DNA of 64,000 bases from Nitrospirota bacterium (GCA_963790205.1 CAWBNQ010000011.1:1-64000); one strand, 5' to 3'. Shown: positions 1-64,000, numbered from the stretch's first letter. The notes: generated by a model from the sequence alone, not told the origin. Numbers and translations: made by a program.

Positions 1-645
1 GTTCATCTCGGCAATGATATGCCGAAGATGCTTAAGCTCGTCTAAGTGTATCTTGAGTGATAGGTTGCCGCTGGCCCGCTCCATTTGTACGGACTCGATC
101 CAATTGATGAAGCGTTTGGACCAGTAACCGTTGATGAAATCGTCCGGTATGTCGATACCGTAAAAGCTCAGGATCGACTTGATCTGGTTCTTGCAGCGAG
201 TTTGTTTCCTTACCATGCTATTTCGAGTACGAAGGAGGCTGCGGTCCTCGACTTTTGGTCGCGTAGGGACATAGATCCCTTCGATGTCGCCGTTTCTGAG
301 GCTCCGGGCTAGCTTGCGGCAGTCCACCCGGTCGGTCTTGCCTGCGCGCTCTTTGTCTTTTGTGGGCACATCCGCCGGATTGACCACGAGACATTGTATG
401 CCTCGCTCCTGAAGCCGGTCATGTATCCAGAAACCGGAGTAACCGGCCTCATAGACCGACTTATAGGCTGCACCCGGAAAATTGCGTTTGAGATAGTTTA
501 CCAGCACCCCGACCTCCGGAGGTTGTGAAAAGGTCTTATGCTCGAACTGATCGGTAAAAATACTGATGCTCCAACTTTTCTTATGAATGTCCATACCGAC
601 ATAAATTTGTTGACCAGTGAAATCGAGTCTGCTAACGTTATTCAT
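1..645 (-). mobile_element. IS110-family (DEDD) transposase, N-terminal part, runs off the window
   Basis: Manual translation from ATG 645: MNNVSRLDFTGQQIYVGMDIHKKSWS...VYEAGYSGFWIH...VVNPADVP...KTDRVDCRKLA. GxD, E and KTDxxD form the RuvC-like DEDD motif. RBS AAGGAG upstream; frame is open to position 1. Confidence 0.92.
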
Positions 646-710
646 GGCAAGTCTCCTTTTGGTGTATTTTGGTCCGGGATAGACCTAATATACCTTAAGT
701 CAGACTTGCC
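646..710 (-). promoter_or_regulatory. Long hairpin covering the transposase RBS (IS110 left non-coding end)
   Basis: GGCAAGTCT (646-654) and AGACTTGCC (702-710) are perfect inverted repeats, with inner GGT-TATT-GGTC / GACC-AATA-ACC pairing; the stem abuts the ATG. Confidence 0.6.
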
Positions 711-787
711 TTTTTAATCATAAGGTCTGCGGATAAAAAAAAGATCAGAGTAGTACAACAAAACGACCGATTTTATTTCTCGTCGTT

Positions 788-814
788 CTTCGTGTCTTTG
801 TGCCTCCGTGTGAA
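788..814. repeat. Half copy (one arm) of the intergenic imperfect palindrome family
   Basis: CTTCGTGTCTTTGTGCCTCCGTGTGAA resembles the arms at 55153-55222 and 58548-58644; no partner arm is seen before the IS. Confidence 0.5.
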
Positions 815-837
815 TACCGGTAATTGTACGTTCGTTC

Positions 838-1746
838 TCAGATCGCCTCTTTCAGGTTCATCACGGTCCAGTAGTCGAACACCGGCCCCGACAGGCAGGT
901 GTAGGTCGAGCCCACATTGCAGCGGCAGCACTTGCCCATGCCGCAGTGCATGCGCCGCTCGAGGGAAACGAACATCTTCTGCATGGGGATGCCGAGCCTG
1001 GTAAGCAGGTTGCATACGGACTTGAACATTACCGGCGGCCCGCAGACGATGGCATGGGTGTCCTGGTAGAAAGATTCATCCCGTTCGGCGGACATCCGCT
1101 CAATGACCTTTGGTATGAAACCCACGGGGCCTTTCCATGTTGCATCGGGTTTTTCGACGATGATGGTCATCCCGATGTCGTCCTTGCGCCACAGGTCGTA
1201 CTGGAACGTGAACAGGAGCCGCGAGGGGTCCTTCGTGCCGTACACAATGTCCACGTTGTTGAAGAGGTTCCGGTTCTCCTGGACGTACCCGATCGGCGAA
1301 CGGAGCGGAGCCAGCCCGAGGCCGCCGGCAATGAGCAGAACGTTCCCCCCGTGCATTTGCTCCACGGGGAAGCCGGTGCCGAAGGGGCCGCGGACCCCGA
1401 CGCGCATGCCGCGTTCGGCCTTTGCCAGAAAATGGGTGAGGTTGCCGGCGTCCCGGATGCAAAGTTCCACGTCGCCGCGGCTGCTGGGAGGGGAGGAAAT
1501 GCTGAAGGGCGCTTCACCGACGCCCGGGACCTCGAGCATGAGGAATTGGCCGGGCTGGAATGAAAAACGCCTGCGTTCATCGGGGTCCATGATCCGGACG
1601 CGGTACAGGCTTTCCATTTCCGTGAGCCGGTGCACGCTCGTGATCTCGGCCTTGAAAGCATATTCGAACATGCCGAGATCATGCTTGCGGATGCGGCCGT
1701 GATGGGGGTGGGCTTTCAGGTCTATGAACGGGAGCCTTGTTTCCAT
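838..1746 (-). CDS. FAD/NAD(P)-binding [2Fe-2S] oxidoreductase, AsrB / sulfhydrogenase gamma-like
   Basis: FQPGQF, EAPFSISS, GPFGTGF, IAGGLGLAPLRS, VCGPPVM, and C-terminal ERRMHCGMGKCCRC...TC. Confidence 0.88.
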   Translation of the reverse strand: METRLPFIDLKAHPHHGRIRKHDLGMFEYAFKAEITSVHRLTEMESLYRVRIMDPDERRRFSFQPGQFLMLEVPGVGEAPFSISSPPSSRGDVELCIRDAGNLTHFLAKAERGMRVGVRGPFGTGFPVEQMHGGNVLLIAGGLGLAPLRSPIGYVQENRNLFNNVDIVYGTKDPSRLLFTFQYDLWRKDDIGMTIIVEKPDATWKGPVGFIPKVIERMSAERDESFYQDTHAIVCGPPVMFKSVCNLLTRLGIPMQKMFVSLERRMHCGMGKCCRCNVGSTYTCLSGPVFDYWTVMNLKEAI

Positions 1747-2792
1747 ACGACGGCCTCCTCCCCGCGGACGCTTGCGATCACTTCCGGGACCGTGATGCCC
1801 GCCAGGCAGGCCTCGCCGCAGCGGCCGCAGCCGACACAGAGGGACTCCTCGTAGGCCTCGACAAAGCCCCGGTGCTTGTGGTAGTAGCGGTACTTGAGCC
1901 GCGTGTGCCGCTCGGGCCTGAAGTTATGGCCGCCCGCCACCTCGGCAAAGTCCACGAGGTTGCAGGAGTAGAGCGTCTTGGTCTTTTTTGCCCCCCGGAG
2001 ATCGATGTCCACGGTCTCTTCCACGCCGTAGCAATAGCAGGTGGGACAGACGTTCGCGCAGGTCCCGCATCCCAGGCACTTGTCGCCCCACTGCTTCCAC
2101 ACCGGGGCCTGGAACTCCATGTCGAGGATCTTGGTCAGGTCCGTTGTGTCCACGCGGGCGGTGAATTTGTACTTTTTCTCCTCGACGGCCTTCCGGTATT
2201 GGATGTGGTCGTGTTCATCCGGCTCCCGCGTCTTCACGGTTTCCAGGATGTGATAGGCTGTCGCGGAAAGGACCTCGACGAAACAGGCGTCGCCGATGTC
2301 GGTGATGAACAGGTCGAAGCCGTGAAGCACCGTGTCTGACCCCATGGACCTGCAGAAGCAGAAAGGCTGGGGTTCGCATCCGATGCCGATGATGAACATG
2401 TTCTTGCGCTTGGCCGTATAATAGGGCATGGGGTAAATGCTGCCCATGAGGACCTTGTCGAGCCTGTTCAGGGCATTGATGTCGCAGGCATGGAGGCCGA
2501 AGAAGACCGTGGGGCGGTCGCTGTGGTAGTCGATGTCCTTTTGCCAGTCCTTCCCCTCGATCCGGAAGGAGGCAAGGTCTTCCCGGAAGGGCAGAAAATA
2601 CCGTTTGGCGGACAGTTTTGTCGTTGTGTAGCCCAGCTGTAAACGGGTAAAATCGGAAACTGGTTCAAAGGAGTACAGGGGCCTGGCGTTGCGGTCCGTT
2701 CCCGATCGCACGGGCCCGACGACGGTGTTTTCGGCAGCCAGGCGATCGAATAACTTTTTTAATTCATCTTTGTCGAAGACCCTGAAGATCAT
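1722..2792 (-). CDS. 4Fe-4S dicluster protein, AsrA / sulfhydrogenase beta-like
   Basis: GLHACD, CEPQPFCFC, CLGCGTCANVCPTCYC and CVGCGRCGEAC; overlaps the AsrB-like gene. Confidence 0.88.
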   Translation of the reverse strand: MIFRVFDKDELKKLFDRLAAENTVVGPVRSGTDRNARPLYSFEPVSDFTRLQLGYTTTKLSAKRYFLPFREDLASFRIEGKDWQKDIDYHSDRPTVFFGLHACDINALNRLDKVLMGSIYPMPYYTAKRKNMFIIGIGCEPQPFCFCRSMGSDTVLHGFDLFITDIGDACFVEVLSATAYHILETVKTREPDEHDHIQYRKAVEEKKYKFTARVDTTDLTKILDMEFQAPVWKQWGDKCLGCGTCANVCPTCYCYGVEETVDIDLRGAKKTKTLYSCNLVDFAEVAGGHNFRPERHTRLKYRYYHKHRGFVEAYEESLCVGCGRCGEACLAGITVPEVIASVRGEEAVVWKQGSRS

Positions 2793-3130
2793 GAGAATCT
2801 CCGTCTGTTTTCAGAAAAAAGCCTTGATCAGACCACCCCTTGATTATAGCATAAGCGCCGGTAGTACCCGGGACAGGGATGATCTGTACGGGAACCGTTG
2901 TATTGCAGAAAGACTACGGGTTGACCCGCTCATTTCTTTAGCTTCCCGGCGGCCCATTATTACGGTGAAAAAATCAATAAATCCGTTTATAATATGTTCA
3001 AAGGCGAGATAATAAAAAGGTAATTGAAGCTCCCGGCAGCACAATGAGGTTCGTACAGGCATCTGCGATGAATTCCGATTTTCAAGGAAAGACATAATCG
3101 TATTCGCTTACTTACTCCAGAATTCAAAAT

Positions 3131-5392
3131 ATGGACAATCAGGAAAAGAAAGAACCTCAAGCTCCTCCGCAACAGCAGTCTGTTGAGCGGGAACTGCCCC
3201 TTGACACCAGGCTCCTGTCGGAAGCCGTCATCGAACTGAACATCTCGCGAAAGAACGTCGGCATTTACCCGGCCGGCCACATTCAGATCACGCGCAGCAT
3301 CGACCGCGCGTTTGAACTCCTGCAGCGCCTGTTCGAGGTCCGGCCCGAGATGACGCTGGGAGTGGCAAAGGACACGCTGCTCGTGGGGCAGGACTATCTG
3401 GACCGGAAGAACCCCGTGTATCGCGACTTCGCGCTTTCCCTGAACCAGCAGGGGATAGCGGCGGTCACGTTCATCAGCGGCCTGGACAAGGAGGAACTGG
3501 TGCGGTTTCACCGCATCCTGACGACGAAACCCGAGGAGATCAGGACCTCCGGCGGGATAGGAACGGTCATGTCCGCCTCCGGCATTCAGCGCATCAGGAT
3601 CATGGCCATTGATTTCGACAGCTTTCACGTTACCGAGGAAGAGGAGATATTCAAACCCACGGCAAAAGCGGCTGAAAAGTCCGGTGATGACGTGTGGCAG
3701 GATTTTGTGTCGCTCCTTTCGGCGGGCGCGCTCGCCGGACCGGGTCAGGGGGTCTCCCTCAAGGACGCCGAAGACATCGATCCGTCCGAGCTCGCACGTC
3801 TCCTGAACGAGCGCAAGCTCGATCCGACCGCTGCGATACAGAGTTACGACCGTATCATCTCCTCATACGTGCGCGGGGCAGCGGAGAAAAAGGAGCTTAC
3901 CCGGGAGCAATCGAAGACCCTTGCAAGCCTTAATTCGCTCCTCAAGGGCCTGAACCCCGAACTCAGGAAGCAATTCCTGTCCGTGGCCTTTCAGCGCGCA
4001 TCGTCCAGCGCTTCGCTGGCCGGGGCCGAGGAGGTCGTCGGCGGTCTTACCGACGACATGGTCATCGAGATGCTCACCCAGGCGAACGACGAGGGACGGG
4101 AAATATCCCCGACCTTGACGGGGCTCGTGGGAAAGCTGGCCAGGGCCCATCGCCAGGGCGAGGTTCCCGCCGGAGAGCGCCACGAATGGTCGAAGCAGGG
4201 GCCCGGCGGGCTCTCGGCGCCGATCATCCTGCCGGAACACATGCAGAAGCTCTTCGACCGTGAGAAATATGAAGAGTACGTGCCGGCCGACTACGAAGTA
4301 ATGCTCAGACAGATGACGGAGGGCCCCGTTGTCGTCATCGAGGGTTTTCCCCTGGAAGAGCATGTGAAGACCCTCGATGACGCCCATCTTGATTTTCAGA
4401 TCGGCCGGGCGCTCCTTGCCTTCATGGAGGAAGATATCGAAGAGGAAGACTATAAGGAATTTGCCGCCAAGCTCGTCGCTATCACGCCCGAGTTTCTCGA
4501 AACCGGAAACTTCGAGCTTCTCTTCGACATTTCCGACACCCTCCGGAAACATGCGTCGGAAAAGCCGCTCCAAGGCATACGGGAAGCCGCCGCGGAAGCG
4601 CGAAAGATCTTTGCCGCTCCTGAGTTCATCATACAAGCGCTGCATGCGTTCGAGGTATGGATGAAGGACAAGGGACAGGAAGCGGCCGGCCTGATACAGT
4701 CGCTCGGCCCGGATGTCGTTCCCGGACTCATGGATATCTTCAGCCGGGACGAGTCCGTGGGGGGGAGGCGGGTCCTTTTCAACCTGCTCTGTCTGTTCGG
4801 CGAACCTGCGATACGCGAGGCCGAGAATCGGCTGCGCGACCCGCGTGCCTATTACGTCAGGAACCTTCTCATCTTCATACGGCGTGCCGGCACGTTGTCA
4901 TCGATACCTTCTATAAAGCCCCTGCTTCAGCATCGGGAACAAAGCGTGAGAATGGAAGCGCTGGGCACGCTCCTGAAATTCAAGGACCCCGGTTCGGTGA
5001 AGCTTCTCCGCGGCGCGATCCTTTCGGACGATCCCGATGTCGCTTTGCAGGCAGTGGCCCTTGCCGGACAGTACCGCGTCGCAGACGTCACGGAGGACGT
5101 TCTGGCGCGGATCAAGCGGGTCGTTCTCTTCGAAGCCGATTACCGGTGGAACGGGGAGATCATCAAGGCCTTGGGCGAGATCGGCGACCCGCGGGCGATC
5201 CCCGACCTGGAAAAGCTCGCCCGCGCGACCTGGCCGCTCTATCCGCAGAGCCGGCTGCAGCTGAAGGAAACGCTCTTTGAGTCCCTCGGCAGGTATCCGC
5301 GGGAGCGCATCGCCAACCTGCTCAAGATCGGAGAGGGATTGAACAGCGAGAAGATCAGACGGGCGTGCAGAAAATTGTCGGAGCGGGGATAA
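3131..5392 (+). CDS. HEAT-repeat protein with N-terminal YPxxH domain
   Basis: IYPAGH N-domain; C-terminal helical repeats (LRDPRAYYVRNLL, SVRMEALGTL, IIKALGEIGDPRAIPDL). Confidence 0.75.
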   Translation: MDNQEKKEPQAPPQQQSVERELPLDTRLLSEAVIELNISRKNVGIYPAGHIQITRSIDRAFELLQRLFEVRPEMTLGVAKDTLLVGQDYLDRKNPVYRDFALSLNQQGIAAVTFISGLDKEELVRFHRILTTKPEEIRTSGGIGTVMSASGIQRIRIMAIDFDSFHVTEEEEIFKPTAKAAEKSGDDVWQDFVSLLSAGALAGPGQGVSLKDAEDIDPSELARLLNERKLDPTAAIQSYDRIISSYVRGAAEKKELTREQSKTLASLNSLLKGLNPELRKQFLSVAFQRASSSASLAGAEEVVGGLTDDMVIEMLTQANDEGREISPTLTGLVGKLARAHRQGEVPAGERHEWSKQGPGGLSAPIILPEHMQKLFDREKYEEYVPADYEVMLRQMTEGPVVVIEGFPLEEHVKTLDDAHLDFQIGRALLAFMEEDIEEEDYKEFAAKLVAITPEFLETGNFELLFDISDTLRKHASEKPLQGIREAAAEARKIFAAPEFIIQALHAFEVWMKDKGQEAAGLIQSLGPDVVPGLMDIFSRDESVGGRRVLFNLLCLFGEPAIREAENRLRDPRAYYVRNLLIFIRRAGTLSSIPSIKPLLQHREQSVRMEALGTLLKFKDPGSVKLLRGAILSDDPDVALQAVALAGQYRVADVTEDVLARIKRVVLFEADYRWNGEIIKALGEIGDPRAIPDLEKLARATWPLYPQSRLQLKETLFESLGRYPRERIANLLKIGEGLNSEKIRRACRKLSERG

Positions 5393-5400
5393 AGCTATGC

Positions 5401-5463
5401 GAATTGCGGATTTCGGATTGCGGATTGCGGAATGCAAAATACGAAATTCGGAATGCGGAGTGC
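5401..5463 (+). repeat. Heptamer tandem repeat, GGATTGC family, about 9 units
   Basis: GAATTGC GGATTTC GGATTGC GGATTGC GGAATGC AAAATAC GAAATTC GGAATGC GGAGTGC, between two genes. Confidence 0.85.
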
Positions 5464-5484
5464 GGCGAAGAAACGAGGTCTTCT

Positions 5485-6678
5485 GTGGCTGAAGAGGGTG
5501 TTCATGAAGGACTGACGCGGGTGATCTCGCTTCTCACCGCCGCGGTCACGAATACCGGCCTGTATTCGCGGACCCATCCCCAGGTGGCGCAGTACGTCGA
5601 GAAGGCATACACCGGCCTTGTCGATATGCTCCAACAAAAGCCGGAGATCACGGTCCTCCTGATCGGCAACGATCTTGTGGCGGACAACAGGCCCCTGGTC
5701 TCGAGCGGGGCGGCATCCTATGTGTCCAATTTCACCCGCATCCTGAAGAAAAAGGCTGTTGAGCGCATGACGTTCACCACGGGCCTTACGAAACCCGAAC
5801 TGCAGTCGCTTATCAACGATCTTGCCTCTCCGGATACGGTCTCCGTTCGGTCCACGCAGTCCGTCAAACTCGGCAAGGTGGAGCTTCGGGTAAAAAAGGA
5901 CGATGAAGGCGGCGCGGATGTTTTATCCGCTCTGGCGGAAGGCGTGGCCGTTTCCGTTTCCAACGGTTCACAACAGGGGGCGCTGGAGGAATTGCTGGCG
6001 CTCACGGCGTCCGAACTCGACGCGCTCAAAGAGCTTTACCTCAACGTCAGAAAACACAAAAAAATAGACGTGCGGGGCGTGGATGAGATGGTCACGGGGT
6101 TCATCCAGGGGTTCCGCAGGGAGATCAATCCGCTGAGCCTTCTCGCTTCGCTCAAGTCCGTACACGAATATACGTTCACGCACGTTACGAACGTCTGCAT
6201 CCTGGCCATGGGCCAGGCGGAGACCCTGGGTTTTAGCGGCGAGCACCTGCACCAGATCGGCGTCGCTTCCCTGCTTCACGATGTCGGGAAGGTGTTCATC
6301 CCCGAGGAGATCCTGAACAAGCCCGGGAAGCTTTCGCAGGATGAGCGCAAGATCATCGAGACCCATACGGTCAAGGGCGCCCGGTATCTCATGGGAATAG
6401 AGGGGATCCCGAAGCTTGCCGTTCTTTCCGCAATGGAGCACCACCTGAAGTACGACGGAAGCGGATATCCTTCGATCAAGGGCGGATGGCGGCCGAACAT
6501 CGCGAGCCAGCTGATAAGCGTTGCCGACGTTTTCGACGCCATGCGGAGCAGCCGCTCCTACCAGGGCGCTCTGCCGATGCAGAAGATCGCAGAGGTCCTC
6601 AATGGTGGGAAAGGCACGTCCTTTAACCCTCAGCTTGTGGACCACTTTTTCAGGCTCATACGGTACCAGCCAAAATGA
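5485..6678 (+). CDS. HD-GYP cyclic dinucleotide phosphodiesterase
   Basis: YTFTH, LLHDVGK, HHLKYDGSGYP, VADVFDAM..RSY. Start placed at GTG 5485 after GAGG because the ORF-track extension is translated repeat. Confidence 0.9.
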   Translation: MAEEGVHEGLTRVISLLTAAVTNTGLYSRTHPQVAQYVEKAYTGLVDMLQQKPEITVLLIGNDLVADNRPLVSSGAASYVSNFTRILKKKAVERMTFTTGLTKPELQSLINDLASPDTVSVRSTQSVKLGKVELRVKKDDEGGADVLSALAEGVAVSVSNGSQQGALEELLALTASELDALKELYLNVRKHKKIDVRGVDEMVTGFIQGFRREINPLSLLASLKSVHEYTFTHVTNVCILAMGQAETLGFSGEHLHQIGVASLLHDVGKVFIPEEILNKPGKLSQDERKIIETHTVKGARYLMGIEGIPKLAVLSAMEHHLKYDGSGYPSIKGGWRPNIASQLISVADVFDAMRSSRSYQGALPMQKIAEVLNGGKGTSFNPQLVDHFFRLIRYQPK

Positions 6679-8081
6679 AGATACTCATTATCGATGACGA
6701 CGCAGTCAATCTCAACACTCTTCGCGAGCTTTTTGCCATGGAAGGATACGACGTCGTCACGGCAATCGACGGCGATGAGGGGCTCCGGAAGATACTCTCG
6801 GAGCGTCCGTCGCTCGTTATCACCGACGTGCTTATGGCGGGCATGGATGGATTTCAGCTCCTCCGGGCGATACGAAAGAACGAGGCCTTGAAGGGCCTTC
6901 CCGTTCTCTTTTATACCGGAAGCTATTTGGACGAAGAGGACCGCAAGCTTGCCCGCGAGATCGGCGTGACCCGTTATCTGACCAAACCGACGGAGCCGCG
7001 CCGCCTCGTCACGATCGTCAAAGAGATACTCGAGGCGCAGGGGCCCAAGACCCGGAATTCCGGCCTTTCCGCACCGCTCGAAGAACCGGTATTCCTGAAG
7101 CTTTATAACGAGCGCCTGGTGAGCAAACTGAAAAGCAAGATGTTCGAAAGCGAACGGGCCCGCCTGTCCCTCGAACATATCATGGAAGGCATGGGCGACG
7201 GCGTGGTCGTCATCACGCGGGATTATATGATTTTTCAGGCCAACTCGGCAGCCGCGGCCTCTCTCGGAGTGGAGAAGTCCGAGATGGTCGGGCGACCGTG
7301 TTACGAAGTGCTCCACCGGAGGCAGGCGCCCTGCGAAGGACCGCACATCACCTGTCCGCTCGAGCGGATATTCAAGCGCGGCGAATCGAACGTAAAAGTT
7401 CTCCATACGCACCTTGATTCCGAGGGGAATGAGCATCACGTCGAGATAACGGCGTCCGCGGTGAAAGACAGCCGGGGAGAGACCTTTGCCATGGTCGAAT
7501 CGTGGCGCGATATCATGGACAACAAGACCGATGACGAGCTGGTGAAGCTCGTGAAAAGGCTGAACGAGGCGCAGACCCACCTCCGGCACATGGCGGTCAC
7601 CGATGAACTGACGGGGCTCAGGAACCGGCGGTATATCGTGGAGCGCCTGGAAGAGGAATTCCAGCGCTCAAAGCGGAACGGACGGCCGCTCGGCCTCATC
7701 ATGCTCGATATCGACCATTTCAAGCAGATCAACGACGCGCACGGACACATCTTCGGCGACGTCGTCCTCCGGGTGATCGCATCGCGTATAAGGTCGACCT
7801 TGAGAAAGCACGATCTCGTCGGGAGGGTCGGCGGGGAAGAGTTTCTCGTCGTCTGTCCCGATTCATCGCTCGATGACACCGTCGTTGTGGCAGAGAGGAT
7901 CAGGAACAGGATCGACAAGGAGGAGATCGGCGACGGGGTCGATCAGGTACAGGTCGCCCTGAGCGCCGGGGTCACGATGCTTACCGCGGGCGATGACAGC
8001 GCGGACAAGGTTTTTTCCCGTGCGGACACGGCGTTGTACAAGGCCAAGGAAGAGGGGAGAAATAGGGTGGTGGTTATATAA
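6675..8081 (+). CDS. Response-regulator diguanylate cyclase (REC-PAS-GGDEF)
   Basis: ILIIDDD / TDVLM / TKP receiver domain; PAS (GRPCYEVLH); DELTGLRNRR, DIDHFKQIND, RKHD I-site, GGEEF. Confidence 0.93.
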   Translation: MKILIIDDDAVNLNTLRELFAMEGYDVVTAIDGDEGLRKILSERPSLVITDVLMAGMDGFQLLRAIRKNEALKGLPVLFYTGSYLDEEDRKLAREIGVTRYLTKPTEPRRLVTIVKEILEAQGPKTRNSGLSAPLEEPVFLKLYNERLVSKLKSKMFESERARLSLEHIMEGMGDGVVVITRDYMIFQANSAAAASLGVEKSEMVGRPCYEVLHRRQAPCEGPHITCPLERIFKRGESNVKVLHTHLDSEGNEHHVEITASAVKDSRGETFAMVESWRDIMDNKTDDELVKLVKRLNEAQTHLRHMAVTDELTGLRNRRYIVERLEEEFQRSKRNGRPLGLIMLDIDHFKQINDAHGHIFGDVVLRVIASRIRSTLRKHDLVGRVGGEEFLVVCPDSSLDDTVVVAERIRNRIDKEEIGDGVDQVQVALSAGVTMLTAGDDSADKVFSRADTALYKAKEEGRNRVVVI

Positions 8082-8160
8082 AAAGTGAGAAGAGTGAAGG
8101 CTGAAGTAAAAAGTGCGGATGTTCTCACCCTTCCGCCTTCCTCCCTTCGGTCTTTCGGTT
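8082..8160. repeat. Inverted heptamer array between convergent genes (AAGGCTG / CCTTC family)
   Basis: AAGTGAG AAGAGTG AAGGCTG AAGTAAA AAGTGCG, followed by TTCTCAC CCTTCCG CCTTCCT CCCTTCG. Confidence 0.6.
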
Positions 8161-8166
8161 GCTGCC

Positions 8167-9564
8167 CTACCATGAATAAACAAGCTCTCCTTCCACCTGA
8201 TCGTTCCGTGAAAATCTGCCGAAGAGCGATAAGGGCGGGCCGGTAAAGGCCAGGTAGCTGACGCCTGCTTTCCATGCATCCGAGAACACATACCAGGCAT
8301 TCGTCTTTGTCATGCGGTCTCCGTGCCCGGGATTATAGGCCACGTTCATGTTCGTCTCGATCTTCTGGTTCATGAAGCCCGCCTTCAGGTTCGCCCAGAG
8401 GACCGTCTCTATCTTTCTTTCATACAAGAGGTCGACATCCCCGAAGGTAAGCGTCTGCTGGGCCTGAAAGGTCAAAAGCCCGTCCTCGAACAGCCGGTAG
8501 TCCGCGCCGATGCCGTAATCAAGAGTATCATGTTTCTGTTCGATGGGATTGAGGGGATAAATGCCGGGAGCAGGAACTGCCGGATATCCCCAAAGCTCCC
8601 GGCGGATGTTGAGGTAGCGTTCAAAGGTATAGGCTGCCTCCGCCCTGATGCTCAGATCTCCTCTGACCGCGGCCGCATCTATTCCTACTACGTCGATCTT
8701 GTGAAAGTCGGGCACATATCCCGGGTCGACGACGATCGCGCCTCCCTGCGGGATGATCGAGAGCGCTGTTGTTCTGAACATGGGCCTTGGATCGTAGCCA
8801 TGAAAAAGATTCAACGCCCACTCGATATCGCCCACGCGTTTCACCCGTAAGCCGATATTGCCGTTCTCGATCTTGTGCTCAGGCAGGTCGGGCTTCTGCG
8901 GCGTGATCTTCGCGTTCGGTACGGCTTGAGCAATGATCGACGTGATCGACGAGCCGGCCCAGCGTTCATCGGGCAGGGGGAGACGATAGGGAACGAACAC
9001 GGGGACCCAGACCGCATCATACGTCCAATCACCTTTATTCAGTGTTGCCGAAAGGGAAGGGACGCCGATCTTTCTGTCTTCGAGCGGCTTTCTCAGGAAC
9101 TGGGTGTAGTCCCAGGGGTTCAGGAGGTCGTTCGGCGGGTATTCGTCAAGCCTGCCCCAGGCAAAGCGCTGGATGCCAGCCCGCAGGTCGAGGTCGCCTG
9201 ATGAGTGCGTTAGGTACAGTTCCTTGAACTCCAGATACGGCGTGTTGCTCTGGTATACTTCATCGTAATTCTTGAAGAGCGACCGGTCCTGCGCCGGCCG
9301 CTTCACGCTCCCGTCCCATCCGCCTTCGAGCCATGAATGGAACCGCCACTCCGAACCCGCACTATCGAGCTTGACCCGTCCCGTCAAACTCGGGTCTTCT
9401 CTCACGCTGTCGCTGTCCAACGCCCCGACCCCCCGCAGGTCCAGCCTGCCGGAGACGGAGAGAGCGTCGTCGGCGAAGGAGGGGGAGGCGAAAAGAAAAA
9501 AGAAAAATACGACAGAGATTGATTTGCGATAGACTGTGAATGGATATTTAGGTTTGATCTGCAT
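8167..9564 (-). CDS. Outer-membrane beta-barrel protein (DUF1302-like)
   Basis: Signal peptide (FFFFLFASPSFA), LRAGIQRFAWGRLD..PNDLLNP motif, amphipathic strands, C-terminal VYSW; start uncertain (9564 or 9576). Confidence 0.75.
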   Translation of the reverse strand: MQIKPKYPFTVYRKSISVVFFFFLFASPSFADDALSVSGRLDLRGVGALDSDSVREDPSLTGRVKLDSAGSEWRFHSWLEGGWDGSVKRPAQDRSLFKNYDEVYQSNTPYLEFKELYLTHSSGDLDLRAGIQRFAWGRLDEYPPNDLLNPWDYTQFLRKPLEDRKIGVPSLSATLNKGDWTYDAVWVPVFVPYRLPLPDERWAGSSITSIIAQAVPNAKITPQKPDLPEHKIENGNIGLRVKRVGDIEWALNLFHGYDPRPMFRTTALSIIPQGGAIVVDPGYVPDFHKIDVVGIDAAAVRGDLSIRAEAAYTFERYLNIRRELWGYPAVPAPGIYPLNPIEQKHDTLDYGIGADYRLFEDGLLTFQAQQTLTFGDVDLLYERKIETVLWANLKAGFMNQKIETNMNVAYNPGHGDRMTKTNAWYVFSDAWKAGVSYLAFTGPPLSLFGRFSRNDQVEGELVYSW

Positions 9565-9640
9565 ATAGTGTGTCAAATGATATTATCATACCACGGATTT
9601 CTTGCGTCTCGGCGTGTATTGGCGGCTAATCGTCGGCTTT

Positions 9641-10114
9641 TTATTTCATCACTTGCATGAATACGAAACGGGCCAAGACTGCAAAGACAGCAACGGCTCC
9701 CGGTAAGAGAGTCAGCAAAAAAGAAAAGATAATGCCTAAGGTGAATGAGATCTCCGCAAAACTCCCGGCTTTATCTCCCCAAACTTCACGGGATATTAAT
9801 TCAGCGATCCATCCTCCCGTATAGCATACATTAACGACGATCGCATAGAGAACTATACCGATGATCGCAAATATGGGTGGATCGGGCCAACCGATCGGCT
9901 CATGAACCAACTTTTCCGCCATCATGGCCGAAAAAAGAATTGCGAACACAGTAATTAATCCAGCTGCCCCGACCACGATATTGAGGAAAAGGCGACGAGC
10001 TTCCCACCAGAGAATTATTTGCAATGAATTTAGCTGATTGTTGCGGCGCTGGAACAAGCGATATCGGGTCAGAAATTTAATAAGTGCGAGAATCAATTGA
10101 AATAGGCTGCTCAT
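9641..10114 (-). CDS. Hypothetical membrane protein
   Basis: WWEARRLFLN motif, about 3 hydrophobic helices, RBS AAGGA; visibly AT-richer than the flanks. Confidence 0.75.
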   Translation of the reverse strand: MSSLFQLILALIKFLTRYRLFQRRNNQLNSLQIILWWEARRLFLNIVVGAAGLITVFAILFSAMMAEKLVHEPIGWPDPPIFAIIGIVLYAIVVNVCYTGGWIAELISREVWGDKAGSFAEISFTLGIIFSFLLTLLPGAVAVFAVLARFVFMQVMK

Positions 10115-10123
10115 TATGATTTC

Positions 10124-10183
10124 CTTGAACGTGGAGGCGAGACGCGCGTCTCTTGCGCGTCGGTATCGACCGACAAATTAGTT
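10124..10183 (-). other. Degenerate integron attC-like site
   Basis: Starts just after the stop of the 10187 gene: AACTAAT-TTGTC-GGTCGA..GACGCGC-loop-GCGCGTC-TCGCC-TCCAC-GTTCAAG. About 60 bp imperfect palindrome; the AAC box reads AAT. Confidence 0.45.
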
Positions 10184-10186
10184 TCA

Positions 10187-10468
10187 TTAAAGCTTTGCAT
10201 TACAGTTGGGGCATGTGTGATACTTCTTTTCATATTCATATGGAATATAACGTTTGCATTCTGGACAAATTCTCCGAAGAACAAGAAATACTATGATAGG
10301 TATGACCAATACAAAGATCGGGCAATCATGTTTTGCTCCAGATAGGAATGAATGGTCGTTTGGTTTGATAAATCCGGATTTTTGCAAGAATGTATAAAGA
10401 ACGAAGATCAATGGAATGGAAATGACAAACAATATAGACCATATTCGACGCTTTTTATGCCGTAACAT
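10187..10468 (-). CDS. Small membrane protein with C-terminal zinc ribbon
   Basis: Two hydrophobic helices, then CPEC...CPNC; AT-rich. Confidence 0.7.
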   Translation of the reverse strand: MLRHKKRRIWSILFVISIPLIFVLYTFLQKSGFIKPNDHSFLSGAKHDCPIFVLVIPIIVFLVLRRICPECKRYIPYEYEKKYHTCPNCNAKL

Positions 10469-10557
10469 TTGGAGTCCTTATCATCTTAGCATTAGCAATT
10501 GGTTTTCTATCAGGACTATCTTCGCGTACTGTGCGCCTTCGCGGTAAAAAATCCCCA

Positions 10558-11494
10558 TCACGCTGCCGGGATACGGACGGTGAATACGGACCCTTCTCCG
10601 GACTTTGGTCTCGACCTCTATCTTCCCCCCGCAGGCGTCCACCAGTTCCTTCGCAATGGCAAGGCCCATGCCGATGCCGCTGCCAGAACCCCGGAAGAAC
10701 CGTTCATAGAGATGGGGAAGCTGTTTGGGCCTGATCCCGATCCCCGTATCTTTGACGGAAAAGACCATCTGATCGCCCGCGCGCGAAGCGGTCAGGGTGA
10801 CGCTGCCTGCGTTCTTCACGGCTTTGGCGGCATTGTCCATAAGGTTTCCCAGGATACGGCCGAGGCAGTCCGGGTCGGCTGTCATGGCAAGGCCCGGCTC
10901 GCACTCCAGGCTGAAGGCAACATCTTTACCTGGCGCCGAGAGGCGCGTCTTTTCAATGAGAGTGTTCAGCAATAGCCCAAGGTCGACCGATTGTTTCCGG
11001 AGCGAATGCGCGAGCGCCTGGGCCTTTGACAGCTGCTCCATCCCTTCGATGATCTTTTTGAGCCTGTCCGTCTCATCAAAGAGGGACTGCATGTGTTCTT
11101 CGTCCGCAGGGGCCTCATCGTCCATGAGGTCCTCCAGCTCTTCCTGGATCGCCCCGACGGATGTTCTCAATTCCCCGGCAGTGTCCGAGAGAAGCCGGGC
11201 GGAGGAGTCCACCTCGGCGGCGGTCATGAGCCGGCCGGTTTCCCTGGCGGACTGAACCGCTTTCCGGCCTGGTGCCGGCTTCGCTGCGACGCTGGCCGCG
11301 GTGCGCGCAACAACAACGGTCAGAACGACTGCAATCCCGGAGAGCAGTACGAACGCCAACAGGAGCAGCCAACCCGATGGTCCGGCAAGACCGATGAGCA
11401 TCATGCCCGGGATAAAGAGCCCGATAGACAGGGTGATGAGGGCAGCGGACAGCAGGGCCAGGGACCTGTTCTTACTTTTAAGCATATTATTCAT
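10558..11494 (-). pseudogene. Sensor histidine kinase-like gene, frameshifted near the C-terminus and lacking the phospho-His
   Basis: 2 TM helices; H-box reads DTAGELRTSV; N-box NLMDNA, G1 DTGIGI, G2 GSGIGMGL. Removing one base at 10600/10601 gives KVGEGSVFTVRIPAA* ending at 10558. Confidence 0.7.
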
Positions 11495-11581
11495 CCGAGC
11501 TCACTCTCGTAAACGCTTTACCTGCAACGAGAACGCACTCTATCAAAATCCTGCCACGGTTTCAAGTGATTTATCTAAGCA

Positions 11582-11653
11582 GTCACCCTGAGCGCAGCGA
11601 AGGGTCTTGCAACGGCCTGGAAATGCGAGATTCTTCGCTGTGCTCAGAATGAC
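11582..11653. repeat. REP-like palindrome (GTCA...TGAC type)
   Basis: GTCACCCTGAGCGCAGCGAAGGGTCT ... AGATTCTTCGCTGTGCTCAGAATGAC, 26-bp arms. Confidence 0.85.
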
Positions 11654-11685
11654 GACCTGCGTAAAGGGATTTATGGCGGAAAGAA

Positions 11686-12117
11686 CTAATCGCTCTTTGA
11701 GTTCTGTTTTGTCGCAAGAAAATAATAAAAGATCAAGGCAGCCACATAAGCGCTCAGTACGAGGGTCTCCATGCCGAACACTGACGGGTCGATTTCCGGG
11801 GACAGCGCGCGAAAATCAGTGACGTTGTTTATTACCGTCAGGCCGAAGATCGCGCCGAGGCCGGCGATGAGGATCGCCCTGACCGCGCCGCGGTTCTTCA
11901 CCGGGTCACGGGAGGCCGTAAACAGAAAGGCCGACCATCCGAAGGATAGAATGGAGATCACCCTGTCCTGGTATCCATAGGAGGGCACGTTGTAATAAAT
12001 GAAGAGCAGGGGGACCTTGATCCTCAGCATGTGTGCGATCGAGACCGCCAGGAAGTAGGTCGCTCCGCCCAACAGCAGCCAGGTAAGCGTCGTCGTACTC
12101 TTGTTCATATTTTCCAA
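11686..12117 (-). CDS. Hypothetical membrane protein (4 TM)
   Basis: Four hydrophobic segments; RBS GGAG; start is TTG 12117 or ATG 12108. Confidence 0.75.
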   Translation of the reverse strand: MENMNKSTTTLTWLLLGGATYFLAVSIAHMLRIKVPLLFIYYNVPSYGYQDRVISILSFGWSAFLFTASRDPVKNRGAVRAILIAGLGAIFGLTVINNVTDFRALSPEIDPSVFGMETLVLSAYVAALIFYYFLATKQNSKSD

Positions 12118-12304
12118 GGCTCCTCGCGCGAACAGCGTTCAACGGATCAAGAAAATCCGCAAAAAACTCAGTGAAGGAGAAGGGCAGCTCTTCATAAGGA
12201 CTCGTCTCTGACCGGGGTGAAAGACGTCATTTCCAGATCCCGCCTCTCTGCCGGGCATCTGCAGATCATTCAATTTTAAAGATCCGCCGGCAACAAGGAT
12301 TTCC

Positions 12305-12904
12305 TTACCTGATATCGGAACGCGTGATCACGAGTGAAGATCTCCTCCAGGTTACGAGATATCGCCCCATCGTCGCGGTCTGCGGCGCATCGAAGTCCGC
12401 GGTACTCTCATAGCTTTTGCAATGGTTGTCGGGCGTCAATTCCACGCATCGCGCCTCTGCGTTCGCCGCATTTTCAAGACTCTTGCAATCCCCGTTCAGG
12501 CAGTAAAACAATTCCCGCATGCTTGTGCCTTTCGGCGTGATCCCTTCAAAGACGGTCTGTTGCCACGTAAGGACGAAGTCGTCTCTCTTTCCCGTTTCGT
12601 CGGTGTAGACGAATGACGCGGACCACCGTTGTTCACAGGGACCGGCCTCGCAGAGCAGGACATTGTACTGCGTCCGGGAATAGGTGCCCGTCTGCTCTTT
12701 TTTCTCGGTATACCGGCTGATGACCTTCGGGTCTGCCTTATGACTGATACCGAGACTGATACGGGATTGCGGCTCGTCAACATCCTTAAAAAAGGCCGTA
12801 AAGATGCTGCGGTGCAATTCGGAACGTTCCTGTGCATGAATTCCGGCTTCAGGATGCGTAAGGAGCGCGACTATCAGCAGAATGAGGAAAATAAACCTTC
12901 TCAT
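12305..12904 (-). CDS. Hypothetical secreted protein
   Basis: Signal peptide MRRFIFLILLIVALL..IHA; three close Cys pairs; RBS GGAGG. Confidence 0.75.
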   Translation of the reverse strand: MRRFIFLILLIVALLTHPEAGIHAQERSELHRSIFTAFFKDVDEPQSRISLGISHKADPKVISRYTEKKEQTGTYSRTQYNVLLCEAGPCEQRWSASFVYTDETGKRDDFVLTWQQTVFEGITPKGTSMRELFYCLNGDCKSLENAANAEARCVELTPDNHCKSYESTADFDAPQTATMGRYLVTWRRSSLVITRSDIR

Positions 12905-13117
12905 CTCAATCCTCCATGGACATCATGTCTTTTCATTCTTTTTTCAGGTGCAGTCTTTCATGAGCGGCAAGAATAACGGAATGCGAACTGAACGTCAAGG
13001 TGATATTCGTTCTTACGGTCCTGGCATGCAATTTCCATAAGATGCAACTGTTGTTGACTTCATGAAGTCGGTCGCAGACATAAGAATATCATATTCATCG
13101 AGTATTTCAATGAGAAA

Positions 13118-14011
13118 TTACTTCCCCGCCCGTTCCAAAGACCGCTGCGAGAAAAGATCGTCCGGGAAATGCGTGTGATACCTGATGCTCTCGATGGTGA
13201 GCTCGGTCCGGTGGTTCGTCTTCCTGTTCTCCATGTCGAGCCTGAACGGCGTGGGGATGCCGTCGATGATCCGGACATCCGTGAATGCCCCCGTGCGGTA
13301 GATATCGCTGTCCTGATAGTAATCGATCTTGAGATGTATCCACAGGTCTTTTGCAACCCAGGCGATGTAGCGCGTGTACTTGCGGCGTATCTTCGGCGTC
13401 ACTTCGACGACGTAGCAGGCCTTGCCGTCGAGAACGTCTTCCTTGATGATGCTGAACGTGTAGTCGTCCAGGTTCGGCGGACCGCCGAAATCGTCGTATG
13501 AAAAATCGGAACCGAAGAACGAGTCGTCCTGCGAGCTGTTGGGAATGCGCCGGATGCGTTTATACTCGGGGAAATAAGCCCAGAGGTCGCGGTCGGAGAA
13601 CGTGTGCGCGTGGATCAGGAAACCGACGTTTTTCAGGTCGGGTGGGCTCTTGAAAACAATGAGGACCTTGTATGCTTCGGGATCGGCCTTCTTGCTGTAC
13701 TCCGTAAGCGTCCTCGTGCGTTTACCGCCGTTCTTGTCGAAAAGGACCATGGTCGCCTCGGTCTTCCGGTCGAGCGCCCTGGAACGCACTTCATGGACTT
13801 TTTCGTAGACTTCGCGACCGCTCATGGCGGATGCCGGCAATACACGTACTGTCGTCGATAGGATGATCATTATGAACAGGATACGGGTAAGCCAAATGAG
13901 CCATTGCGGATTTCGGATTTTGGAATTCGGATTTGAAATCCTGAAATCGATATAACTCATTACTTGTTTTTTAATCCGCAATCCGCAATACGCAATCCGC
14001 AATTCATTCAT
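13118..14011 (-). CDS. Outer-membrane lipoprotein-sorting (LolA-like) protein
   Basis: FKSPPDLKNVGFL, WAYFPEYKRIRRI, SFFGSDFSYDD, DDLFSQRSL; the first ~36 aa are translated heptamer repeats, so the start is uncertain. Confidence 0.85.
   Translation of the reverse strand: MNELRIAYCGLRIKKQVMSYIDFRISNPNSKIRNPQWLIWLTRILFIMIILSTTVRVLPASAMSGREVYEKVHEVRSRALDRKTEATMVLFDKNGGKRTRTLTEYSKKADPEAYKVLIVFKSPPDLKNVGFLIHAHTFSDRDLWAYFPEYKRIRRIPNSSQDDSFFGSDFSYDDFGGPPNLDDYTFSIIKEDVLDGKACYVVEVTPKIRRKYTRYIAWVAKDLWIHLKIDYYQDSDIYRTGAFTDVRIIDGIPTPFRLDMENRKTNHRTELTIESIRYHTHFPDDLFSQRSLERAGK
13903..14004. repeat. Inverted heptamer arrays (ATTGCGG / AATCCGC)
   Basis: ATTGCGG ATTTCGG ATTTTGG AATTCGG ... AATCCGC AATCCGC AATACGC AATCCGC; same family as 5401-5463. 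Confidence 0.85.
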
Positions 14012-16598
14012 AGGACAGCGCCTCCACGATATTGGTTTTTGCCGCGCGTTGGGCGGGGTAAACCCCGGCCAGGGCGGCGAGCAGGGTCGATAGCATCAAT
14101 GCCCAGACGATGGAAGAAAGATCCACGTGATAACGCATGCTCGCCCCGTAGTCGTCCCGCAGAAATCCTTCAAGGCTCATCCAGCCGATGATCATGCCGG
14201 CCGCCGCTCCGAGGGAACCGCCGATGATCCCGAGAAACATGGATTCAACGACAACGACGCGGGAAACCTGGCTCCGGAGCATGCCGATCGAACGGAGTAT
14301 CCCGATCTCGCGGGTGCGCTCCAGCACGGAGGCGAGCAGGGTCACGATAATGCCGAGCCCGGCGATGAGCAGGGTTATCGCGTTGATGGCGTGGTTTACC
14401 GCAAAGCCCTGGTCGATGATCTTCCGGATCTCGTCCCTGAATTCCCTTGCAGGAAGCACGAAGAGTTTCCGTTCGTTGCCGAACCTCTTCGCGATCTCGT
14501 CCCGCACCGCTTGTACGTTTGCCTGCGCTTTCACCCTGACCGAGAAAGAATCCGCGAGGTACTCCTTCCAGTAGCGCTGGTAGGTATGGATGTCCATGAG
14601 GATCGATCCGGAATCGGAGCTGTAGTCCACATTGATGACGGCTATCGTAAAGACAACCGGACCCTGGGGGGTCGAAAGGGTGATCGTGTCGCCGGGCTTG
14701 AGGTGTCCCTGCGTGGACAGAGCTTCATTCATCGCGATGTAATTCCCGCCCGGCAGGAGCCTTTTCATGTCCGCCCGGGTCCCGTCAGCGATCAGGAAGG
14801 GGCTGTACTCCATCCTTCGGGCGATGTCCAGGACCAGGAGCAGGATCCGCCTGCCGCGATAGTCCACGTAAATTTTTCTGAACGGATCGGCTGAAAGGAC
14901 CCCCGGCGTTTTCTCGATCTCTTTCCACATCTCGACCGGCATCGGGATGTTCTGCGCCCCCGTTGACGCGATGGGATGGCCTGAGGTGACGATGATATCT
15001 CCGCGCACATACGAGTCTATCCACTCGATGACCGACTGTTTGGTGCTGTAGATGATCCCGGCCGAGCTGACAAACACCGAGATGCCGTAAAATATCGCCG
15101 CCCCGGCGACCGCGTTCCTTCCCAGGTTCTTCTGGAGGTTCAGGCCGGCGAGCCTCCCGGCGGCGCCTACATGGGGGGAAAGCATGCGGCGGAAAAATGC
15201 GAGAAAAACCTGGAGTACGGTCGGTATGGCGAGGGAGACGCCGAGCAGCAGCAGTATGGTCGCCGCGAACATCGTTGCCGTCGTATGCAGGACCGGCGAT
15301 GAGGGAACGGCCGTATAGAGGAAGAGAAGAACAACGGCGCAGGAAACAAAAAGGAGAGAGGTAATTCTCAGCTTTCCATGGGACAGGAACCCGTCCTCGG
15401 AGTAGGGGACCGACCGTATGGCCGAGATCGGGCTGATGCGCGTGCTCGCGATGGCGGGGAACAATGCGGCGCCGAGGCTGGCGGCGATGCCCGTCGCAAA
15501 ACCCGTGACGAGGCCCGGCCAGGAGATCTCGATCCCGGTGACCGACGTCCTGACGTACAGCTCCGAGACGGCCTCGGTGACGGCGCCGATCGCGAAGCGG
15601 GCGAAGAAGATGCCGACCCCGACACCGATGGCGGAACCGACGACCGCCAGCGCGGCGGTCTCGCCCAGGAAGAGCGAAACGATCTCGTTCCGGGTCGCGC
15701 CGAGGGCGCGCAGGATGCCTATCTCTTTTCTCCGCTGCACGACCGAGATCGAGACGGCATTGTATATGAGGTACATGCCTACGAAGACGGCAATGAAGCT
15801 GATGAGGTTGATGTTTTTCTGGAAATGGGATACCAGAAGCTGGACCTGCCTGGTCCTGCCTTCGGGCGTCACGACGTCGTATCCGCCGGGGAGGACTTTT
15901 TTGATGCGTCCGCGCATGGTCTCGAGGTCCTCGCCGCGGAGCAGGCTCACGTCAATGCGGTCGATGCGTCCTTCCTTGCCGAAGGCCATCTGGGCGGCGG
16001 GATAATCCATGATGGCGATGTTCCCGCCCATCGTCTTTGCCGGGCCCTCCGGAGTGAGCAGGCCCCGGACCTGGAACGTCCTGATGCCCTGGACCGTTTG
16101 GACCTTTATCTTCTGGTCGATGGTGATCCCCTCGCGCCGGGCCAGCTCTTTGGTAAGCAGGATGGAGTCGGGCCGCGCAAGGAAGAGAAGCGGGTCCGGG
16201 ATGTCCGCGCTCTCGTCCGAGAGCTTGTAGTCGCGGATGTTGCCGTCCTGGAGCACGTCCACGCCGAGGACCATGAGCGTCTGTTCCTTTGCCCCGACGA
16301 GGATGCCCTGCGTGTCGATCACCGGCACGGCGTACTCCACGCCGGGGACCCGCTGGACGCGGTCGAGAAAGTTCTCGGGAAAGCCCGACGCCGGACCCGT
16401 GACCTGGAGAACGGCCCTGCCGGTCACGCGGTTGATCGAGTCCTCGAAGGAGCTCAGGACGCTCTTGTTCACGATGCCGATGGACACGATGGCGGCAACG
16501 CCCAGACAGATGCCCGCGACGGTCATGAGAGCGTGGACCTTCTGGAGCCGCATGCGTTTGACGCTGATGTGTCGAAGCAGATTTGGCAGATTTGTCAT
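14004..16598 (-). CDS. ABC transporter permease, duplicated MacB/FtsX type
   Basis: Two repeats: VVQRRKEIGILRALGA and VLERTREIGILRSIGM; GICLGVAA N-terminus; start placed at ATG 16598. Confidence 0.92.
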   Translation of the reverse strand: MTNLPNLLRHISVKRMRLQKVHALMTVAGICLGVAAIVSIGIVNKSVLSSFEDSINRVTGRAVLQVTGPASGFPENFLDRVQRVPGVEYAVPVIDTQGILVGAKEQTLMVLGVDVLQDGNIRDYKLSDESADIPDPLLFLARPDSILLTKELARREGITIDQKIKVQTVQGIRTFQVRGLLTPEGPAKTMGGNIAIMDYPAAQMAFGKEGRIDRIDVSLLRGEDLETMRGRIKKVLPGGYDVVTPEGRTRQVQLLVSHFQKNINLISFIAVFVGMYLIYNAVSISVVQRRKEIGILRALGATRNEIVSLFLGETAALAVVGSAIGVGVGIFFARFAIGAVTEAVSELYVRTSVTGIEISWPGLVTGFATGIAASLGAALFPAIASTRISPISAIRSVPYSEDGFLSHGKLRITSLLFVSCAVVLLFLYTAVPSSPVLHTTATMFAATILLLLGVSLAIPTVLQVFLAFFRRMLSPHVGAAGRLAGLNLQKNLGRNAVAGAAIFYGISVFVSSAGIIYSTKQSVIEWIDSYVRGDIIVTSGHPIASTGAQNIPMPVEMWKEIEKTPGVLSADPFRKIYVDYRGRRILLLVLDIARRMEYSPFLIADGTRADMKRLLPGGNYIAMNEALSTQGHLKPGDTITLSTPQGPVVFTIAVINVDYSSDSGSILMDIHTYQRYWKEYLADSFSVRVKAQANVQAVRDEIAKRFGNERKLFVLPAREFRDEIRKIIDQGFAVNHAINAITLLIAGLGIIVTLLASVLERTREIGILRSIGMLRSQVSRVVVVESMFLGIIGGSLGAAAGMIIGWMSLEGFLRDDYGASMRYHVDLSSIVWALMLSTLLAALAGVYPAQRAAKTNIVEALSYE

Positions 16599-16641
16599 AT
16601 TGACAATCCTAAAATAAAGCGACTCGGAATAAAAGCTATTA

Positions 16642-16714
16642 GCCGCAAGGAAGCGCAAAATGGGCAAAAGGGGACACTGCTTAAGTTTTTTTTGCGTATG
16701 CGTCTTTTTGCGGC
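16642..16714. repeat. Intergenic imperfect palindrome
   Basis: GCCGCAAGGAAGCGCAAAATGGGCAAAAG ... TTTTGCGTATGCGTCTTTTTGCGGC. Confidence 0.7.
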
Positions 16715-16721
16715 AAGATCT

Positions 16722-17396
16722 CTATGTTGCCGTGTCTTCGGCGATGCTTCCGTCCCTAAGCGTGACGGTCCGCGTGCCGTAGGCTGCGGCTTTGGGGTCG
16801 TGGGTCACCATCACGATCGTCTGGCCTTCCCGGTGGAGGCCCTTGAGAAGCTGGAATATCTCGATGCTCGTCCGAGTGTCCAGGTTGCCCGTGGGTTCGT
16901 CGGCCAGGAGCACCGCCGGGTCCGCGATGAGCGCCCTCGCGATGGCCACGCGCTGCATTTCCCCGCCTGAAAGCTGTTCGGGCCGGTGCTCGGTCCGTCC
17001 GGCCAGCCCTACTTTTTGAAGAAGCGTTTCGGCTTTGGGTTTTACTTTCGAGAAGGGAATGCCTTCGAGTAGGAGCGGAAGCCCCACGTTCTCCGCAGCC
17101 GTGAGGATGGAAAGGAGGTTGAAGAACTGGAAGATGAAGCCCACGCGCCGCCTTCGGATGAGCGTGAGCTCATCGTCGGAGATCCCGTGGAGCGGTTTTC
17201 CGTCGATGAAGATCTCGCCTGACGAAGGCTGGTCAAGGCCTCCGATCAGGTTCAACAGCGTGCTTTTCCCCGAGCCGGAAGGCCCCATCACGGAAAGGAA
17301 CTCTCCGGCCCTGATATGCAGGGAGACGTCATGGAGCGCCAGGATCATCCTGGTCCCGTGGGAATAAGCCCTGGTCACCTTTTTCAGTTCGATCAT
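16722..17396 (-). CDS. ABC transporter ATP-binding protein (LolD/MacB-like)
   Basis: [39 protein letters not shown]. Confidence 0.96.
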
Positions 17397-17569
17397 CCGT
17401 CACCTCATGGTCATGATTCACAATTTTAGTCGTTCAGGCGGACATTGTAAAGGTGTTTGTAGAAAAACGACGTCCGCCCGCCCGGAAGAATCCGATTTTC
17501 AATTTCATGAAATTATGTTATAAAAGGGAAGGAGCATTGACAAGCTTATAGAGAGAAGAGGGGGCTAGT

Positions 17570-18145
17570 ATGAAAGTCATCGCATTCAACGGCAGCGCGC
17601 GCAAAGAGGGGAATACCGCTATTCTTCTGAACCTGGTGATCGAGGAATTGAAAACCGAAGGAATCGAGACTGAGTTGTATTCCCTGGCGGGAAAGCCGAT
17701 CCAGGGTTGTATCGCCTGCTTCAAATGTTTTGAGAAAAAAAACAAGCGCTGCAACGTGGACAAGGACGTCATTAACGAGTGTATTCAGAAGCTGGTCGAA
17801 GCGGACGGGGTCCTGCTCGGGTCGCCCACGTACTTCGCTGACGTGTCCGCGAGCATGAAGGCGCTGATCGAACGGTGCGGCATGGTAGGGCGAGCGAACC
17901 AGGACCTGTACAAGCGCAAGGTCGGCGCGGCCGTGGTGGCGGTCAGGCGCGCCGGCGGCATCCATGTTTTCAACTCGCTTAATTATTTCTTTACCATCAA
18001 TGAGATGATCATCCCGGGATCGAGCTACTGGAACCTCGGCATCGGCAGGCAGCCGGGCGAAGTGAATAATGACGCCGAAGGCGTGCAGACCATGAAAAAC
18101 CTGGGAAAGAACATGGCCTGGCTGCTCAAAAAAATCCACGAATGA
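17570..18145 (+). CDS. Iron-sulfur flavoprotein (Isf / flavodoxin family)
   Basis: NGSARKEGNT, CIACFKC-x7-C, GSPTYF. Confidence 0.9.
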   Translation: MKVIAFNGSARKEGNTAILLNLVIEELKTEGIETELYSLAGKPIQGCIACFKCFEKKNKRCNVDKDVINECIQKLVEADGVLLGSPTYFADVSASMKALIERCGMVGRANQDLYKRKVGAAVVAVRRAGGIHVFNSLNYFFTINEMIIPGSSYWNLGIGRQPGEVNNDAEGVQTMKNLGKNMAWLLKKIHE

Positions 18146-18383
18146 GGCTCGGGGGTCCTTTCGATAGGCGGCGAGGGATAGGGATGTGGATAGCGGGAAG
18201 GCTGATGCTTTGAAAACAGTCTCTCTTTTTCGCAACACGTCGTTCGTCACCCATCCAACCCTCTCTTCGTGTTTCCCTGTCCGGTTCATTTAAATTGCTT
18301 CAATTGAAATGCTACCGGGCCGGGCGGTATTCATGAGGTGCGCGAATAAGAGTCCCAACCCGCTTGTTTTATTGGGAAATGTC

Positions 18384-18413
18384 TTGACAGTCTCTATTGG
18401 GATAGTGTACAAT
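18384..18413 (+). promoter_or_regulatory. Sigma70-type promoter for the biosynthetic cluster
   Basis: TTGACA-18 bp-TACAAT, about 220 bp upstream of fabG. Confidence 0.65.
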
Positions 18414-18634
18414 TCCGAGCTTGTGTGTTCAAGAAGCAGCAGCGAAAAATGCCCTGCAATATTATAGGGTTATCCCGCTCCACTCTGTAAGCCGTCATCA
18501 CAATTTTTAAGGGGTTTGGAAGTCGTTTTTAGATGGCGCCGGGCTTGTTTCCGCATTTTCAACGGCAAGTGAATGACGAAAACCGGATCGGGCTGATCTT
18601 ATGCCCGATGTCGTATTTTAAGGATGAATCATTT

Positions 18635-19369
18635 ATGGCAGCTGGTACAAAAAAGATCGCACTCGTTATCGGCGGCAGCAGGGGGATAGGGCGCGCCATT
18701 GCCGTGCGCCTGGCACGTTCCGGTTTTCATATCTGGCTCACCTATAAAGGGAACCATGAAGCGGCTGGAAACGTGAAAGCTGCAATAGAATCCCTCGGCA
18801 GCACCTGCGAGCTCATCCCTTTCGATGTGTCCAGTTTTGAGGAGACCGAAGCCGCCTTAAGCGGACGCCTGGAAAACGCATCTCCCGAAGTCCTCGTGTA
18901 CAATTCGGGGATCTCCAGGGACAACCTCCTGATGTGGATGACCAAGGACGAGTGGAACTCGGTCCTCTCCACGAACCTTGATGGCTTCTTCAACGTGGCC
19001 CGCGCTGTGGTCTTCGCCATGCTTAAGGCAAAGCGAGGCCGGATCGTTATCGTTTCATCCGCTTCGGGCCAGATCGGCCAGGCCGGCCAGGTCAATTACT
19101 CCGCTTCCAAGGCCGGACTGATCGGAGCGGCCAAAGCACTCGCGCGTGAGGTAGGGAAAAAGAGCATCTACGTCAATGTGGTAGCTCCCGGTTTTATCGA
19201 AACGGAGATGACGAGGGGCATTCCGAAAGAACAGGTCTTGCCGCTGATCCCCTTGAACCGCGTGGGCACGGCGGACGATGTGGCTTCGGTCGTGAATTTT
19301 CTGTGCACCGATGAGCACATGTATATTCACGGCCAGGTAATCGGCATTAACGGCGGGCTGGCAATGTAG
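18635..19369 (+). CDS. fabG: 3-oxoacyl-ACP reductase (FabG / ApeQ-like)
   Basis: GGSRGIG, NYSASKAG (YxxxK), NVVAPGFIETEM, INGGL; start placed at ATG 18635. Confidence 0.92.
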   Translation: MAAGTKKIALVIGGSRGIGRAIAVRLARSGFHIWLTYKGNHEAAGNVKAAIESLGSTCELIPFDVSSFEETEAALSGRLENASPEVLVYNSGISRDNLLMWMTKDEWNSVLSTNLDGFFNVARAVVFAMLKAKRGRIVIVSSASGQIGQAGQVNYSASKAGLIGAAKALAREVGKKSIYVNVVAPGFIETEMTRGIPKEQVLPLIPLNRVGTADDVASVVNFLCTDEHMYIHGQVIGINGGLAM

Positions 19370-19519
19370 CTTGTTGTGCTTCTGTAACTGTTCATGTCAG
19401 TTTGCAGCTGCCCGGCTTCGACGCACGGCGCGCCATGGTGCGCTGCTCGTGAGCCGCCTGACCTGATGAGTTGTTACGTTCTTCTAAAAAAATTGTTTAT
19501 ACAAGCAAGCGGTCATTGA

Positions 19520-21010
19520 ATGAAAAAGTATGACGATATCGTGGTGGGGAGCGGCATCAGCGGGCTGACGATGTCGCTGCTGCTCGCCATGAACGGACAT
19601 AAGGTGCTGCTGATCGAGAAAGGTCCGCGCATCGGCGGCTCCCTGTCGCGGTTCTCCAGGCGCGGCATCGCGTTCGATACGGGGTTCCATTTTACGGGCG
19701 GGCTGCACGACGGCGGGATTCTGGCCGACATCCTCTCGTTCCTCGGCATCCGCGACGTTATCGAGCCGGTCTATTACTCCGAGGAATTCAAAAACCAGTT
19801 CATCTTCGAATCGGCCGGCCGCCGGCTTGAACACCCGAGCGGGATCGATAACATCAAAAAGCAGTTCAAAGGGTATTTCCCCGGCGATGCAGACGCCATC
19901 GATCGGTATTTTGAGAAGGTCCAATCCGTCTGTCGCCGGACCCCCTCGCTCAATATTCATGAGAACGTTATCGCATCACCGGGCCTGGACGAAGATTACA
20001 TCAGTTTAGATGCCGTTTTGAAGGGCCTGACATCGAATGGGCTCCTTCGGGGGCTGTTGTCCGCCTATGCTATGTGCTACGGCGTGAAGCCGTCGGAAAT
20101 CTCCTTTGCCAACCACAGCAGGATGGCCCTCAGTTTTTATGAATCCTTTGCCTGTGTCAAACAGGGCGGGGACGCCTTTGTGAAGGCCTTTGAGGAGAAG
20201 TTCAAGGAGCATGAGGTCGAGGTACGCTGCGGGACCTTTATTTCGGAGCTGGCGGACATCAGCGATCACAAGGTGGGGCGGTTCGTTTTGAACACGGGTG
20301 ATGAAGTGGCGGCTGACGCCTGCGTGATGACCATCCATCCCCGGGAGATGCTGAAGCTCCTTCCCGCAAAACAATTCAGCAGGGCCTTTATGAGCCGGGC
20401 TGAGTCCTTCGAACCTTCAGTGGGTTTTTTCACCGTCTTCGGTCTGCTCAAACCGGGCGCGAACGACCCCTATCCGGATTCGGGCGTCACCTCCCTCTTC
20501 CCGAATGAGGATGTGAACCTGCTGCTTGATCCCGCGTACCGGGGAGAGCCCGCCCTGGTCATCATCAAGTCGCCGGAGCAGAACGACGAAGGACGGGGGG
20601 TCTGTATCCTTGAGCCTTCCTTTGCCGAGCACGTTTCCGCCTGGACCGCATCCCGCAGGGGGCAAAGGCCCGCAGAATATCGTGAATACAAGAACCGGAA
20701 GGTCGAGGCGATCAAAGACCATGTGTATAAGGTGCTCCCCGCATACCGGGAGAGCCTCGAGCTTGTGGATGCGGGGTCCATGTTGACCTTTAAGGATTAT
20801 CTGAACAGCCCGGATGGAAGCGCCTATGGCGTGAAGCAGAAAATGGGGCAGTTCAATATCATCGGCAAGCTCCGCCTGCATAATCTTTACGTCGCGGGCC
20901 AGAGCGCGCTTTTACCGGGGATCATCGGCGCTATGATGTCGTCGCTCATCGTCGGCAGGCAGATGCTTGGAAAAGAGCAATACGGCAGGCTCCTGGCAGG
21001 GACGGCATGA
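19520..21010 (+). CDS. FAD-dependent oxidoreductase, phytoene desaturase / retinol saturase-like
   Basis: VVGSGISG, FSRRGIAFDTGFHF, LTFKDY..SPDGSAYG, NLYVAGQS..PGIIG. Confidence 0.85.
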   Translation: MKKYDDIVVGSGISGLTMSLLLAMNGHKVLLIEKGPRIGGSLSRFSRRGIAFDTGFHFTGGLHDGGILADILSFLGIRDVIEPVYYSEEFKNQFIFESAGRRLEHPSGIDNIKKQFKGYFPGDADAIDRYFEKVQSVCRRTPSLNIHENVIASPGLDEDYISLDAVLKGLTSNGLLRGLLSAYAMCYGVKPSEISFANHSRMALSFYESFACVKQGGDAFVKAFEEKFKEHEVEVRCGTFISELADISDHKVGRFVLNTGDEVAADACVMTIHPREMLKLLPAKQFSRAFMSRAESFEPSVGFFTVFGLLKPGANDPYPDSGVTSLFPNEDVNLLLDPAYRGEPALVIIKSPEQNDEGRGVCILEPSFAEHVSAWTASRRGQRPAEYREYKNRKVEAIKDHVYKVLPAYRESLELVDAGSMLTFKDYLNSPDGSAYGVKQKMGQFNIIGKLRLHNLYVAGQSALLPGIIGAMMSSLIVGRQMLGKEQYGRLLAGTA

Positions 21011-22233
21011 CCTTGAAGCGGGTTGTGATAACCGGGATCGGCGTTGTTTCTCCTTTCGGGAACGGCGTCCCCGAACTCATGAACGGGATCGCGGAAGGCA
21101 GGAGCGGCGTGCGGCGGATGGAAGGGTGGGAAGAGTACGTTGGCCTGCGCAGTCTCGTCGGAGCGCCCGTTGAAATGCGGGATGAAAAACGCATCCCGCG
21201 CCAGAAGCGGCGTTCCATGGGGCGGATGAGCATCTTTGCCGCGCAGGCGGCTGATGAAGCGCTGGCCGACTCCGGCATCGACCTCGCGAAGGAAGATCTC
21301 TGGAGAATCGGCTGCGTCATCGGTTCGACCATGGGCAGCGCCAAAAGCATCAACGACGCCTTCGAGCTCATGCTGCCGAACAAGGACCTGAGCCTGCTGA
21401 ACTCGACCATGTTTTTTCAATGCATGTCGCACACCGCGGCGGTGAACGTGGCGCAGTATCTGGGGCTCAACGGCTCGATCATGGCGCCGGCCGCCGCCTG
21501 CGCTTCGGCGCTCCACGCCCTCGGCACGGGCTATGATCTGATCAGGCTCGGGAGGCAGGACGTGCTGCTGTGCGGAGGCGCGGAGGAATTGCATCCGACC
21601 GTGACCGGGTCTTTTGATATTCTGTACGCCACGTCGTCAAAATACAACGACCGGCCGCGGTCGACGCCGCGGCCGTTTGACAAGGACCGCGACGGCCTGG
21701 TGTGCGGCGAGGGGAGCGGTCTTCTGGTCCTTGAGGACCGCGAGCGCGCGGTCAAGCGGAATGCCCGTATGTACGCCGAGGTGACGGGGTTCAGCACCAC
21801 GGCGAACGGCCAGCACGTGAGCCAGTCGAACAAGGAATCGATGGTCGTCTGTATGCGGCAGGCGCTTCGGGATGCCGGGGCGCAGGCGGGCGGAATTGAT
21901 TATATAAATGCCCATGCAACGGCCACGATCCAGGGAGACCAGGAAGAGGCCGAGGCGATACGCGAGGTCTTCGGCGAAACGGTCCCGGTGAGCAGCCTGA
22001 AGGGGTACATCGGTCACACGCTCGGAGCTTCGGGCGCCATAGAACTGGCGGCTTCCCTCAAGATGATGGAACAGGACGTCATCTATCCGACGTTGAATCT
22101 TGAAAACGTGAGCCCTGAATGCGGTGGCATTCGCCACGTGATGCGGCCGCTGAAAAAACAAATGACAACGATACTCAAGAACGGTTTTGCCTTCGGCGGC
22201 ATCAATGCCGCGCTGGTGTGTAAAAAAATATAA
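21007..22233 (+). CDS. Beta-ketoacyl-ACP synthase KS1 (FabB/F, ApeR-like)
   Basis: Cys-His-His triad: AACAS, NAHATAT, KGYIGHTLGASG; FAFGG. Confidence 0.95.
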   Translation: MTLKRVVITGIGVVSPFGNGVPELMNGIAEGRSGVRRMEGWEEYVGLRSLVGAPVEMRDEKRIPRQKRRSMGRMSIFAAQAADEALADSGIDLAKEDLWRIGCVIGSTMGSAKSINDAFELMLPNKDLSLLNSTMFFQCMSHTAAVNVAQYLGLNGSIMAPAAACASALHALGTGYDLIRLGRQDVLLCGGAEELHPTVTGSFDILYATSSKYNDRPRSTPRPFDKDRDGLVCGEGSGLLVLEDRERAVKRNARMYAEVTGFSTTANGQHVSQSNKESMVVCMRQALRDAGAQAGGIDYINAHATATIQGDQEEAEAIREVFGETVPVSSLKGYIGHTLGASGAIELAASLKMMEQDVIYPTLNLENVSPECGGIRHVMRPLKKQMTTILKNGFAFGGINAALVCKKI

Positions 22234-22239
22234 GCACTA

Positions 22240-22350
22240 AAATACAAACACCAAATGACCAATAAACTCCAAGCACGAAATACGGAATTCAAGACGTTTT
22301 GATTTTGCGGTTTGGGAATTGGATATTATTTGTGATTTGGTATTTGAAAT
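22240..22350. repeat. Inverted heptamer arrays (AAATACC / TTTGGTA-like)
   Basis: AAATACAAACACCAAATGACCAATAAACTCCAAGCACGAAATACGG ... TTTGGGAATTGGATATTATTTGTGATTTGGTATTTGAAAT. Confidence 0.7.
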
Positions 22351-22367
22351 GTTCACCGGGGGAATGC

Positions 22368-22634
22368 ATGACCGAGCAGGAGATTATCGATAAAACGAAC
22401 AAGGTGTTCGAAGAGTCCTTTGAGATCGAAAAAGAGAAGCTGACGCCCCAGGCGCAAATCTTCACCGATCTCGGGCTGGACAGCCTTGATATCGTGGATC
22501 TGGTCGTAGCGCTCCAGGGCGCCTTCGGCGTCAAGATCAGGAACGAGGAGCGGGTCAGGGACATCAGGACACTGCAGGACATCTATCAGTTCATTTCCTC
22601 CCTGAAGAACGAGGAAGGCAAGAAGAGCTCATAG
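22368..22634 (+). CDS. Acyl carrier protein ACP1
   Basis: DLGLDSLDIVDL; acidic, 88 aa. Confidence 0.95.
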   Translation: MTEQEIIDKTNKVFEESFEIEKEKLTPQAQIFTDLGLDSLDIVDLVVALQGAFGVKIRNEERVRDIRTLQDIYQFISSLKNEEGKKSS

Positions 22635-22639
22635 AGGCG

Positions 22640-23389
22640 GTGTGTCAGGTGAAACTGTTCTTTCTGAATCTCTATTTTTACACGTTCTTTTTCCTGCTGT
22701 CCGCGATCGGGATCCCGATACTCACGCTTGGCGTGGCGACTTCGAGGCTCTTCCTGTCGCACCGGCAGACCATGAAGCGCTTCCGCCGTGCCATCAGCTG
22801 GTACGGCAGGATCATCACGGCGATCCCCTATCCCTTCATCAAGCTGCAGTACGAGGACTGCGGATCAAAGGACACCGGTGAGCCGTACATCTTTGTCTGC
22901 AATCATCGCGCAGCATCGGACGCATTCCTCATGTGCGTGCTGCCCCATGAGGTCGTCCAGATCGTGAACGTCTGGCCGTTCAGAATCCCGGTCCTAGGCA
23001 TCTATGCGAAGTTCTCAGGATACCTGAACATCAGGATGATGTCGCCTGAACAGTTCACGGAGAAAGCGAAGGGGCTTTTGTCAGAGGGCGTCAATATCAT
23101 CTTTTTCCCCGAGGGGACGCGGTCGGCCAGCAGGACCATGGGCAGCTTCCACGGAGCGGCATTCAGGCTTGCGCTTGAATCAAAGGCTTCGATCGTTCCG
23201 CTTTGCATCTCGGGGAGTGAAAATATTCCGCCCAAGGGGTCGCTGCTCCTGCGGCCCGGCACGATTCGCGTACGCAGGTTGTCCGCCATCACCTGGGAAG
23301 AATACAAGGATCTGAACGCCTTTGCGTTCAAAAACCGGGTACGGCATATCATCGATAACGAGCTGTCCGTCATGGAGAGCGGTGTATGA
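22640..23389 (+). CDS. PlsC-like acyltransferase (ApeD-like)
   Basis: CNHRAASD (HxxxxD), FFPEGTRS. Confidence 0.9.
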   Translation: MCQVKLFFLNLYFYTFFFLLSAIGIPILTLGVATSRLFLSHRQTMKRFRRAISWYGRIITAIPYPFIKLQYEDCGSKDTGEPYIFVCNHRAASDAFLMCVLPHEVVQIVNVWPFRIPVLGIYAKFSGYLNIRMMSPEQFTEKAKGLLSEGVNIIFFPEGTRSASRTMGSFHGAAFRLALESKASIVPLCISGSENIPPKGSLLLRPGTIRVRRLSAITWEEYKDLNAFAFKNRVRHIIDNELSVMESGV

Positions 23390-24696
23390 ACAACGGTAAA
23401 TTCGACGGGGACGGGAACCTGGAGTTCTCCAGTCCGGAGGAGATCGGGCAGGCGCAGGAAGCGCTGCTCCAGGAGCACGTGCGCTATCTTGCCTCGCAGT
23501 CGCCCTATTACCGCGAGCTTTTTAAGGCCCGGGGGATCGAGCCGGCAGAGATCACGATGGCCACGCTGCATCAGCTCCCGTTCACGGACAAGACGGTTCT
23601 TGGCCAGCAGAACGACGATTTTCTGGCAGTGCCCCGGTCCGAGATCGTGGACATGGTCCTGTCGTCCGGCACGACCGGTAAGCCGACGACGATGATGTAT
23701 ACGGAAAACGATCTTCGGCGCCTGGCCTACAATGAGAAAATATCGTTCATGAGCTGCGGCTTGACGCGGGACGACGTGGTCCTGCTCACGTGCACGATGG
23801 ACCGCTGCTTCATCGCGGGCCTGGCGTATTTTTCCGGCGTGCGGAGCGTGGGCGCCGCGGCGATCAGGAACGGCCTCAACAGTGTTGAAAGCCATCTCGA
23901 AATCATCCAGCGTCTGAGGCCGACGGCGGTCGTGGGCGTGCCGTCGTTCCTGCTGAAGCTTGGGAACTTCATGAAAGCGCAGGACATCGATCCGCACCGG
24001 TCCGGCATCAGAAGGCTGATCTGCATCGGCGAGCCGACCAGGGACCGTAACCTCGCGCTTCTGCAGCTGGGGGAAAGCCTCGAAGCGGTCTGGGGCGCGA
24101 AGACATACTCGACCTATGCGGCCTCGGAAACCATTACCTCGTTCTGCGAGTGCGCCGCCCAGCGGGGCGGACACCTTCACCCCGACCTCGCGGTCATTGA
24201 GATCGTGAACGAACAGGGAGCGGCGCTTCCGCACGGCGAGATCGGCGAGGTCGTCATAACGCCTCTGGCCATTGAGGGCATGCCGCTGCTGCGGTTTAAA
24301 ACCGGAGACATGAGCTTTCTTATCGATGAACCCTGCTCGTGCGGGAGGTATTCTCCCCGCCTCGGTCCCGTCGTCGGGAGAAAGAAGCAGATGATCAAGT
24401 TCCGCGGCACGACGCTGTATCCGAACTCGATCTATGCGGTCCTCGATTCGTTTCCGGAGATCAGCGAATACTACGTTACCGCAACCAGCGATTACGACCT
24501 GTCCGATATTGTGAAGGTCTCTGTCGCGGTGAAGGACGGTTCCTGCAAGGCCGAAACGATCATGGATAAGCTCCAGGCTCATCTGCGGGTGCGTCCCGAA
24601 GTGATCATCACCAGCGAGGAAAGCGTGAAGCAGCAGGTCTACTCCGGGAATTCCCGGAAATTAATCCGTTTTATCGACAAGAGAAAGAGCCTATGA
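23386..24696 (+). CDS. Phenylacetate-CoA ligase-like adenylating enzyme
   Basis: SSGTTGKP, TYAASE, GEVVITPL..EGMPLLRFKTGD, CSCGR, GRKKQMIKFRG. Confidence 0.88.
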   Translation: MNNGKFDGDGNLEFSSPEEIGQAQEALLQEHVRYLASQSPYYRELFKARGIEPAEITMATLHQLPFTDKTVLGQQNDDFLAVPRSEIVDMVLSSGTTGKPTTMMYTENDLRRLAYNEKISFMSCGLTRDDVVLLTCTMDRCFIAGLAYFSGVRSVGAAAIRNGLNSVESHLEIIQRLRPTAVVGVPSFLLKLGNFMKAQDIDPHRSGIRRLICIGEPTRDRNLALLQLGESLEAVWGAKTYSTYAASETITSFCECAAQRGGHLHPDLAVIEIVNEQGAALPHGEIGEVVITPLAIEGMPLLRFKTGDMSFLIDEPCSCGRYSPRLGPVVGRKKQMIKFRGTTLYPNSIYAVLDSFPEISEYYVTATSDYDLSDIVKVSVAVKDGSCKAETIMDKLQAHLRVRPEVIITSEESVKQQVYSGNSRKLIRFIDKRKSL

Positions 24697-26177
24697 ATAC
24701 CTGTCAAAGCCGTATTTACGGCGCGGAGTTCTCCAAGGAGGAGATCGCCGAGGCCGTCCGGGACGGCAAACTGCTGTCCATGGAAATCGAGTTCAACAGC
24801 GTCTGCAATTTTCGCTGCGTCTACTGCTACGCGGCCGAAAACGGCGGCCGCCGGAATGAACTGACTCCCGAAGAGTTCTGGGATGTGATAACCCAGGCGA
24901 AAGAGCTGGGAGCGCGAAAGATGATCGTCCTCGGCGGCGAACCGATGCTCTATCCCCCGATCCTCGAGATGATCCGGTACATCAGAGACCTCGACATGGA
25001 TGTCGAACTCTTCACGAACGGTACGAACATCACGCGCGAGATGGCCCGGACGCTGTATGACCTCGGCGTGCGCGTAGTTCTCAAAATGAACACCTTCGAG
25101 GAAAAGATCCAGGACATGCTTTCGGGCAGGAAAGGCGCCTACGCCCAGATCCACGAGGCGTTCAACAACCTGAAACAGGCCGGCTATCCGTCGGCGGACC
25201 GTTTCATGGGCATCAGCACCGTTGTCTGCCAGCAGAATATTGACGAGCTTCCGAAGATGTGGGAGTGGCTGAGGGACCAGCACATCGCTCCTTATTTCGA
25301 GATGATAACCCCGCAGGGAGGCGCCAAAGAGCACAATATGCTCGAAGTCGATTCCCGGCAGGTGGAGGAATTGTTCTGCCGGATATCCCGGATCGATCGG
25401 ACCAAGTACGGCCACCAGTGGGACCCCAAACCGCCGCTCGTAGGAGGGGAGTGCCTTCGCCACCAGTTCTCCTGCGCCGTGAACTCCGTAGGAGAGGTAC
25501 AGCCCTGCGTCGGGGTGACGATCCCGATCGGCAACGTGCGCAAGCAGCGGCTCAAGGACATCCTCAAGGACAGCGAGGTGGTCCAGGATCTCAAGAGCTA
25601 TAAGGAGATGATCAAGGGGCCCTGCAGCGAATGTGACCGGTTAAGCGCGTGTTACGGATGTCGCGGTGCGGCATACCAGATGACCGGCGACTATCTCGCC
25701 TCGGACCCCCTGTGCTGGAAAAATCTCGACCGGCGCGACGATATCATGTTCCTGCCCGTGGACGCGGCCCAGCTCGTTCCTCACAAGCCGCCCATGCTCC
25801 TGATCGATCGTCTCCTCGAGGTCAAGGAGCGGGCATCCCTGTCAGAGATGACGGTGCGGGAGGACATGGTGTTCGTGGGAGAGGACGGGAAGCTTGATGA
25901 TGCCGCCTATGCCGAGGTCCTCTCCCAGGCCATCGCCGCACAGGAAGGGTTCCGAAAGCTCGGAAGCCGTGACCCTCAGCAAGAAGGTTTTTTGCTCGGC
26001 ATCAAGAACCTCGAGATCCTCGGCAGCGCCCGCATCGGCGATACCCTGCGCATATCAGTGTTTAAGGCCGCGAAGTTCGGAGATTTCGGCATTATCCGGG
26101 GAGAGGTCAGAAACGGTGACGCCCGGATCGCCCGCGGTGAGGTGAAGGTTTGGCAGAGCGACGGAAAGGCGAAATGA
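24693..26177 (+). CDS. Radical SAM/SPASM enzyme fused to a C-terminal hotdog dehydratase (ApeP-like)
   Basis: CNFRCVYC, GGEP, SPASM cysteines (CSECDRLSACYGCRG..DPLC), then LVPHKPPMLLIDRL..EVLSQAIAA..GFLLGIK. Confidence 0.88.
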   Translation: MNTCQSRIYGAEFSKEEIAEAVRDGKLLSMEIEFNSVCNFRCVYCYAAENGGRRNELTPEEFWDVITQAKELGARKMIVLGGEPMLYPPILEMIRYIRDLDMDVELFTNGTNITREMARTLYDLGVRVVLKMNTFEEKIQDMLSGRKGAYAQIHEAFNNLKQAGYPSADRFMGISTVVCQQNIDELPKMWEWLRDQHIAPYFEMITPQGGAKEHNMLEVDSRQVEELFCRISRIDRTKYGHQWDPKPPLVGGECLRHQFSCAVNSVGEVQPCVGVTIPIGNVRKQRLKDILKDSEVVQDLKSYKEMIKGPCSECDRLSACYGCRGAAYQMTGDYLASDPLCWKNLDRRDDIMFLPVDAAQLVPHKPPMLLIDRLLEVKERASLSEMTVREDMVFVGEDGKLDDAAYAEVLSQAIAAQEGFRKLGSRDPQQEGFLLGIKNLEILGSARIGDTLRISVFKAAKFGDFGIIRGEVRNGDARIARGEVKVWQSDGKAK

Positions 26178-26863
26178 TGATGAGGAAGATAAGAACGAGG
26201 GCACTCCTTTCTTCGGCCCTGGGCATCCTCCTGTTGTTGGCCGGAGCGGTTTTCGCGGAGGATATCAACAAGGGCGGAGCTCCGGGACCAGCGGACCTGC
26301 CGGCATTCCTGAACAGCCTCGGTAAAAAGGTCTCGGCTTTCAAGACCCTCAAAACGGATTTTACCCAGGAAAAAGAGATGGCGATGTTCAAGGAGAAGCT
26401 CGTGCTCACGGGCAGGATCTATCTCCAGAAACCCAACAAGGTCGCCTGGCATGTGGACAAGCCGCTCCGCTATTCCGTCCTGATCACCGACAAGTTTATA
26501 CGTCAATGGGACGAGGACACGAACCAGGTGCAGGAAATATCGTTAACAAAGAACCCTCTCTTTCAGAACGTGATCAAGCAGCTGACGGTCTGGTTTTCCG
26601 GAGAGTACGGTTCGCTCCTCGACACCAATGATGTGCGGTTGGTGCAACAGAACCCTCTCGTGCTGGAGTTTTCGCCCCGCGCCAATAACGACTCCCGGAA
26701 GGTCATTAAGACCATTACGATCACGTTCCGGGAAGATGAGACTTATTTGCAGCAGATACGGATCCGGGAACTGAGCGGCGATGTCACGACGATTCATTTC
26801 ACGAACACAATTTTGAACGCCCCTCTCGACAGCAGCAGCTTTGAGGTAAAAGGGCATGTTTGA
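26174..26863 (+). CDS. LolA-like lipid carrier (ApeL-like)
   Basis: Signal peptide; FTQEKEM..LTGRIYLQKPNKVAWHV; GDVTTIHF. Confidence 0.85.
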   Translation: MMMRKIRTRALLSSALGILLLLAGAVFAEDINKGGAPGPADLPAFLNSLGKKVSAFKTLKTDFTQEKEMAMFKEKLVLTGRIYLQKPNKVAWHVDKPLRYSVLITDKFIRQWDEDTNQVQEISLTKNPLFQNVIKQLTVWFSGEYGSLLDTNDVRLVQQNPLVLEFSPRANNDSRKVIKTITITFREDETYLQQIRIRELSGDVTTIHFTNTILNAPLDSSSFEVKGHV

Positions 26864-29246
26864 CAGGTATTTTACCCGGCTGCACCAGTTCGTGTTCCAG
26901 CATAAGAAATGGGTTCTCGGGATCGTCCTCCTCGCGACTGTTGCTGCCGGGGCCGGGCTCTCCTTTGTCCGCTACGAAGGCAATATTGACATCATGCTCC
27001 CGCCGGACAAGGAGGTCAGCCGGAGCCTGAACTTTCTCCGGGATGCAAGCCTTTCGGACAAGATACTCATTTCCCTGGAGCTGACGGATCCCGCAAAAAA
27101 CAAGAAGGACCTTTTCCTCGCCGTTGACCAGCTTGCGTCAACACTGAAGCCTCCGCTCTTCACCAAAGTCATGTCCGGCTTCTCGGTGGCCGATGTCATG
27201 GAAGAGTTCTCCATCCTGCGCTATGCGCCCCAGATCCTGAGCGGGCAGGACCTCGCATCCATCGACAGCCAGATCAACAAAACGACGGTGGCCCAGAAGA
27301 TGCGGGGCATCTACCGGCAGGCGCTCAGGCCCGAGAGCATTTTCATGACCTCGCTTTCGCGCACGGACCCGCTCGGGATCAAACTGCTTCTCCTCGACAA
27401 GTTACGGGCGCTGCCCGCGTCCATGGGGTATGACGTTGCCATCGAGGACGGTCACTTCATCAGCCGCGACGGCCGCCATGCCATGATGATCATCCAGACC
27501 TCGGTCCCGATGATGGACAGCCAGCGGAGCAAGAAGCTCATCGCCCTCCTGCAGGAGCAGCTCAAACAGCTGCCCGCATTCGTTTCCGCCGACATTATCT
27601 GCGGCCACCTCCACACGGTAAGCAATGAGCAGGTGATCAAACACGATATTATGGTCGCTTCCGTCATCGCGTCCATTGCCTTTCTTGTTTTCTTCACGAT
27701 CATCTTCCGCGATTTCCGGGCGATCTTCGTCTTTATCCTTCCCCTGATCGCGGTTGCCTGGGCAATCATCATCTCCACCGCGCTTGAGGGGAGACTGTCG
27801 TATCTGGTCATCGGGTTCGGGACCGCGATTGCGGGCATCTCGATCGATTACGGCCTCCTCGTGTACATCGCGATGAAACGCGGCGCCGACGCCTCGCAGA
27901 CCGCGAAACTCGCCCGGCTGGTCATCATCGACGCGGTTACGACCATGTTCAGTTTTTTCGTGCTGTATTTTTCCCGGATACACGGGTATCACCAACTGGC
28001 GCTGTTCTCGATGCTGTGCGTCTTCATCTGTCTCATTTTATCTCTTTTCGTATTGCCCCTGACGCTGTCCTGGAAAAACTACACCCTGGTCTCGGACCCC
28101 ACGATCGGCGACCGGATGCGGAAGGTGCGATGGCCGGCTCGCCTCAGCGTCGGGATCTGGGCGGTCCTCACGGTCGCGGCGCTGGTCCTGTCGTTCTCCG
28201 TCCAATTCGACAGCGATGTCAAAAAACTGGACGGCAGCGCTCCTGAAGTGCTCCAGGCGGAGCAGCGGTTTCACGAAGTCTGGGGCGGAAAGACCAACCA
28301 GGCGATCTTGGTCGTGACCGGGAAGAGTTATGAGGACGCCATGGAGAAGAACGATCTCATTTTTCGCGACGCCGTGAAGGCCGTCGGGCCGCAGAACATT
28401 TCAAGCATTGCGCTGTTCTGGTCCTCGGAAAAGATGCGCACGGGAAACAGCGAGCGGTGGGACCGTTTTTGGAAACAGGGAAGGGAGCAGAAGCTGAAGA
28501 AGCTGATCCGTGCGACGTCCTCCTCCTACGGTTTTTCGGAAAGCGCCTTTCAACCGTTCTTCAACGGTCTGTATTCCCATCCGATCGACGCAGCGAGCAC
28601 AAACGGGCTCGTTGCACGATTGCAGGAACGCTTTGTCGTGAACAAGGACGGCGAATACCGTATCATGTCCTTTTTCCCCGATGATCAGAAATACGTTGAT
28701 TCCCTCACGGCGGTAGCCGGGAAGTACCCCGGCACGTTCATCGTATCCGGCCGGGTTTTATCTGCTTCCATCTCCGCGTTCACGTCAAGGGAAATGAAGG
28801 TACTTGCCCCTCTTGCCGTCCTGTTCAACGTTGTGCTTGCGTGGCTGTTCTTCAGGAACTGGAAGGAAACGTTGATCGCCCTCGTGCCGGTCGTCACCGG
28901 GGTCATCTGGCTCGTCGGTATCATGTCGCTCTTCAAGATGCCGCTCAATGTTGTCAATATTGTGGCTGCGATCGTCACGACCGGCGTCATCGTGGATTAC
29001 GGCCTCGGCATCACCTATGAATACCGGTACAACCTGCGCATCGGGACCGTCATTGCCGTGACGTTGTCCGCGGGGGCCAACGTGATCGGTTCCGGCGCGC
29101 TGCTGTTCGCCAAACATCCGGCGCTCTATTCCACCGGCGTCGCCATGGTCATCTGCATGGTCTCCGGATACCTGTCTTCCGTGATCGTGATCCCGTCCCT
29201 GTGCAGCCTTCTGGGAACGGCGAAGCAGGAGGGGCGGCAGCAATGA
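26856..29246 (+). CDS. MMPL/RND-family exporter (ApeM-like)
   Basis: Two TM bundles with GISIDYG and GVIVDYG; HPALYSTG. Confidence 0.88.
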   Translation: MFDRYFTRLHQFVFQHKKWVLGIVLLATVAAGAGLSFVRYEGNIDIMLPPDKEVSRSLNFLRDASLSDKILISLELTDPAKNKKDLFLAVDQLASTLKPPLFTKVMSGFSVADVMEEFSILRYAPQILSGQDLASIDSQINKTTVAQKMRGIYRQALRPESIFMTSLSRTDPLGIKLLLLDKLRALPASMGYDVAIEDGHFISRDGRHAMMIIQTSVPMMDSQRSKKLIALLQEQLKQLPAFVSADIICGHLHTVSNEQVIKHDIMVASVIASIAFLVFFTIIFRDFRAIFVFILPLIAVAWAIIISTALEGRLSYLVIGFGTAIAGISIDYGLLVYIAMKRGADASQTAKLARLVIIDAVTTMFSFFVLYFSRIHGYHQLALFSMLCVFICLILSLFVLPLTLSWKNYTLVSDPTIGDRMRKVRWPARLSVGIWAVLTVAALVLSFSVQFDSDVKKLDGSAPEVLQAEQRFHEVWGGKTNQAILVVTGKSYEDAMEKNDLIFRDAVKAVGPQNISSIALFWSSEKMRTGNSERWDRFWKQGREQKLKKLIRATSSSYGFSESAFQPFFNGLYSHPIDAASTNGLVARLQERFVVNKDGEYRIMSFFPDDQKYVDSLTAVAGKYPGTFIVSGRVLSASISAFTSREMKVLAPLAVLFNVVLAWLFFRNWKETLIALVPVVTGVIWLVGIMSLFKMPLNVVNIVAAIVTTGVIVDYGLGITYEYRYNLRIGTVIAVTLSAGANVIGSGALLFAKHPALYSTGVAMVICMVSGYLSSVIVIPSLCSLLGTAKQEGRQQ

Positions 29247-29917
29247 AACGATTTTTCCTGATAACTCTTCTGGCGGCGCTTGCAGCCGGCTGTGTACGCG
29301 TGCCTTTTCAGGAGACGGCACTGGTCTCCCTTGGGTCCGGGGACCCGCAGAGCATTGTGAAGCGTTTCCAGGAGAACGCGCCGGAAAATTACCAGTTGCT
29401 CAGCACCGTTGTTTTTGAGTATAATTGGCGAAAATTTTCCGCCCTCAGTACTGTACAGATAAACAGGGAGGACCACGTTTTCAAGGTCGCCGGCATGAAC
29501 CCCATGGGCGTGATGCTGTTCGAGTTCTCCGGCAATCAAGACAGCGTGACAACGCAGTATGCGATCGCCGCATTCACCCGGTACGGAGATATTGCATCGG
29601 CCGTGGGAAACGATATCAGACGTATCTATTTTGATCTGGTCCCCGCTCCGGAAGCGACGATCTGGAAGGGAAAGTATAAACTGATTTTTCGGCAATCATC
29701 CGGTCCCGGCTTTCTGGAGTATGTGTTCGCCGGGAGGGACGGCGACCTTATTGAAAAGAACTATTATGAAAACAACGGGCTCGCGTGGCGCGTTTCGTAC
29801 TACGAATACCGTGATCAGGACGGGAAACGATGTCCGCAGGGTGTTGTCCTCACTCACTACGATTACCGGTACCGGTTGACGGTAAGGCATAAGGAGTTCC
29901 GTTTTGAGCACAATTAA
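29243..29917 (+). CDS. Lipoprotein, DUF3261 / ApeN-like
   Basis: Lipobox LAAGC; GMNPMGVMLFE, DIRRIY; position directly after the MMPL gene. Confidence 0.7.
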   Translation: MKRFFLITLLAALAAGCVRVPFQETALVSLGSGDPQSIVKRFQENAPENYQLLSTVVFEYNWRKFSALSTVQINREDHVFKVAGMNPMGVMLFEFSGNQDSVTTQYAIAAFTRYGDIASAVGNDIRRIYFDLVPAPEATIWKGKYKLIFRQSSGPGFLEYVFAGRDGDLIEKNYYENNGLAWRVSYYEYRDQDGKRCPQGVVLTHYDYRYRLTVRHKEFRFEHN

Positions 29918-30293
29918 AGCAGAGATCGAACGCTACATGACCGGCCGGACGAAGGAAGGGAAGACAGCGATGTCCTGCTTCGTATTCCCCGCTGAATTTA
30001 TCGGTTTTCAAGGCCACTTCCCCGAGAAGAAGATCCTGCCGGGTGTTTGTCAGATCCAATGCGCGCTCTCCACGTTTGAAAAGGGGACCGGAAAGGCCGT
30101 GGTCTTGAAAGAGGTCGTGCTCGCAAAGTATTTCTCACCCGTGTTCCCGAATGACGAAGTGACCTGTGTCGTAAACGACCCGGGGGATACCGGCAGTGCG
30201 TTCACCGTAAAAGCGGTCATCACAAAAAATACCGTCAAAATCGCGGAACTGAAGCTGAGGCTCTCTTTTGCGGACCGGGACGGCAACCCCTAG
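29904..30293 (+). CDS. 3-hydroxyacyl-ACP dehydratase (FabZ / ApeI-like)
   Basis: FQGHFPEKKILPGVCQI, KYFSPVFP. Confidence 0.88.
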   Translation: MSTIKAEIERYMTGRTKEGKTAMSCFVFPAEFIGFQGHFPEKKILPGVCQIQCALSTFEKGTGKAVVLKEVVLAKYFSPVFPNDEVTCVVNDPGDTGSAFTVKAVITKNTVKIAELKLRLSFADRDGNP

Positions 30294-30294
30294 G

Positions 30295-30780
30295 ATGAGG
30301 ACGAGAAAAAAAACAACCTATTTCGATCGGGTCCCGGACTCACCCGAGCCCCTCGTGGTGGAGATGAAAAGACGGGTCCGCTTTAATGAGGCCGATCCCA
30401 TGGCGATCGTATGGCACGGCAGGTACCCGCTCTTCTTTGAAGAGGCTTCCGAAGAGCTCGGCAGGCTTTGCGGCATGTCCTACAAGGAATTCTTCGAGGC
30501 GGGAGTCAGGGCGCCCGTCGTGGAACTGCATATCGATTATTTTCAGCCCCTGTTCCTTGATGAGGAGTTCACCATCAAGGCATCGCTCATCTGGCACGAA
30601 GGCTCGCGCATGAACACGGAATACCAGCTGATCAAACAGAATGGGAGTCTCGCCACGAGCGGATACATGGTGCAACTCTTCAGCGATCACCGGACCGGCG
30701 AGGCCTATATCGTATCGCCGGAGTTGCTCGAACGATGCCGCGAGAGATGGAAGGCGGGGGAGTTCCATCGCAAACCATGA
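30295..30780 (+). CDS. 4HBT-family thioesterase (ApeK-like)
   Basis: VRFNEADPMAIVWHGRY..FFEEA. Confidence 0.88.
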   Translation: MRTRKKTTYFDRVPDSPEPLVVEMKRRVRFNEADPMAIVWHGRYPLFFEEASEELGRLCGMSYKEFFEAGVRAPVVELHIDYFQPLFLDEEFTIKASLIWHEGSRMNTEYQLIKQNGSLATSGYMVQLFSDHRTGEAYIVSPELLERCRERWKAGEFHRKP

Positions 30781-31892
30781 AGCCGGTCGTGGTGATGGCA
30801 GAGATGGTGACCCCCTATGGCAAGGGTACCGACGCATGCTGGAAAGGATTGCTTTCGGGGCAGAGCGCCATTTCCCGCGTCGAGCGTTTCAAGACCGCCG
30901 CGTTCCAGTCGGACTATGCGGGGATCATCGGCGGCCTGCGGTATCACGGGCGGACATCCCTGGTCATGCAGATGCTGCAATCGCTCTTCGAAGGCGTGGT
31001 CCTCCCCGAAGACGCAAAGCTGCTGCTGGCCACGACCAAAGGGGAAATCGACCTGCTTGAACAGAGTATGCTTCAGAACAGGGGAGATGTCTCGGACGCG
31101 GTTATCAGCCGCCTCATCGACAAGGTTGCCGATCTAACGGGCACGCGGGGCGGCGGGCTGGTGTTATCGGCGGCATGCACATCATCAGCCGCGGCGGCGG
31201 CACAGGCGGCGGCAATGATCCGGAACGGACACACGGACTGTGTGCTCGTGGCCGCCTGTGACAGCGTCACTGAGTTCATTTTTTCCGGGTTTTCCACGCT
31301 CAGTGCCCTGGACGATCAGCCGGCACGGCCTTTTGACAGAAACAGGGCAGGCCTGAATGTGGGCGAGGCCGCGGCCTTTGTTCTTCTGATGAGCGACGAA
31401 CGGGCAGTACGCGAAAACCGTCCTGTTCTCGGGACGCTGGCGGGATGGGGCCTGAGCGATGACGCGAACCACATGACGGGCCCGTCCCGCGAAAGTGAAG
31501 GCCTGATTCTGGCCATTCGGAAGTCGCTGGTCTCTGCGGACATCGGTCCCGACGATATCGGCCTGATCGCCGCGCATGGCACCGGGACCGTGTACAATGA
31601 CCAGATGGAGATGCGGGCCTTTCGCGCGGTCTTTCAGAACAGGGAGCGACCGGTATATTCCATCAAGGGCGGCATCGGCCATACCATGGGCGCTGCGGGG
31701 CTCGTGGAAATGATCATCGCGCTTCGTGCGCTCCGGGAGCAGATCGTTCCTCCCACCGTGAACCTGAGGGAGCCTGACGACAACGCCCGCGGCTGGGCTT
31801 CTGGCCAGACGCAGGCGGTACGCGAACGCGCGCCGGGGCTGGTGACGAATGCCGGGTTCAGCGGCGTGAACACGGCGCTGGTGCTGGCATGA
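30777..31892 (+). CDS. Beta-ketoacyl synthase KS2
   Basis: SAACTSS, AAHGTGT, KGGIGHTMGAAG. Confidence 0.92.
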   Translation: MKPVVVMAEMVTPYGKGTDACWKGLLSGQSAISRVERFKTAAFQSDYAGIIGGLRYHGRTSLVMQMLQSLFEGVVLPEDAKLLLATTKGEIDLLEQSMLQNRGDVSDAVISRLIDKVADLTGTRGGGLVLSAACTSSAAAAAQAAAMIRNGHTDCVLVAACDSVTEFIFSGFSTLSALDDQPARPFDRNRAGLNVGEAAAFVLLMSDERAVRENRPVLGTLAGWGLSDDANHMTGPSRESEGLILAIRKSLVSADIGPDDIGLIAAHGTGTVYNDQMEMRAFRAVFQNRERPVYSIKGGIGHTMGAAGLVEMIIALRALREQIVPPTVNLREPDDNARGWASGQTQAVRERAPGLVTNAGFSGVNTALVLA

Positions 31893-31902
31893 GCAGGGCG
31901 GC

Positions 31903-32577
31903 ATGACAATTTCGGTCCGCGGCATAGGATGGCTCACCAAAGAAGGTTATGGCTGTGTCAGGAACGGGCTCCTGCACCGGTACGAGATCCGCGAAGGTGT
32001 CCGCACTGCGCCGGGGAAGGAGATCTTTTGTCATCCGTTCAAGAGTTTTGGACGGCTCGATACGATCTCAAAGATGACTGCGTATGCGGTGAGCCTGGCG
32101 CTTCAGGACGCAGGAGTTGCATATTCCCCTCAGCTGAAGCAGGACATCGGGATCGTCGGCACCAATGCCGAGGGATCGCTCCGGTCCGATATCGAATATT
32201 TCAGGGATTATATCGCGGCCGGCCGCACCCTGTCACGGGGGAACCTGTTCATTTATACGCTGCCGTCGAGCCCCCTGGGGGAAGCAGCAATTCATTTTGG
32301 TCTCCGGGGGCCCCTCCTGTATGCTGTCGACAGGAGCAACGCTTTGGCCGGCGTGCTCGATATGGCAAGCGAGATGATCCTTGCCAACGGGGCGACACTG
32401 ATGCTCGCCGGAAAAGCGGAAGCCGAAGAGGCCGTGTTCTTCGTCCTTGAGCGGAAGCGCGGCATGAACAAACCGGTCCTCTGCGAGCTGGAGGAGGCGC
32501 GATCTGCCGTAGAAACAATCCCTGATGTAGCAGGGCTGGTACGCAAATTCTTGCCGTTCGACAAGGGAAAGGGATAA
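31903..32577 (+). CDS. Truncated non-catalytic KS / chain-length-factor-like subunit
   Basis: FGRLDTISK, FIYTLPSSPLGEAAIHFGLRGP; no catalytic Cys; N-terminal half of the fold only. Confidence 0.8.
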   Translation: MTISVRGIGWLTKEGYGCVRNGLLHRYEIREGVRTAPGKEIFCHPFKSFGRLDTISKMTAYAVSLALQDAGVAYSPQLKQDIGIVGTNAEGSLRSDIEYFRDYIAAGRTLSRGNLFIYTLPSSPLGEAAIHFGLRGPLLYAVDRSNALAGVLDMASEMILANGATLMLAGKAEAEEAVFFVLERKRGMNKPVLCELEEARSAVETIPDVAGLVRKFLPFDKGKG

Positions 32578-32578
32578 G

Positions 32579-33847
32579 GTGAAGATCAAACTTATTTATC
32601 CAAAGTGGCCGAAGCTGGAACGGCAGACCGAGTTCCATCTGCCGCCGCATGGTCCGATCTGTTTCGCCGCCACGGTGCCCGGGGACCATGAACTTGCCTT
32701 CATCGATGAGCATGTCGAAGACATCGATTTCGACGAAAATACGGACCTGGTGGCCATTTCCTGCATGCTTACCTGCCAGATCCCGCGGGGGTGGGAGATC
32801 GCCGACCAGTTTCGGGCGCGCGGGATCCCCGTCATCTTCGGCGGCATCGGCACGATGCTCCATGCAGAGGAAACCAGGCAGCATGCAGATGCGGTGTTCC
32901 TCGGAGAGGCCGAAGGCCGTTTCAGCGCGGTCATCAATGATCTGCGGAACAAGAACCTGAAAAAAGTATACGACTACCAGTGGAACTTTCCCGACATGAG
33001 CGTGGTGGGGCCTGCGCGGCGGAACATACTCAATCGGGAGCGCTACAACTATCGCGGTGTGCAGATGGTGGACCTTATTCACGCGTCGCGCGGCTGCCGG
33101 TTCAATTGTTTCCCCTGCTGTACGCCGTACCTCGGGGGGCGCGAGTTCCGGCCCCGCCCGATAGACGATGTCGTCAAGGAGATCGAGTCCATTGATAATA
33201 ACCGTCTGTTCTTTGTGGACAACTCCATGGCCCAGAACGATCAGTGGGAAAAGGACCTGTTCAAGGCGCTGATCCCGCTCAAGAAAAAATGGGTCTGTCA
33301 TCCCATCAAGGACAATGACGAGATACTGGACCTTGCCGCCGAAGCCGGATGCTGGTACGTGTACCAGGCCATCTTTGACACGTCGGACCATATCCGGAAC
33401 AGGGTGAAGCGCTTGCAGGACCGCGGCATCGGTGTCGAGGGGACGATCATCCTCGGCACGGACGAGCAGAACGAGGATTATATCAAGCGGCTCGTCGATT
33501 TTCTGCTCGAGATCAAACTGGATCTGGCTGAATTCACGATCCTGACGCCATTCCCTCATTCGCCGGTCCGTGATTCGCTCGAAAAAGAGGGCAGGATCCT
33601 GACAAATGACTGGCGCCGGTACACGGGCGGCGATGCAGTGTTTCAACCGGCACAGATGACGGCGGCGAAGCTGCAGGAACTTTATTATTACGCCTGGGAC
33701 ACGTTCTACAACGAAACCAGCCAGAATCTCAGAATGGCCAAGCTTTTCCTGAAGGTCATGGAGAAGGAAAAGACCGATGGAACGTACCGGGGGGCAAATC
33801 TCAGGCGCAGGAAATGGCAGAAAGAAAAGACGGGGATAGAAAAATGA
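32579..33847 (+). CDS. B12-binding radical SAM enzyme
   Basis: N-terminal B12-type domain (VIFGGIG, GEAEG), SRGCRFNCFPC, FVDN, LTPFPHSP. Confidence 0.88.
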   Translation: MKIKLIYPKWPKLERQTEFHLPPHGPICFAATVPGDHELAFIDEHVEDIDFDENTDLVAISCMLTCQIPRGWEIADQFRARGIPVIFGGIGTMLHAEETRQHADAVFLGEAEGRFSAVINDLRNKNLKKVYDYQWNFPDMSVVGPARRNILNRERYNYRGVQMVDLIHASRGCRFNCFPCCTPYLGGREFRPRPIDDVVKEIESIDNNRLFFVDNSMAQNDQWEKDLFKALIPLKKKWVCHPIKDNDEILDLAAEAGCWYVYQAIFDTSDHIRNRVKRLQDRGIGVEGTIILGTDEQNEDYIKRLVDFLLEIKLDLAEFTILTPFPHSPVRDSLEKEGRILTNDWRRYTGGDAVFQPAQMTAAKLQELYYYAWDTFYNETSQNLRMAKLFLKVMEKEKTDGTYRGANLRRRKWQKEKTGIEK

Positions 33848-35214
33848 AGGTGCTGCTTATCTCAGCCAACGTGACCTTGTCACCGTACCCGCTGTACCCT
33901 CTTGGGGTGAGCATCATCGCTGCCGCGCTCACCAAGGCCGGGCACGAGGTGCGGCAGGCTGACTTCCTGATGCAGAACACCTCGCTTGAAGCAATCGGCC
34001 GGGAGGTCCGGGAGTTCAACCCCCGCCTTGTCGGCATATCGGTGCGCAACATCGATAACGTAAACTTCATGAACGAGCAGTATTACATCCAGAACGTCAA
34101 AAACCTTGTGAGCACGGTCAGGGGCATCACGGACGCTAAAGTCCTTCTCGGCGGTGCGGGTTTTTCCCTGATCCCCGACCTGATCCTGAAGGAGACCGGG
34201 GCTGATTACGGCATCATCGGAGAAGGCGAAGCCCTGGTGGTCGAGTTCGCAAAGAACGCGGAAAAGGGGACCTACCCTGTTGAACGACTCCTTGGATCGA
34301 ACACACGGCTCACCGGCGACCAGATCGGCTCGGCGCTGTATGACGAGCGGCTTCTCGAGTTCTATCTCCACAGCGGCAACATCGCTTCCATTCAGACCAA
34401 GCGGGGGTGCACCTATAAATGCGTGTACTGCACCTATCCCGTGCTCGAAGGGGCCCGGCTCCGCAGGAGAGAGCCGTCTGCGGTCGTCGATGACATCCTG
34501 CTGCTTCGGGACAGGTTCAAGACCAAGTACATCTTCTTCGTTGATTCCGTGTTCAATGACGACGAGGGCGCCTACCTCGAGGTGGTCGATGAAATGCTGC
34601 GCCGCGGCGTCAGCATCCCCTGGACGGGTTTCTTCAAGCCCGGAGGGCTCACTGACGAGACCGTCGAGCGCATGAAAAAGACCGGGTTCGTGGCGGCAGA
34701 GGTCGGCGCCGACGCGGCCTGCGACAGGACGCTCAAAAAGATGGGGAAGAGCTTTACCTTCCGCGATATCGTGGAGTGCAACAACCTCTTCGTAAAACAC
34801 GGCATCGCCACGTCGCATTTCTTCATGTTCGGCGGTCCGGGAGAGACGCCGGACACGGTAGAGGAGGGGATCAGGAACATCCTGGCCCTTCAAAAGTGCG
34901 TCGTATTCATCTTCATGGGGATCCGGATACTGCCGGACACGGCGCTCGCACGGCTGGCGGTCAAGGAGGGCCTGATCTCGGCCGGGGACGGGCTGCTCAA
35001 ACCCGTCTATTACCTCTCTCCGCTGGTTGACAAAAAATGGCTGGAGGACAGGCTGACCGCGGCATTCGCCAATGTGCGGCACTGCGTATTCCCGCCCGAT
35101 GCCATGGACAGCAGCCTCCAGGTCCTGCATAAGCTCGGATACACCGGTCCCATGTGGGACCTGCTCCTGCCGGGTAAAAAAACCAGGGAAAGGGTGCGGC
35201 ATGGCGCCAAGTAG
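33844..35214 (+). CDS. Lipid-biosynthesis B12-binding radical SAM enzyme (TIGR04072-like)
   Basis: PYPLYPLG, ISVRNIDN, QTKRGCTYKCVYCTYP, FVDSVFN, GGPGET, GIRILPDT, LLKPVYY. Confidence 0.85.
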   Translation: MKVLLISANVTLSPYPLYPLGVSIIAAALTKAGHEVRQADFLMQNTSLEAIGREVREFNPRLVGISVRNIDNVNFMNEQYYIQNVKNLVSTVRGITDAKVLLGGAGFSLIPDLILKETGADYGIIGEGEALVVEFAKNAEKGTYPVERLLGSNTRLTGDQIGSALYDERLLEFYLHSGNIASIQTKRGCTYKCVYCTYPVLEGARLRRREPSAVVDDILLLRDRFKTKYIFFVDSVFNDDEGAYLEVVDEMLRRGVSIPWTGFFKPGGLTDETVERMKKTGFVAAEVGADAACDRTLKKMGKSFTFRDIVECNNLFVKHGIATSHFFMFGGPGETPDTVEEGIRNILALQKCVVFIFMGIRILPDTALARLAVKEGLISAGDGLLKPVYYLSPLVDKKWLEDRLTAAFANVRHCVFPPDAMDSSLQVLHKLGYTGPMWDLLLPGKKTRERVRHGAK

Positions 35215-36400
35215 TTTCATACCTCGGGAGCGCATCTGGTGCGTCGTGCCGGTCTATAACAACCGGGACACGGTCCGGGAGGTTGTGGAGGGATGCCGCG
35301 CCGTTCTCCGGAACGTCCTGGTGGTTGATGACGGCAGCACGGACGCCGATGTGGCAGCGATGCTTGCCGGTATGGATGTCGTCGTTTTGAAACATCAGGA
35401 CAACCGGGGCAAGGGCCAGGCGATCCTGTCCGCTTCGCAGTATGTCGAGAAGCGCGGCGGCCTGTACCTGATCACGGTCGATGCCGACGGCCAGCATGTT
35501 CCCGGGGACCTCGAGAAATTCATTCCTCTCCTGCGTGAGGATGAGCCGGCCATCATCATTGGCAGCAGGGACTTCAATACCGAGAACATTCCGTCCTCGA
35601 GCCGCTTCGGGCGTTCCTTTGCCAATTTCTGGCTCAAGGTCGAGACCGGACAAACGATCGATGATTGCCAGAGCGGGTTCCGCGCCTATCCCGTGCACTA
35701 TCTCAACCGGCTGCGTTTCAAGGGTTCGCGGTATGATTTTGAGGCTGAGGTCCTGGCCAAGGCCGCCTGGGCAGGGCTCAGGCTCGGGACGGTCCCGATC
35801 GAGGTCAGGTATCCGAGGCCCGAAGAGCGGATATCGCATTTTAAGCCTGTTCTGGACAATATGCGGCTGGCGCGCATTCATTCCATGCTGGTGGGAAGAC
35901 GACTGCTGCCTCTCCCGCACCGGAAACTGGTGAAGGGTCAGAAGTCCTTCGATCTTTCTCTCCTGCGCCATCCGGGCAAGGTCCTCAAGATGCTGCTGCA
36001 GGAGAATGCCACGCCGCAGGGTCTGGCCCTGTCAGCGGCGATCGGCCTGTTCCTTGCCGTGTTGCCGATCCTGTTCGCGCATTCGCTCGTGATCCTCTAT
36101 GTCTCGCTGCGTCTGAACCTGAACAAGGTCGTGTCGCTCAACGTCCAGCACCTGGCAATGCCGCCGTTCATTCCGGCGCTGTGCATCGAGGTCGGCTACT
36201 ATTTACGACACGGCACGTGGCTGACCGATCTTTCGTTTCAAACGGTATTCGAACAATTTTCGTCGCGGCTCTACGAATGGTTCCTGGGCTCCCTGATCAT
36301 CGCCCCGATCGCCGCCATTCTGATCGGAACGCTCATGTACATTTCCGCGACGGTGATAAAAAAAGTAAGGTATGGCAATGGCATCAAAGAAGGGTGTTGA
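35201..36400 (+). CDS. GT2 glycosyltransferase with C-terminal DUF2062 membrane domain
   Basis: VPVYNN, VVDDGSTD, NRGKG, DADGQH, DCQSGFRAYP, RISHFKP; TPQGLALSAAIG TM region. Confidence 0.9.
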   Translation: MAPSSFIPRERIWCVVPVYNNRDTVREVVEGCRAVLRNVLVVDDGSTDADVAAMLAGMDVVVLKHQDNRGKGQAILSASQYVEKRGGLYLITVDADGQHVPGDLEKFIPLLREDEPAIIIGSRDFNTENIPSSSRFGRSFANFWLKVETGQTIDDCQSGFRAYPVHYLNRLRFKGSRYDFEAEVLAKAAWAGLRLGTVPIEVRYPRPEERISHFKPVLDNMRLARIHSMLVGRRLLPLPHRKLVKGQKSFDLSLLRHPGKVLKMLLQENATPQGLALSAAIGLFLAVLPILFAHSLVILYVSLRLNLNKVVSLNVQHLAMPPFIPALCIEVGYYLRHGTWLTDLSFQTVFEQFSSRLYEWFLGSLIIAPIAAILIGTLMYISATVIKKVRYGNGIKEGC

Positions 36401-37280
36401 ACGGAAGCGGGGCAACCGGGCGGGTTTCTGGTTTTTCCGAACGGCGGCGATGGTATTCGGACTGCGGGGCGCCTACGGGCTGCTTTATTTTGTCAGCCTG
36501 TATTATCTCATCTTTGATCATGCCGTGGTTGCTGCGAGCATGGCCTATGTCCGGAGACGATTCCCGGACCACGGGGCTCTCCGGCGGATGATCGATGTGT
36601 ACTTGCTGTTCGTGAACCAGGGGAAAAGCCTCATCGACCGGTACTACGTTGCCGCCGGCGGCAGTGATATCGGCCTTGAGCTCGTCGGCTATGAGAAGAT
36701 CAAGGATCAACTTGCCGACGGGCGAAAAGGGATGATCTTCCTGACCGCTCATGTGGGAAACTGGCAGGTTGCGACAACGGCCCTTAGAAAACTCAACCGT
36801 ACCGTGTACCTCATGATGCGTCCCGAGGACAATGTCGCCGTAAAAGAGACGCTGAACATCGACAGCGAACAGGGGACGATCAGGATCCTGTATACCGATG
36901 GTTCCCTGGGAGGGGTCGTTGAGGCGCTCAAGGCAATCAGCCAGGGGGGCATTGTCTCGATCATGGGAGACCGCACGTACGGGTACGATTCGAAGGAAGC
37001 ATCCCTGCTGGGCGGGGCCGTTCGGTTCCCTTATGGCGCCTTTAGTATCGCGGCCGCGGCGCGGTGTCCCGTTGCCGTGTTGCTGTCAGCCAAGGTGGGC
37101 GTGAAAAAATACGCGACCGATATCTCGCACATGATCGACCCGCCTGTAGGAAAGCGGGGCAGCAAGGAATCGGAGATTCAAGCGTGCGTTCAGGAGTTTG
37201 CCCGCATCCTGGAAGAGTACGCCGGACGATATCCCTACCAATGGTTCGTCTTCCGCGACATGTGGCAGGGAAATACGTGA
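36372..37280 (+). CDS. LpxL-like (lipid A acyltransferase family) acyltransferase
   Basis: LTAHVGNW, IMGDR, FPYGAF, YPYQWF; resembles the C-terminal half of ApeJ. Confidence 0.88.
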   Translation: MAMASKKGVERKRGNRAGFWFFRTAAMVFGLRGAYGLLYFVSLYYLIFDHAVVAASMAYVRRRFPDHGALRRMIDVYLLFVNQGKSLIDRYYVAAGGSDIGLELVGYEKIKDQLADGRKGMIFLTAHVGNWQVATTALRKLNRTVYLMMRPEDNVAVKETLNIDSEQGTIRILYTDGSLGGVVEALKAISQGGIVSIMGDRTYGYDSKEASLLGGAVRFPYGAFSIAAAARCPVAVLLSAKVGVKKYATDISHMIDPPVGKRGSKESEIQACVQEFARILEEYAGRYPYQWFVFRDMWQGNT

Positions 37281-37314
37281 TACGGTCAATCCCTTTACGG
37301 ACAAGGAGAATACG

Positions 37315-37593
37315 ATGGAGATGAACAGGGAACAGGAACTGGCGCAGATCAGAAAAGAATTGAAAGAAATGATCGTGCGGGAATTATCACTGGAGGATGT
37401 CAGCCCCGCTGATATCAAGGATGGTGAGGTCCTGTTCGGCGAGGGGCTCGGTCTGGATTCTCTCGATGCCGTGGAAATCGTTGTGCTCCTTCAGCGCAAC
37501 TATGGCCTTGAGGTAAAGAACATGGACCAGGGAAAAGAGATATTCCGTTCGGTCGATTCCATCGCCAACTTTGTCTACGATAATAAAAAATAA
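37315..37593 (+). CDS. Acyl carrier protein ACP2 (ApeE-like)
   Basis: LFGEGLGLDSLDAVE; RBS AAGGAG. Confidence 0.95.
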   Translation: MEMNREQELAQIRKELKEMIVRELSLEDVSPADIKDGEVLFGEGLGLDSLDAVEIVVLLQRNYGLEVKNMDQGKEIFRSVDSIANFVYDNKK

Positions 37594-37834
37594 GGCTTTT
37601 GAACAGGGATCCTGAACCGGATCGCGCGTCAGAACGACCCGGCGGGGGTTTCCGATGTGCGCAGCTGCATGCCGTCGCTGCCGTTTTACAGCGACGATGC
37701 CGGAAGAACGATGAAATGAGCGCCTGCACGGTGGTTTTGTTTGGCGCGTGGTACGCTGTGTGCACGCATCAGGAAGTGCTGAAACGGTTTTCACCGGGCA
37801 CTCTTGACGGGTTGTAGCCGGAGAGAAGGAACGG

Positions 37835-39205
37835 ATGGAATCAAAAGAAGTACTAGCGATCATAAGAAACAAGCTCTTCTACGGTTCGGCAGACTACACA
37901 AAGAACCAGCCGGACCTTTTTATTCCCCACCGGTTTAAGATCCTGGCGCCATCGCAGGTTGGGGGGTTTCTCGAAAAAGTAAAAGAGGGGTTGTCCGCGG
38001 AACAGGAACTCCTGCTGTATGTCCATCTGCCATTTTGTTTTTCCGAATGTCTGTTCTGTAATTCCTTTCCGCACAAGGTCGACCGGGAGACCCAGCGGGA
38101 TTATTTGAACAACCTGCTGAAGGAGATCGAACTACTGTCGCTGCACGGCGTTTTTAAGGGCAAGAAGGCGCGATGCATTTACCTGGGCGGCGGAACTCCC
38201 ACCTCATTTTCCAACGATGACATAAAACGGATCCTGGAGAAGATCGCTTCGTGCATAGAGCTGTCTGATGCCGTTAATATTACTTCTGAAGCCCATCCAT
38301 TCACGTTATCGGACGCCTCGAGAATAGCCGGTTTGCGTGATATGGGAATAAACAGATTAAGCATCGGCTGTCAGACCTTTGATCAAACGATCCTTCGCCT
38401 GTGCAATCGAAGGAACACCGAGGGACAGGTCGCACAAATCGTGCGCGAGGTTCAAGACGCCGGCATGTCCATCAATATCGATATGATGACGGGACTGCCC
38501 GGCCAGACCATGGAAAGCGTACGCACGGACCTCGCGATCCTGGAAGGAATCCGTCCGAATTCGGTTGAGTATATCAGGCATGAAATAGTGAATCCGCTCG
38601 TTGTAAAGCTGTATAATGAGCGCCAGGACCTGGTGGTCAGCAATGACACGTTGTTCGAAATGGTGTGTGTCACTCAGGAATGGATGAGCGCGAACGGGTA
38701 CGAGCAGAACGGTCGGTTCACGGATGATAAACAGTGGGGATACCGCTATCATTGGTTAAAGGAAATGCCTATTATCGCATTCGGTTCCCGGGCGCGATCG
38801 TATACCAAGACCATTTGCTACGACAAGTATGAAGAGCTGGCTGCGTATGCAAGTATCATCAAAAAGGGCGGGCTGCCTATCGGCAGGTTCATCGCTCTTA
38901 CGAAAAGAGAGCAAATGTACCGGTCGCTCCTGCTCAATCTGCAGATCGGGGCCGGTCTCGACATAGCGCTGTTCCAGGGCAGATTCGGGGCGAGCCCCCT
39001 TGAGGTGTTCTCAACGCTCTTTTTAAAGCTCCACGAGTACGGGTGCCTTCAGCAGGATAGAGATGCGGTCCGCTTGTCGAAATATGGCGCTTACTTCGTT
39101 GAGGATGTGTGCGACTATATTATTGATACGGTCTTAAAAGAGGAATCGCAGGACCTGGTAAGAACTCCTCACTCAGAGGGAGGGACCTCTGCACGGCTTC
39201 ATTGA
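37835..39205 (+). CDS. HemN-like (class C) radical SAM enzyme
   Basis: LYVHLPFCFSECLFC, YLGGGTPT, NRLSIGCQTF, IDMMTGLPGQT. Confidence 0.88.
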   Translation: MESKEVLAIIRNKLFYGSADYTKNQPDLFIPHRFKILAPSQVGGFLEKVKEGLSAEQELLLYVHLPFCFSECLFCNSFPHKVDRETQRDYLNNLLKEIELLSLHGVFKGKKARCIYLGGGTPTSFSNDDIKRILEKIASCIELSDAVNITSEAHPFTLSDASRIAGLRDMGINRLSIGCQTFDQTILRLCNRRNTEGQVAQIVREVQDAGMSINIDMMTGLPGQTMESVRTDLAILEGIRPNSVEYIRHEIVNPLVVKLYNERQDLVVSNDTLFEMVCVTQEWMSANGYEQNGRFTDDKQWGYRYHWLKEMPIIAFGSRARSYTKTICYDKYEELAAYASIIKKGGLPIGRFIALTKREQMYRSLLLNLQIGAGLDIALFQGRFGASPLEVFSTLFLKLHEYGCLQQDRDAVRLSKYGAYFVEDVCDYIIDTVLKEESQDLVRTPHSEGGTSARLH

Positions 39206-39206
39206 G

Positions 39207-40253
39207 ATGGTCAGGTCATGGGAACACCGCCGGTCTGTCGGCGCAGGCGCCGCGCCGAATGACGGGCATCAGTACGCCCTATCGGAAGCAGCGAAGCTGC
39301 GGAGGGTCGTGAGACGCCTGTTCATACTTGCGGCGGCGGTGTTTTCCCTTTCGGCATGCAGCGGATCGCATCCGCGGGCGGGCGTGCCTGTCGGCGCGTC
39401 GGTCCCGCTGGTCACCTTCGTGTTCGACGACGGGAACGATACGGATTACCTGGTGGCCAGGGATATTTTTTCCGATCAGGGCGCGGTTGCCTGCTCGGCG
39501 ATCACCACCGACTGGATCAACAGGCCGGGGTATCTGTCCGCCGACCAGATCATCGGGCTTCGGGATGCGGGCTGGGAGATCATGAGTCATACGGCGACTC
39601 ATCCAAACTTGCGGTCGCTCACTTCCGCGCAAGTCGAGGACGAACTGTCACGGTCAAAGGCGGCGCTTGAAGGACTTGGGTTGACCGTCAAAAACCTGGT
39701 CTATCCCTACAATAAAAGCAATGTGAGCGTGCGGGAGATCGCCAGAAAATACTACCGGTCCGGCAGGGGCGGGAAAAATAAGTTCAACACCGCGGTCATC
39801 GATCCTTACGATCTCCGGTCCTTCTCCGATAAACCGGACCTCGTTGCCATGAAAGGCCACATTGACCGGGCTTATACGGACAAGAGCTGGCTGATCATTT
39901 ACCATCATGAAATCGACGCCAAGGTCACGATGATGCACAAAAAGGGAAGCTTCGTGAGGGGAGAACGGATACTATTCAACCCTTCAGGCGCTCTGGGGAG
40001 GCTCGTTCGAGACAGCTGGTTTTTATCCGCCGGTTCAATGCACTTCACCCCGCTCTCCGGGACGCCGCGGCCCGGTGACAGGATTACCGGACAAAAGAGC
40101 GGTGCGACGGCGCAGCTCAGTCGCGTGGTCTTCAACGAACGCGAAACGCTCGGAGAACTGGTCCGCTATATTCGTACTCAGTATCCGGGCATGAAGATCG
40201 TTACGATCGATCAGGGGCTCGATATCCTTGGGATGCCGTCGTTGAACAGGTGA
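39207..40253 (+). CDS. Polysaccharide deacetylase (NodB/CE4) family lipoprotein
   Basis: Lipobox FSLSAC; TFVFDDG, SHTATH, YPY, IIYHH; the true start may be about 35 codons downstream. Confidence 0.82.
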   Translation: MVRSWEHRRSVGAGAAPNDGHQYALSEAAKLRRVVRRLFILAAAVFSLSACSGSHPRAGVPVGASVPLVTFVFDDGNDTDYLVARDIFSDQGAVACSAITTDWINRPGYLSADQIIGLRDAGWEIMSHTATHPNLRSLTSAQVEDELSRSKAALEGLGLTVKNLVYPYNKSNVSVREIARKYYRSGRGGKNKFNTAVIDPYDLRSFSDKPDLVAMKGHIDRAYTDKSWLIIYHHEIDAKVTMMHKKGSFVRGERILFNPSGALGRLVRDSWFLSAGSMHFTPLSGTPRPGDRITGQKSGATAQLSRVVFNERETLGELVRYIRTQYPGMKIVTIDQGLDILGMPSLNR

Positions 40254-40338
40254 CGGCGTTATTGAGGATTACCCGTCGACGTAAAAAGAAGCAGGGGAAA
40301 AATGCCGTGCCGGGAAAAAACGAAAGCATGTCCGCACC

Positions 40339-41517
40339 ATGAATAATACTTCAATGCTGATAACCGGTTTAGGCGTCATATCCGCCGCAGGCAATGACCT
40401 AGCCGAAACCCTTCAGTCTTTCGAGCAGGGGAGACGGAGCGCGGGGCCGGTGACTCTTTTCTCCACGATCTTGAAAGCGCCTGTTTTTGAAGTGAAGCGC
40501 CCCCCCGTTGAATATTATCGGGAAGGCTGGCGAACCCTGAGCTTTGCCCTTGTTGCCGTTGACCAGGCGCTCAAGGATGCGCGGCTTGCCGATCTGTCGG
40601 GATTCCGGGTAGGGATCTGCATGGGGACGACGGTAGCCAGCCAGCTGAACGATTTGCAGTTCTATAAAACATACCGCGAGAACGGCGCGGCGCCGATGAC
40701 CTCGGTGGACCGCTTCCTGAAGGGCAATCTGGCGGAGCACATTGCGCGCAGGATCAACGCCCGGGGCCCGCAAATGAGCGTGGTGAACGCCTGCTCATCG
40801 GGAACCGATGCAGTGGGAATCGCGTTGTCGTGGCTTAAGAGCGGTCTGTGCGACATCGCCATCGCCGGCGGGTCCGATGAGCTGAATCACGTGCCTTACT
40901 GCGGCTTCAACTCCCTCGGCATCGTCAATCCGGGACTCTGCTCGCCCTTTGACCGGGACCGCAAGGGACTGAACCTCGGTGAAGGCGCCGGCGTGCTGGT
41001 CATCGAGACCCGGGACGCGGCGCGCAAACGGGGAATGTCTTCAGGTATTTTTCTTGCCGGTTATGGCTCTTCCAGTGACGCCTATCATCTGACAGCTCCC
41101 AGTCCCGAAGGGGTGGGGTTACGTGCCGCGTTGCATGCGGCCATGGCGGAGTCGGGCATCGAGCCCGGTTCGATCGGGTTTGTCAATGCCCACGGCACCG
41201 GAACTCATGACAACGACCTGGTGGAAGGCAGGGTCCTGGCGGATATCTTCGGACCTGACCTCGTCATGCTGTCCACCAAGGGGTTCACGGGACATACGCT
41301 GGGCGCTGCCGGCGGCATCGAGGCCGTATTCACGGCAGCGGGCCTCCGCGAAGGATGGATACCGGCCAGCGCGGGCTTCGAGAACAGGGACGAAGCCATC
41401 CCCCTTTCACCGGTGCGGGAAAAGACCGCGATCACGAAAGACTTTGCACTATCCACGTCGCTGGCCTTTGGGGGCACGAATGCCGCCATCGTGATCGGCC
41501 GGGAGGCGGACGCATGA
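40339..41517 (+). CDS. Beta-ketoacyl synthase KS3 (ApeO-like)
   Basis: NACSSG, NAHGTGT, KGFTGHTLGAAG, AFGG. Confidence 0.94.
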   Translation: MNNTSMLITGLGVISAAGNDLAETLQSFEQGRRSAGPVTLFSTILKAPVFEVKRPPVEYYREGWRTLSFALVAVDQALKDARLADLSGFRVGICMGTTVASQLNDLQFYKTYRENGAAPMTSVDRFLKGNLAEHIARRINARGPQMSVVNACSSGTDAVGIALSWLKSGLCDIAIAGGSDELNHVPYCGFNSLGIVNPGLCSPFDRDRKGLNLGEGAGVLVIETRDAARKRGMSSGIFLAGYGSSSDAYHLTAPSPEGVGLRAALHAAMAESGIEPGSIGFVNAHGTGTHDNDLVEGRVLADIFGPDLVMLSTKGFTGHTLGAAGGIEAVFTAAGLREGWIPASAGFENRDEAIPLSPVREKTAITKDFALSTSLAFGGTNAAIVIGREADA

Positions 41518-42581
41518 AGATCTCCGGGATCGGCGTGATCTGTTCGCAGGGCCTGGGCGTCGCCGCGTTCGAACAGGCCCTGAAAAGCGGATGGCAGAAA
41601 CCCGGGGAAACCGAGGCCCATTGGCTGGGGGGTGAAAAAGCCCCGGCATATCTCGTCAAATTCGATGCTTTGCCGGATAAGGCGCTGCTCAAAAAAATCC
41701 GGCGTGCCGATGCCTTAAGCAAGATGTCCGCGCTCGCGGCGTCCGATGCCCTGGTCAACAGCGGGATGGAGAACCTCGCCGCAAAAAAACTCGGCATCAT
41801 CGTGGCCACGGCCTTCGGACCCCACGTGACCACCTTCAATTTTCTGGACGACATCCTGGACCACGGCGATGCCGCTGTTTCGCCGACCACGTTTTCCAAC
41901 TCGGTGCATAATGCCGCGGCCTCCTATATCGCCATGTCGTTGAACATCAAGGGCCCGACGCTGACGATCACCCAGTTCAGGTTCTCGTTCCAGTCGGCGC
42001 TGCAGCTGGCGCAGGCCTGGCTTGACCAGGGACGGTGCGACTACGTACTTGCGGGGGCGGTGGACCAGTATGGCGATGTCCTGGGGTACGTCTCCGATCA
42101 TAAACTGACGACGGCGAAGGACGGCAAGATAAAACCTTTTACGTTCAACCCCACCTGCCAGGTCCCGGGCGAGGGCGCCGCTTTCTTTCTGCTAAGCAAC
42201 GAGAGCGAAGGGAATGTGTATTGCTCCGTCAGCGCGGTCCACACCGGCGATGACCCCGGACAGGGGAAACCCGTCGACATCACTATCATCGATGCCGACG
42301 GGATGCTGCCTGACGAGTCCGCCTATCTCGCAGCCCTGTCGAGCGACAGTCCAACTGCGGCCTATTCGCCGCTCTTCGGGAGCATGATGATCGGCAGCGC
42401 CTTCAACGCGGCCGCCGGAGCGCTGATGTTGAAACAGCAAACGCGGTATGCAACTCCGGTGCAGGACAATCCGCATGGTATTCGTCTTCTTACGGAATCA
42501 GGGAACGGTCCCGTGGAGACGATCCGCTGCCTGGGGTTCAACTGTTACGCTCAACGGTCGGTCCTGTATCTGCGAAGATAA
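41514..42581 (+). CDS. Chain-length-factor-like KS (ApeC-like)
   Basis: SPTTFSNSVHNAAAS; the Cys position reads QFRFSF; no His motifs; ATGA-coupled to KS3. Confidence 0.85.
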   Translation: MKISGIGVICSQGLGVAAFEQALKSGWQKPGETEAHWLGGEKAPAYLVKFDALPDKALLKKIRRADALSKMSALAASDALVNSGMENLAAKKLGIIVATAFGPHVTTFNFLDDILDHGDAAVSPTTFSNSVHNAAASYIAMSLNIKGPTLTITQFRFSFQSALQLAQAWLDQGRCDYVLAGAVDQYGDVLGYVSDHKLTTAKDGKIKPFTFNPTCQVPGEGAAFFLLSNESEGNVYCSVSAVHTGDDPGQGKPVDITIIDADGMLPDESAYLAALSSDSPTAAYSPLFGSMMIGSAFNAAAGALMLKQQTRYATPVQDNPHGIRLLTESGNGPVETIRCLGFNCYAQRSVLYLRR

Positions 42582-42668
42582 ACGATGGAACGGCATCAGT
42601 CGCTCTTCGCGACCGCGTTCGCCCGATCCCCGTTCGAACCTGTCTGATGCGGACCAGAAGGAAAACGG

Positions 42669-43895
42669 ATGCCAGGAACTAAAAAATATCTGCTGATGCC
42701 CGGCAACAACTCGCTGTCGCACGTGGTCAAATGCCTGGCAGTGGGAGATACGCTGACAACGCGGGGCCATGAGGTGCGCGTGGCCGTGAGCAGGAAACAC
42801 TCTCGGTTCCTCCAGAAACTTTCGATCGAGCACTTTGTCCTGCCTGATATTCAGGAAGTCGATGAGTCCGGATTTCCCTCGGTGGAATGGTTCAGGCAGC
42901 CCCGGCTCATCACCGACTGCATCAACGAAGAAGTACGCCTGCTCAGGTACTACCAGCCGGACCGCGTCCTCGGCGTATTCAGGTTCACGCTCAAATCCTC
43001 GGCCCGGATCGCCGGCGTGCCCTATGATTCCCTGGTCAGCGGGTGTCTGATACCCGATTCCCGGGAGGTCATGGGTTTTGCCGACGAAGAACCGGGCAGA
43101 GAGGTCCAGCGCGTCATTCTCGACGGCTTTTTCCGGTATGCAGGGGCGCGGCTCGACGCCGCGCTGCGCGCCCTCGGCCTGCCGCAGAGCAATGATGATA
43201 TCCGTCATATGTTAAAAGGCGAGCGCACTTTCCTCTGGGACTTTCCGGAGTTCGCGCCGCTGCCGCAGCGTTCGGACCTCATCCACGTGGGGCCGCTCTC
43301 CTGGAACCGCTGGCCTTACGACAGCGTGGACACCGGCCTCCTCGCCCGGGCGGACCGTCCGCTTGCGGTCATGGCCTTCGGCACCTGCACCATATGCCTG
43401 GCCGCGGTAAGGCGGATCATCACGGTCCTCCTTGGCATGGGGTACCGGGTACTGCTCGCGGCAGGCGGACAGCCCGAGCTTTTATCGGTTCTGCCCAACG
43501 ACCCCCGGGTCATCACCTGTGCTTTCGCACCGCTCCACAAGATTTTTCCCCACGCGGCCCTGCTGGTCACTCATGGAGGCCAGATGACGGTCTTCGAGGC
43601 CCTGCAGAACGGGGTTCCCGTGCTCGTCATGCCGTTCCAGCCCGAGCAGGCCCACAACGGCCTCTGCCTCGAACGTCTGGGCTGCGGCAAACGGCTGGTA
43701 TCGGCCGAACCGTTCCAGGGAAACTCCACGGTTTATATGAACGCCCTTGATCGCATGACCGACGACGAGGTCGGAGCCAGGATCAGCAGTCTGGTGCTTC
43801 ATCCGCATATCAAGAGCCGTCTTTCCGAAACGCGGGACATCATCAGGCGCTATGGCGGCGTGGAAGCGCTTGCCGATTCGCTCGAGGATTTTTAG
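42669..43895 (+). CDS. GT-B glycosyltransferase (GT1/GT28, MGT-like)
   Basis: SLSHVVK, RGHEV, HVGPL, VTHGGQMTVFEALQNGVPVLVMPFQPEQAHN. Confidence 0.88.
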   Translation: MPGTKKYLLMPGNNSLSHVVKCLAVGDTLTTRGHEVRVAVSRKHSRFLQKLSIEHFVLPDIQEVDESGFPSVEWFRQPRLITDCINEEVRLLRYYQPDRVLGVFRFTLKSSARIAGVPYDSLVSGCLIPDSREVMGFADEEPGREVQRVILDGFFRYAGARLDAALRALGLPQSNDDIRHMLKGERTFLWDFPEFAPLPQRSDLIHVGPLSWNRWPYDSVDTGLLARADRPLAVMAFGTCTICLAAVRRIITVLLGMGYRVLLAAGGQPELLSVLPNDPRVITCAFAPLHKIFPHAALLVTHGGQMTVFEALQNGVPVLVMPFQPEQAHNGLCLERLGCGKRLVSAEPFQGNSTVYMNALDRMTDDEVGARISSLVLHPHIKSRLSETRDIIRRYGGVEALADSLEDF

Positions 43896-43896
43896 C

Positions 43897-45666
43897 ATGA
43901 CTGCCGGCATTGTTCTGGTGCACGGCTTTTTAGGAGCGCCTGACACTCTTTTCCCGCTGGCCGGAAAACTGGCTGCGCAATACGGTCCGGACGCCGTCAC
44001 CAGCATCTGTCTTCCCGGTCATGGACAGGGCGCTGACCGTGTCCCCCCCTTTGACGCGGCCGCGTTCATTCGGACGGTTGCAGCGGCAATCAAGGCCTGC
44101 GGTCGGGACGGACGGAGCGTGATCGTTCTGGGGCATTCCACGGGCGGGGCCATCGTCCTGGCTGCGCTGGAACAGCTCCACTGTCATCCTGCTTTGCTCA
44201 TTCTTGCGTCGGTGCCGAAGCGGATCGATGCATCCTCGCTCGAACGATGGGGAAGGCACCGGGCGGGAAAGAGAGAGATCCCCTTTATCTCATTGGCGAA
44301 CATGGTCTCGCTGATCAAGGCTGCGGGGTCGAAGCCACGACGCGGATCTTTTCCGGTCCTCCTGATGCAGGGTGCGGAGGACGAACTGGTCCCGCCTCGG
44401 GATGTTCTGCTCTGGGAGCAAGGCGGCTTCGAAGGGCCGCTGCGCACGGTCGTTATCCCCGGGGCGGGGCACGATCTTTTCCAGGGTGCGCAGAGCTCTC
44501 TGGCCATCGACGTTGTTCTGCGCGCGGTCAGGGACCGGACAACTGCTCTTCTGCCGGCCGAAGAAGGAGCGCTCGAAGCCATAACAGCGATCGAGCCTGA
44601 GCTCGTACGGTTCCTGGCGCGCTCGCCGTCAAGCCACCGCCACATCGTCCGCTGTCCGAGCGGCTATTCCGTCAGCGGTCATGCGCCGTCCCTCGCTCCT
44701 GCTGCCGACCTTGAGCCGGTCTTCGCCAATGTCGAAATAACCACCCGCTGCAACCTGCGCTGCACCTACTGCGCGCGAACGGTCTCGGGGATGAAGGGTG
44801 CCGACATGTCCCGGGAGGCGTTTGTCCGTATACTGGGTCTGCTGCCCCACGCTTACCGGATCGCTTTTGTCGGCCTGGGCGAAACGCTCCTGCATCCCCA
44901 CGTCGTAGAATTCGTTGCACTGGCTTCGGCACAGGGACGGAGAACCGCGCTGGTGACGAACGGCATGCTGCTGGACCGCGCTCTGTCCCGGGGGCTTCTG
45001 AACGCCGGGCTTGATTCCATAACCTTCAGCATCGATGGTGCCGATCAGAACATCGCTTCCGAGGTGCGGCCGGGAACGGACCTGGAGCGGGTGATCAATA
45101 ACATAAAAAGCTTCAAGGAATTATCTCAGGCTTCGAGACCTATCGCGACCTCGGTCTTCTCAGCAGTATCCACGAGGACCATTGGGCACCTTGAAGAGCT
45201 GATGGATGTGGTCGCCGGCCTCGGCGTTCACGTGGTGATGCTGACGGACCTCAATTTTAAAGAGAACGTAAAGGATACACTGTGGGACAACGCCGACGAC
45301 CGGATCGCCGGGCTGGTCAGGAACGGGGTGGCACGGGCCTTCAGGCGACAACTGCCCGTGCTGTCGGTGCGCGGATTGGAGGAATTCGGGCTCGCAAAGA
45401 GGTATGAAAAGTACCTGCTCCTGCCGCCTGACTCGCTCTATACCCGTTCCCGCGAGCGCGCCTGGTGCTGTTCGCCGTGGCAGACCGTGCCGATCAGCGT
45501 GACCGGAGACGTGACGCTCTGCGACTGCCAGCCCGGGGTCCTGCTGGGGAACCTGCTTGGCCAGCCGTTTGACGGGATCTGGAACGGAATGGTCATGCAG
45601 GGTCACCGGCAACGTATGCTCAGCCCTGACCCGCCCGAAGCCTGCAGGATCTGCCCGCGGTTCTGA
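43897..45666 (+). CDS. Alpha/beta hydrolase fused to a radical SAM domain with Twitch/SPASM cysteines
   Basis: VHGF, GHSTGG, EDELV, GAGHDL triad; then CNLRCTYC, GLGETLLHP, CCSPW..LCDC..CRIC. Confidence 0.88.
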   Translation: MTAGIVLVHGFLGAPDTLFPLAGKLAAQYGPDAVTSICLPGHGQGADRVPPFDAAAFIRTVAAAIKACGRDGRSVIVLGHSTGGAIVLAALEQLHCHPALLILASVPKRIDASSLERWGRHRAGKREIPFISLANMVSLIKAAGSKPRRGSFPVLLMQGAEDELVPPRDVLLWEQGGFEGPLRTVVIPGAGHDLFQGAQSSLAIDVVLRAVRDRTTALLPAEEGALEAITAIEPELVRFLARSPSSHRHIVRCPSGYSVSGHAPSLAPAADLEPVFANVEITTRCNLRCTYCARTVSGMKGADMSREAFVRILGLLPHAYRIAFVGLGETLLHPHVVEFVALASAQGRRTALVTNGMLLDRALSRGLLNAGLDSITFSIDGADQNIASEVRPGTDLERVINNIKSFKELSQASRPIATSVFSAVSTRTIGHLEELMDVVAGLGVHVVMLTDLNFKENVKDTLWDNADDRIAGLVRNGVARAFRRQLPVLSVRGLEEFGLAKRYEKYLLLPPDSLYTRSRERAWCCSPWQTVPISVTGDVTLCDCQPGVLLGNLLGQPFDGIWNGMVMQGHRQRMLSPDPPEACRICPRF

Positions 45667-45698
45667 CAACAGCTCGATGGTTTAAGCCCTGTTTTCTG

Positions 45699-45727
45699 TT
45701 GAATTAATGCAAACCATCAGATATAAT
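45699..45727 (+). promoter_or_regulatory. Internal sigma70-type promoter
   Basis: TTGAAT-17 bp-TATAAT, 100 bp upstream of ACP3. Confidence 0.7.
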
Positions 45728-45827
45728 TCAGTGCTTTAACCATGATCGAAGCACTCCGCAGCAGGTTTTCGGGGCCTTGCTGCTGCATTCAAAATTAAAT
45801 CATCATGCTCCCTGAGGTAGAGTAGAA

Positions 45828-46076
45828 ATGACGACGACGGTGCAGGAGATTGAACACAAATTGACCGAGCTTGTGGCTTCCCTTACGAACCGCGACTTGG
45901 CGACCATCGGTCCCGACATGCCGTTCCAGGAACTGGGCATCGATTCGCTCGGTTTTGTCGAGATCCTGGTGTTCATTGAAAAGACTTTCAAGCTTCAGCT
46001 GATAGCGTCCGACCTGACGAAAAAGGACTTCGAGACCATCCATACGCTGGCGTCGTTCATCAGCAGATCGCGATAG
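45828..46076 (+). CDS. Acyl/peptidyl carrier protein ACP3
   Basis: ELGIDSLGFVEIL, FETIHTLA. Confidence 0.93.
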   Translation: MTTTVQEIEHKLTELVASLTNRDLATIGPDMPFQELGIDSLGFVEILVFIEKTFKLQLIASDLTKKDFETIHTLASFISRSR

Positions 46077-46088
46077 CCGGGAACCACT

Positions 46089-47411
46089 ATGTTACTATCG
46101 AAACGCAAGCGGTATCTCTCGGGTCCTGACTGGGTGATCAATACACTCGATCACCTGATGAAGGCCCGGACCTGCGCCGGGAACATGTCGCAGATCGTGC
46201 TTCTCTTCGATGCTCCTGTTGATGAGCAGGAGGTCCGGACAAGTCTGAACAGGTTCCTCAAACAGTTCCCCGTGCTGGAAGGGAGCGTGACCCGGGACTT
46301 CAAGCTTACGCCCTACTGGGCCATTCCCGTAAAAAGCGGGCGTGATGTCGCGCTTGTTGTTCATCACGTGGACGACGCGTCGTCCTGGCAGGCGCTTAAG
46401 CCCTACCTGGAAAAGAGCGTCAACAAGCCGTTCCGGGACAAAAAGGACCATCTCGCGTTCCAGCTTTTTACCAGCCGGGACCGGGGCGCTCTTTCCATGA
46501 CCTTTGATCACCGCATCTTCGACGCGCGCGGCGCGGAGCTGTTGTTGAACCTCTTTCAGCAGCACCTGAACGGAGTCGATCCGGCGCCCGGGGACATTAC
46601 GTTCGCTTCGTCAATGGCCCTCACGCAATGGTCGAAAAAGTTCCTGGCAGGCAGGAACGTGAACCGCCGGATCATCGGGCTTTCGAAGTCAACGCCGGCA
46701 ACCCTGCCGATCCCCGACGGCCTCGGCAGGCGCCACCGGTATCATCGTCTGTCGTTCAGCGAACAGGAAACAGCTTCCCTGTATGGGCGCGCCCACCAGG
46801 AAGCAGGATACCTGATGGAATCGCCGTACCTGCTTGCCGTCATCATACAGAGCATGCACGAGCTGTTCAGGGTCCGGAACCTGGAAGGCAACAGCTACCT
46901 CATCCCCGTTACCCTGGACCTGCGCCCCAACAAGGACCCGCTGCAGGAGACGTTCTTTAACTACGTGTCCTACCTTTTTTATCAGGTCCCGGCGGGCGAG
47001 GTCGCCGATCGCAAGGGGCTCATTGCCCTGTTGAAGCAGCAGATGTACGACCAGGTGAAGTCGGGCTTTCCCAAGGACCTTGCGGAAGCAAGCCTGCTGA
47101 CCCGCATCGCGCCTCTGCCCGCGCTGGGGAAGCTGCTGCATCTTCCGATGAAAGGGAAGATGGCCACGTTCGCGTTCTCCCATCTCGGGAAGAGCTCGTA
47201 CCAGCACCCGCTGTTCATGAGCAGGAAGGTCATGGAACTTTTCCATATGCCGCGCGTTCCCGTGCCGCCGGGGCTCGGGTTCTTCAGCAATTATTACAAC
47301 AGCAGGCTCAGCCTGGTCATCTCCTATCTTGAGGGGCTGCTCTCGGATGAGGATGTGAAGGGCCTTGAAAAGGGGATTCGTGAACGGTTCGGCGCAGGGA
47401 GCGTCGCATGA
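46089..47411 (+). CDS. Stand-alone condensation-like / CAT-fold acyltransferase
   Basis: FPVLEG, TFDHRIFDARG (HxxxD), IPVTLDLR..FFNY; 440 aa two-lobe size. Confidence 0.72.
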   Translation: MLLSKRKRYLSGPDWVINTLDHLMKARTCAGNMSQIVLLFDAPVDEQEVRTSLNRFLKQFPVLEGSVTRDFKLTPYWAIPVKSGRDVALVVHHVDDASSWQALKPYLEKSVNKPFRDKKDHLAFQLFTSRDRGALSMTFDHRIFDARGAELLLNLFQQHLNGVDPAPGDITFASSMALTQWSKKFLAGRNVNRRIIGLSKSTPATLPIPDGLGRRHRYHRLSFSEQETASLYGRAHQEAGYLMESPYLLAVIIQSMHELFRVRNLEGNSYLIPVTLDLRPNKDPLQETFFNYVSYLFYQVPAGEVADRKGLIALLKQQMYDQVKSGFPKDLAEASLLTRIAPLPALGKLLHLPMKGKMATFAFSHLGKSSYQHPLFMSRKVMELFHMPRVPVPPGLGFFSNYYNSRLSLVISYLEGLLSDEDVKGLEKGIRERFGAGSVA

Positions 47412-48616
47412 GCACGCCCTGTGACGTGTTGGTGGTCGGCGCCGGCGTCGCGGGCGCAACAGCTGCCGTTGCAGCGGCGCGGGGCGGCGCCCGCACGATC
47501 CTCGTTGAAAAGGAACAGTACCTCGGCGGGACCGGCTTCGCAGGCAGGTTCCAGTATATCTGCGGACTTTACCTGAGTGCAGATGCGGTTCCGTCGGAAA
47601 CGCTGAATCCCGGCATCACCCGCGAGATCTCGGAACTTTTGTTCAAGGCCTTACCGGGAAAAGACATACGGAAGATCGGTCAGGTATACGGACAGCCTTA
47701 CCAATACGACGACCTGCAGTCCGTTCTCACGTCGCTCTGCTCCGGAGAGAGCAACCTTACAACGCTGCGGGGACACGCCGTAGTAGCGGTCGCGATGGAC
47801 AGAAGCGAGGTAACGACCGTTACGATAGAGGGTTTGCGCGGCAGGCAGGACATTCTGCCCAAGATGGTCGTTGATTGCTCGGGCAGCGGTGAAGCGGCCG
47901 CGCTTGCAGGCGCTTCGTTTGAGCTCACTCCGAAGGAAGAGCGGCAGCTGGCTGGATTTGCGGTCCATGTGAAAGGGCTTAAGCACGTGGATGAGAGCCT
48001 GTGCCTCAAGGTCCCTTATCATCTTGCCCAGGCGGTGAAACAGGGGAAATTCGCGCCCGCGACAAGATTTACGATTTTCAGTCCCGGCGATGTTGCTGAT
48101 GACGGGTATTGCAAGATGAGCATTCTCAGCGCCGACGAAACAACAGGGACAGAAAAAGCCCGAGCAGACGCCGATGCAGTGATCAGATATCTAGCCTCGG
48201 TCCTCCCTGCTTTTGAGGGCGCTTATATTGCCGATACGTCGCTCAAGGTGCTCGAACGCGAAGGCAGGCGGGTCACGGGGGAGTATACGCTTACGAAAGA
48301 AGACGTGCTCAGCGCCCGGAAGTTTCCCGACGGCGTGGTAAAGAACGCCTGGCCCATCGAGCTCTGGGACAGGGCAAAAGGCACGAGCTACCAGTACGTC
48401 CCGCGCGGGGAATATTACGAGATCCCGTTTCGGTGTCTTCTGGTCGGCGGGATAACGAACCTGCTGACCGCGGGCAGGTGCATCTCCGTCACCCATGAGG
48501 CGCTCGGCTCCACGCGGGTGATGGGCACGTGCATGGCCCTGGGCGAACAGGCTGGCAAGGCTGCAGCGTATCGGGTCAGAAGCGGGAACTATCCCGGGAA
48601 TATCAAAGACTACTAA
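47408..48616 (+). CDS. FAD-dependent oxidoreductase (PF12831-like)
   Basis: VVGAGVAG, VDCSGSG, REGRRVTGEYTLT, YEIPFRCL, NLLTAGRCIS, RVMGTCMALGEQAG. Confidence 0.88.
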   Translation: MSTPCDVLVVGAGVAGATAAVAAARGGARTILVEKEQYLGGTGFAGRFQYICGLYLSADAVPSETLNPGITREISELLFKALPGKDIRKIGQVYGQPYQYDDLQSVLTSLCSGESNLTTLRGHAVVAVAMDRSEVTTVTIEGLRGRQDILPKMVVDCSGSGEAAALAGASFELTPKEERQLAGFAVHVKGLKHVDESLCLKVPYHLAQAVKQGKFAPATRFTIFSPGDVADDGYCKMSILSADETTGTEKARADADAVIRYLASVLPAFEGAYIADTSLKVLEREGRRVTGEYTLTKEDVLSARKFPDGVVKNAWPIELWDRAKGTSYQYVPRGEYYEIPFRCLLVGGITNLLTAGRCISVTHEALGSTRVMGTCMALGEQAGKAAAYRVRSGNYPGNIKDY

Positions 48617-48631
48617 AAAAACGTTACCAAG

Positions 48632-48733
48632 GCAAATTGCAAATTTTAAATTGCAAAATGGGGAATAGCCTTATGCCATAGCATCTCTTTCCTCTATTTT
48701 GAATTTTGCACTTTATACTTTACAATTTGCAAT
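48632..48733. repeat. Inverted heptamer arrays (CAAATTG / CAATTTG)
   Basis: CAAATTG CAAATTT TAAATTG CAAAATG ... TATTTTG AATTTTG CACTTTA TACTTTA CAATTTG CAAT. Confidence 0.8.
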
Positions 48734-48789
48734 CGCACGATTCACGCTACAATGCCAAGTTTTTATGAAAAATAACACAGGAGGTCTTC

Positions 48790-50226
48790 GTGAGAATATT
48801 ACTCGTTAAACCGAACCCGCAGCTTCTGGTAGCAAAGCGCCTGCAGGAGGGGTTTCTGCATCTTGAGCCGCTTGAACTTGAGATGGTCGCTGCCGGCGCG
48901 CCGTCCGAGGACGAGGTCGTGATCCTGGACCTGAGTTTCGAGAAAGACCCGGTCCTGGGCTTTCAGGAGAAGGTCCGCGCCTTTGCTCCGCAGATCGTCG
49001 GCTTCACCGGCTACAGCAGCCAGTCCGGTCTGGTCAAGAGCCTTGCCGCGCTCGTCAAACAGCACGACCCCGCGATCGTGACCATTGTCGGCGGCACGCA
49101 CGCGACGATCATTCCCGCGGATTACACGGTGAACTGCGACAGCCTCGACCTCATCGTGCGCGGCGAAGGCGGCACCGTGTTCGGCGAGATCCTCAGGCGC
49201 TTCAAGAACAAGGAACCGCTGGCGTTCGGCGATGCCGTGCTCTCGCCCAAGGCCGCTGATTTCGCGGAGAAGGCGGCCGGACCGCCGCCGGAGTTCCCTC
49301 CCGTGGACCAGATCCCCCGGGCGCGCCGGGAGCTCGTTGACCGGTCCCGGTATTTCTGCGTCTGGACCTCGAGCACGGAAAAGAAGCTCGACACGATCTT
49401 CCCGCGCACGGCAAGCATGCGCACGTCAACGGGCTGCGCCTACACATGTTCCTTCTGCGTGGTGCACTACCTGATGCGCGGCAAGTATCTCCAGCGCCGG
49501 CCCGAGGACGTGGTGGACGAGATCGCCAAGGTCCCCGAGGACCATATTTACTTTGTCGATGACGAGACCTTTCTGAACAAGGACCGTTTGACCAAGATCG
49601 CGAATCTGCTGATCGAACGCGGGATCAAGAAGAAGTACATCAGCTGGGCCCGCGCCGACACGATCGTGAAATATCCCGAGCTCTTCAGGCTCTGGAAGCA
49701 GGTGGGCCTGAGCGTGGTCTACGTGGGGCTCGAAGCCATGGTCGGGTCACGGCTCGATAAATACAAAAAACGGACAAGCGTCGATACGAACCGCAAGGCC
49801 GTGGAGTTCCTGAAAGAGATCGGGATCACGCTCCATGCGAGCTTCATGGTGGACCCCGACTTCTCGGTCCAGGACTTCAAAGACCTTGAAAAAGAGATCA
49901 TGAAGGTCTGCCCGGCCGAGGTGACCTTCACGGTCTTCTCGCCCTCGCCGGGGACCGATCTCTGGAAACAGCATAAGGACGACTACATCTGCGATCCGTA
50001 CCTGAACTACGACTGCATGCACACGATCCTTCCCACGACGCTGAACATGAACCTGTTCTATGCCCACTTCGCGAAACTGTCGCGGGTCGCCCTTCAGGCG
50101 AACCCGCTCAGGGTGAACAAGGTCAGGGTCCCGTTCCGGGAGACGCTTAAGATCATCTACCTCGGAACGCGGTATATCTTCGCCATGCGGAACATCTACA
50201 AGGACTATTTGCCGAAGAAAACATGA
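48790..50226 (+). CDS. B12-binding radical SAM enzyme
   Basis: EPLELE, VGGTHAT, GEG, GCAYTCSFC, FVDD, SPSPGT. Confidence 0.9.
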   Translation: MRILLVKPNPQLLVAKRLQEGFLHLEPLELEMVAAGAPSEDEVVILDLSFEKDPVLGFQEKVRAFAPQIVGFTGYSSQSGLVKSLAALVKQHDPAIVTIVGGTHATIIPADYTVNCDSLDLIVRGEGGTVFGEILRRFKNKEPLAFGDAVLSPKAADFAEKAAGPPPEFPPVDQIPRARRELVDRSRYFCVWTSSTEKKLDTIFPRTASMRTSTGCAYTCSFCVVHYLMRGKYLQRRPEDVVDEIAKVPEDHIYFVDDETFLNKDRLTKIANLLIERGIKKKYISWARADTIVKYPELFRLWKQVGLSVVYVGLEAMVGSRLDKYKKRTSVDTNRKAVEFLKEIGITLHASFMVDPDFSVQDFKDLEKEIMKVCPAEVTFTVFSPSPGTDLWKQHKDDYICDPYLNYDCMHTILPTTLNMNLFYAHFAKLSRVALQANPLRVNKVRVPFRETLKIIYLGTRYIFAMRNIYKDYLPKKT

Positions 50227-51650
50227 ATATCGTCTCTGTCATTAAACAGGCAACAGAAAATCATTTAGGGAAGACCGCGGTGATCGAGGGCGCCGACCGC
50301 GTGACCTATGGCCGGCTGCTTACGGCCGCTGAAGAGCTGGCCGATGTCCTGCGCAAGAAGGGTGTCGCGCGGCTCCACCGCGTGGGCCTTCTCTGCGACG
50401 ACAGCATCGATTACGTTATCGTAAGCCTGGCGATCCTGTCCCTCTCCGCCGTCGTTGTTCCCGTGTCCCCGGAGCAGACCACGGAGGAAGCCGAGAAGGT
50501 CATTGACATCATCGATATCGACTTTCTCATCGCCGAGCCGCGGCTGTGGCAGAACGGATACGGCGACGCGCTGCAGTCGAGCGGTCTTGTCAGGAAAGAA
50601 TTTACCATCGTGAAGAGGGTGGTCCGGGAAAAGCCGAAGGCGGAGTATTGCAGGACCAATCCCGCGTTCATCCGGTTCAGCTCCGGCACGACGGGCGCGA
50701 GCAAGGGCGTCGTGCTGTCCCACGAGGCGATCATCGAACGGACCGATGCGGCCGACCGGGGCCTGCAGATAACAGCCCAGGATACGGTGCTCTGGGTCCT
50801 GTCCATGAGCTATCACTTCGTGGTCACGATCCTCCTGTTCCTCCGGCGCGGCGCGGCCATCGTGCTCTGCGGCACGCGGTTCCCGGACACGCTCATCGAA
50901 GGCATCCGGACGCACGCCGGGACGTTCATCTATGCGTCGCCGTTCCATTACAGCCTGCTGTCGCGCGCCGATGCCCTTGGTCGTGATGATCTGAAACACA
51001 TCCGCTGCGCGGTCTCGACGGCAATGAAGCTTCCGGAAGTCGTGGCCGAGGAGTTTTCCGCAAAGTTCGGCATTGAGCTGACCGAGGCGTACGGCATTAT
51101 CGAGGTCGGCCTGCCTTTTGTACGGCTCACCGGCGGCAGAGACAAAAGGGGAACGGTAGGAAAACCCCTGCCCGACTTCGAAGTAAAACTCGACCGGAAA
51201 GACGCCGAGGGCGTGGGGGAGATCCGCATCAAGGGCAAGGGGATGCTCGATGCCTATTATTCTCCCTGGCAGTCGAGAGAGGACAGCCTGTCCGACGGCT
51301 GGTTCAAGACCGGCGATCTCGGCAGAATAGACAAGGACGGTTTCCTGACCATTGTGGGCAGGGAAAAGGACGTTATTAATTTCGTCGGCATGAAGATCTT
51401 TGCCCAGGAAGTGGAGGCGGTGCTCAATCAGCACCCGCAGGTGAAAGAATCCCTCGTATACGGCGCAGCGCATCCCCAGTACGGACAGTTGCCCATGGCA
51501 AAGCTAGTTCTGCGCCAGGAGAACGGCGTGGACGTAAGCGAACTCAGGAAATTCTGCTATCAGCGGCTCGCCCAGTACAAGGTGCCGAAGGATTTCGAGT
51601 TCGTGGACCAGTTGCCCAAAACCGCGAGCGGAAAGATCAAAAGACAGTAA
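50223..51650 (+). CDS. AMP-dependent acyl-CoA / acyl-ACP ligase
   Basis: FSSGTTGASKG, AYGIIE, WFKTGDLG, GREKD, LPKTASGKI. Confidence 0.93.
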   Translation: MNIVSVIKQATENHLGKTAVIEGADRVTYGRLLTAAEELADVLRKKGVARLHRVGLLCDDSIDYVIVSLAILSLSAVVVPVSPEQTTEEAEKVIDIIDIDFLIAEPRLWQNGYGDALQSSGLVRKEFTIVKRVVREKPKAEYCRTNPAFIRFSSGTTGASKGVVLSHEAIIERTDAADRGLQITAQDTVLWVLSMSYHFVVTILLFLRRGAAIVLCGTRFPDTLIEGIRTHAGTFIYASPFHYSLLSRADALGRDDLKHIRCAVSTAMKLPEVVAEEFSAKFGIELTEAYGIIEVGLPFVRLTGGRDKRGTVGKPLPDFEVKLDRKDAEGVGEIRIKGKGMLDAYYSPWQSREDSLSDGWFKTGDLGRIDKDGFLTIVGREKDVINFVGMKIFAQEVEAVLNQHPQVKESLVYGAAHPQYGQLPMAKLVLRQENGVDVSELRKFCYQRLAQYKVPKDFEFVDQLPKTASGKIKRQ

Positions 51651-51662
51651 CCGAAGAAATTT

Positions 51663-51760
51663 TCTCGCAAAGCTCGCCAAGTTCGCTAAGAGAAGCAAGA
51701 CCTTTGGTTTAAAGCCAGGATTTAAAGATTTTCTTTGCGCCCTTTGCGTGCTCCGCGAGA
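51663..51760. repeat. Intergenic imperfect palindrome
   Basis: TCTCGCAAAGCTCGCCAAGTTCGCTAAG ... CTTTGCGCCCTTTGCGTGCTCCGCGAGA. Confidence 0.7.
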
Positions 51761-51804
51761 GACGCCTTTGTTTTTTGCTTCATCGGTCTTAAGGATATTA
51801 AATA

Positions 51805-53238
51805 ATGAAAATTCTTTTGATTAACCCCTTCGGCTCGAACTGGGTCGAGGGCATGGAAGACAAGACCGAGACCGCCATACGCATGGCCCCCATGGGCATC
51901 CTGTCGATCGCGGCATATCTGGAACAACAGGGCATTGACGTGGAGCTTTACGACTGCCGCGGGCCGGTCACCCTCGTCGGGACCGCCGACGCTCTCGCCC
52001 GGGTCGCCGCTTTCAAGCCGGACATGGTGGGATTCACCGCGGTAACATCGAGCTTCTTGAACGCCTATCAACAGGCAGAGGACATAAAAAAGACAACGCC
52101 GCATATCAAGACCGTCGTGGGCGGCGTGCATGTGTCCGCCTTGCGCGGAAAGATCCTGGAACGATTCCCGGCTATCGATTACGTGGTGACCGGCGAAGGC
52201 GAGAAGGCCATGGCCGAACTCGCCGCAGGCGCACCGCCGAAAGCCATTCAGGGCCTGGTGTACCGTGAAGGCGCTGAAATAAAGGACAACGGCCTCAGGA
52301 CCGAGCTCTGCGAACTCGACAGCCTTCCTTTTCCGGCTTACCACAAGCTTGAGGGTTTCCCCAGGCGCTTCGAAGCCGCCTTGTTCAACTATCCCAAGGC
52401 GCCGACGGCAACGATCATTTCGAGCCGCGGCTGCCCATACCAGTGCTCCTACTGCGACCGGTCGGTGTACCGCCGGAGCTTCCGGTTCAATTCAGCGGAA
52501 TATCTGTACGAGCATATGGCATTCCTGAAAAAGAACTTCGGCATCAGACACGTGTTCTTCTACGACGACCTGTTCACGTTCAACCGCGAGCGGGTCGAAA
52601 AATTCTGCGGTCTTTTGCGCGACAAACCGCTGGGCATGACCTTTAATTGCGCCGTGCGCGTGGGGCATATCGATGACGCGCTGCTCAAGATGCTTAAAAC
52701 ATCGGGCTGCTGGATGGTAAGCCTCGGCATCGAGTCGGGAGCACCGGAGATCCTGGCGCGCCACAAGACCAAAGTTGATTTCAACGAGATGAAGACCACG
52801 GTCCGGCGCATCCAGAGGGCGGGCATCAGGGCCAAGGGCCTGTTCATGATGGGTCTTCCGGGCGAGACCGAAAAGACCATAAAAATGACAACGGACTTCA
52901 TCAACGGCCTGGAGCTTGACGATATGAACATGACCAAGTTCACGCCGTTCCCGGGGTCGCCTATCTATCAGACTATCCAAGAGGAAGGCGCGTTCACGGA
53001 AAAGTGGGAGCTGATGAACTGTCTCAATTTCGTTTACGTGCCCCGGGGGATCGAATCGAAAGAACGGCTTGACGACCTCTATAAGCAGTTTCTCAAACAG
53101 TTTTACACCGGCAGAAACTGGATCAGGAAGTTCGGCCCGCTCATGTTCAAATCTCCGCACAGCACACTGCGGATGATCAAGGGCATGCCGACCTTCCTGA
53201 AGATCAGGAAGGATTTTGAACCGAAGGGGAACGGTTAA
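51805..53238 (+). CDS. B12-binding radical SAM enzyme (class B methyltransferase-like)
   Basis: PMGILSIA, VGGVHVS, GEGE, SRGCPYQCSYC, YDDLFT, GIESG, GLPGET, TPFPGS. Confidence 0.92.
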   Translation: MKILLINPFGSNWVEGMEDKTETAIRMAPMGILSIAAYLEQQGIDVELYDCRGPVTLVGTADALARVAAFKPDMVGFTAVTSSFLNAYQQAEDIKKTTPHIKTVVGGVHVSALRGKILERFPAIDYVVTGEGEKAMAELAAGAPPKAIQGLVYREGAEIKDNGLRTELCELDSLPFPAYHKLEGFPRRFEAALFNYPKAPTATIISSRGCPYQCSYCDRSVYRRSFRFNSAEYLYEHMAFLKKNFGIRHVFFYDDLFTFNRERVEKFCGLLRDKPLGMTFNCAVRVGHIDDALLKMLKTSGCWMVSLGIESGAPEILARHKTKVDFNEMKTTVRRIQRAGIRAKGLFMMGLPGETEKTIKMTTDFINGLELDDMNMTKFTPFPGSPIYQTIQEEGAFTEKWELMNCLNFVYVPRGIESKERLDDLYKQFLKQFYTGRNWIRKFGPLMFKSPHSTLRMIKGMPTFLKIRKDFEPKGNG

Positions 53239-53300
53239 TCGAACTTATTTCATACCCGTGTCAGTTTAGATCAAATGTCACAGGCGCTGCAAGAAATTTC

Positions 53301-53330
53301 TTGACAGCAATGCGGCACTTAGGGTAAGGT
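53301..53330 (+). promoter_or_regulatory. Putative sigma70 promoter of the pyr operon
   Basis: TTGACA-18 bp-TAAGGT just upstream of the PyrR site. Confidence 0.55.
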
Positions 53331-53348
53331 AAGACCGTAAACACGAAT

Positions 53349-53383
53349 CCTCTTTAAGTCTGGTCCGGAGAGGCCAGGAAGGG
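53349..53383 (+). promoter_or_regulatory. PyrR-binding RNA hairpin (pyr attenuator)
   Basis: CTTTAA-GTCTGGTCCGGAGAGGCCAGG-AAGG matches the CUUUAA...GUCCNGNGAGGC consensus; lies upstream of pyrR. Confidence 0.9.
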
Positions 53384-53434
53384 TCCTGAATGAAAAACTT
53401 CAACAGCGGAATAACGCTCAAAATACACACACGC

Positions 53435-53468
53435 ACCTTCTTCCCAATCAGGGAGAAGGTTTTTTTTG
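53435..53468 (+). terminator. Attenuator intrinsic terminator
   Basis: ACCTTCTTCCC-AATCA-GGGAGAAGGT followed by a T run, in the pyrR leader. Confidence 0.88.
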
Positions 53469-53502
53469 TGCCTTTTTCCAAAGAGATAAGGGAATAGAAA
53501 CA

Positions 53503-54045
53503 ATGAGTATCAAGGAAAAAGCGCTGATTCTTGACAAGGCCGGCATTGATCGGGCAATGACAAGGATTGCTCACGAGATACTGGAGAAGAACAAGGGCGC
53601 GAAGGAACTCATACTGGTCGGCATCCAACGCGGCGGCGTGCACCTTGCAAAACGGCTTGCCGCCAGGATAAAGGAAATCGAAGGCGTGGAGCCGCCGGTC
53701 GGAAGTCTGGACATAACGATGTATCGCGATGATCTGGCTACGCGCAAGTCACAGCCCGTGCCGCAGGCCACGGACATCACCTTCGACATCCAGGGCAGGA
53801 CCATGGTCCTCGTCGACGATGTGATCTTTACGGGCAGGACCATCCGGGCGGCGCTGAACAGCATCATGGACTACGGCAGGCCGCAGCGCATCCAGCTCGC
53901 GGTGCTCGTTGACCGGGGACATCGGGAGCTTCCGATCCGGGCCGACTATGTTGGCAAGAACCTCCCTACCTCGGCAAAAGAAAAAGTGGAAGTGATGCTG
54001 GCGGAGGATGGGGTGGAAGAGAAGGTTGTGATTTTCGGAGAATGA
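53503..54045 (+). CDS. pyrR: Pyrimidine operon attenuation protein / UPRTase
   Basis: [46 protein letters not shown]. Confidence 0.97.
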
Positions 54046-54050
54046 GAAAA

Positions 54051-54180
54051 GCAGGGTCCAAGGGTCCAGTAGCCAGGGTACAGGAAAAGCAAATACCTGG
54101 ACCCCGGAACCTGGCCCCTGAAAGCAGGGTCAAGAGTCGCAAATAACTGGACCCTGGCCCCCGGACCCTGGCCCCTTGTT
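54051..54180. repeat. Two pairs of inverted heptamer arrays (CAGGGGC / CCCCTGG family)
   Basis: CAGGGTCCAAGGGTCCAGTAGCCAGGG ... CCTGGACCCCGGAACCTGGCCCCTG ... CTGGACCCTGGCCCCCGGACCCTGGCCCC. Confidence 0.85.
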
Positions 54181-54200
54181 CCCGCGACCCGAGGTTTATT

Positions 54201-55133
54201 ATGTCACTGAGTTCCAAAGACCTGCTCGGCATAAAAGGGATGGCCGCTGATGAGATAAAGCTCATCCTCGATACGGCGGCCACGTTCAGGGACGTGTCCG
54301 AGCGCGACATCAAGAAGGTGCCGACGCTCCGCGGCAAGACGGTGATCAATCTGTTCTACGAAGCGAGCACGAGGACGCGGACGTCCTTCGAACTGGCAGG
54401 CAAACGGCTCTCGGCCGACGTGATAAACATCTCCACCTCGACCAGCAGCGTGGTCAAGGGGGAGACGCTCCTCGATACGGCGCGTAATATCGAAGCCATG
54501 AAATGCAATATCATAATCGTCCGCCACTCCTGTTCGGGAGCGCCGGAGTTCCTGTCGACACGGCTCAAGAGCTCTGTTATCAACGCCGGTGACGGCTTCC
54601 ACGAGCATCCGACGCAGGCGCTCCTCGATATGTTCACGATCCGCGAAAAGCTCGGCAAACTCGAGGGGCTGACAATCGCCATCGTGGGCGATATCGCGCA
54701 CAGCCGCGTGGCGCGTTCCAATATCTACGGCCTCACGGCCATGGGCGCTTTGGTGCGGGTCTGCGGCCCGCCGACCATGGTCCCGCCGGGGCTCGAGGCC
54801 ATGGGCGCGGAAGTCTACTACGATATGGACAAGGCGGTCGAGGGGGCTGATGTGGTCATGATGCTCAGGCTCCAGCTCGAGCGCCAGGCAGCCGGGCTTT
54901 TCCCGGGCGTGCGCGAGTATGCGAGGCTGTACGGGTTGAACAAGGCGCGGCTCGAGCGCGCCGGAAAGAGCGTGGTCGTGATGCATCCCGGCCCCATGAA
55001 TCGCGGCGTGGAGATCGCCTCCGAAGTGGCTGACGATTCTTCGGTCATCCTCGACCAGGTGACGAATGGCGTGGCAGTGCGCATGGCGGTGATGTTCCTC
55101 TTGTCCGGCGGAACAAAGACAGAAACATCGTAA
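54201..55133 (+). CDS. pyrB: Aspartate carbamoyltransferase catalytic subunit
   Basis: [32 protein letters not shown]. Confidence 0.97.
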
Positions 55134-55152
55134 ATTCAGAAAAAATTTCTTG

Positions 55153-55222
55153 GCCGCAAAAAGGCACAAGAGACGCAAGAAAAAGACAGTTCTCTTTTGC
55201 GAATTTTGCGCATCTTTGCGGC
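55153..55222. repeat. Intergenic imperfect palindrome
   Basis: GCCGCAAAAAGGCACAAGAGACGCAAGA ... TTTTGCGAATTTTGCGCATCTTTGCGGC. Confidence 0.75.
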
Positions 55223-55238
55223 AAAAAAAGGCCCCTTT

Positions 55239-56501
55239 ATGAATCTTCTCATTAAAAACGGTCACGTGATCGACCCGGCGAACAAAGTCGATGAGAAACT
55301 CGACGTTCTCGTCACTGACGGGAAGATCGCCAAGCTTGGAAAGCCGGGATCGATATCGGCAAACGGCGCTCAGGTCATCGATGCTTCCGGCAAGCTTGTC
55401 GTGCCGGGCCTTATCGACATGCACGTGCATCTCCGGGAACCGGGGTTCGAGTATAAAGAAACGATCGCGACCGGCACGGCCGCGGCGAGGGCCGGAGGGT
55501 TCACCTCGGTCTGCTGCATGCCGAACACCAATCCGGTGAACGATAGCCGCTCCGTCACCGAATTCATCCTTGCCCAGGCGAGAAGCGCATCGGCCCGGGT
55601 TTTCCCCATTGGCGCTATCACCAAAGGCTCGAAAGGCGAGGAACTGACCGAAATGGCCGAGCTTCACACCGCAGGCTGTTTCGCGGTCTCGGACGACGGC
55701 AAACCGCTGATGAATGCGGCGATCATGCGCCGGGCCATGGAGTATTCAAGGATCTTCGACCTGCTCGTGATCTCCCACTGCGAGGACAGCTCTCTTTCGG
55801 GCAATGGGGTAATGAACGAAGGCGTTGTTTCAACCGAGCTGGGGCTCCGGGGCATCCCGCGCTCAGCGGAGGATGTGATGACCGGACGGGACATCTCGCT
55901 TGCCGAGCTTACGGGCTGCCGGCTCCATATCGCTCATGTGAGCACTGCGGGATCTGTCCGGCTCATCCGCGATGCGAAATCCCGGGGCGTGAAGGTCACT
56001 GCCGAGACCTGCCCGCACTACTTTTCTTTGACCGAAGAGGCCGTGCGGGGGTACAATACCATGGCAAAAATGAACCCCCCGCTCCGCACCGCGGACGACG
56101 TGACTGCGATCAAGCAGGGCCTGAAGGACGGGACCATCGACGTGATCGCCACGGACCACGCGCCCCATGCGCTGGACGAGAAGTCGGGCGAGTTCGATTA
56201 TGCGCCCTTCGGCGTTGCAGGCCTCGAAACGGCTCTCGGGCTCACGCTCAAGCTGGTGAACGAGGGGGCCCTTTCTCTCTCCGAGGTGGTCCGAAAACTC
56301 ACGAACAATCCCGCATCGATCTTCAAGATAGAAGCGGGAACGCTTACTGCCGGTTCGGATGCGGACATCACGATCATCGACCCAGACATCGAGTGGACCG
56401 TGGATGCGTCGGCGTTCAAGTCAAAATCCAGGAATACACCGTTCAACGGATGGAAATTGAAGGGGAAGGCGGTGCAGACGATCGTGGGAGGAAGAATTTA
56501 G
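55239..56501 (+). CDS. pyrC: Dihydroorotase
   Basis: [28 protein letters not shown]; start placed at ATG 55239. Confidence 0.96.
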
Positions 56502-57382
56502 TGCGGCGTCCGGAGTCCGGAGCTCGTAGTAGAGCGATACCCGCTATTCTGTTTGTGATACTGGCCGCAGTTTCTTCTTTTGCCGCCCAGGACCAGCAGA
56601 TACAGCAGAAGCTCATTGCTCTCGAAAAAATTCAGGGGAAATTCAGTTTCGTCGTGGTCGGAGACAACCGCTCGGGTGATGATACCTATAAAAAGATCGT
56701 TTCCATGATCGTGGAGCGCAAACCCGATTTTGTCGTCAATACCGGCGATATGATAGCGACCCCGGGCAGCAAGCGGGATTGGGCAAAGTTCTGGGAAATG
56801 TCGAAACCCATTACCGTTCCATACTTCCTGACCGTGGGAAATCATGACGCGCATCCGAAGGTCCCGTTGAGCGAAAAGACATATAAGCAGGAGGTGGACC
56901 TTCCCGGCAACGAGCTTTATTATTCTTTTCTCGCAGGCAACTCGCTCTTCATCGTACTCGATTCTTATCTTGATGACCAGGAAAAGAAAATTACCGGAGA
57001 GCAGTATGCATGGCTCGAAGGCGTGCTCTCGCGTTCACAACAGAAGCACAAGTTCGTATTCCTGCATCATCCCTTGTATACCGATGAGGGGAAGGGGCAT
57101 CATGCTCACGACAGTATCGACAGGTATCCGGACGGCAGGGACAGGCTTGAGGCCCTCTTTGCGAAGTTCAAGGTAAATGCGGTGTTCGCGGGACATGAAC
57201 ATTATTATGAACGGCGGTCCACTGACGGGATCATACATATCATCACCGGCGGAGGCGGCGCGCCGATCTATGATAAAGAAGAGTATGGAGGGTTCAACCA
57301 TTTTGTTCAAGTGACCGTGGACGGCGACAAGGTAAACGGGGAAGTCGTGGACATCAGCGGAAAAGTAAGAGACAGGTTTTAG
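56501..57382 (+). CDS. Secreted calcineurin-like metallophosphoesterase
   Basis: Signal peptide; GDNR, NTGDM, GNHD, HHP, GHEH; start uncertain (GTG 56501). Confidence 0.88.
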
Positions 57383-57419
57383 TGCGGAGTTCGGAGCGGC
57401 AAGGGAAGGTAATCTGAAG

Positions 57420-58544
57420 ATGAAAAAAGCGATACTTGCATTAGCCGATGGTTTGGTGTTCGAGGGGGAGTCCTTCGGGGCCGAGGGGGAGACTTCCGGC
57501 GAGATCGTGTTCAATACGAGCATGACCGGGTACCAGGAGATACTGACCGACCCGTCTTACAAGGGCCAGATCGTCACCATGACCTACCCGCAGATAGGCA
57601 ATTACGGCGTGAACAATGAAGACGTGGAGTCCGCGAAGCCTTACGTCGAAGGTTTTATCGTAAAGGAGTATCTGGACATTCCAAGCAACTGGCGCGCGAA
57701 GAAGTCTCTTCATCAGTATCTTGCAGAGAACGGCATTGTCGGCATCCAGGGGATCGATACGCGGGCGCTCACGCGCCATCTCCGCGACTTCGGCGCCCAG
57801 TCGGGCGTCATTTCGACCAAGGACATGGATCCCGAAAGTCTCGTGGGCAAGGCTAAGAAGCTCCCGAAGATGGCCGGCCTCGACCTTGCAAAGGATGTCA
57901 CCTGCAAAAAACCCTATACCTGGGACGAGGGAGACTGGGACCTCGAGAAGGGATATGCAAGAAAGGGGACGTCCCGAGACAAAGTCGTTGCCTATGACTA
58001 CGGCATCAAGCGGAACATCCTGCGGCTCTTAACGCAGGCTGGATGCGACGTGACCGTCGTGCCTGCGACCATGCCGGCCGAAGAAGTGCTCAAGATGAAT
58101 CCCGACGGCGTGTTTCTGTCGAACGGTCCGGGCGATCCCGAGCCCGTGACCTATGCGATCGAGAATATCAAAAAACTGCTCGGCAAGAAACCGATCTTCG
58201 GCATCTGCCTGGGCCAGCAGCTCCTGGGGCTCGCCTTGGGCGGCAAGACCTACAAGCTCAAGTTCGGCCACCACGGCGGGAATCAGCCGATCATGGATTT
58301 GACGACCTGCAAAGTCGAGATAGCTGCGGAGAACCACGGTTTCGCGGTGGACATGGAGACCATGAAGGACCAGGTCGTGATGACGCACGTGAACCTGAAC
58401 GATAAGACCTGCGAGGGCTTTCAGCATAAGACCCTGCCGGCGTTTTCGGTCCAGTATCATCCCGAGGCCTCGCCGGGACCGCATGACAGCAGGTATCTGT
58501 TCCAGCGGTTTATCGATATGATGGAGAAAGAACGGAAGAATTAG
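57420..58544 (+). CDS. carA: Carbamoyl-phosphate synthase small subunit
   Basis: [41 protein letters not shown]. Confidence 0.98.
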
Positions 58545-58547
58545 TTT

Positions 58548-58644
58548 TCACGCGGAGACGCGGAGAACGCGGAGTTGAAAAAGGTGAATTTGCATTACGG
58601 GTTCTGAATCCTTTTTCTCCGCGCACTTCGCGCTTCCGCGGGAG
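58548..58644. repeat. Intergenic imperfect palindrome
   Basis: TCACGCGGAGACGCGGAGAACGCGGAG ... CTCCGCGCACTTCGCGCTTCCGCGGGAG. Confidence 0.8.
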
Positions 58645-58657
58645 ATGGTTTTGTTTC

Positions 58658-59563
58658 ATGGTTTTAGTGCTTTCAAAAGAAGAACTTGATGGGCGGATCG
58701 AGGCTGCCTACCTGCTCCTCGAATCCTGCCGCGTCTGCCCGCGCGAATGCGGGGTCAACCGGCTGAAGAACGATAAGCTCGGTTTCTGCAGGTCGGGTCT
58801 GAACCCGGTCATATCCAGCGTGAGCCCGCATCACGGCGAGGAGCCGCCGCTTTCCGGGATCAAAGGCTCGGGTACGATATTTTTTACCAACTGCAATCTC
58901 CGGTGCGTATACTGCCAGAACTATCCCATCAGCCAGATGGGGACTGGCGCGGAACGGACGACCGGAGAGCTTGCCTGCCAGATGCTTTGGCTGCAGGAAC
59001 AGGGCTGCCATAACCTGAACCTCGTAACGCCTACGCACTTCATGCCGCAGATTCTGAAGGCGCTCGGCATTGCCAGGGAACGGGGTTTCAATCTCCCCAT
59101 TGTATACAACACGAGCGGATATGAATCGATAGAATCGCTCAGGCTGCTCGACGGGATCGTGGACATCTATCTCCCGGACATGCGGTACTCGGATGGCCGG
59201 ATCTCATTGAGATATTCGATCGCGCCGCATTATCCCGAGATCAATTGCGCAGCGATCAAGGAAATGTACCGGCAGGTCGGCAATCTCGTGATCGATGAGA
59301 ACGGGATCGCGAAGCGGGGACTCATCGTACGGCACCTGATTTTGCCCGGCGGGTTGTCCGGCACCGAGAAGATCATGAAGTTCCTCGCAGAGGAAATCTC
59401 GAAAGACGTGTATATCAGCCTCATGTCCCAGTACTTTCCGGCATATAAGGCGGGGGAGCATGGCGAGCTCAACCGCCGCATTACCGAGAAAGAATATGAT
59501 GCGGCTTATGACATTAAGATGAAATATGGATTGAAGAACGGCTGGGTGCAGGAGTTTGAGTAA
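58658..59563 (+). CDS. PflX-like radical SAM protein
   Basis: CRVCPRECGVNR, HHGEEPP..GSGTIFFTNCNLRCVYCQN, DIYLPD, LIVRHLILP, MSQY. Confidence 0.9.
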   Translation: MVLVLSKEELDGRIEAAYLLLESCRVCPRECGVNRLKNDKLGFCRSGLNPVISSVSPHHGEEPPLSGIKGSGTIFFTNCNLRCVYCQNYPISQMGTGAERTTGELACQMLWLQEQGCHNLNLVTPTHFMPQILKALGIARERGFNLPIVYNTSGYESIESLRLLDGIVDIYLPDMRYSDGRISLRYSIAPHYPEINCAAIKEMYRQVGNLVIDENGIAKRGLIVRHLILPGGLSGTEKIMKFLAEEISKDVYISLMSQYFPAYKAGEHGELNRRITEKEYDAAYDIKMKYGLKNGWVQEFE

Positions 59564-59602
59564 GTTCGGAGTTCGGAGTCCAGAGTTCGAAGTTCAGAGT
59601 TG
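59562..59602 (+). repeat. Heptamer tandem repeat (GGAGTTC family)
   Basis: AAGTTC GGAGTTC GGAGTCC AGAGTTC GAAGTTC AGAGTTG. Confidence 0.85.
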
Positions 59603-59614
59603 AGGAAGGGATAG

Positions 59615-62904
<3,290 letters not shown>

Positions 62905-62908
<4 letters not shown>

Positions 62909-63387
62909 CGCAGAAGATCCCGATGACCAAAGAAGGCTATGAAAAGCTCAAGCAGGAGCTTGACCGCATCATCAAGGTCGAGCGGCCCAAGAACATCAGG
63001 GACATCGAAGAGGCCCGCGCGCACGGCGACCTGTCGGAGAACGCGGAATTTCACGCTGCCAAGGAAAAGCAGGGCCATCTCGACGCCAAGAAACGCGAAC
63101 TGCAGAACAAGCTTGCCAATGCCCAGATCATCGACGTCTCGAAGCTTACGAACGAGAAAGTGGTGTTCGGCGCAACGGTGACGCTCGCGGACACCGAATC
63201 CGGGGACGTCAAAAAGTATACGCTCGTGGGCCAGGAAGAGGCGGACTTTAAAAAGGGGAAGATCTCGATACAGTCTCCGGTGGGCAAGGCGCTCATCGGT
63301 CACAAGGTCGGCGACGTCGTGACGATCAAGACGCCCGTAAAGACCGTGGAATACGAAATTCAGGAGATCGCGATTGCCTTCGAGTAG
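62905..63387 (+). CDS. greA: Transcription elongation factor GreA
   Basis: [26 protein letters not shown]. Confidence 0.97.
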
Positions 63388-64000
63388 GCTGCACACGGCA
63401 AAAATACTGTCACACCTGCCCGCAGGCAGAGGGTTCTACCGCCTTGTTCTCAAGGCCCCGGAAACGGCCGCTGCCGCGCTTCCGGGCCAGTTCGTCATGC
63501 TCAGGGTATCGGAGAACCTGGACCCGCTCCTTGCCCGTCCCTTCGGCATCTCATCCGTTCCCTCAAGATCATCCATCGAAATAATCTATCGCGTTGTCGG
63601 CAGAGGGACCGCTCTGCTTACGCGTAGGTCGGCGGGACAAGAGCTGAGCGTGCTCGGTCCGCTCGGGAAGGGTTTTCCCATGCCGGGTAAAGACACGACG
63701 CCGGTCCTCGTGGGCGGCGGAAGCGGTTTTCCCCCGCTCCACTTTCTCGCGCAGCGCGCCGGCTCGCGCGCCCATTTCTTCATCGGCTCAAGAAATAAGG
63801 AATGTCTTCCGCCCGCAAGCATCATAAAAAGCTTCAGGGATGTCACTTTCAGGGTGCATATCGCGACCGAAGACGGGAGTACGGGCGTTCGCGGGATGTC
63901 TACCGACATCCTGAATGCATTTTTGTCGAAGACGGAGAACAAGACCCGTCTGGCGATCTATGTCTGCGGACCCCATGCCATGCTCGCGGCAGTGAGCAGG
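63374..64000 (+). CDS. pyrK: Dihydroorotate dehydrogenase electron-transfer subunit, partial
   Basis: Manual translation (absent from the ORF track): PGQFVML..DPLLARPFGIS, GPLGKGF, VGGGSGFPPL, IATEDGS, YVCGPHAML. TTG start after AGGAG; runs off the window. Confidence 0.9.
   Translation, partial: MPSSRLHTAKILSHLPAGRGFYRLVLKAPETAAAALPGQFVMLRVSENLDPLLARPFGISSVPSRSSIEIIYRVVGRGTALLTRRSAGQELSVLGPLGKGFPMPGKDTTPVLVGGGSGFPPLHFLAQRAGSRAHFFIGSRNKECLPPASIIKSFRDVTFRVHIATEDGSTGVRGMSTDILNAFLSKTENKTRLAIYVCGPHAMLAAVSR

Follow-up and report, generated by a model that had tools for sequence, protein, structure and literature searches.

A probable aryl-polyene-type lipid cluster with seven radical SAM genes, one of them a candidate supplier of its starter

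What would a bacterium make with an aryl-polyene-like assembly line that carries seven radical SAM enzymes, and do these enzymes work as one set on the polyene chains? The question is raised by a window of 64,000 nucleotides (the whole stretch of DNA that was analysed). The nearest relatives of its cluster are labelled Nitrospirota, and the host is probably Nitrospirota. An initial sequence-only reading had described 31 co-oriented genes and predicted an undescribed outer-membrane (glyco)lipid whose polyene chains are radically methylated, cyclised or cross-linked. The gene run holds (Table 1): all genes lie on one strand, free of internal stops, and Pfam and NCBIfam recover FabG, three KS, two KS-like proteins, three ACPs, a thioesterase, two adenylating ligases, two glycosyltransferases, a deacetylase, two FAD enzymes, LolA, MMPL and DUF3261. 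As announced, the Cys-His-His triads of the three KS are intact (C164/H303/H336; C133/H267/H301; C151/H285/H318), the alignment finds neither the Cys nor the histidines in the two CLF-like proteins, and the seven proteins with CxxxCxxC each match Pfam Radical_SAM over the cut-off. Two items stand in part. The dehydratase domains fall under the Pfam cut-offs (ApeI-like, 20.3 versus 28.5 bits; ApeP-like, 18.7 versus 27) but match E. coli ApeI (g11, E 1e-6) and ApeP (g07 C-terminus, E 1e-8); of the three acyltransferase-type genes, the PlsC and LpxL types are assigned by family, whereas the one at 46089 is recognised only by its condensation-domain fold, with no family over cut-off.

Table 1. Features of the cluster and its flanks, in window positions
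Gene	Feature	Position	Strand	Basis or remark
	31-gene lipid cluster	18635-53238	+, all genes	no internal stops
	divergent gene before cluster	ending 18289
	pyrR after cluster	at 53503
	sigma-70-like promoter match, 11/12, before first gene	18384..18413	+	consensus match only
g01	ketoreductase, ApeQ/FlxB-like	18635..19369	+	42% to E. coli ApeQ; FlxB model 291.9 bits, cut-off 340
g02	CrtI/phytoene-dehydrogenase-like flavoprotein	19520..21010	+	every named model far under cut-off
g03	KS1, ApeR-type, Cys-His-His intact	21007..22233	+	42% to E. coli ApeR
g04	ACP1, ApeF-like	22368..22634	+	37% to ApeF; DSL motif
g05	PlsC-type acyltransferase, ApeD-like	22649..23389	+	Pfam; ApeD match
g06	FlxY-like aryl-acid CoA ligase, putative starter loading	23386..24696	+	FlxY model 480.8 bits, cut-off 520
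g07	radical SAM/SPASM (residues 1-350) fused to ApeP-like half-dehydratase	24693..26177	+	candidate starter-forming enzyme
g08	LolA-like carrier	26174..26863	+	LolA2_flexi 111 bits, cut-off 125; Pfam LolA
g09	MMPL/RND exporter, ApeM-like	26856..29246	+	Pfam; ApeM match
g10	DUF3261 lipoprotein, ApeN-like	29243..29917	+	Pfam; lipobox
g11	ApeI-like dehydratase half	29904..30293	+	GHFP motif; ApeI match
g12	thioesterase, ApeK-like	30295..30780	+	Pfam; ApeK match
g13	KS2 with intact triad, lacking a separate ape counterpart	30777..31892	+	NCBIfam, PDB matches, alignment
g14	CLF-like protein, short (224 aa), catalytic triad absent	31903..32577	+
g15	B12-binding radical SAM enzyme	32579..33847	+	core gene of family
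g16	B12-binding radical SAM enzyme, TIGR04072 member	33844..35214	+	623.4 bits, cut-off 360
g17	GT2 glycosyltransferase + DUF2062 (ApeJ N-terminal half)	35201..36400	+	Pfam; ApeJ match
g18	LpxL-type acyltransferase (ApeJ C-terminal half)	36378..37280	+	Pfam; ApeJ match
g19	ACP2, ApeE-like	37315..37593	+	38% to ApeE
g20	HemN-like radical SAM protein, optional	37835..39205	+	2/32 spanning loci; lower GC, 0.51
g21	polysaccharide-deacetylase lipoprotein	39207..40253 (real start maybe further in)	+	25/32 spanning loci
g22	KS3, closest to ApeO, triad intact	40339..41517	+	34% to E. coli ApeO
g23	CLF-like protein paired with KS3	41514..42581	+	PF13723 36.1 bits, cut-off 25
g24	GT1 glycosyltransferase, optional	42669..43895	+	4/32 spanning loci, g25 present every time
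g25	alpha/beta-hydrolase + radical SAM/SPASM fusion, optional	43897..45666	+	GHSTG motif; 4/32 spanning loci
	promoter-like match, 10/12, before third module	45699..45727	+	consensus match only
g26	ACP3	45828..46076	+	Pfam; motif check
g27	stand-alone condensation-domain-fold acyltransferase	46089..47411	+	predicted fold, pLDDT 86; invariant H141-xxx-D145
g28	FAD oxidoreductase PF12831	47408..48616	+	269 bits
g29	B12-binding radical SAM enzyme, third module	48790..50226	+	HpnR methylase best model, 227 bits, cut-off 650
g30	AMP-forming acyl ligase, third module	50223..51650	+
g31	B12-binding radical SAM enzyme	51805..53238	+	accompanies core, not third module

The run may be a single, putative transcript; it contains intergenic gaps of 150-240 bases, and promoter-like sites across the cluster occur overall at chance level. 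Near-identical contigs of a public run, which may be the window's own source and is not independent, span ACP2, the HemN-like gene and the deacetylase (36986-39432), and CLF3, GT1, the hydrolase/radical SAM fusion, ACP3 and the condensation gene (42369-47204). Because they bridge both stretches, the optional genes do not mark an assembly join.

The claim of an aryl-polyene-type assembly and export core is borne out, since 14 of the 18 E. coli genes have counterparts: ApeR, Q, P, O, M, K, J (split), I, F, E and D at E <= 1e-5, and ApeL, ApeN and ApeC weakly (g23 against ApeC, E 0.05), with LolA and DUF3261 Pfam matches for carrier and lipoprotein. Measured against the core set of bioRxiv 2020.12.19.423268 (Fig. 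1), the KS ApeO and ApeR (g22, g03), the ACPs ApeE and ApeF (g19, g04), ApeQ (g01), ApeM (g09) and the dehydratase pair are present. The best PDB match of g03 is 7F27, AbApeR (335.7 bits, versus at most 269 for FabB). The 18 genes annotated in the ape cluster of E. coli CFT073 indeed include no radical SAM gene.

The starter machinery is not of the ape type. ApeH, the acyl-ACP synthetase that loads 4-hydroxybenzoate in ape systems, has no match in the cluster or the host genome; its place is taken by a FlxY-like, hence flexirubin-like, ligase (g06), on which PaaK models score at most 191 bits and of which no second copy was found in the host genome at E 1e-15. An aryl acid is the predicted substrate of g06, with a FlxY score under the cut-off. 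In PMC3992019, FlxY is a 4-coumarate-CoA ligase that receives its substrate from FlxA, a tyrosine ammonia-lyase. Searches of the host genome (98% complete) gave no match to aromatic ammonia-lyase (PF00221), UbiC or FkbO/Hyg5-type chorismatase.

Among 401 genomes from the phylum of genome G061, 13 have a FlxY-like ligase: eight with the g07-type radical domain only, four with a lyase only, one with neither and none with both, the background lyase frequency of the sample being 12.6%. In all eight radical-only genomes the domain lies directly behind the ligase. A second, unrelated ligase family, ApeH/4-coumarate-ligase-like and found in 12 of 251 genomes, divides into five radical only and seven lyase only, with none having both or neither, and its lyases are located among the cluster genes. 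G042 and G249 show the order lyase-ApeP-LolA-MMPL in place of the window's radical/ApeP-LolA-MMPL. In both ligase families, the radical SAM/SPASM domain and the aromatic ammonia-lyase show a complementary distribution as partners of the ligase that loads the starter. This pattern, the position of g07 in the lyase slot and the lack of a host lyase, UbiC or FkbO-type chorismatase argue for a starter supplier rather than a chain modifier, and g07 probably serves starter supply. The narrower proposal of a radical deaminase of Tyr or Phe is tentative, and we would sooner expect it to fail than to hold. The g07 domain passes no NCBIfam cut-off of the named radical SAM/SPASM families (AhbD, NirJ, PqqE, MftC and others); its nearest named models are heme-pathway enzymes (AhbD best, 151 bits, cut-off 500), its nearest folds are peptide maturases, and no lyase is among either. 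A profile of the domain gives its members 428-597 bits, most of them having built it, versus at most 158 for the host's other radical SAM proteins.

The complementary pattern rests on few independent events, kin not being independent. In a quick, unfinished tree, those FlxY-like ligases that go with a lyase group in a single clade (SH-aLRT 84), so that the 13-genome table amounts to about one change; the second family adds roughly two to three independent changes (FastTree with open forks). There are exceptions: G337 has both enzymes, on different contigs; G417 also has both, its nearby lyase lying two genes from HutC; G176 has a ligase with neither partner; and G317 shows just a weak partial ligase match.

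It is unlikely that the radical domain acts instead on the ACP-bound chain through its fused dehydratase half, the starter coming from elsewhere in metabolism. All 15 relatives of the same family that were tested keep the fusion, as do G061, G062, G064 and G065 (open frames 473-518 aa), and the radical gene often follows KS1-ACP1-PlsC; in several unfused carriers it comes after KS1-PlsC with the ligase elsewhere, which may also fit a role on the second chain. However, the domain is unfused in 16 of the 19 carriers among the 401 genomes (open frames 344-434 aa), so it is not dependent on the dehydratase, and the fusion is expected from adjacency if the gene occupies the lyase slot just upstream of ApeP. 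Action on the chain would also leave unexplained the exclusion of lyase and radical domain in two ligase families and the lack of the domain in ligase-less clusters (0 of 11 TIGR04072 genomes without a FlxY-like ligase). If starter supply is the true role of g07, an aromatic starter would be made by undescribed radical chemistry where related clusters use an ammonia-lyase.

Nor do the seven radical SAM enzymes form one set on the polyene chains, as had been supposed: one tracks starter supply, two are optional and one goes with the ACP/condensation module. They make up the full option set of the family, and one relative has all seven. A rough genome-wide count of the motif (39 ORFs) leads to about 0.3 expected per 34.6 kb, versus seven in the cluster; their sequences lie far apart from one another (22-32% in partial alignments), so they are not recent duplicates. 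The optional g20 has PDB matches to the NocN methyltransferase (96.6 bits) and HemN (93.3 bits). Of the predicted chemistry, methylation by the B12-type enzymes stays plausible, whereas cyclisation and cross-linking gained no direct support.

Somewhat more probable than otherwise, in our judgement, is that the cluster encodes all of a type II PKS line, from assembly through lipid attachment to export, for an outer-membrane aryl-polyene-type glycolipid, with the g07 domain supplying the aryl starter instead of an ammonia-lyase. In this scheme, whose steps are each drawn from homology or gene distribution, the g07 domain would convert an aromatic amino acid or close metabolite to an aryl acid (in the simplest version by radical ammonia loss from Tyr or Phe, giving coumarate or cinnamate), which g06 would activate. 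KS3/CLF3 with ACP2, FabG and the dehydratase pair of g11 and the g07 C-terminus would lengthen it to an aryl polyene, leaving out enoyl reduction; KS1 and ACP1 would build a second conjugated chain, and KS2/CLF2 would extend or edit one of the two. The B12-type g15, g16 and g31 would tailor chains or ring, most simply by C-methylation; no ApeB methyltransferase is present. PlsC, GT2 and LpxL-type enzymes would link the chains to a core of glycerophosphate and amino sugar like that of Xenorhabdus APELs. The third module (g30, ACP3, the FAD enzyme, g29, g27) would load, modify and transfer one further acyl group; g30 scores alike with small-acid and aryl CoA ligases, all at about 145-157 bits. 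Optional sugar decoration would fall to g24 and g25, g20 would be an optional insert, and MMPL, LolA and the lipoprotein would carry the product to the outer membrane.

An enoyl reductase could not be recognised, but reduction of the polyene by the two flavoproteins is conceivable. A non-aromatic or largely reduced lipid, its double bonds reduced or shifted by the CrtI-like and PF12831 flavoproteins and its chains methylated by the radical enzymes, is nonetheless distinctly improbable. Both flavoproteins lack an ape counterpart, and 11 of 37 family clusters have no FlxY-like ligase (of the 5 among them that were tested, none has the second ligase type), so an aryl head is not shared by every member. 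The present cluster, however, combines the ligase with an ApeR-type KS, a KS/CLF pair and the two dehydratase halves (ApeI/ApeP), a set that yields conjugated chains in ape systems. Least probable, and very much so, is that the B12-type enzymes cyclise or cross-link the chains to ladderane-like or other ring-containing lipids: g16 belongs to a family named for the ladderane-candidate island, KS2 has as best NCBIfam model cispentacin AmcF, presumably a ring-forming KS-like enzyme (219 bits, cut-off 325), and KS2 and KS3 both match best in the PDB to 9S5H, presumably the anammox KS/CLF pair, an assignment that a check did not confirm, but by a small margin over housekeeping FabF (166.6 versus 152.4 and 201.5 versus 199.4 bits), and the export genes suggest an outer-membrane APEL-like product. 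Desulfotalea psychrophila, which has the shared island, showed no detectable ladderanes (PMC2649909). The ladderane link is further weakened in that the favoured cluster is now a different, anammox-only one of six genes, kuste3603-3608, described in the accessible part of PMC10139942 as exclusive to ladderane producers and itself without experimental proof (see also bioRxiv 2026.05.19.726425).

The aryl-polyene-type core of the sequence-only reading holds, and no product of the island family was found in print, but the cluster is common rather than singular. Its family, the 'ladderane-like' islands described by Rattray 2009, is widespread and was first noted in that year. The proposed kinship to the Kuenenia, Desulfotalea and Geobacter islands is supported by g16, at 623 bits over the TIGR04072 cut-off of 360 (PMC2649909), and by the context: a FAS II-like cluster with a PDH-like gene, an aryl-CoA-ligase-like gene, a non-catalytic KS and a membrane transporter.

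Against the ape/APEL clusters of E. coli CFT073, Xenorhabdus doucetiae and Acinetobacter baumannii (gene roles and APEL structure, bioRxiv 2020.12.19.423268), the counterparts of 14 E. coli genes are 21-42% identical; ApeA, ApeB, ApeG and ApeH have no counterpart here, ApeJ is split and ApeP is fused to the radical domain. Beyond the ape set, the cluster adds a third KS/CLF pair and ACP module, a pair of flavoproteins and the seven radical SAM enzymes. The flexirubin cluster of Chitinophaga pinensis and Flavobacterium johnsoniae (flxA-Y, darAB), as far as the available part of PMC3992019 describes it, likewise has several KS, a deacetylase, an acyltransferase, a glycosyltransferase and an exporter, and the best NCBIfam models of g01, g06 and g08 are FlxB, FlxY and LolA2_flexi, all scoring under their cut-offs. 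The host genome has no match to an FlxA-type lyase, to DarB or to a relative's DarA-like gene; some relatives have such genes beside the cluster (a lyase in G043 and G249, a DarB-like gene in G005). That an obligate anaerobe can make aryl polyenes is known from Clostridium thermocellum; its flavoaffinins, compared here by their published description (bioRxiv 2025.02.08.637243), are small lactones that bind cellulose rather than membrane glycolipids.

Anammox Cluster I (kuste3603-3608: amxACP, amxFabZ, amxFabF2/FabFmut, PDH and one B12 radical SAM, by the part of the source available) shares the gene types ACP, dehydratase, KS/CLF pair, PDH-like flavoprotein and B12 radical SAM. Its compact six-gene layout, described as restricted to ladderane producers and lacking the ligase, acyl- and glycosyltransferase and export genes seen here, differs from that of our cluster, whose nearest relatives bear the Nitrospirota label. 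The FAS II-like island kuste3335-3352 of Kuenenia stuttgartiensis, with syntenic loci in D. psychrophila (DP185x), Geobacter and Pelobacter, was compared through published gene lists (PMC2649909; PMC4790861, Table 2). Common to both are a glycosyltransferase, a phytoene-dehydrogenase-like gene, a FabZ-type gene, two ACPs, FabG, two radical SAM genes, a phenylacetyl-CoA-ligase-like gene, a KS with a non-catalytic KS, a transporter and a deacetylase; the Kuenenia island is listed with two radical SAM enzymes and two SAM methylases, whereas the present cluster carries seven radical SAM genes as well as an additional ACP/condensation module.

The sequence-only reading had described one co-oriented run of 31 genes, and its inventory was borne out: all 31 (g01 to g31) are intact, between a divergent gene on one side and the pyr operon on the other. 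Alignment confirmed three ketosynthases (KS) with an intact Cys-His-His triad and two KS-like proteins without it, and each of the seven CxxxCxxC proteins taken for radical SAM enzymes had a Pfam Radical_SAM match over the cut-off. By a rough genome-wide count, about 0.3 CxxxCxxC proteins would be expected in a cluster of this length, versus seven present. Four of the seven have a B12-binding domain (g15, g16, g29 and g31); two are of the SPASM type, both of them fusion proteins, g07 with half of an ApeP-like dehydratase and g25 with an alpha/beta-hydrolase; and g20 is the sole HemN-like protein. The product of g27 has no family name; its predicted fold is that of a stand-alone condensation domain, and its HxxxD motif was invariant across 45 aligned sequences. 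The Rfam search of the window gave no match, and counts of promoters (10 versus 7.7) and terminators (7 versus 5.9) were at chance level. An assembly artefact was not supported, as contigs of a near-identical strain, possibly from the window's own source, span the junctions around the optional genes. Nor was there any sign that the cluster as a whole had been acquired horizontally in recent times: its GC content is 0.578 versus 0.551 for the genome, and its orthologs stand at 50-90% within the same family.

Coordinates of the cluster and of features in and around it (window positions unless a contig of the host genome G000 or a locus L of a relative is named)
Feature	Position	Strand	Observation
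Cluster g01-g31	18635-53238	+	31 genes
Divergent block	8167-18289	-	247-aa protein without family match, ABC ATPase, 887-aa double FtsX/MacB permease, LolA-like protein, DUF1302 protein
Spacers	22225-22370, 48616-48790, 51650-51805		low-complexity, partly self-similar, e.g. TTTGCAAT-type and GCAAAG-type repeats; missing or different in relatives
g07	24693-26177	+	radical SAM/SPASM domain and ApeP-like half-dehydratase
KS2 and CLF2	30777-32577	+	short 224-aa CLF2 and adjoining KS2; could be a non-elongating KS pair
CLF3	41514-42581	+	matches AmcG, below cut-off
ACP3	45828-46076	+	best model AmcB, below cut-off
Third module	45828-51650	+	co-inherited five-gene unit: ACP, condensation domain, PF12831 flavoprotein, B12 radical SAM, AMP ligase
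g27	from 46089	+	condensation-fold protein
Hairpin and T-run	53435-53460		strong, in the pyrR leader, as a pyr attenuator would have; no Rfam match
Eighth radical SAM gene	58658-59563		flanked by carA and carB, not part of the cluster; G014 has it too
FabG/KS gene groups	G000: C1 ~634700-638300; C8 ~4700-7100 and 66400-67700		outside the window; one group has two tandem KS
B12 radical SAM relative	G000: C1:621462		
CobS match	G000: C3:832837-833554		cobalamin synthase in two pieces, 2 internal TGA stops
DarB-like ketosynthase	L059:18508-20000 (G005); L121:5744-6892 (G441)		with putative DarA-like neighbour, beside clusters of this family

We conclude that the cluster is a real, intact and fully loaded member of a known, uncharacterised family. 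Its g16 protein is a member of TIGR04072, the 'ladderane-like' island family (623 bits, cut-off 360), and a search with g16 retrieved 58 loci. Of these, 42 bear labels of the Nitrospirota type, which makes this the probable phylum of the host; the labels of the other 16 point to Geobacterales and kin, Omnitrophota, Elusimicrobia, Deferribacteres and Nitrospinota. The TIGR04072 cut-off was passed in 24 of 61 genomes from the host's family and phylum and, in a search at E 1e-120, in 24 of 251 genomes from the phylum of G061, samples that overlap in source and whose counts are not independent. G061 is a Pelobacteraceae-labelled genome, whose phylum we take to be Desulfobacterota. Gene order was conserved across the TIGR04072 loci, and a plasmid collection searched at E 1e-30 gave no TIGR04072-like match. 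Proteins annotated as belonging to this B12 radical SAM family are present in Desulfomarina profundi and Desulfovibrio inopinatus.

The family turned out to be modular. Among 32 loci spanning g19 to g26, the deacetylase gene g21 was present in 25 and the HemN-like g20 in 2; G024 and G032 have an ortholog of g20 at a distance of about 11 kb from the cluster. The glycosyltransferase GT1 (g24) and the hydrolase/radical SAM fusion (g25) occurred in 4, never apart. ACP3, the condensation domain, the FAD enzyme, g29 and the AMP ligase were found all together in 7 of 16 fetched clusters, some of them cut by contig ends, and this third module was absent as a block from the rest, except for one 29% match to g29. 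The gene g31 was also found in clusters without the third module. The proposal that seven radical SAM genes make the cluster unique was rejected because the relative G014 carries all seven in nearly the same order, only the deacetylase being missing. Together with the module distribution, this indicates that seven is the full option set of the family: g15, g16 and often g31 form the core, g07 is linked to the ligase, g29 belongs to the third module, and g20 and g25 are optional. A search with the condensation protein gave 374 homologs at E 1e-10, hardly any of them named, and look-alike clusters occur in Omnitrophota and Planctomycetota. The first three genes of the divergent block adjoin the cluster in G014 too; the block may encode another system for the transport of lipids or lipoproteins.

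Methylation is the default reaction of B12-type radical SAM enzymes, and for those of the cluster it is something that we only infer; ApeB is missing, and the best model for g29 is the HpnR methylase, far below cut-off. The constant company of GT1 suggests that g25 acts on a sugar, while g20 resembles NocN and HemN equally. The split CobS match in the host, be it a frameshift, an assembly error or a broken gene, touches the B12 supply for four cluster enzymes.

The radical domain of g07 forms a family of its own in profile searches, no named model scoring over its cut-off; the predicted fold (pLDDT 90) has generic SPASM proteins as structural neighbours. The order in the window is ligase, radical/SPASM-ApeP, LolA, MMPL, DUF3261, dehydratase; it is ligase, lyase, ApeP, LolA, MMPL in the relative G249, and lyase, ApeP, LolA, MMPL, DUF3261, dehydratase in G042. 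A first test used 37 genomes picked for strong TIGR04072 matches, leaving out 6 weaker genomes from the set around the host and 8 from the G061 phylum set. A FlxY-like ligase was present in 26, of which 19 had the g07 domain and no lyase over the cut-off (15 of these belong to one family), 6 had a lyase and no g07 domain, and 1 had neither. The other 11 contained no g07 domain and a single lyase, in a genome whose cluster has a different ligase. An even draw of 401 genomes, with a lyase background of 12.6%, yielded 13 with the FlxY-like ligase: 8 with the radical domain only, 4 with a lyase only, 1 with neither and none with both. In the remaining carriers, the radical domain is accompanied by another ligase, ApeH-like and unrelated to the first (best named model, 4-coumarate ligase). 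This second ligase was found in 12 of 251 genomes, 5 with the radical domain only and 7 with a lyase only (Fisher p 0.0013, kinship ignored), and these lyases sit among the cluster genes. In five clusters without FlxY-like ligase, lyase and radical domain, the second ligase was missing too. The radical domain is unfused in 16 of its 19 carriers among the 401 genomes; homologs of the G393 and G152 type are unfused, whereas the fused gene is found in a Geobacter. In the lyase-bearing G286, BLAST gave a 35% match to the g07 domain, which was not counted as a member because it gave no score with the g07-family profile at E 1e-10. As far as our searches reach, this replicated complementarity of lyase and radical SAM enzyme is new, no description of such a swap having been found in open-access papers.

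Many genomes in these tables are incomplete, and there were exceptions: G337 has both enzymes, on different contigs; G417 also has both, the nearby lyase being in a histidine-utilisation context; G176 has neither; and G317 has a weak ligase match only. In a quick tree of the FlxY-like ligases, those partnered with a lyase group into a single clade, set among three lineages with the radical partner, and the counts for this ligase therefore hold about one change; for the second ligase, a poorly resolved tree suggests two or three. In one lineage the radical gene lies behind KS1-PlsC, with more distance to the ligase. What the distribution says is that the two enzymes occupy the same slot, and not that their product is the same molecule. 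Since the motifs for lyase specificity differ between relatives (HL, SH/GH, FH), and such a motif mispredicts FlxA according to PMC3992019, no substrate was read from them. A different, compact cluster type recurs in at least seven genomes from G061's phylum (loci L120-L127 and L165-L169); it comprises ACP, KS, PlsC, B12 radical SAM, unfused radical SAM/SPASM, ApeH-like ligase, a DegV/DAK2 protein and a 720-750-aa KS-containing protein.

The data favour starter supply over radical chemistry on chains bound to ACP as the role of g07, and we consider it rather probable. The simplest equivalent of the lyase would be a radical loss of ammonia via a benzylic radical. Radical deamination has a precedent in DesII. 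Oxidative decarboxylation would suit the AhbD-like sequence neighbourhood of the domain about as well, as would a shortening of the side chain that leads to another aryl acid. The broader reading of g07 as a starter enzyme is offered tentatively, as possible and not as the likely outcome: it would found an unnamed radical SAM/SPASM family that replaces the Tyr/Phe ammonia-lyase and feeds an aryl starter into a widespread anaerobe pathway, whose product, yet to be isolated, would be an aryl-polyene glycolipid of the outer membrane with three chains and radical tailoring.

Aryl polyene clusters have been described as probably the commonest biosynthetic gene cluster family of Gram-negative bacteria. 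For the anaerobe branch treated here, known since 2009, no product has been proven, and it became part of the debate on ladderanes. With the roles of the radical enzymes sorted, the starter idea reduces to two soluble proteins (g06, the FlxY-like ligase, and g07) and a few small substrates. If it is true, a new radical SAM reaction would be added, the starter of the pathway would be fixed, ring-labelled Tyr or Phe would serve as a handle to trace the lipid in hosts that are in culture, and one gene class would drop off the ladderane candidate list.

A ladderane pathway is kept as a minor rival. The sequence-only reading had placed islands of this type in anammox bacteria and anaerobic deltaproteobacteria; Rattray 2009 (PMC2649909) described them in Kuenenia, Desulfotalea, Geobacter and Pelobacter. 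No ladderanes were found there in D. psychrophila, and reviewers judged the ladderane link weak; PMC4790861 reports no new fatty acids on expression of the candidates in E. coli. Current ladderane work concerns another cluster, one of six genes that is said to be confined to ladderane producers and is itself unproven (PMC10139942; bioRxiv 2026.05.19.726425; PMC13459092). Published descriptions set this candidate apart from the cluster of the window. In one paper, C31:9 hydrocarbons were reportedly explained by OleA condensation.

Among the closest known systems are those for aryl polyenes and flexirubins. Counterparts were found here for 14 of the 18 genes of the E. coli CFT073 ape cluster, 11 of them at E <= 1e-5; those of ApeC, L and N are weak, and ApeA, B, G and H have none. 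The best PDB matches of KS1 are two ApeR proteins; the best model for KS2 is the cispentacin protein AmcF (219 bits, below cut-off). The starter ligase is FlxY-like (480.8 bits, cut-off 520), in contrast to the ApeH of E. coli. In Chitinophaga, the ammonia-lyase FlxA makes coumarate and FlxY activates it (PMC3992019). In the host genome (98% complete), searches for an aromatic ammonia-lyase, UbiC, an FkbO-type chorismatase and DarB all came out negative. The DarB-like fragment seen beside clusters of relatives, matched by both NF005293 and NF053539, hints together with its putative DarA-like neighbour at flexirubin-type resorcinol esters in some anaerobes. The cluster is neither a classical ape cluster (no ApeH) nor a flexirubin cluster (no FlxA, no DarB), and no description of its family's product was found in the open-access literature. 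The ape genes of Xenorhabdus build and export a glycerophosphate-GalNAc lipid that bears an aryl polyene together with another conjugated chain (bioRxiv 2020.12.19.423268); from its gene content, the present cluster would appear to work like an aryl-polyene-lipid pathway.

Follow-up and report, generated by a model that had tools for sequence, protein, structure and literature searches.

A radical SAM/SPASM enzyme fused to an ApeP-like dehydratase half within a conserved lipid gene cluster of Nitrospirota and other phyla

The DNA analysed here, a stretch of 64,000 nucleotides from a Nitrospirota bacterium (GCA_963790205.1 CAWBNQ010000011.1:1-64000, one strand; referred to as the window), carries a gene cluster of about 35 kb in which a radical SAM/SPASM enzyme is fused to a His-less, Glu-bearing (ApeP-type) dehydratase half. 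On balance, it is somewhat favoured that this half pairs with a separate ApeI-like protein of the cluster and that the radical SAM domain likely modifies an acyl chain carried on the cluster's ACP. The fusion itself was shown to be real and to be kept across phyla within one syntenic lipid cluster, and this cluster occurs in anaerobes of several phyla.

The fusion gene and its cluster

The fusion gene (Table 1) is a single frame of 494 amino acids without internal stops, as seen by ORF listing and translation, and its start overlaps the stop of the upstream ligase gene by four bases. An initial reading of the DNA alone (hereafter the sequence-only reading) had claimed an uninterrupted ORF joining a radical SAM-SPASM enzyme to a hotdog domain, and this was borne out by the frame itself, by Pfam and by the similarity to 6qsr_B. 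The AF2 model of the whole protein reached a pLDDT of 93.1 and a pTM of 0.91, with 95-97 for the linker blocks, and the radical SAM-SPASM half and the hotdog are predicted to form a rigid two-domain body.

The cluster encodes seven radical SAM proteins, i.e., the fusion and six further ones. The second B12-binding protein (33814-35214) scored 623 bits (cut-off 360) with TIGR04072, a model named 'lipid biosynthesis B12-binding/radical SAM protein'. An APE-type export block of LolA-like, MMPL and DUF3261 genes (26150..29917) separates the fusion from the ApeI-like partner. Neither a tyrosine ammonia-lyase nor a chorismate lyase family was found among the Pfam matches to the cluster genes scanned; together with the six further radical SAM proteins, this makes a classical aryl polyene an improbable product.

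Table 1. Features of the lipid gene cluster and of the fusion protein, with positions counted from the first nucleotide of the window
Feature	Position	Strand	Basis or detail
FabG/FlxB-like ketoreductase, cluster start	18533-19369	+	Pfam, NCBIfam
CrtI-like FAD desaturase	19520-21010	+	Pfam, NCBIfam
KS1	21007-22233	+	Pfam, NCBIfam
ACP1	22299-22634	+	Pfam, NCBIfam
PlsC-type acyltransferase	22640-23389	+	Pfam, NCBIfam
PaaK/FlxY-type AMP ligase, directly 5' of the fusion	23386..24696	+	Pfam; FlxY 480.8 bits, cut-off 520
Fusion gene: radical SAM, SPASM and ApeP-like hotdog	24693..26177	+	494 aa
Radical SAM core, residues 33-191	24789..25265	+	PF04055
SPASM domain, residues 254-345, eight cysteines	25452..25727	+	PF13186
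ApeP-like hotdog, residues ~355-494	25755..26174	+	6qsr_B, profile and fold
LolA-like protein	26150-26863	+	Pfam, NCBIfam
MMPL/RND transporter	26856-29246	+	Pfam, NCBIfam
DUF3261 protein	29201-29917	+	Pfam, NCBIfam
ApeI-like hotdog, 129 aa, TTG start	29904..30293	+	GHFP...LPGV
4HBT thioesterase	30268-30780	+	Pfam, NCBIfam
KS2	30735-31892	+	Pfam, NCBIfam
CLF-like protein	31903-32577	+	Pfam, NCBIfam
Two B12-binding radical SAM proteins	32579..35214	+	Pfam, NCBIfam
GT2 glycosyltransferase	35072-36400	+	Pfam, NCBIfam
LpxL-like acyltransferase	36372-37280	+	Pfam, NCBIfam
HemN/ChuW-like radical SAM protein	37835-39205	+	Pfam, NCBIfam

Distribution and reality of the fusion

All 80 loci kept from species genomes carry the fusion (53-85% identity), with matches extending over query residues 1 to ~490 apart from two exceptions cut by a contig end. 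According to the record titles, 42 of them belong to the Nitrospirota, 11 to the Omnitrophota, 10 to the Thermodesulfobacteriota and the remainder to others. Across the kept loci, a near-identical order of 17 genes recurs (KR-CrtI-KS1-ACP-PlsC-Lig-fusion-LolA-MMPL-DUF3261-ApeI-TE-KS2-CLF-B12a-B12b-GT2). Relatives of the fusion were detected in at least 589 of 598 candidate stretches of species-representative genomes, and within the own phylum 37 of 301 genomes gave a match at E<=1e-30, comprising 32 full-length fused proteins, one frame-split gene and four unfused enzymes. Among the matches listed, all 120 homologues (at least 71% identity) are fused proteins of 487-499 aa, and PF22817 is assigned to every one of them in a precomputed Pfam column at that column's own threshold. 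The fused domain architecture, whose spread the sequence-only reading had proposed to survey, occurs throughout the listed homologues and the kept loci, far more often than chance would allow. The concern that homologues are normally split proved false for the cluster type of the fusion, unfused orthologues being found only in other cluster types. One metagenome record carrying the fusion bears human gut in its title.

It is exceedingly improbable that the fusion is an artefact (missed stop, frameshift or chimeric assembly) or a decaying gene. In one relative (G206), the gene is spread over two frames (1-396 and 390-493), and the protein collection holds 41 short hotdog-only proteins, which would fit such an explanation; the latter, however, mostly sit on contigs of ~1 kb and are for this reason regarded as cut genes. 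Moreover, the frame is uninterrupted in each of the 80 independent species genomes, in most of 80 metagenome loci and in the 120 listed homologues, and AF2 is confident across the linker. An assembly artefact or missed stop was ruled out by the homologue, species-genome and own-phylum surveys.

The radical SAM and SPASM half

The N-terminal half is a member of PF04055 (99.3 bits, cut-off 29.5, residues 33-191) and of PF13186 (33.1 bits, cut-off 21.5, residues 254-315). Its CX3CX2C triad (C38/C42/C45, at 24804-24827) is intact, as it is in 216 of 221 nearer homologues, and the GGE SAM-binding motif is present within the alignment block GGEPMLYP. The SPASM cysteines are C254, C261, C272, C311, C314, C320, C323 and C341; across 90 sequences, C311 and C341 are invariant and C254, C272, C314, C320 and C323 are conserved to at least 90%. 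These eight cysteines are predicted to suffice for two auxiliary [4Fe-4S] clusters.

In superpositions of the AF2 model, the fold of the SPASM half matches SkfB, SuiB, PqqE and anSME, which together with BlsE are the best solved structures for the radical SAM-SPASM half. The triad, the GGE motif and a partial TIM barrel are shared with SPASM/twitch enzymes (AhbD, NirJ2, PqqE, SkfB, SuiB, anSME and BlsE), and so is the SPASM extension, whose cysteines can serve two auxiliary clusters. As differences, a hotdog domain is absent from all of these enzymes, and the fusion features neither a peptide-recognition domain nor a precursor-peptide context. The top NCBIfam models were AhbD (TIGR04545, 149.1 bits, cut-off 500) and NirJ2 (TIGR04055, 140 bits, cut-off 500); like every other model, such as PqqE (111 bits, cut-off 381), they scored far below their cut-offs, and membership in the AhbD, NirJ, PqqE and sactisynthase families was rejected on this ground. 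A Pfam and NCBIfam scan of the cluster genes revealed no tetrapyrrole genes. That most SPASM enzymes act on peptides or proteins, as the sequence-only reading premised, places no constraint here, since the leading models, AhbD and NirJ2, are tetrapyrrole enzymes and all of them score far too low.

The ApeP-like hotdog and its ApeI-like partner

Among solved structures, ApeP (6QSR chain B) is the nearest to the fused domain in sequence, in profile search and in fold. A phmmer search with the fused hotdog reached 6qsr_B at E 2.6e-6, and the family profile did so at E 1.1e-19, with this being the only hotdog chain at E<=1e-8; the AF2 hotdog superposes on 6qsr_B with a TM of 0.79 and an rmsd of 2.6 A over 144 columns. 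The motif PHKPPMLLIDR, named in the sequence-only reading, is present at residues 363-373. PF22817 gave 18.7 bits (E 1.4e-3) for the C-terminal 150 residues alone, which is below its cut-off of 27, and 17.9 bits for the fused copy in the genome search. The FabZ model NF000582 matched the same 150 residues at E 2.1e-6 across the whole domain, and the score of 27.8 bits against a cut-off of 113 places the domain outside the homodimeric FabZ equivalog (TIGR01750/NF000582). In the alignment with 4h4g_A (FabZ), the fusion offers a residue other than His opposite the GHFP His, and its E408, kept in at least 90% of 31 fused homologues, aligns with the Glu of FabZ; no His occurs in residues 394-407 of the fused hotdog.

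The separate ApeI-like partner put forward in the sequence-only reading was confirmed as a real ORF with GHFP...LPGV, and its protein scored 20.3 bits with PF22818 (ApeI-like), i.e., below the cut-off of 28.5. The families nearest to it are ApeI-like and FabZ. Aligned to FabZ, its GHFP falls on GHFP and Q52 stands where FabZ has Glu; across 50 ApeI-like orthologues, H38 does not vary and Q52 varies hardly at all. Of 57 loci whose downstream sequence extends for 5 kb or more, 51 yielded an ApeI-like ORF and six did not. A search of the own genome (98% complete) with PF22817 returned the fused copy only and hence no second ApeP-like domain. In three homologues (P0143, P0164 and P0199), the fusion carries an extra C-terminal FabA/ApeI-like domain.

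The ApeI:P system was reportedly treated by Grammbitter et al. in 2019. The sequence-only reading had taken ApeI and ApeP to form a heteromeric dehydratase, and this agrees with an excerpt of PMC8041823, where a heterodimer with a single active site is stated. For the present pair, the complementarity of the two residue sets fits with such a putative heterodimer, and so does the predicted complex, which reached an ipSAE of 0.81 in each of three runs against 0.01 for the best of three controls (116 of 157 solved complexes attain this mark, as against 2 of 215 mismatched pairs), although this pass may reflect memory because a like complex (6QSR) is already solved. At least 97% of contacts are shared between the runs, the partner has a pLDDT of at least 86, and the interaction, which had been proposed as a check, is modelled through the hotdog only, with the interface confined to fusion residues 363-442. 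In the model, the single active site of the heterodimer would combine His38 from the ApeI-like protein with Glu408 from the fusion, the two proteins would be joined by a continuous beta-sheet (fusion residues 434-442 with partner residues 67-76), and the radical SAM domain would lie away from the interface, packed rigidly on the opposite hotdog face.

Comparison with known systems

The likeness to ApeI:ApeP of Xenorhabdus doucetiae (PDB 6QSR) consists in two unlike hotdogs with a composite active site, which is predicted here; as a difference, both halves of the present pair score under the Pfam cut-offs. With aryl-polyene systems, the cluster shares the ligase, ACP, KS/CLF, KR, thioesterase, LolA/MMPL/DUF3261 export, GT2 and LpxL-like acyltransferase. 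A precedent for the fusion of a dehydratase half to another pathway enzyme is given by Acinetobacter baumannii, in which ApeI is fused to the ligase ApeH, according to the excerpt of PMC8041823. In contrast to ApeH-ApeI, it is the ApeP half and not ApeI that is fused here, namely to a radical SAM/SPASM enzyme.

FAS-like clusters with radical SAM genes are described for Kuenenia stuttgartiensis (kuste3335-3352), Desulfotalea, Geobacter and Pelobacter in excerpts of PMC2649909 and PMC4790861. As far as these excerpts go, such Kuenenia-type clusters share with the present one phytoene-desaturase-like proteins, FabF paralogues, ACP, FabG, a PaaK-type ligase, two radical SAM genes, a GT and a polysaccharide deacetylase; it is to such a context that the name of TIGR04072 refers. 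The family order of the unfused loci L090-L093 equals that of Table 2 in Javidpour 2016 (PMC4790861), read from kuste3351 down to kuste3335, an equation that is made by gene order only. In contrast to the fusion, the Kuenenia-type radical SAM-SPASM enzyme is unfused and the dehydratase-like gene encodes a stand-alone hotdog of 139 aa. The excerpts of Rattray 2009 (PMC2649909) and Javidpour 2016 (PMC4790861) contain no mention of a hotdog fusion, and full-text literature searches, including searches with the kuste gene names, found no paper describing a radical SAM-SPASM/hotdog fusion.

The closest functional analogy to radical action on a growing chain is the radical SAM cyclopropanase Jaw5 with the iterative PKS Jaw4, for which action on alpha,beta-unsaturated thioesters during chain building is proposed according to the review PMC13459092. 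Unlike the fusion, Jaw5 is HemN-like rather than SPASM-type and unfused to a dehydratase; the HemN-like gene of the present cluster is a separate one (37835-39205).

Unfused orthologues and triad-less forms

Orthologues of the radical SAM-SPASM enzyme with 44-56% identity are unfused in three other cluster types, accounting for 4 of 37 matches in the own phylum and for 15 of 26 in the phylum of genome G305. BLAST did not find an ApeI-like ORF in the loci of the unfused orthologues. In type B, the ORF following the unfused enzyme encodes 228 aa with a C-terminal Phe, and its protein is read, on the strength of its sequence, as outer-membrane-like and not as a hotdog. The unfused occurrence implies that the enzyme does not need the dehydratase. 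All four cluster types combine the radical SAM-SPASM orthologue with ACP, ketosynthase and a B12 radical SAM gene, most of them also have lipid acyltransferases nearby, and the KS1-ACP1-PlsC module accompanies the enzyme in types A, B and C. Since two conserved gene modules meet at the fusion gene, a fusion of neighbours is a sufficient origin, and the fusion of adjacent genes may merely secure co-assembly.

Among 34 full-length fused representatives at 50% clustering, 21 are devoid of CX3CX2C and several of these also of GGE, whereas the SPASM cysteines and the hotdog persist in triad-less fused lineages. Losing the triad means that the N-terminal domain cannot cleave SAM in these lineages, and yet it is kept. 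At least three changes of the triad state are needed on a quick unrooted tree, which covers 86 of 151 sequences (fragments and multidomain rows being excluded along with half of the unfused ones) and includes many rows of odd composition. Genomic context of triad-less forms is limited to L157, L178/L180 and the fused P0172, with L178 and L180 probably not being independent because gene order, ORF lengths and percent identity coincide in the two. A cluster look-up supplied names for only five of ten proteins and a taxon for only two. A metagenome scan seeded with the alignment of the triad-less forms and a profile search both returned mostly intact forms. Likewise, two phylum surveys around Planctomycetes-titled loci, both covering one phylum of small genomes, yielded only intact or unfused forms and none without the triad.

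Proposed function and alternative explanations

In the favoured reading, the fused half belongs to a two-part 3-hydroxyacyl-ACP dehydratase, for whose other half the separate ApeI-like protein is the predicted candidate. Docking on the dehydratase would place the radical enzyme at the delivery point of ACP-bound 3-hydroxyacyl and enoyl intermediates, where reductive cleavage of SAM would lead to hydrogen abstraction from the chain or the starter unit and the two auxiliary clusters would handle an electron. By this reasoning, which draws on the gene neighbours and the fusion, an oxidative reaction, e.g., desaturation or C-C bond formation, would be the most likely class. More specifically, the heterodimer could act as a docking hub which passes the new enoyl- or 3-hydroxyacyl-ACP to the attached radical SAM enzyme, a tentative refinement that is considered doubtful. 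The version of the sequence-only reading, in which radical chemistry acts on an ACP-tethered polyene during elongation, is not supported in that form, and neither is a polyene as the product; strict coupling is weakened by the unfused orthologues, by the 21 of 34 triad-less representatives and by the possible origin at the module junction.

It is possible, if on the unlikely side, that the radical SAM domain acts only once and not on the growing chain, its target being either the starter that the neighbouring ligase loads onto ACP1 or an acyl chain handled by KS1-ACP1-PlsC. The fusion to ApeP would then serve only as an anchor to the hub where ACP docks, for which the ApeH-ApeI fusion in the excerpt of PMC8041823 is a precedent. 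The ligase gene lies directly 5' in 103 of 109 counted loci with intact triad and in all four unfused Kuenenia-type loci, and it is missing from L157 (full-length, broken triad) and from the reduced L178 and L180. P0172 has a PlsC domain joined directly to a triad-less form, and a KS1-ACP1-PlsC-X-rSAM/SPASM module recurs in cluster types A, B and C. However, the six loci of type C have an intact unfused enzyme and no ligase, six intact-triad loci are without an adjacent ligase, only three to four degenerate forms have context, and related genomes are non-independent samples. The association of ligase and triad (103 with and 6 without a ligase for intact forms against 0 and 1 for broken ones, plus the two reduced forms) is accordingly a lead only, as the type C clusters contradict a strict link. 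Rather improbable is the explanation of the N-terminal half as an Fe-S (SPASM) scaffold or electron relay on the dehydratase, whose radical SAM activity would be ancestral or secondary and whose electrons could go, e.g., to the B12 radical SAM enzymes encoded nearby or to the CrtI-like desaturase. It fits with the SPASM cysteines outlasting the SAM-cluster triad, with the share of triad-less representatives, with forms of ~340-375 aa that consist of SPASM and hotdog with a shrunken N-terminus (P0155, P0177, P0193, P0198, P0203, P0208, P0240 and L178), and with B12a and B12b still lying beside degenerate forms. Nevertheless, the triad is intact in the fusion protein and its nearer homologues and GGE is present, which argues for an active enzyme in the window; besides, the triad-less P0146, P0159, P0191 and P0215 also lose cysteines of auxiliary cluster I, and such a relay would still need an electron-transfer partner.

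Significance

To our knowledge, hardly any fatty-acyl (non-isoprenoid) lipids are known to be modified by radical SAM enzymes. Where one of the cluster's radical enzymes works is at present best hinted at by its covalent tie to a dehydratase that depends on a carrier protein. The fusion and its 129-aa partner form, together with ACP1 and the ligase, a small expressible system for in vitro work, for which natural triad-less variants and unfused orthologues are ready-made controls. If the radical SAM domain does act on ACP-bound chains, this would be of consequence for the related clusters in anammox bacteria, too. Should the dehydratase heterodimer indeed serve as a docking hub, the cluster would be the first case of a type II FAS/PKS whose elongation machinery includes on-line radical tailoring, the unfused anammox-type orthologue would perform the same chemistry, and a concrete entry would be offered to the unsolved radical steps proposed for anammox-type lipid pathways.

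Architecture and novelty of the fused gene

As the sequence-only reading had claimed, a radical SAM-SPASM enzyme and a hotdog domain are encoded in one unbroken frame of 494 amino acids without an internal stop. In the Pfam scan, residues 33-191 match the radical SAM core (99.3 bits) and residues 254-315 the SPASM domain (33.1 bits), and the CX3CX2C triad C38/C42/C45 is accompanied by eight more cysteines within 254-341. The last 150 residues, scanned alone, match the Pfam ApeP-like model weakly (18.7 bits vs. a cut-off of 27). Their identity as an ApeP-type hotdog is much clearer from phmmer, profile and structure, since the best solved relative is chain B of 6QSR (phmmer, E 2.6e-6), an entry titled 'The Dehydratase Heterocomplex ApeI:P'; a profile from 90 family members matched this chain at 1.1e-19 and found no further hotdog chain at ≤1e-8. 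FabZ NF000582 was also matched across the whole domain (E 2.1e-6). In the AlphaFold2 model of the fusion (pLDDT 93.1, pTM 0.91), the hotdog superposes on 6QSR chain B with a TM of 0.79 and an rmsd of 2.6 A, and the N-terminal two thirds find structural matches in SkfB, SuiB, PqqE, BlsE, and anSME. The best NCBIfam models for the radical SAM half, i.e., AhbD (149 bits, cut-off 500), NirJ2, TIGR04053, and PqqE, all remain far under their cut-offs, and it forms its own family.

A full-text search of the literature revealed no paper describing or testing the fusion. Precomputed Pfam columns already show the domain combination, and publications on the cluster type go back to 2009.

Features of the gene cluster and its surroundings in the window
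Feature	Position	Strand	Remarks
LolA_like/DUF1329, MacB-FtsX permease and ABC ATPase genes	13118-17396	-	just upstream of the cluster
Fusion ORF (radical SAM protein)	24693..26177	+	SPASM fusion; single open frame, 494 aa
ApeI-like ORF	29904..30293	+	129 aa, GHFP...LPGV
Radical SAM protein	32579		B12
Radical SAM protein	33814		B12
Radical SAM protein	37835-39205	+	HemN/ChuW-like; TIGR04107 183 bits vs. cut-off 400
Second KS/CLF-like pair	40339-42581		
Radical SAM protein	43852		alpha/beta hydrolase fused to rSAM-SPASM
Radical SAM protein	48790		B12
Second AMP ligase	50223		
Radical SAM protein	51805		B12

The fusion belongs to a single cluster of about 35 kb (18533-53238), which holds seven radical SAM proteins. 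The HemN/ChuW-like protein shares its broad class with the cyclopropanase Jaw5, which according to a review operates with an iterative PKS (PMC13459092). The genes just upstream may encode an export system for lipoproteins or lipids beside the cluster.

Conservation and spread

The fusion is real and conserved. Among the matches listed (≥71% identity), all 120 homologues are 487-499 aa long and carry PF22817 in the precomputed Pfam column, with all named members being Nitrospirota. Concerning its wider spread, a relative is encoded in at least 589 of at least 598 candidate stretches (one genome per species), and the best 80 of these (53-85% identity) cover the whole query, except for two ending at contig ends. 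By record title, these 80 comprise Nitrospirota (42), Omnitrophota (11), and Thermodesulfobacteriota (10), besides some labelled Deltaproteobacteria, Planctomycetes, Verrucomicrobiota, and Deferribacteres. The gene order is nearly constant: KR, CrtI-like, KS1, ACP, PlsC, a PaaK/FlxY-type AMP ligase, and the fusion, followed by LolA, MMPL, DUF3261, ApeI-like, thioesterase, KS2, CLF, two B12 radical SAM genes, and GT2. Within the phylum of the window the distribution is patchy, with matches at E≤1e-30 in 37 of 301 genomes; in the window's own family, 29 of 63 genomes match. Of the 37, 32 feature the full-length fusion, four an unfused enzyme and one, from the same family as the window, a copy split over two overlapping frames (G206:C12:285260-286739; residues 1-396 and 390-493, 85-86% identity) by a frameshift or sequencing error located exactly within the hotdog domain. 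Free-standing hotdogs similar to the fused domain are rare; most of the 41 short matches are genes cut off on contigs about 1 kb long. Two contigs from host-associated metagenomes (L176, titled human gut, and L177) also contain the complete cluster, with the fused gene intact (43% identity).

The dehydratase half and its predicted partner

The separate ApeI-like partner, likewise proposed from the sequence alone, proved to be a real ORF (Pfam ApeI-like 20.3 bits vs. a cut-off of 28.5). FabZ-type active sites combine a His from one chain with a Glu from the other. When the fusion is aligned with FabZ chain 4h4g_A, its residue opposite the GHFP His is not a His, and E408 lies opposite the FabZ Glu. 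Of 31 divergent fused homologues, at least 90% retain E408. The GHFP of the ApeI-like protein aligns with that of FabZ, a Q occupies the FabZ Glu position, and all of 50 orthologues share H38, with Q52 almost as constant. In its His/Glu residues, the ApeI-like protein is the mirror image of the fused hotdog. PMC8041823 describes ApeI/ApeP as heterodimeric, with just one active site. Further findings support the predicted pairing. In the window's own genome (98% complete), no second ApeP-like domain was found. The downstream ApeI-like ORF is present in 51 of 57 loci reaching far enough and was not found in the other six (L014, L029, L038, L056, L062, L076). Three homologues, P0143 (titled Aminicenantes), P0164, and P0199, bear an extra C-terminal FabA/ApeI-like domain and thus join both predicted partners in one chain with the radical SAM (or triad-less radical SAM) and SPASM domains. 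Other extensions comprise the LolA domain of the next gene in P0121 and an N-terminal PlsC acyltransferase in P0172.

For the structure prediction suggested in the sequence-only reading, the full-length fusion was paired with the ApeI-like protein. The best among three controls scored 0.01, and the pair itself 0.81 in each of its three runs, a level attained by 116 of the 157 solved complexes and by 2 of the 215 mismatched pairs. As a like complex, 6QSR, is already solved, this pass may reflect memory; it demonstrates likeness and not binding. At least 97% of contacts agree between runs (partner pLDDT ≥86). They fall on hotdog residues 363-369, 392-397, 402-405, 407-408, and 434-442 only, and hence the dimer face is not occupied by the radical SAM domain in the model. 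Two readings are well supported: the hotdog supplies the Glu-bearing half of the only dehydratase dedicated to this cluster, and the radical SAM enzyme is attached to this half covalently and rigidly.

Loss of the SAM cluster in fused lineages

The triad was surveyed on 50%-identity representatives in classes derived from MAFFT, the fused intact class being 17 rows minus four multidomain proteins (HMMER match ending near residue 343) and the fused triad-less class 22 rows minus P0134, whose hotdog is partly garbled. While 72 unfused rSAM-SPASM clusters keep the triad, as do 13 full-length fused ones, it is absent in 21 of the 34 full-length fused clusters, often together with the SAM-binding GGE motif (P0132, P0136, P0137, P0141, P0144, P0146, P0148, P0157-P0160, P0164, P0167, P0172, P0188, P0191, P0199, P0202, P0204, P0215, P0261). 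A further full-length form of this kind is encoded at locus L157:10001-11431. Among nearer homologues, the triad is intact in 216 of 221. In the triad-less representatives, the hotdog persists together with E408 and most of the SPASM cysteines. Reduced forms, about 340-375 aa long (P0155, P0177, P0193, P0198, P0203, P0208, P0240; L178:9270-10112, L180:7792-8634) consist of SPASM and hotdog preceded by a shrunken N-terminus without alignment to the radical SAM core, and retain all eight SPASM cysteines. No feature is conserved better than the SPASM cysteines: across 90 sequences, C311 and C341 never vary, and another five are kept at ≥90%. A quick tree, unrooted and built on the rSAM-SPASM region, gathers 49 of the 51 unfused rows in one group (aLRT 93); in this tree, triad loss requires at least three changes and intact and triad-less forms occur as sister pairs, which indicates that the SAM cluster was lost repeatedly while the domain was retained.

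Unfused relatives and the modular cluster

The four unfused enzymes in the phylum of the window (44-46% identity) lie in the order deacetylase, KS, CLF-like, methyltransferase, KS, CLF, ligase, rSAM-SPASM, B12 radical SAM, KR, ACP, 139-aa hotdog, ACPS, methyltransferase, MMPL, CrtI-like, and GT2. This family order equals kuste3351 down to kuste3335 as listed in Table 2 of Javidpour (PMC4790861), from which we infer that the loci correspond to the Kuenenia cluster, a type given as common to Kuenenia, Desulfotalea, Geobacter, and Pelobacter by Rattray (PMC2649909). In one of these loci, the stand-alone FabA-like hotdog (L091:14002-14421) has GQF for GHF and no catalytic His, with the Glu kept, and BLAST found no His-bearing partner in that locus.

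Of 401 genomes from the phylum to which locus L070 belongs, 26 match, 3 with fused and 15 with unfused enzymes (46-56% identity). The unfused ones occur in two further contexts: a minimal set of GT2, LpxL-like, ACP, KS, PlsC, B12 radical SAM, and rSAM-SPASM without its own ligase, KR, or dehydratase (L182-L185, L188, L189; 52-56% identical to the window's domain), and a window-like set minus the LolA-to-KS2 block. Accordingly, KS1-ACP-PlsC-X-rSAM/SPASM is a separate module, and the window's fusion gene sits exactly at the junction of this module with the aryl-polyene-like block.

Possible role of the radical domain

Strict coupling to chain elongation is argued against by the enzyme working unfused elsewhere, by the loss of the SAM cluster in many fused lineages, and by the chance that two adjacent genes at module ends were fused for co-assembly alone. 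A weak lead points to action at the starter unit. The ligase adjoins the fusion in 103 of 109 counted intact-triad loci and the rSAM-SPASM gene in all four Kuenenia-type loci. It is lacking next to the handful of degenerate forms with context, namely L157, L178 and L180, where no ligase gene separates PlsC from the reduced form, and P0172, to which PlsC is fused directly. Nevertheless, the minimal clusters lacking a ligase contradict a strict link.

On a reasonable reading, attachment to the dehydratase would place the radical chemistry at the ACP docking site. The constant companions of the rSAM-SPASM enzyme, i.e., ACP, ketosynthase, acyltransferases, and B12 radical SAM proteins, point to an acyl chain as its probable substrate, either bound to the ACP or just transferred from it.
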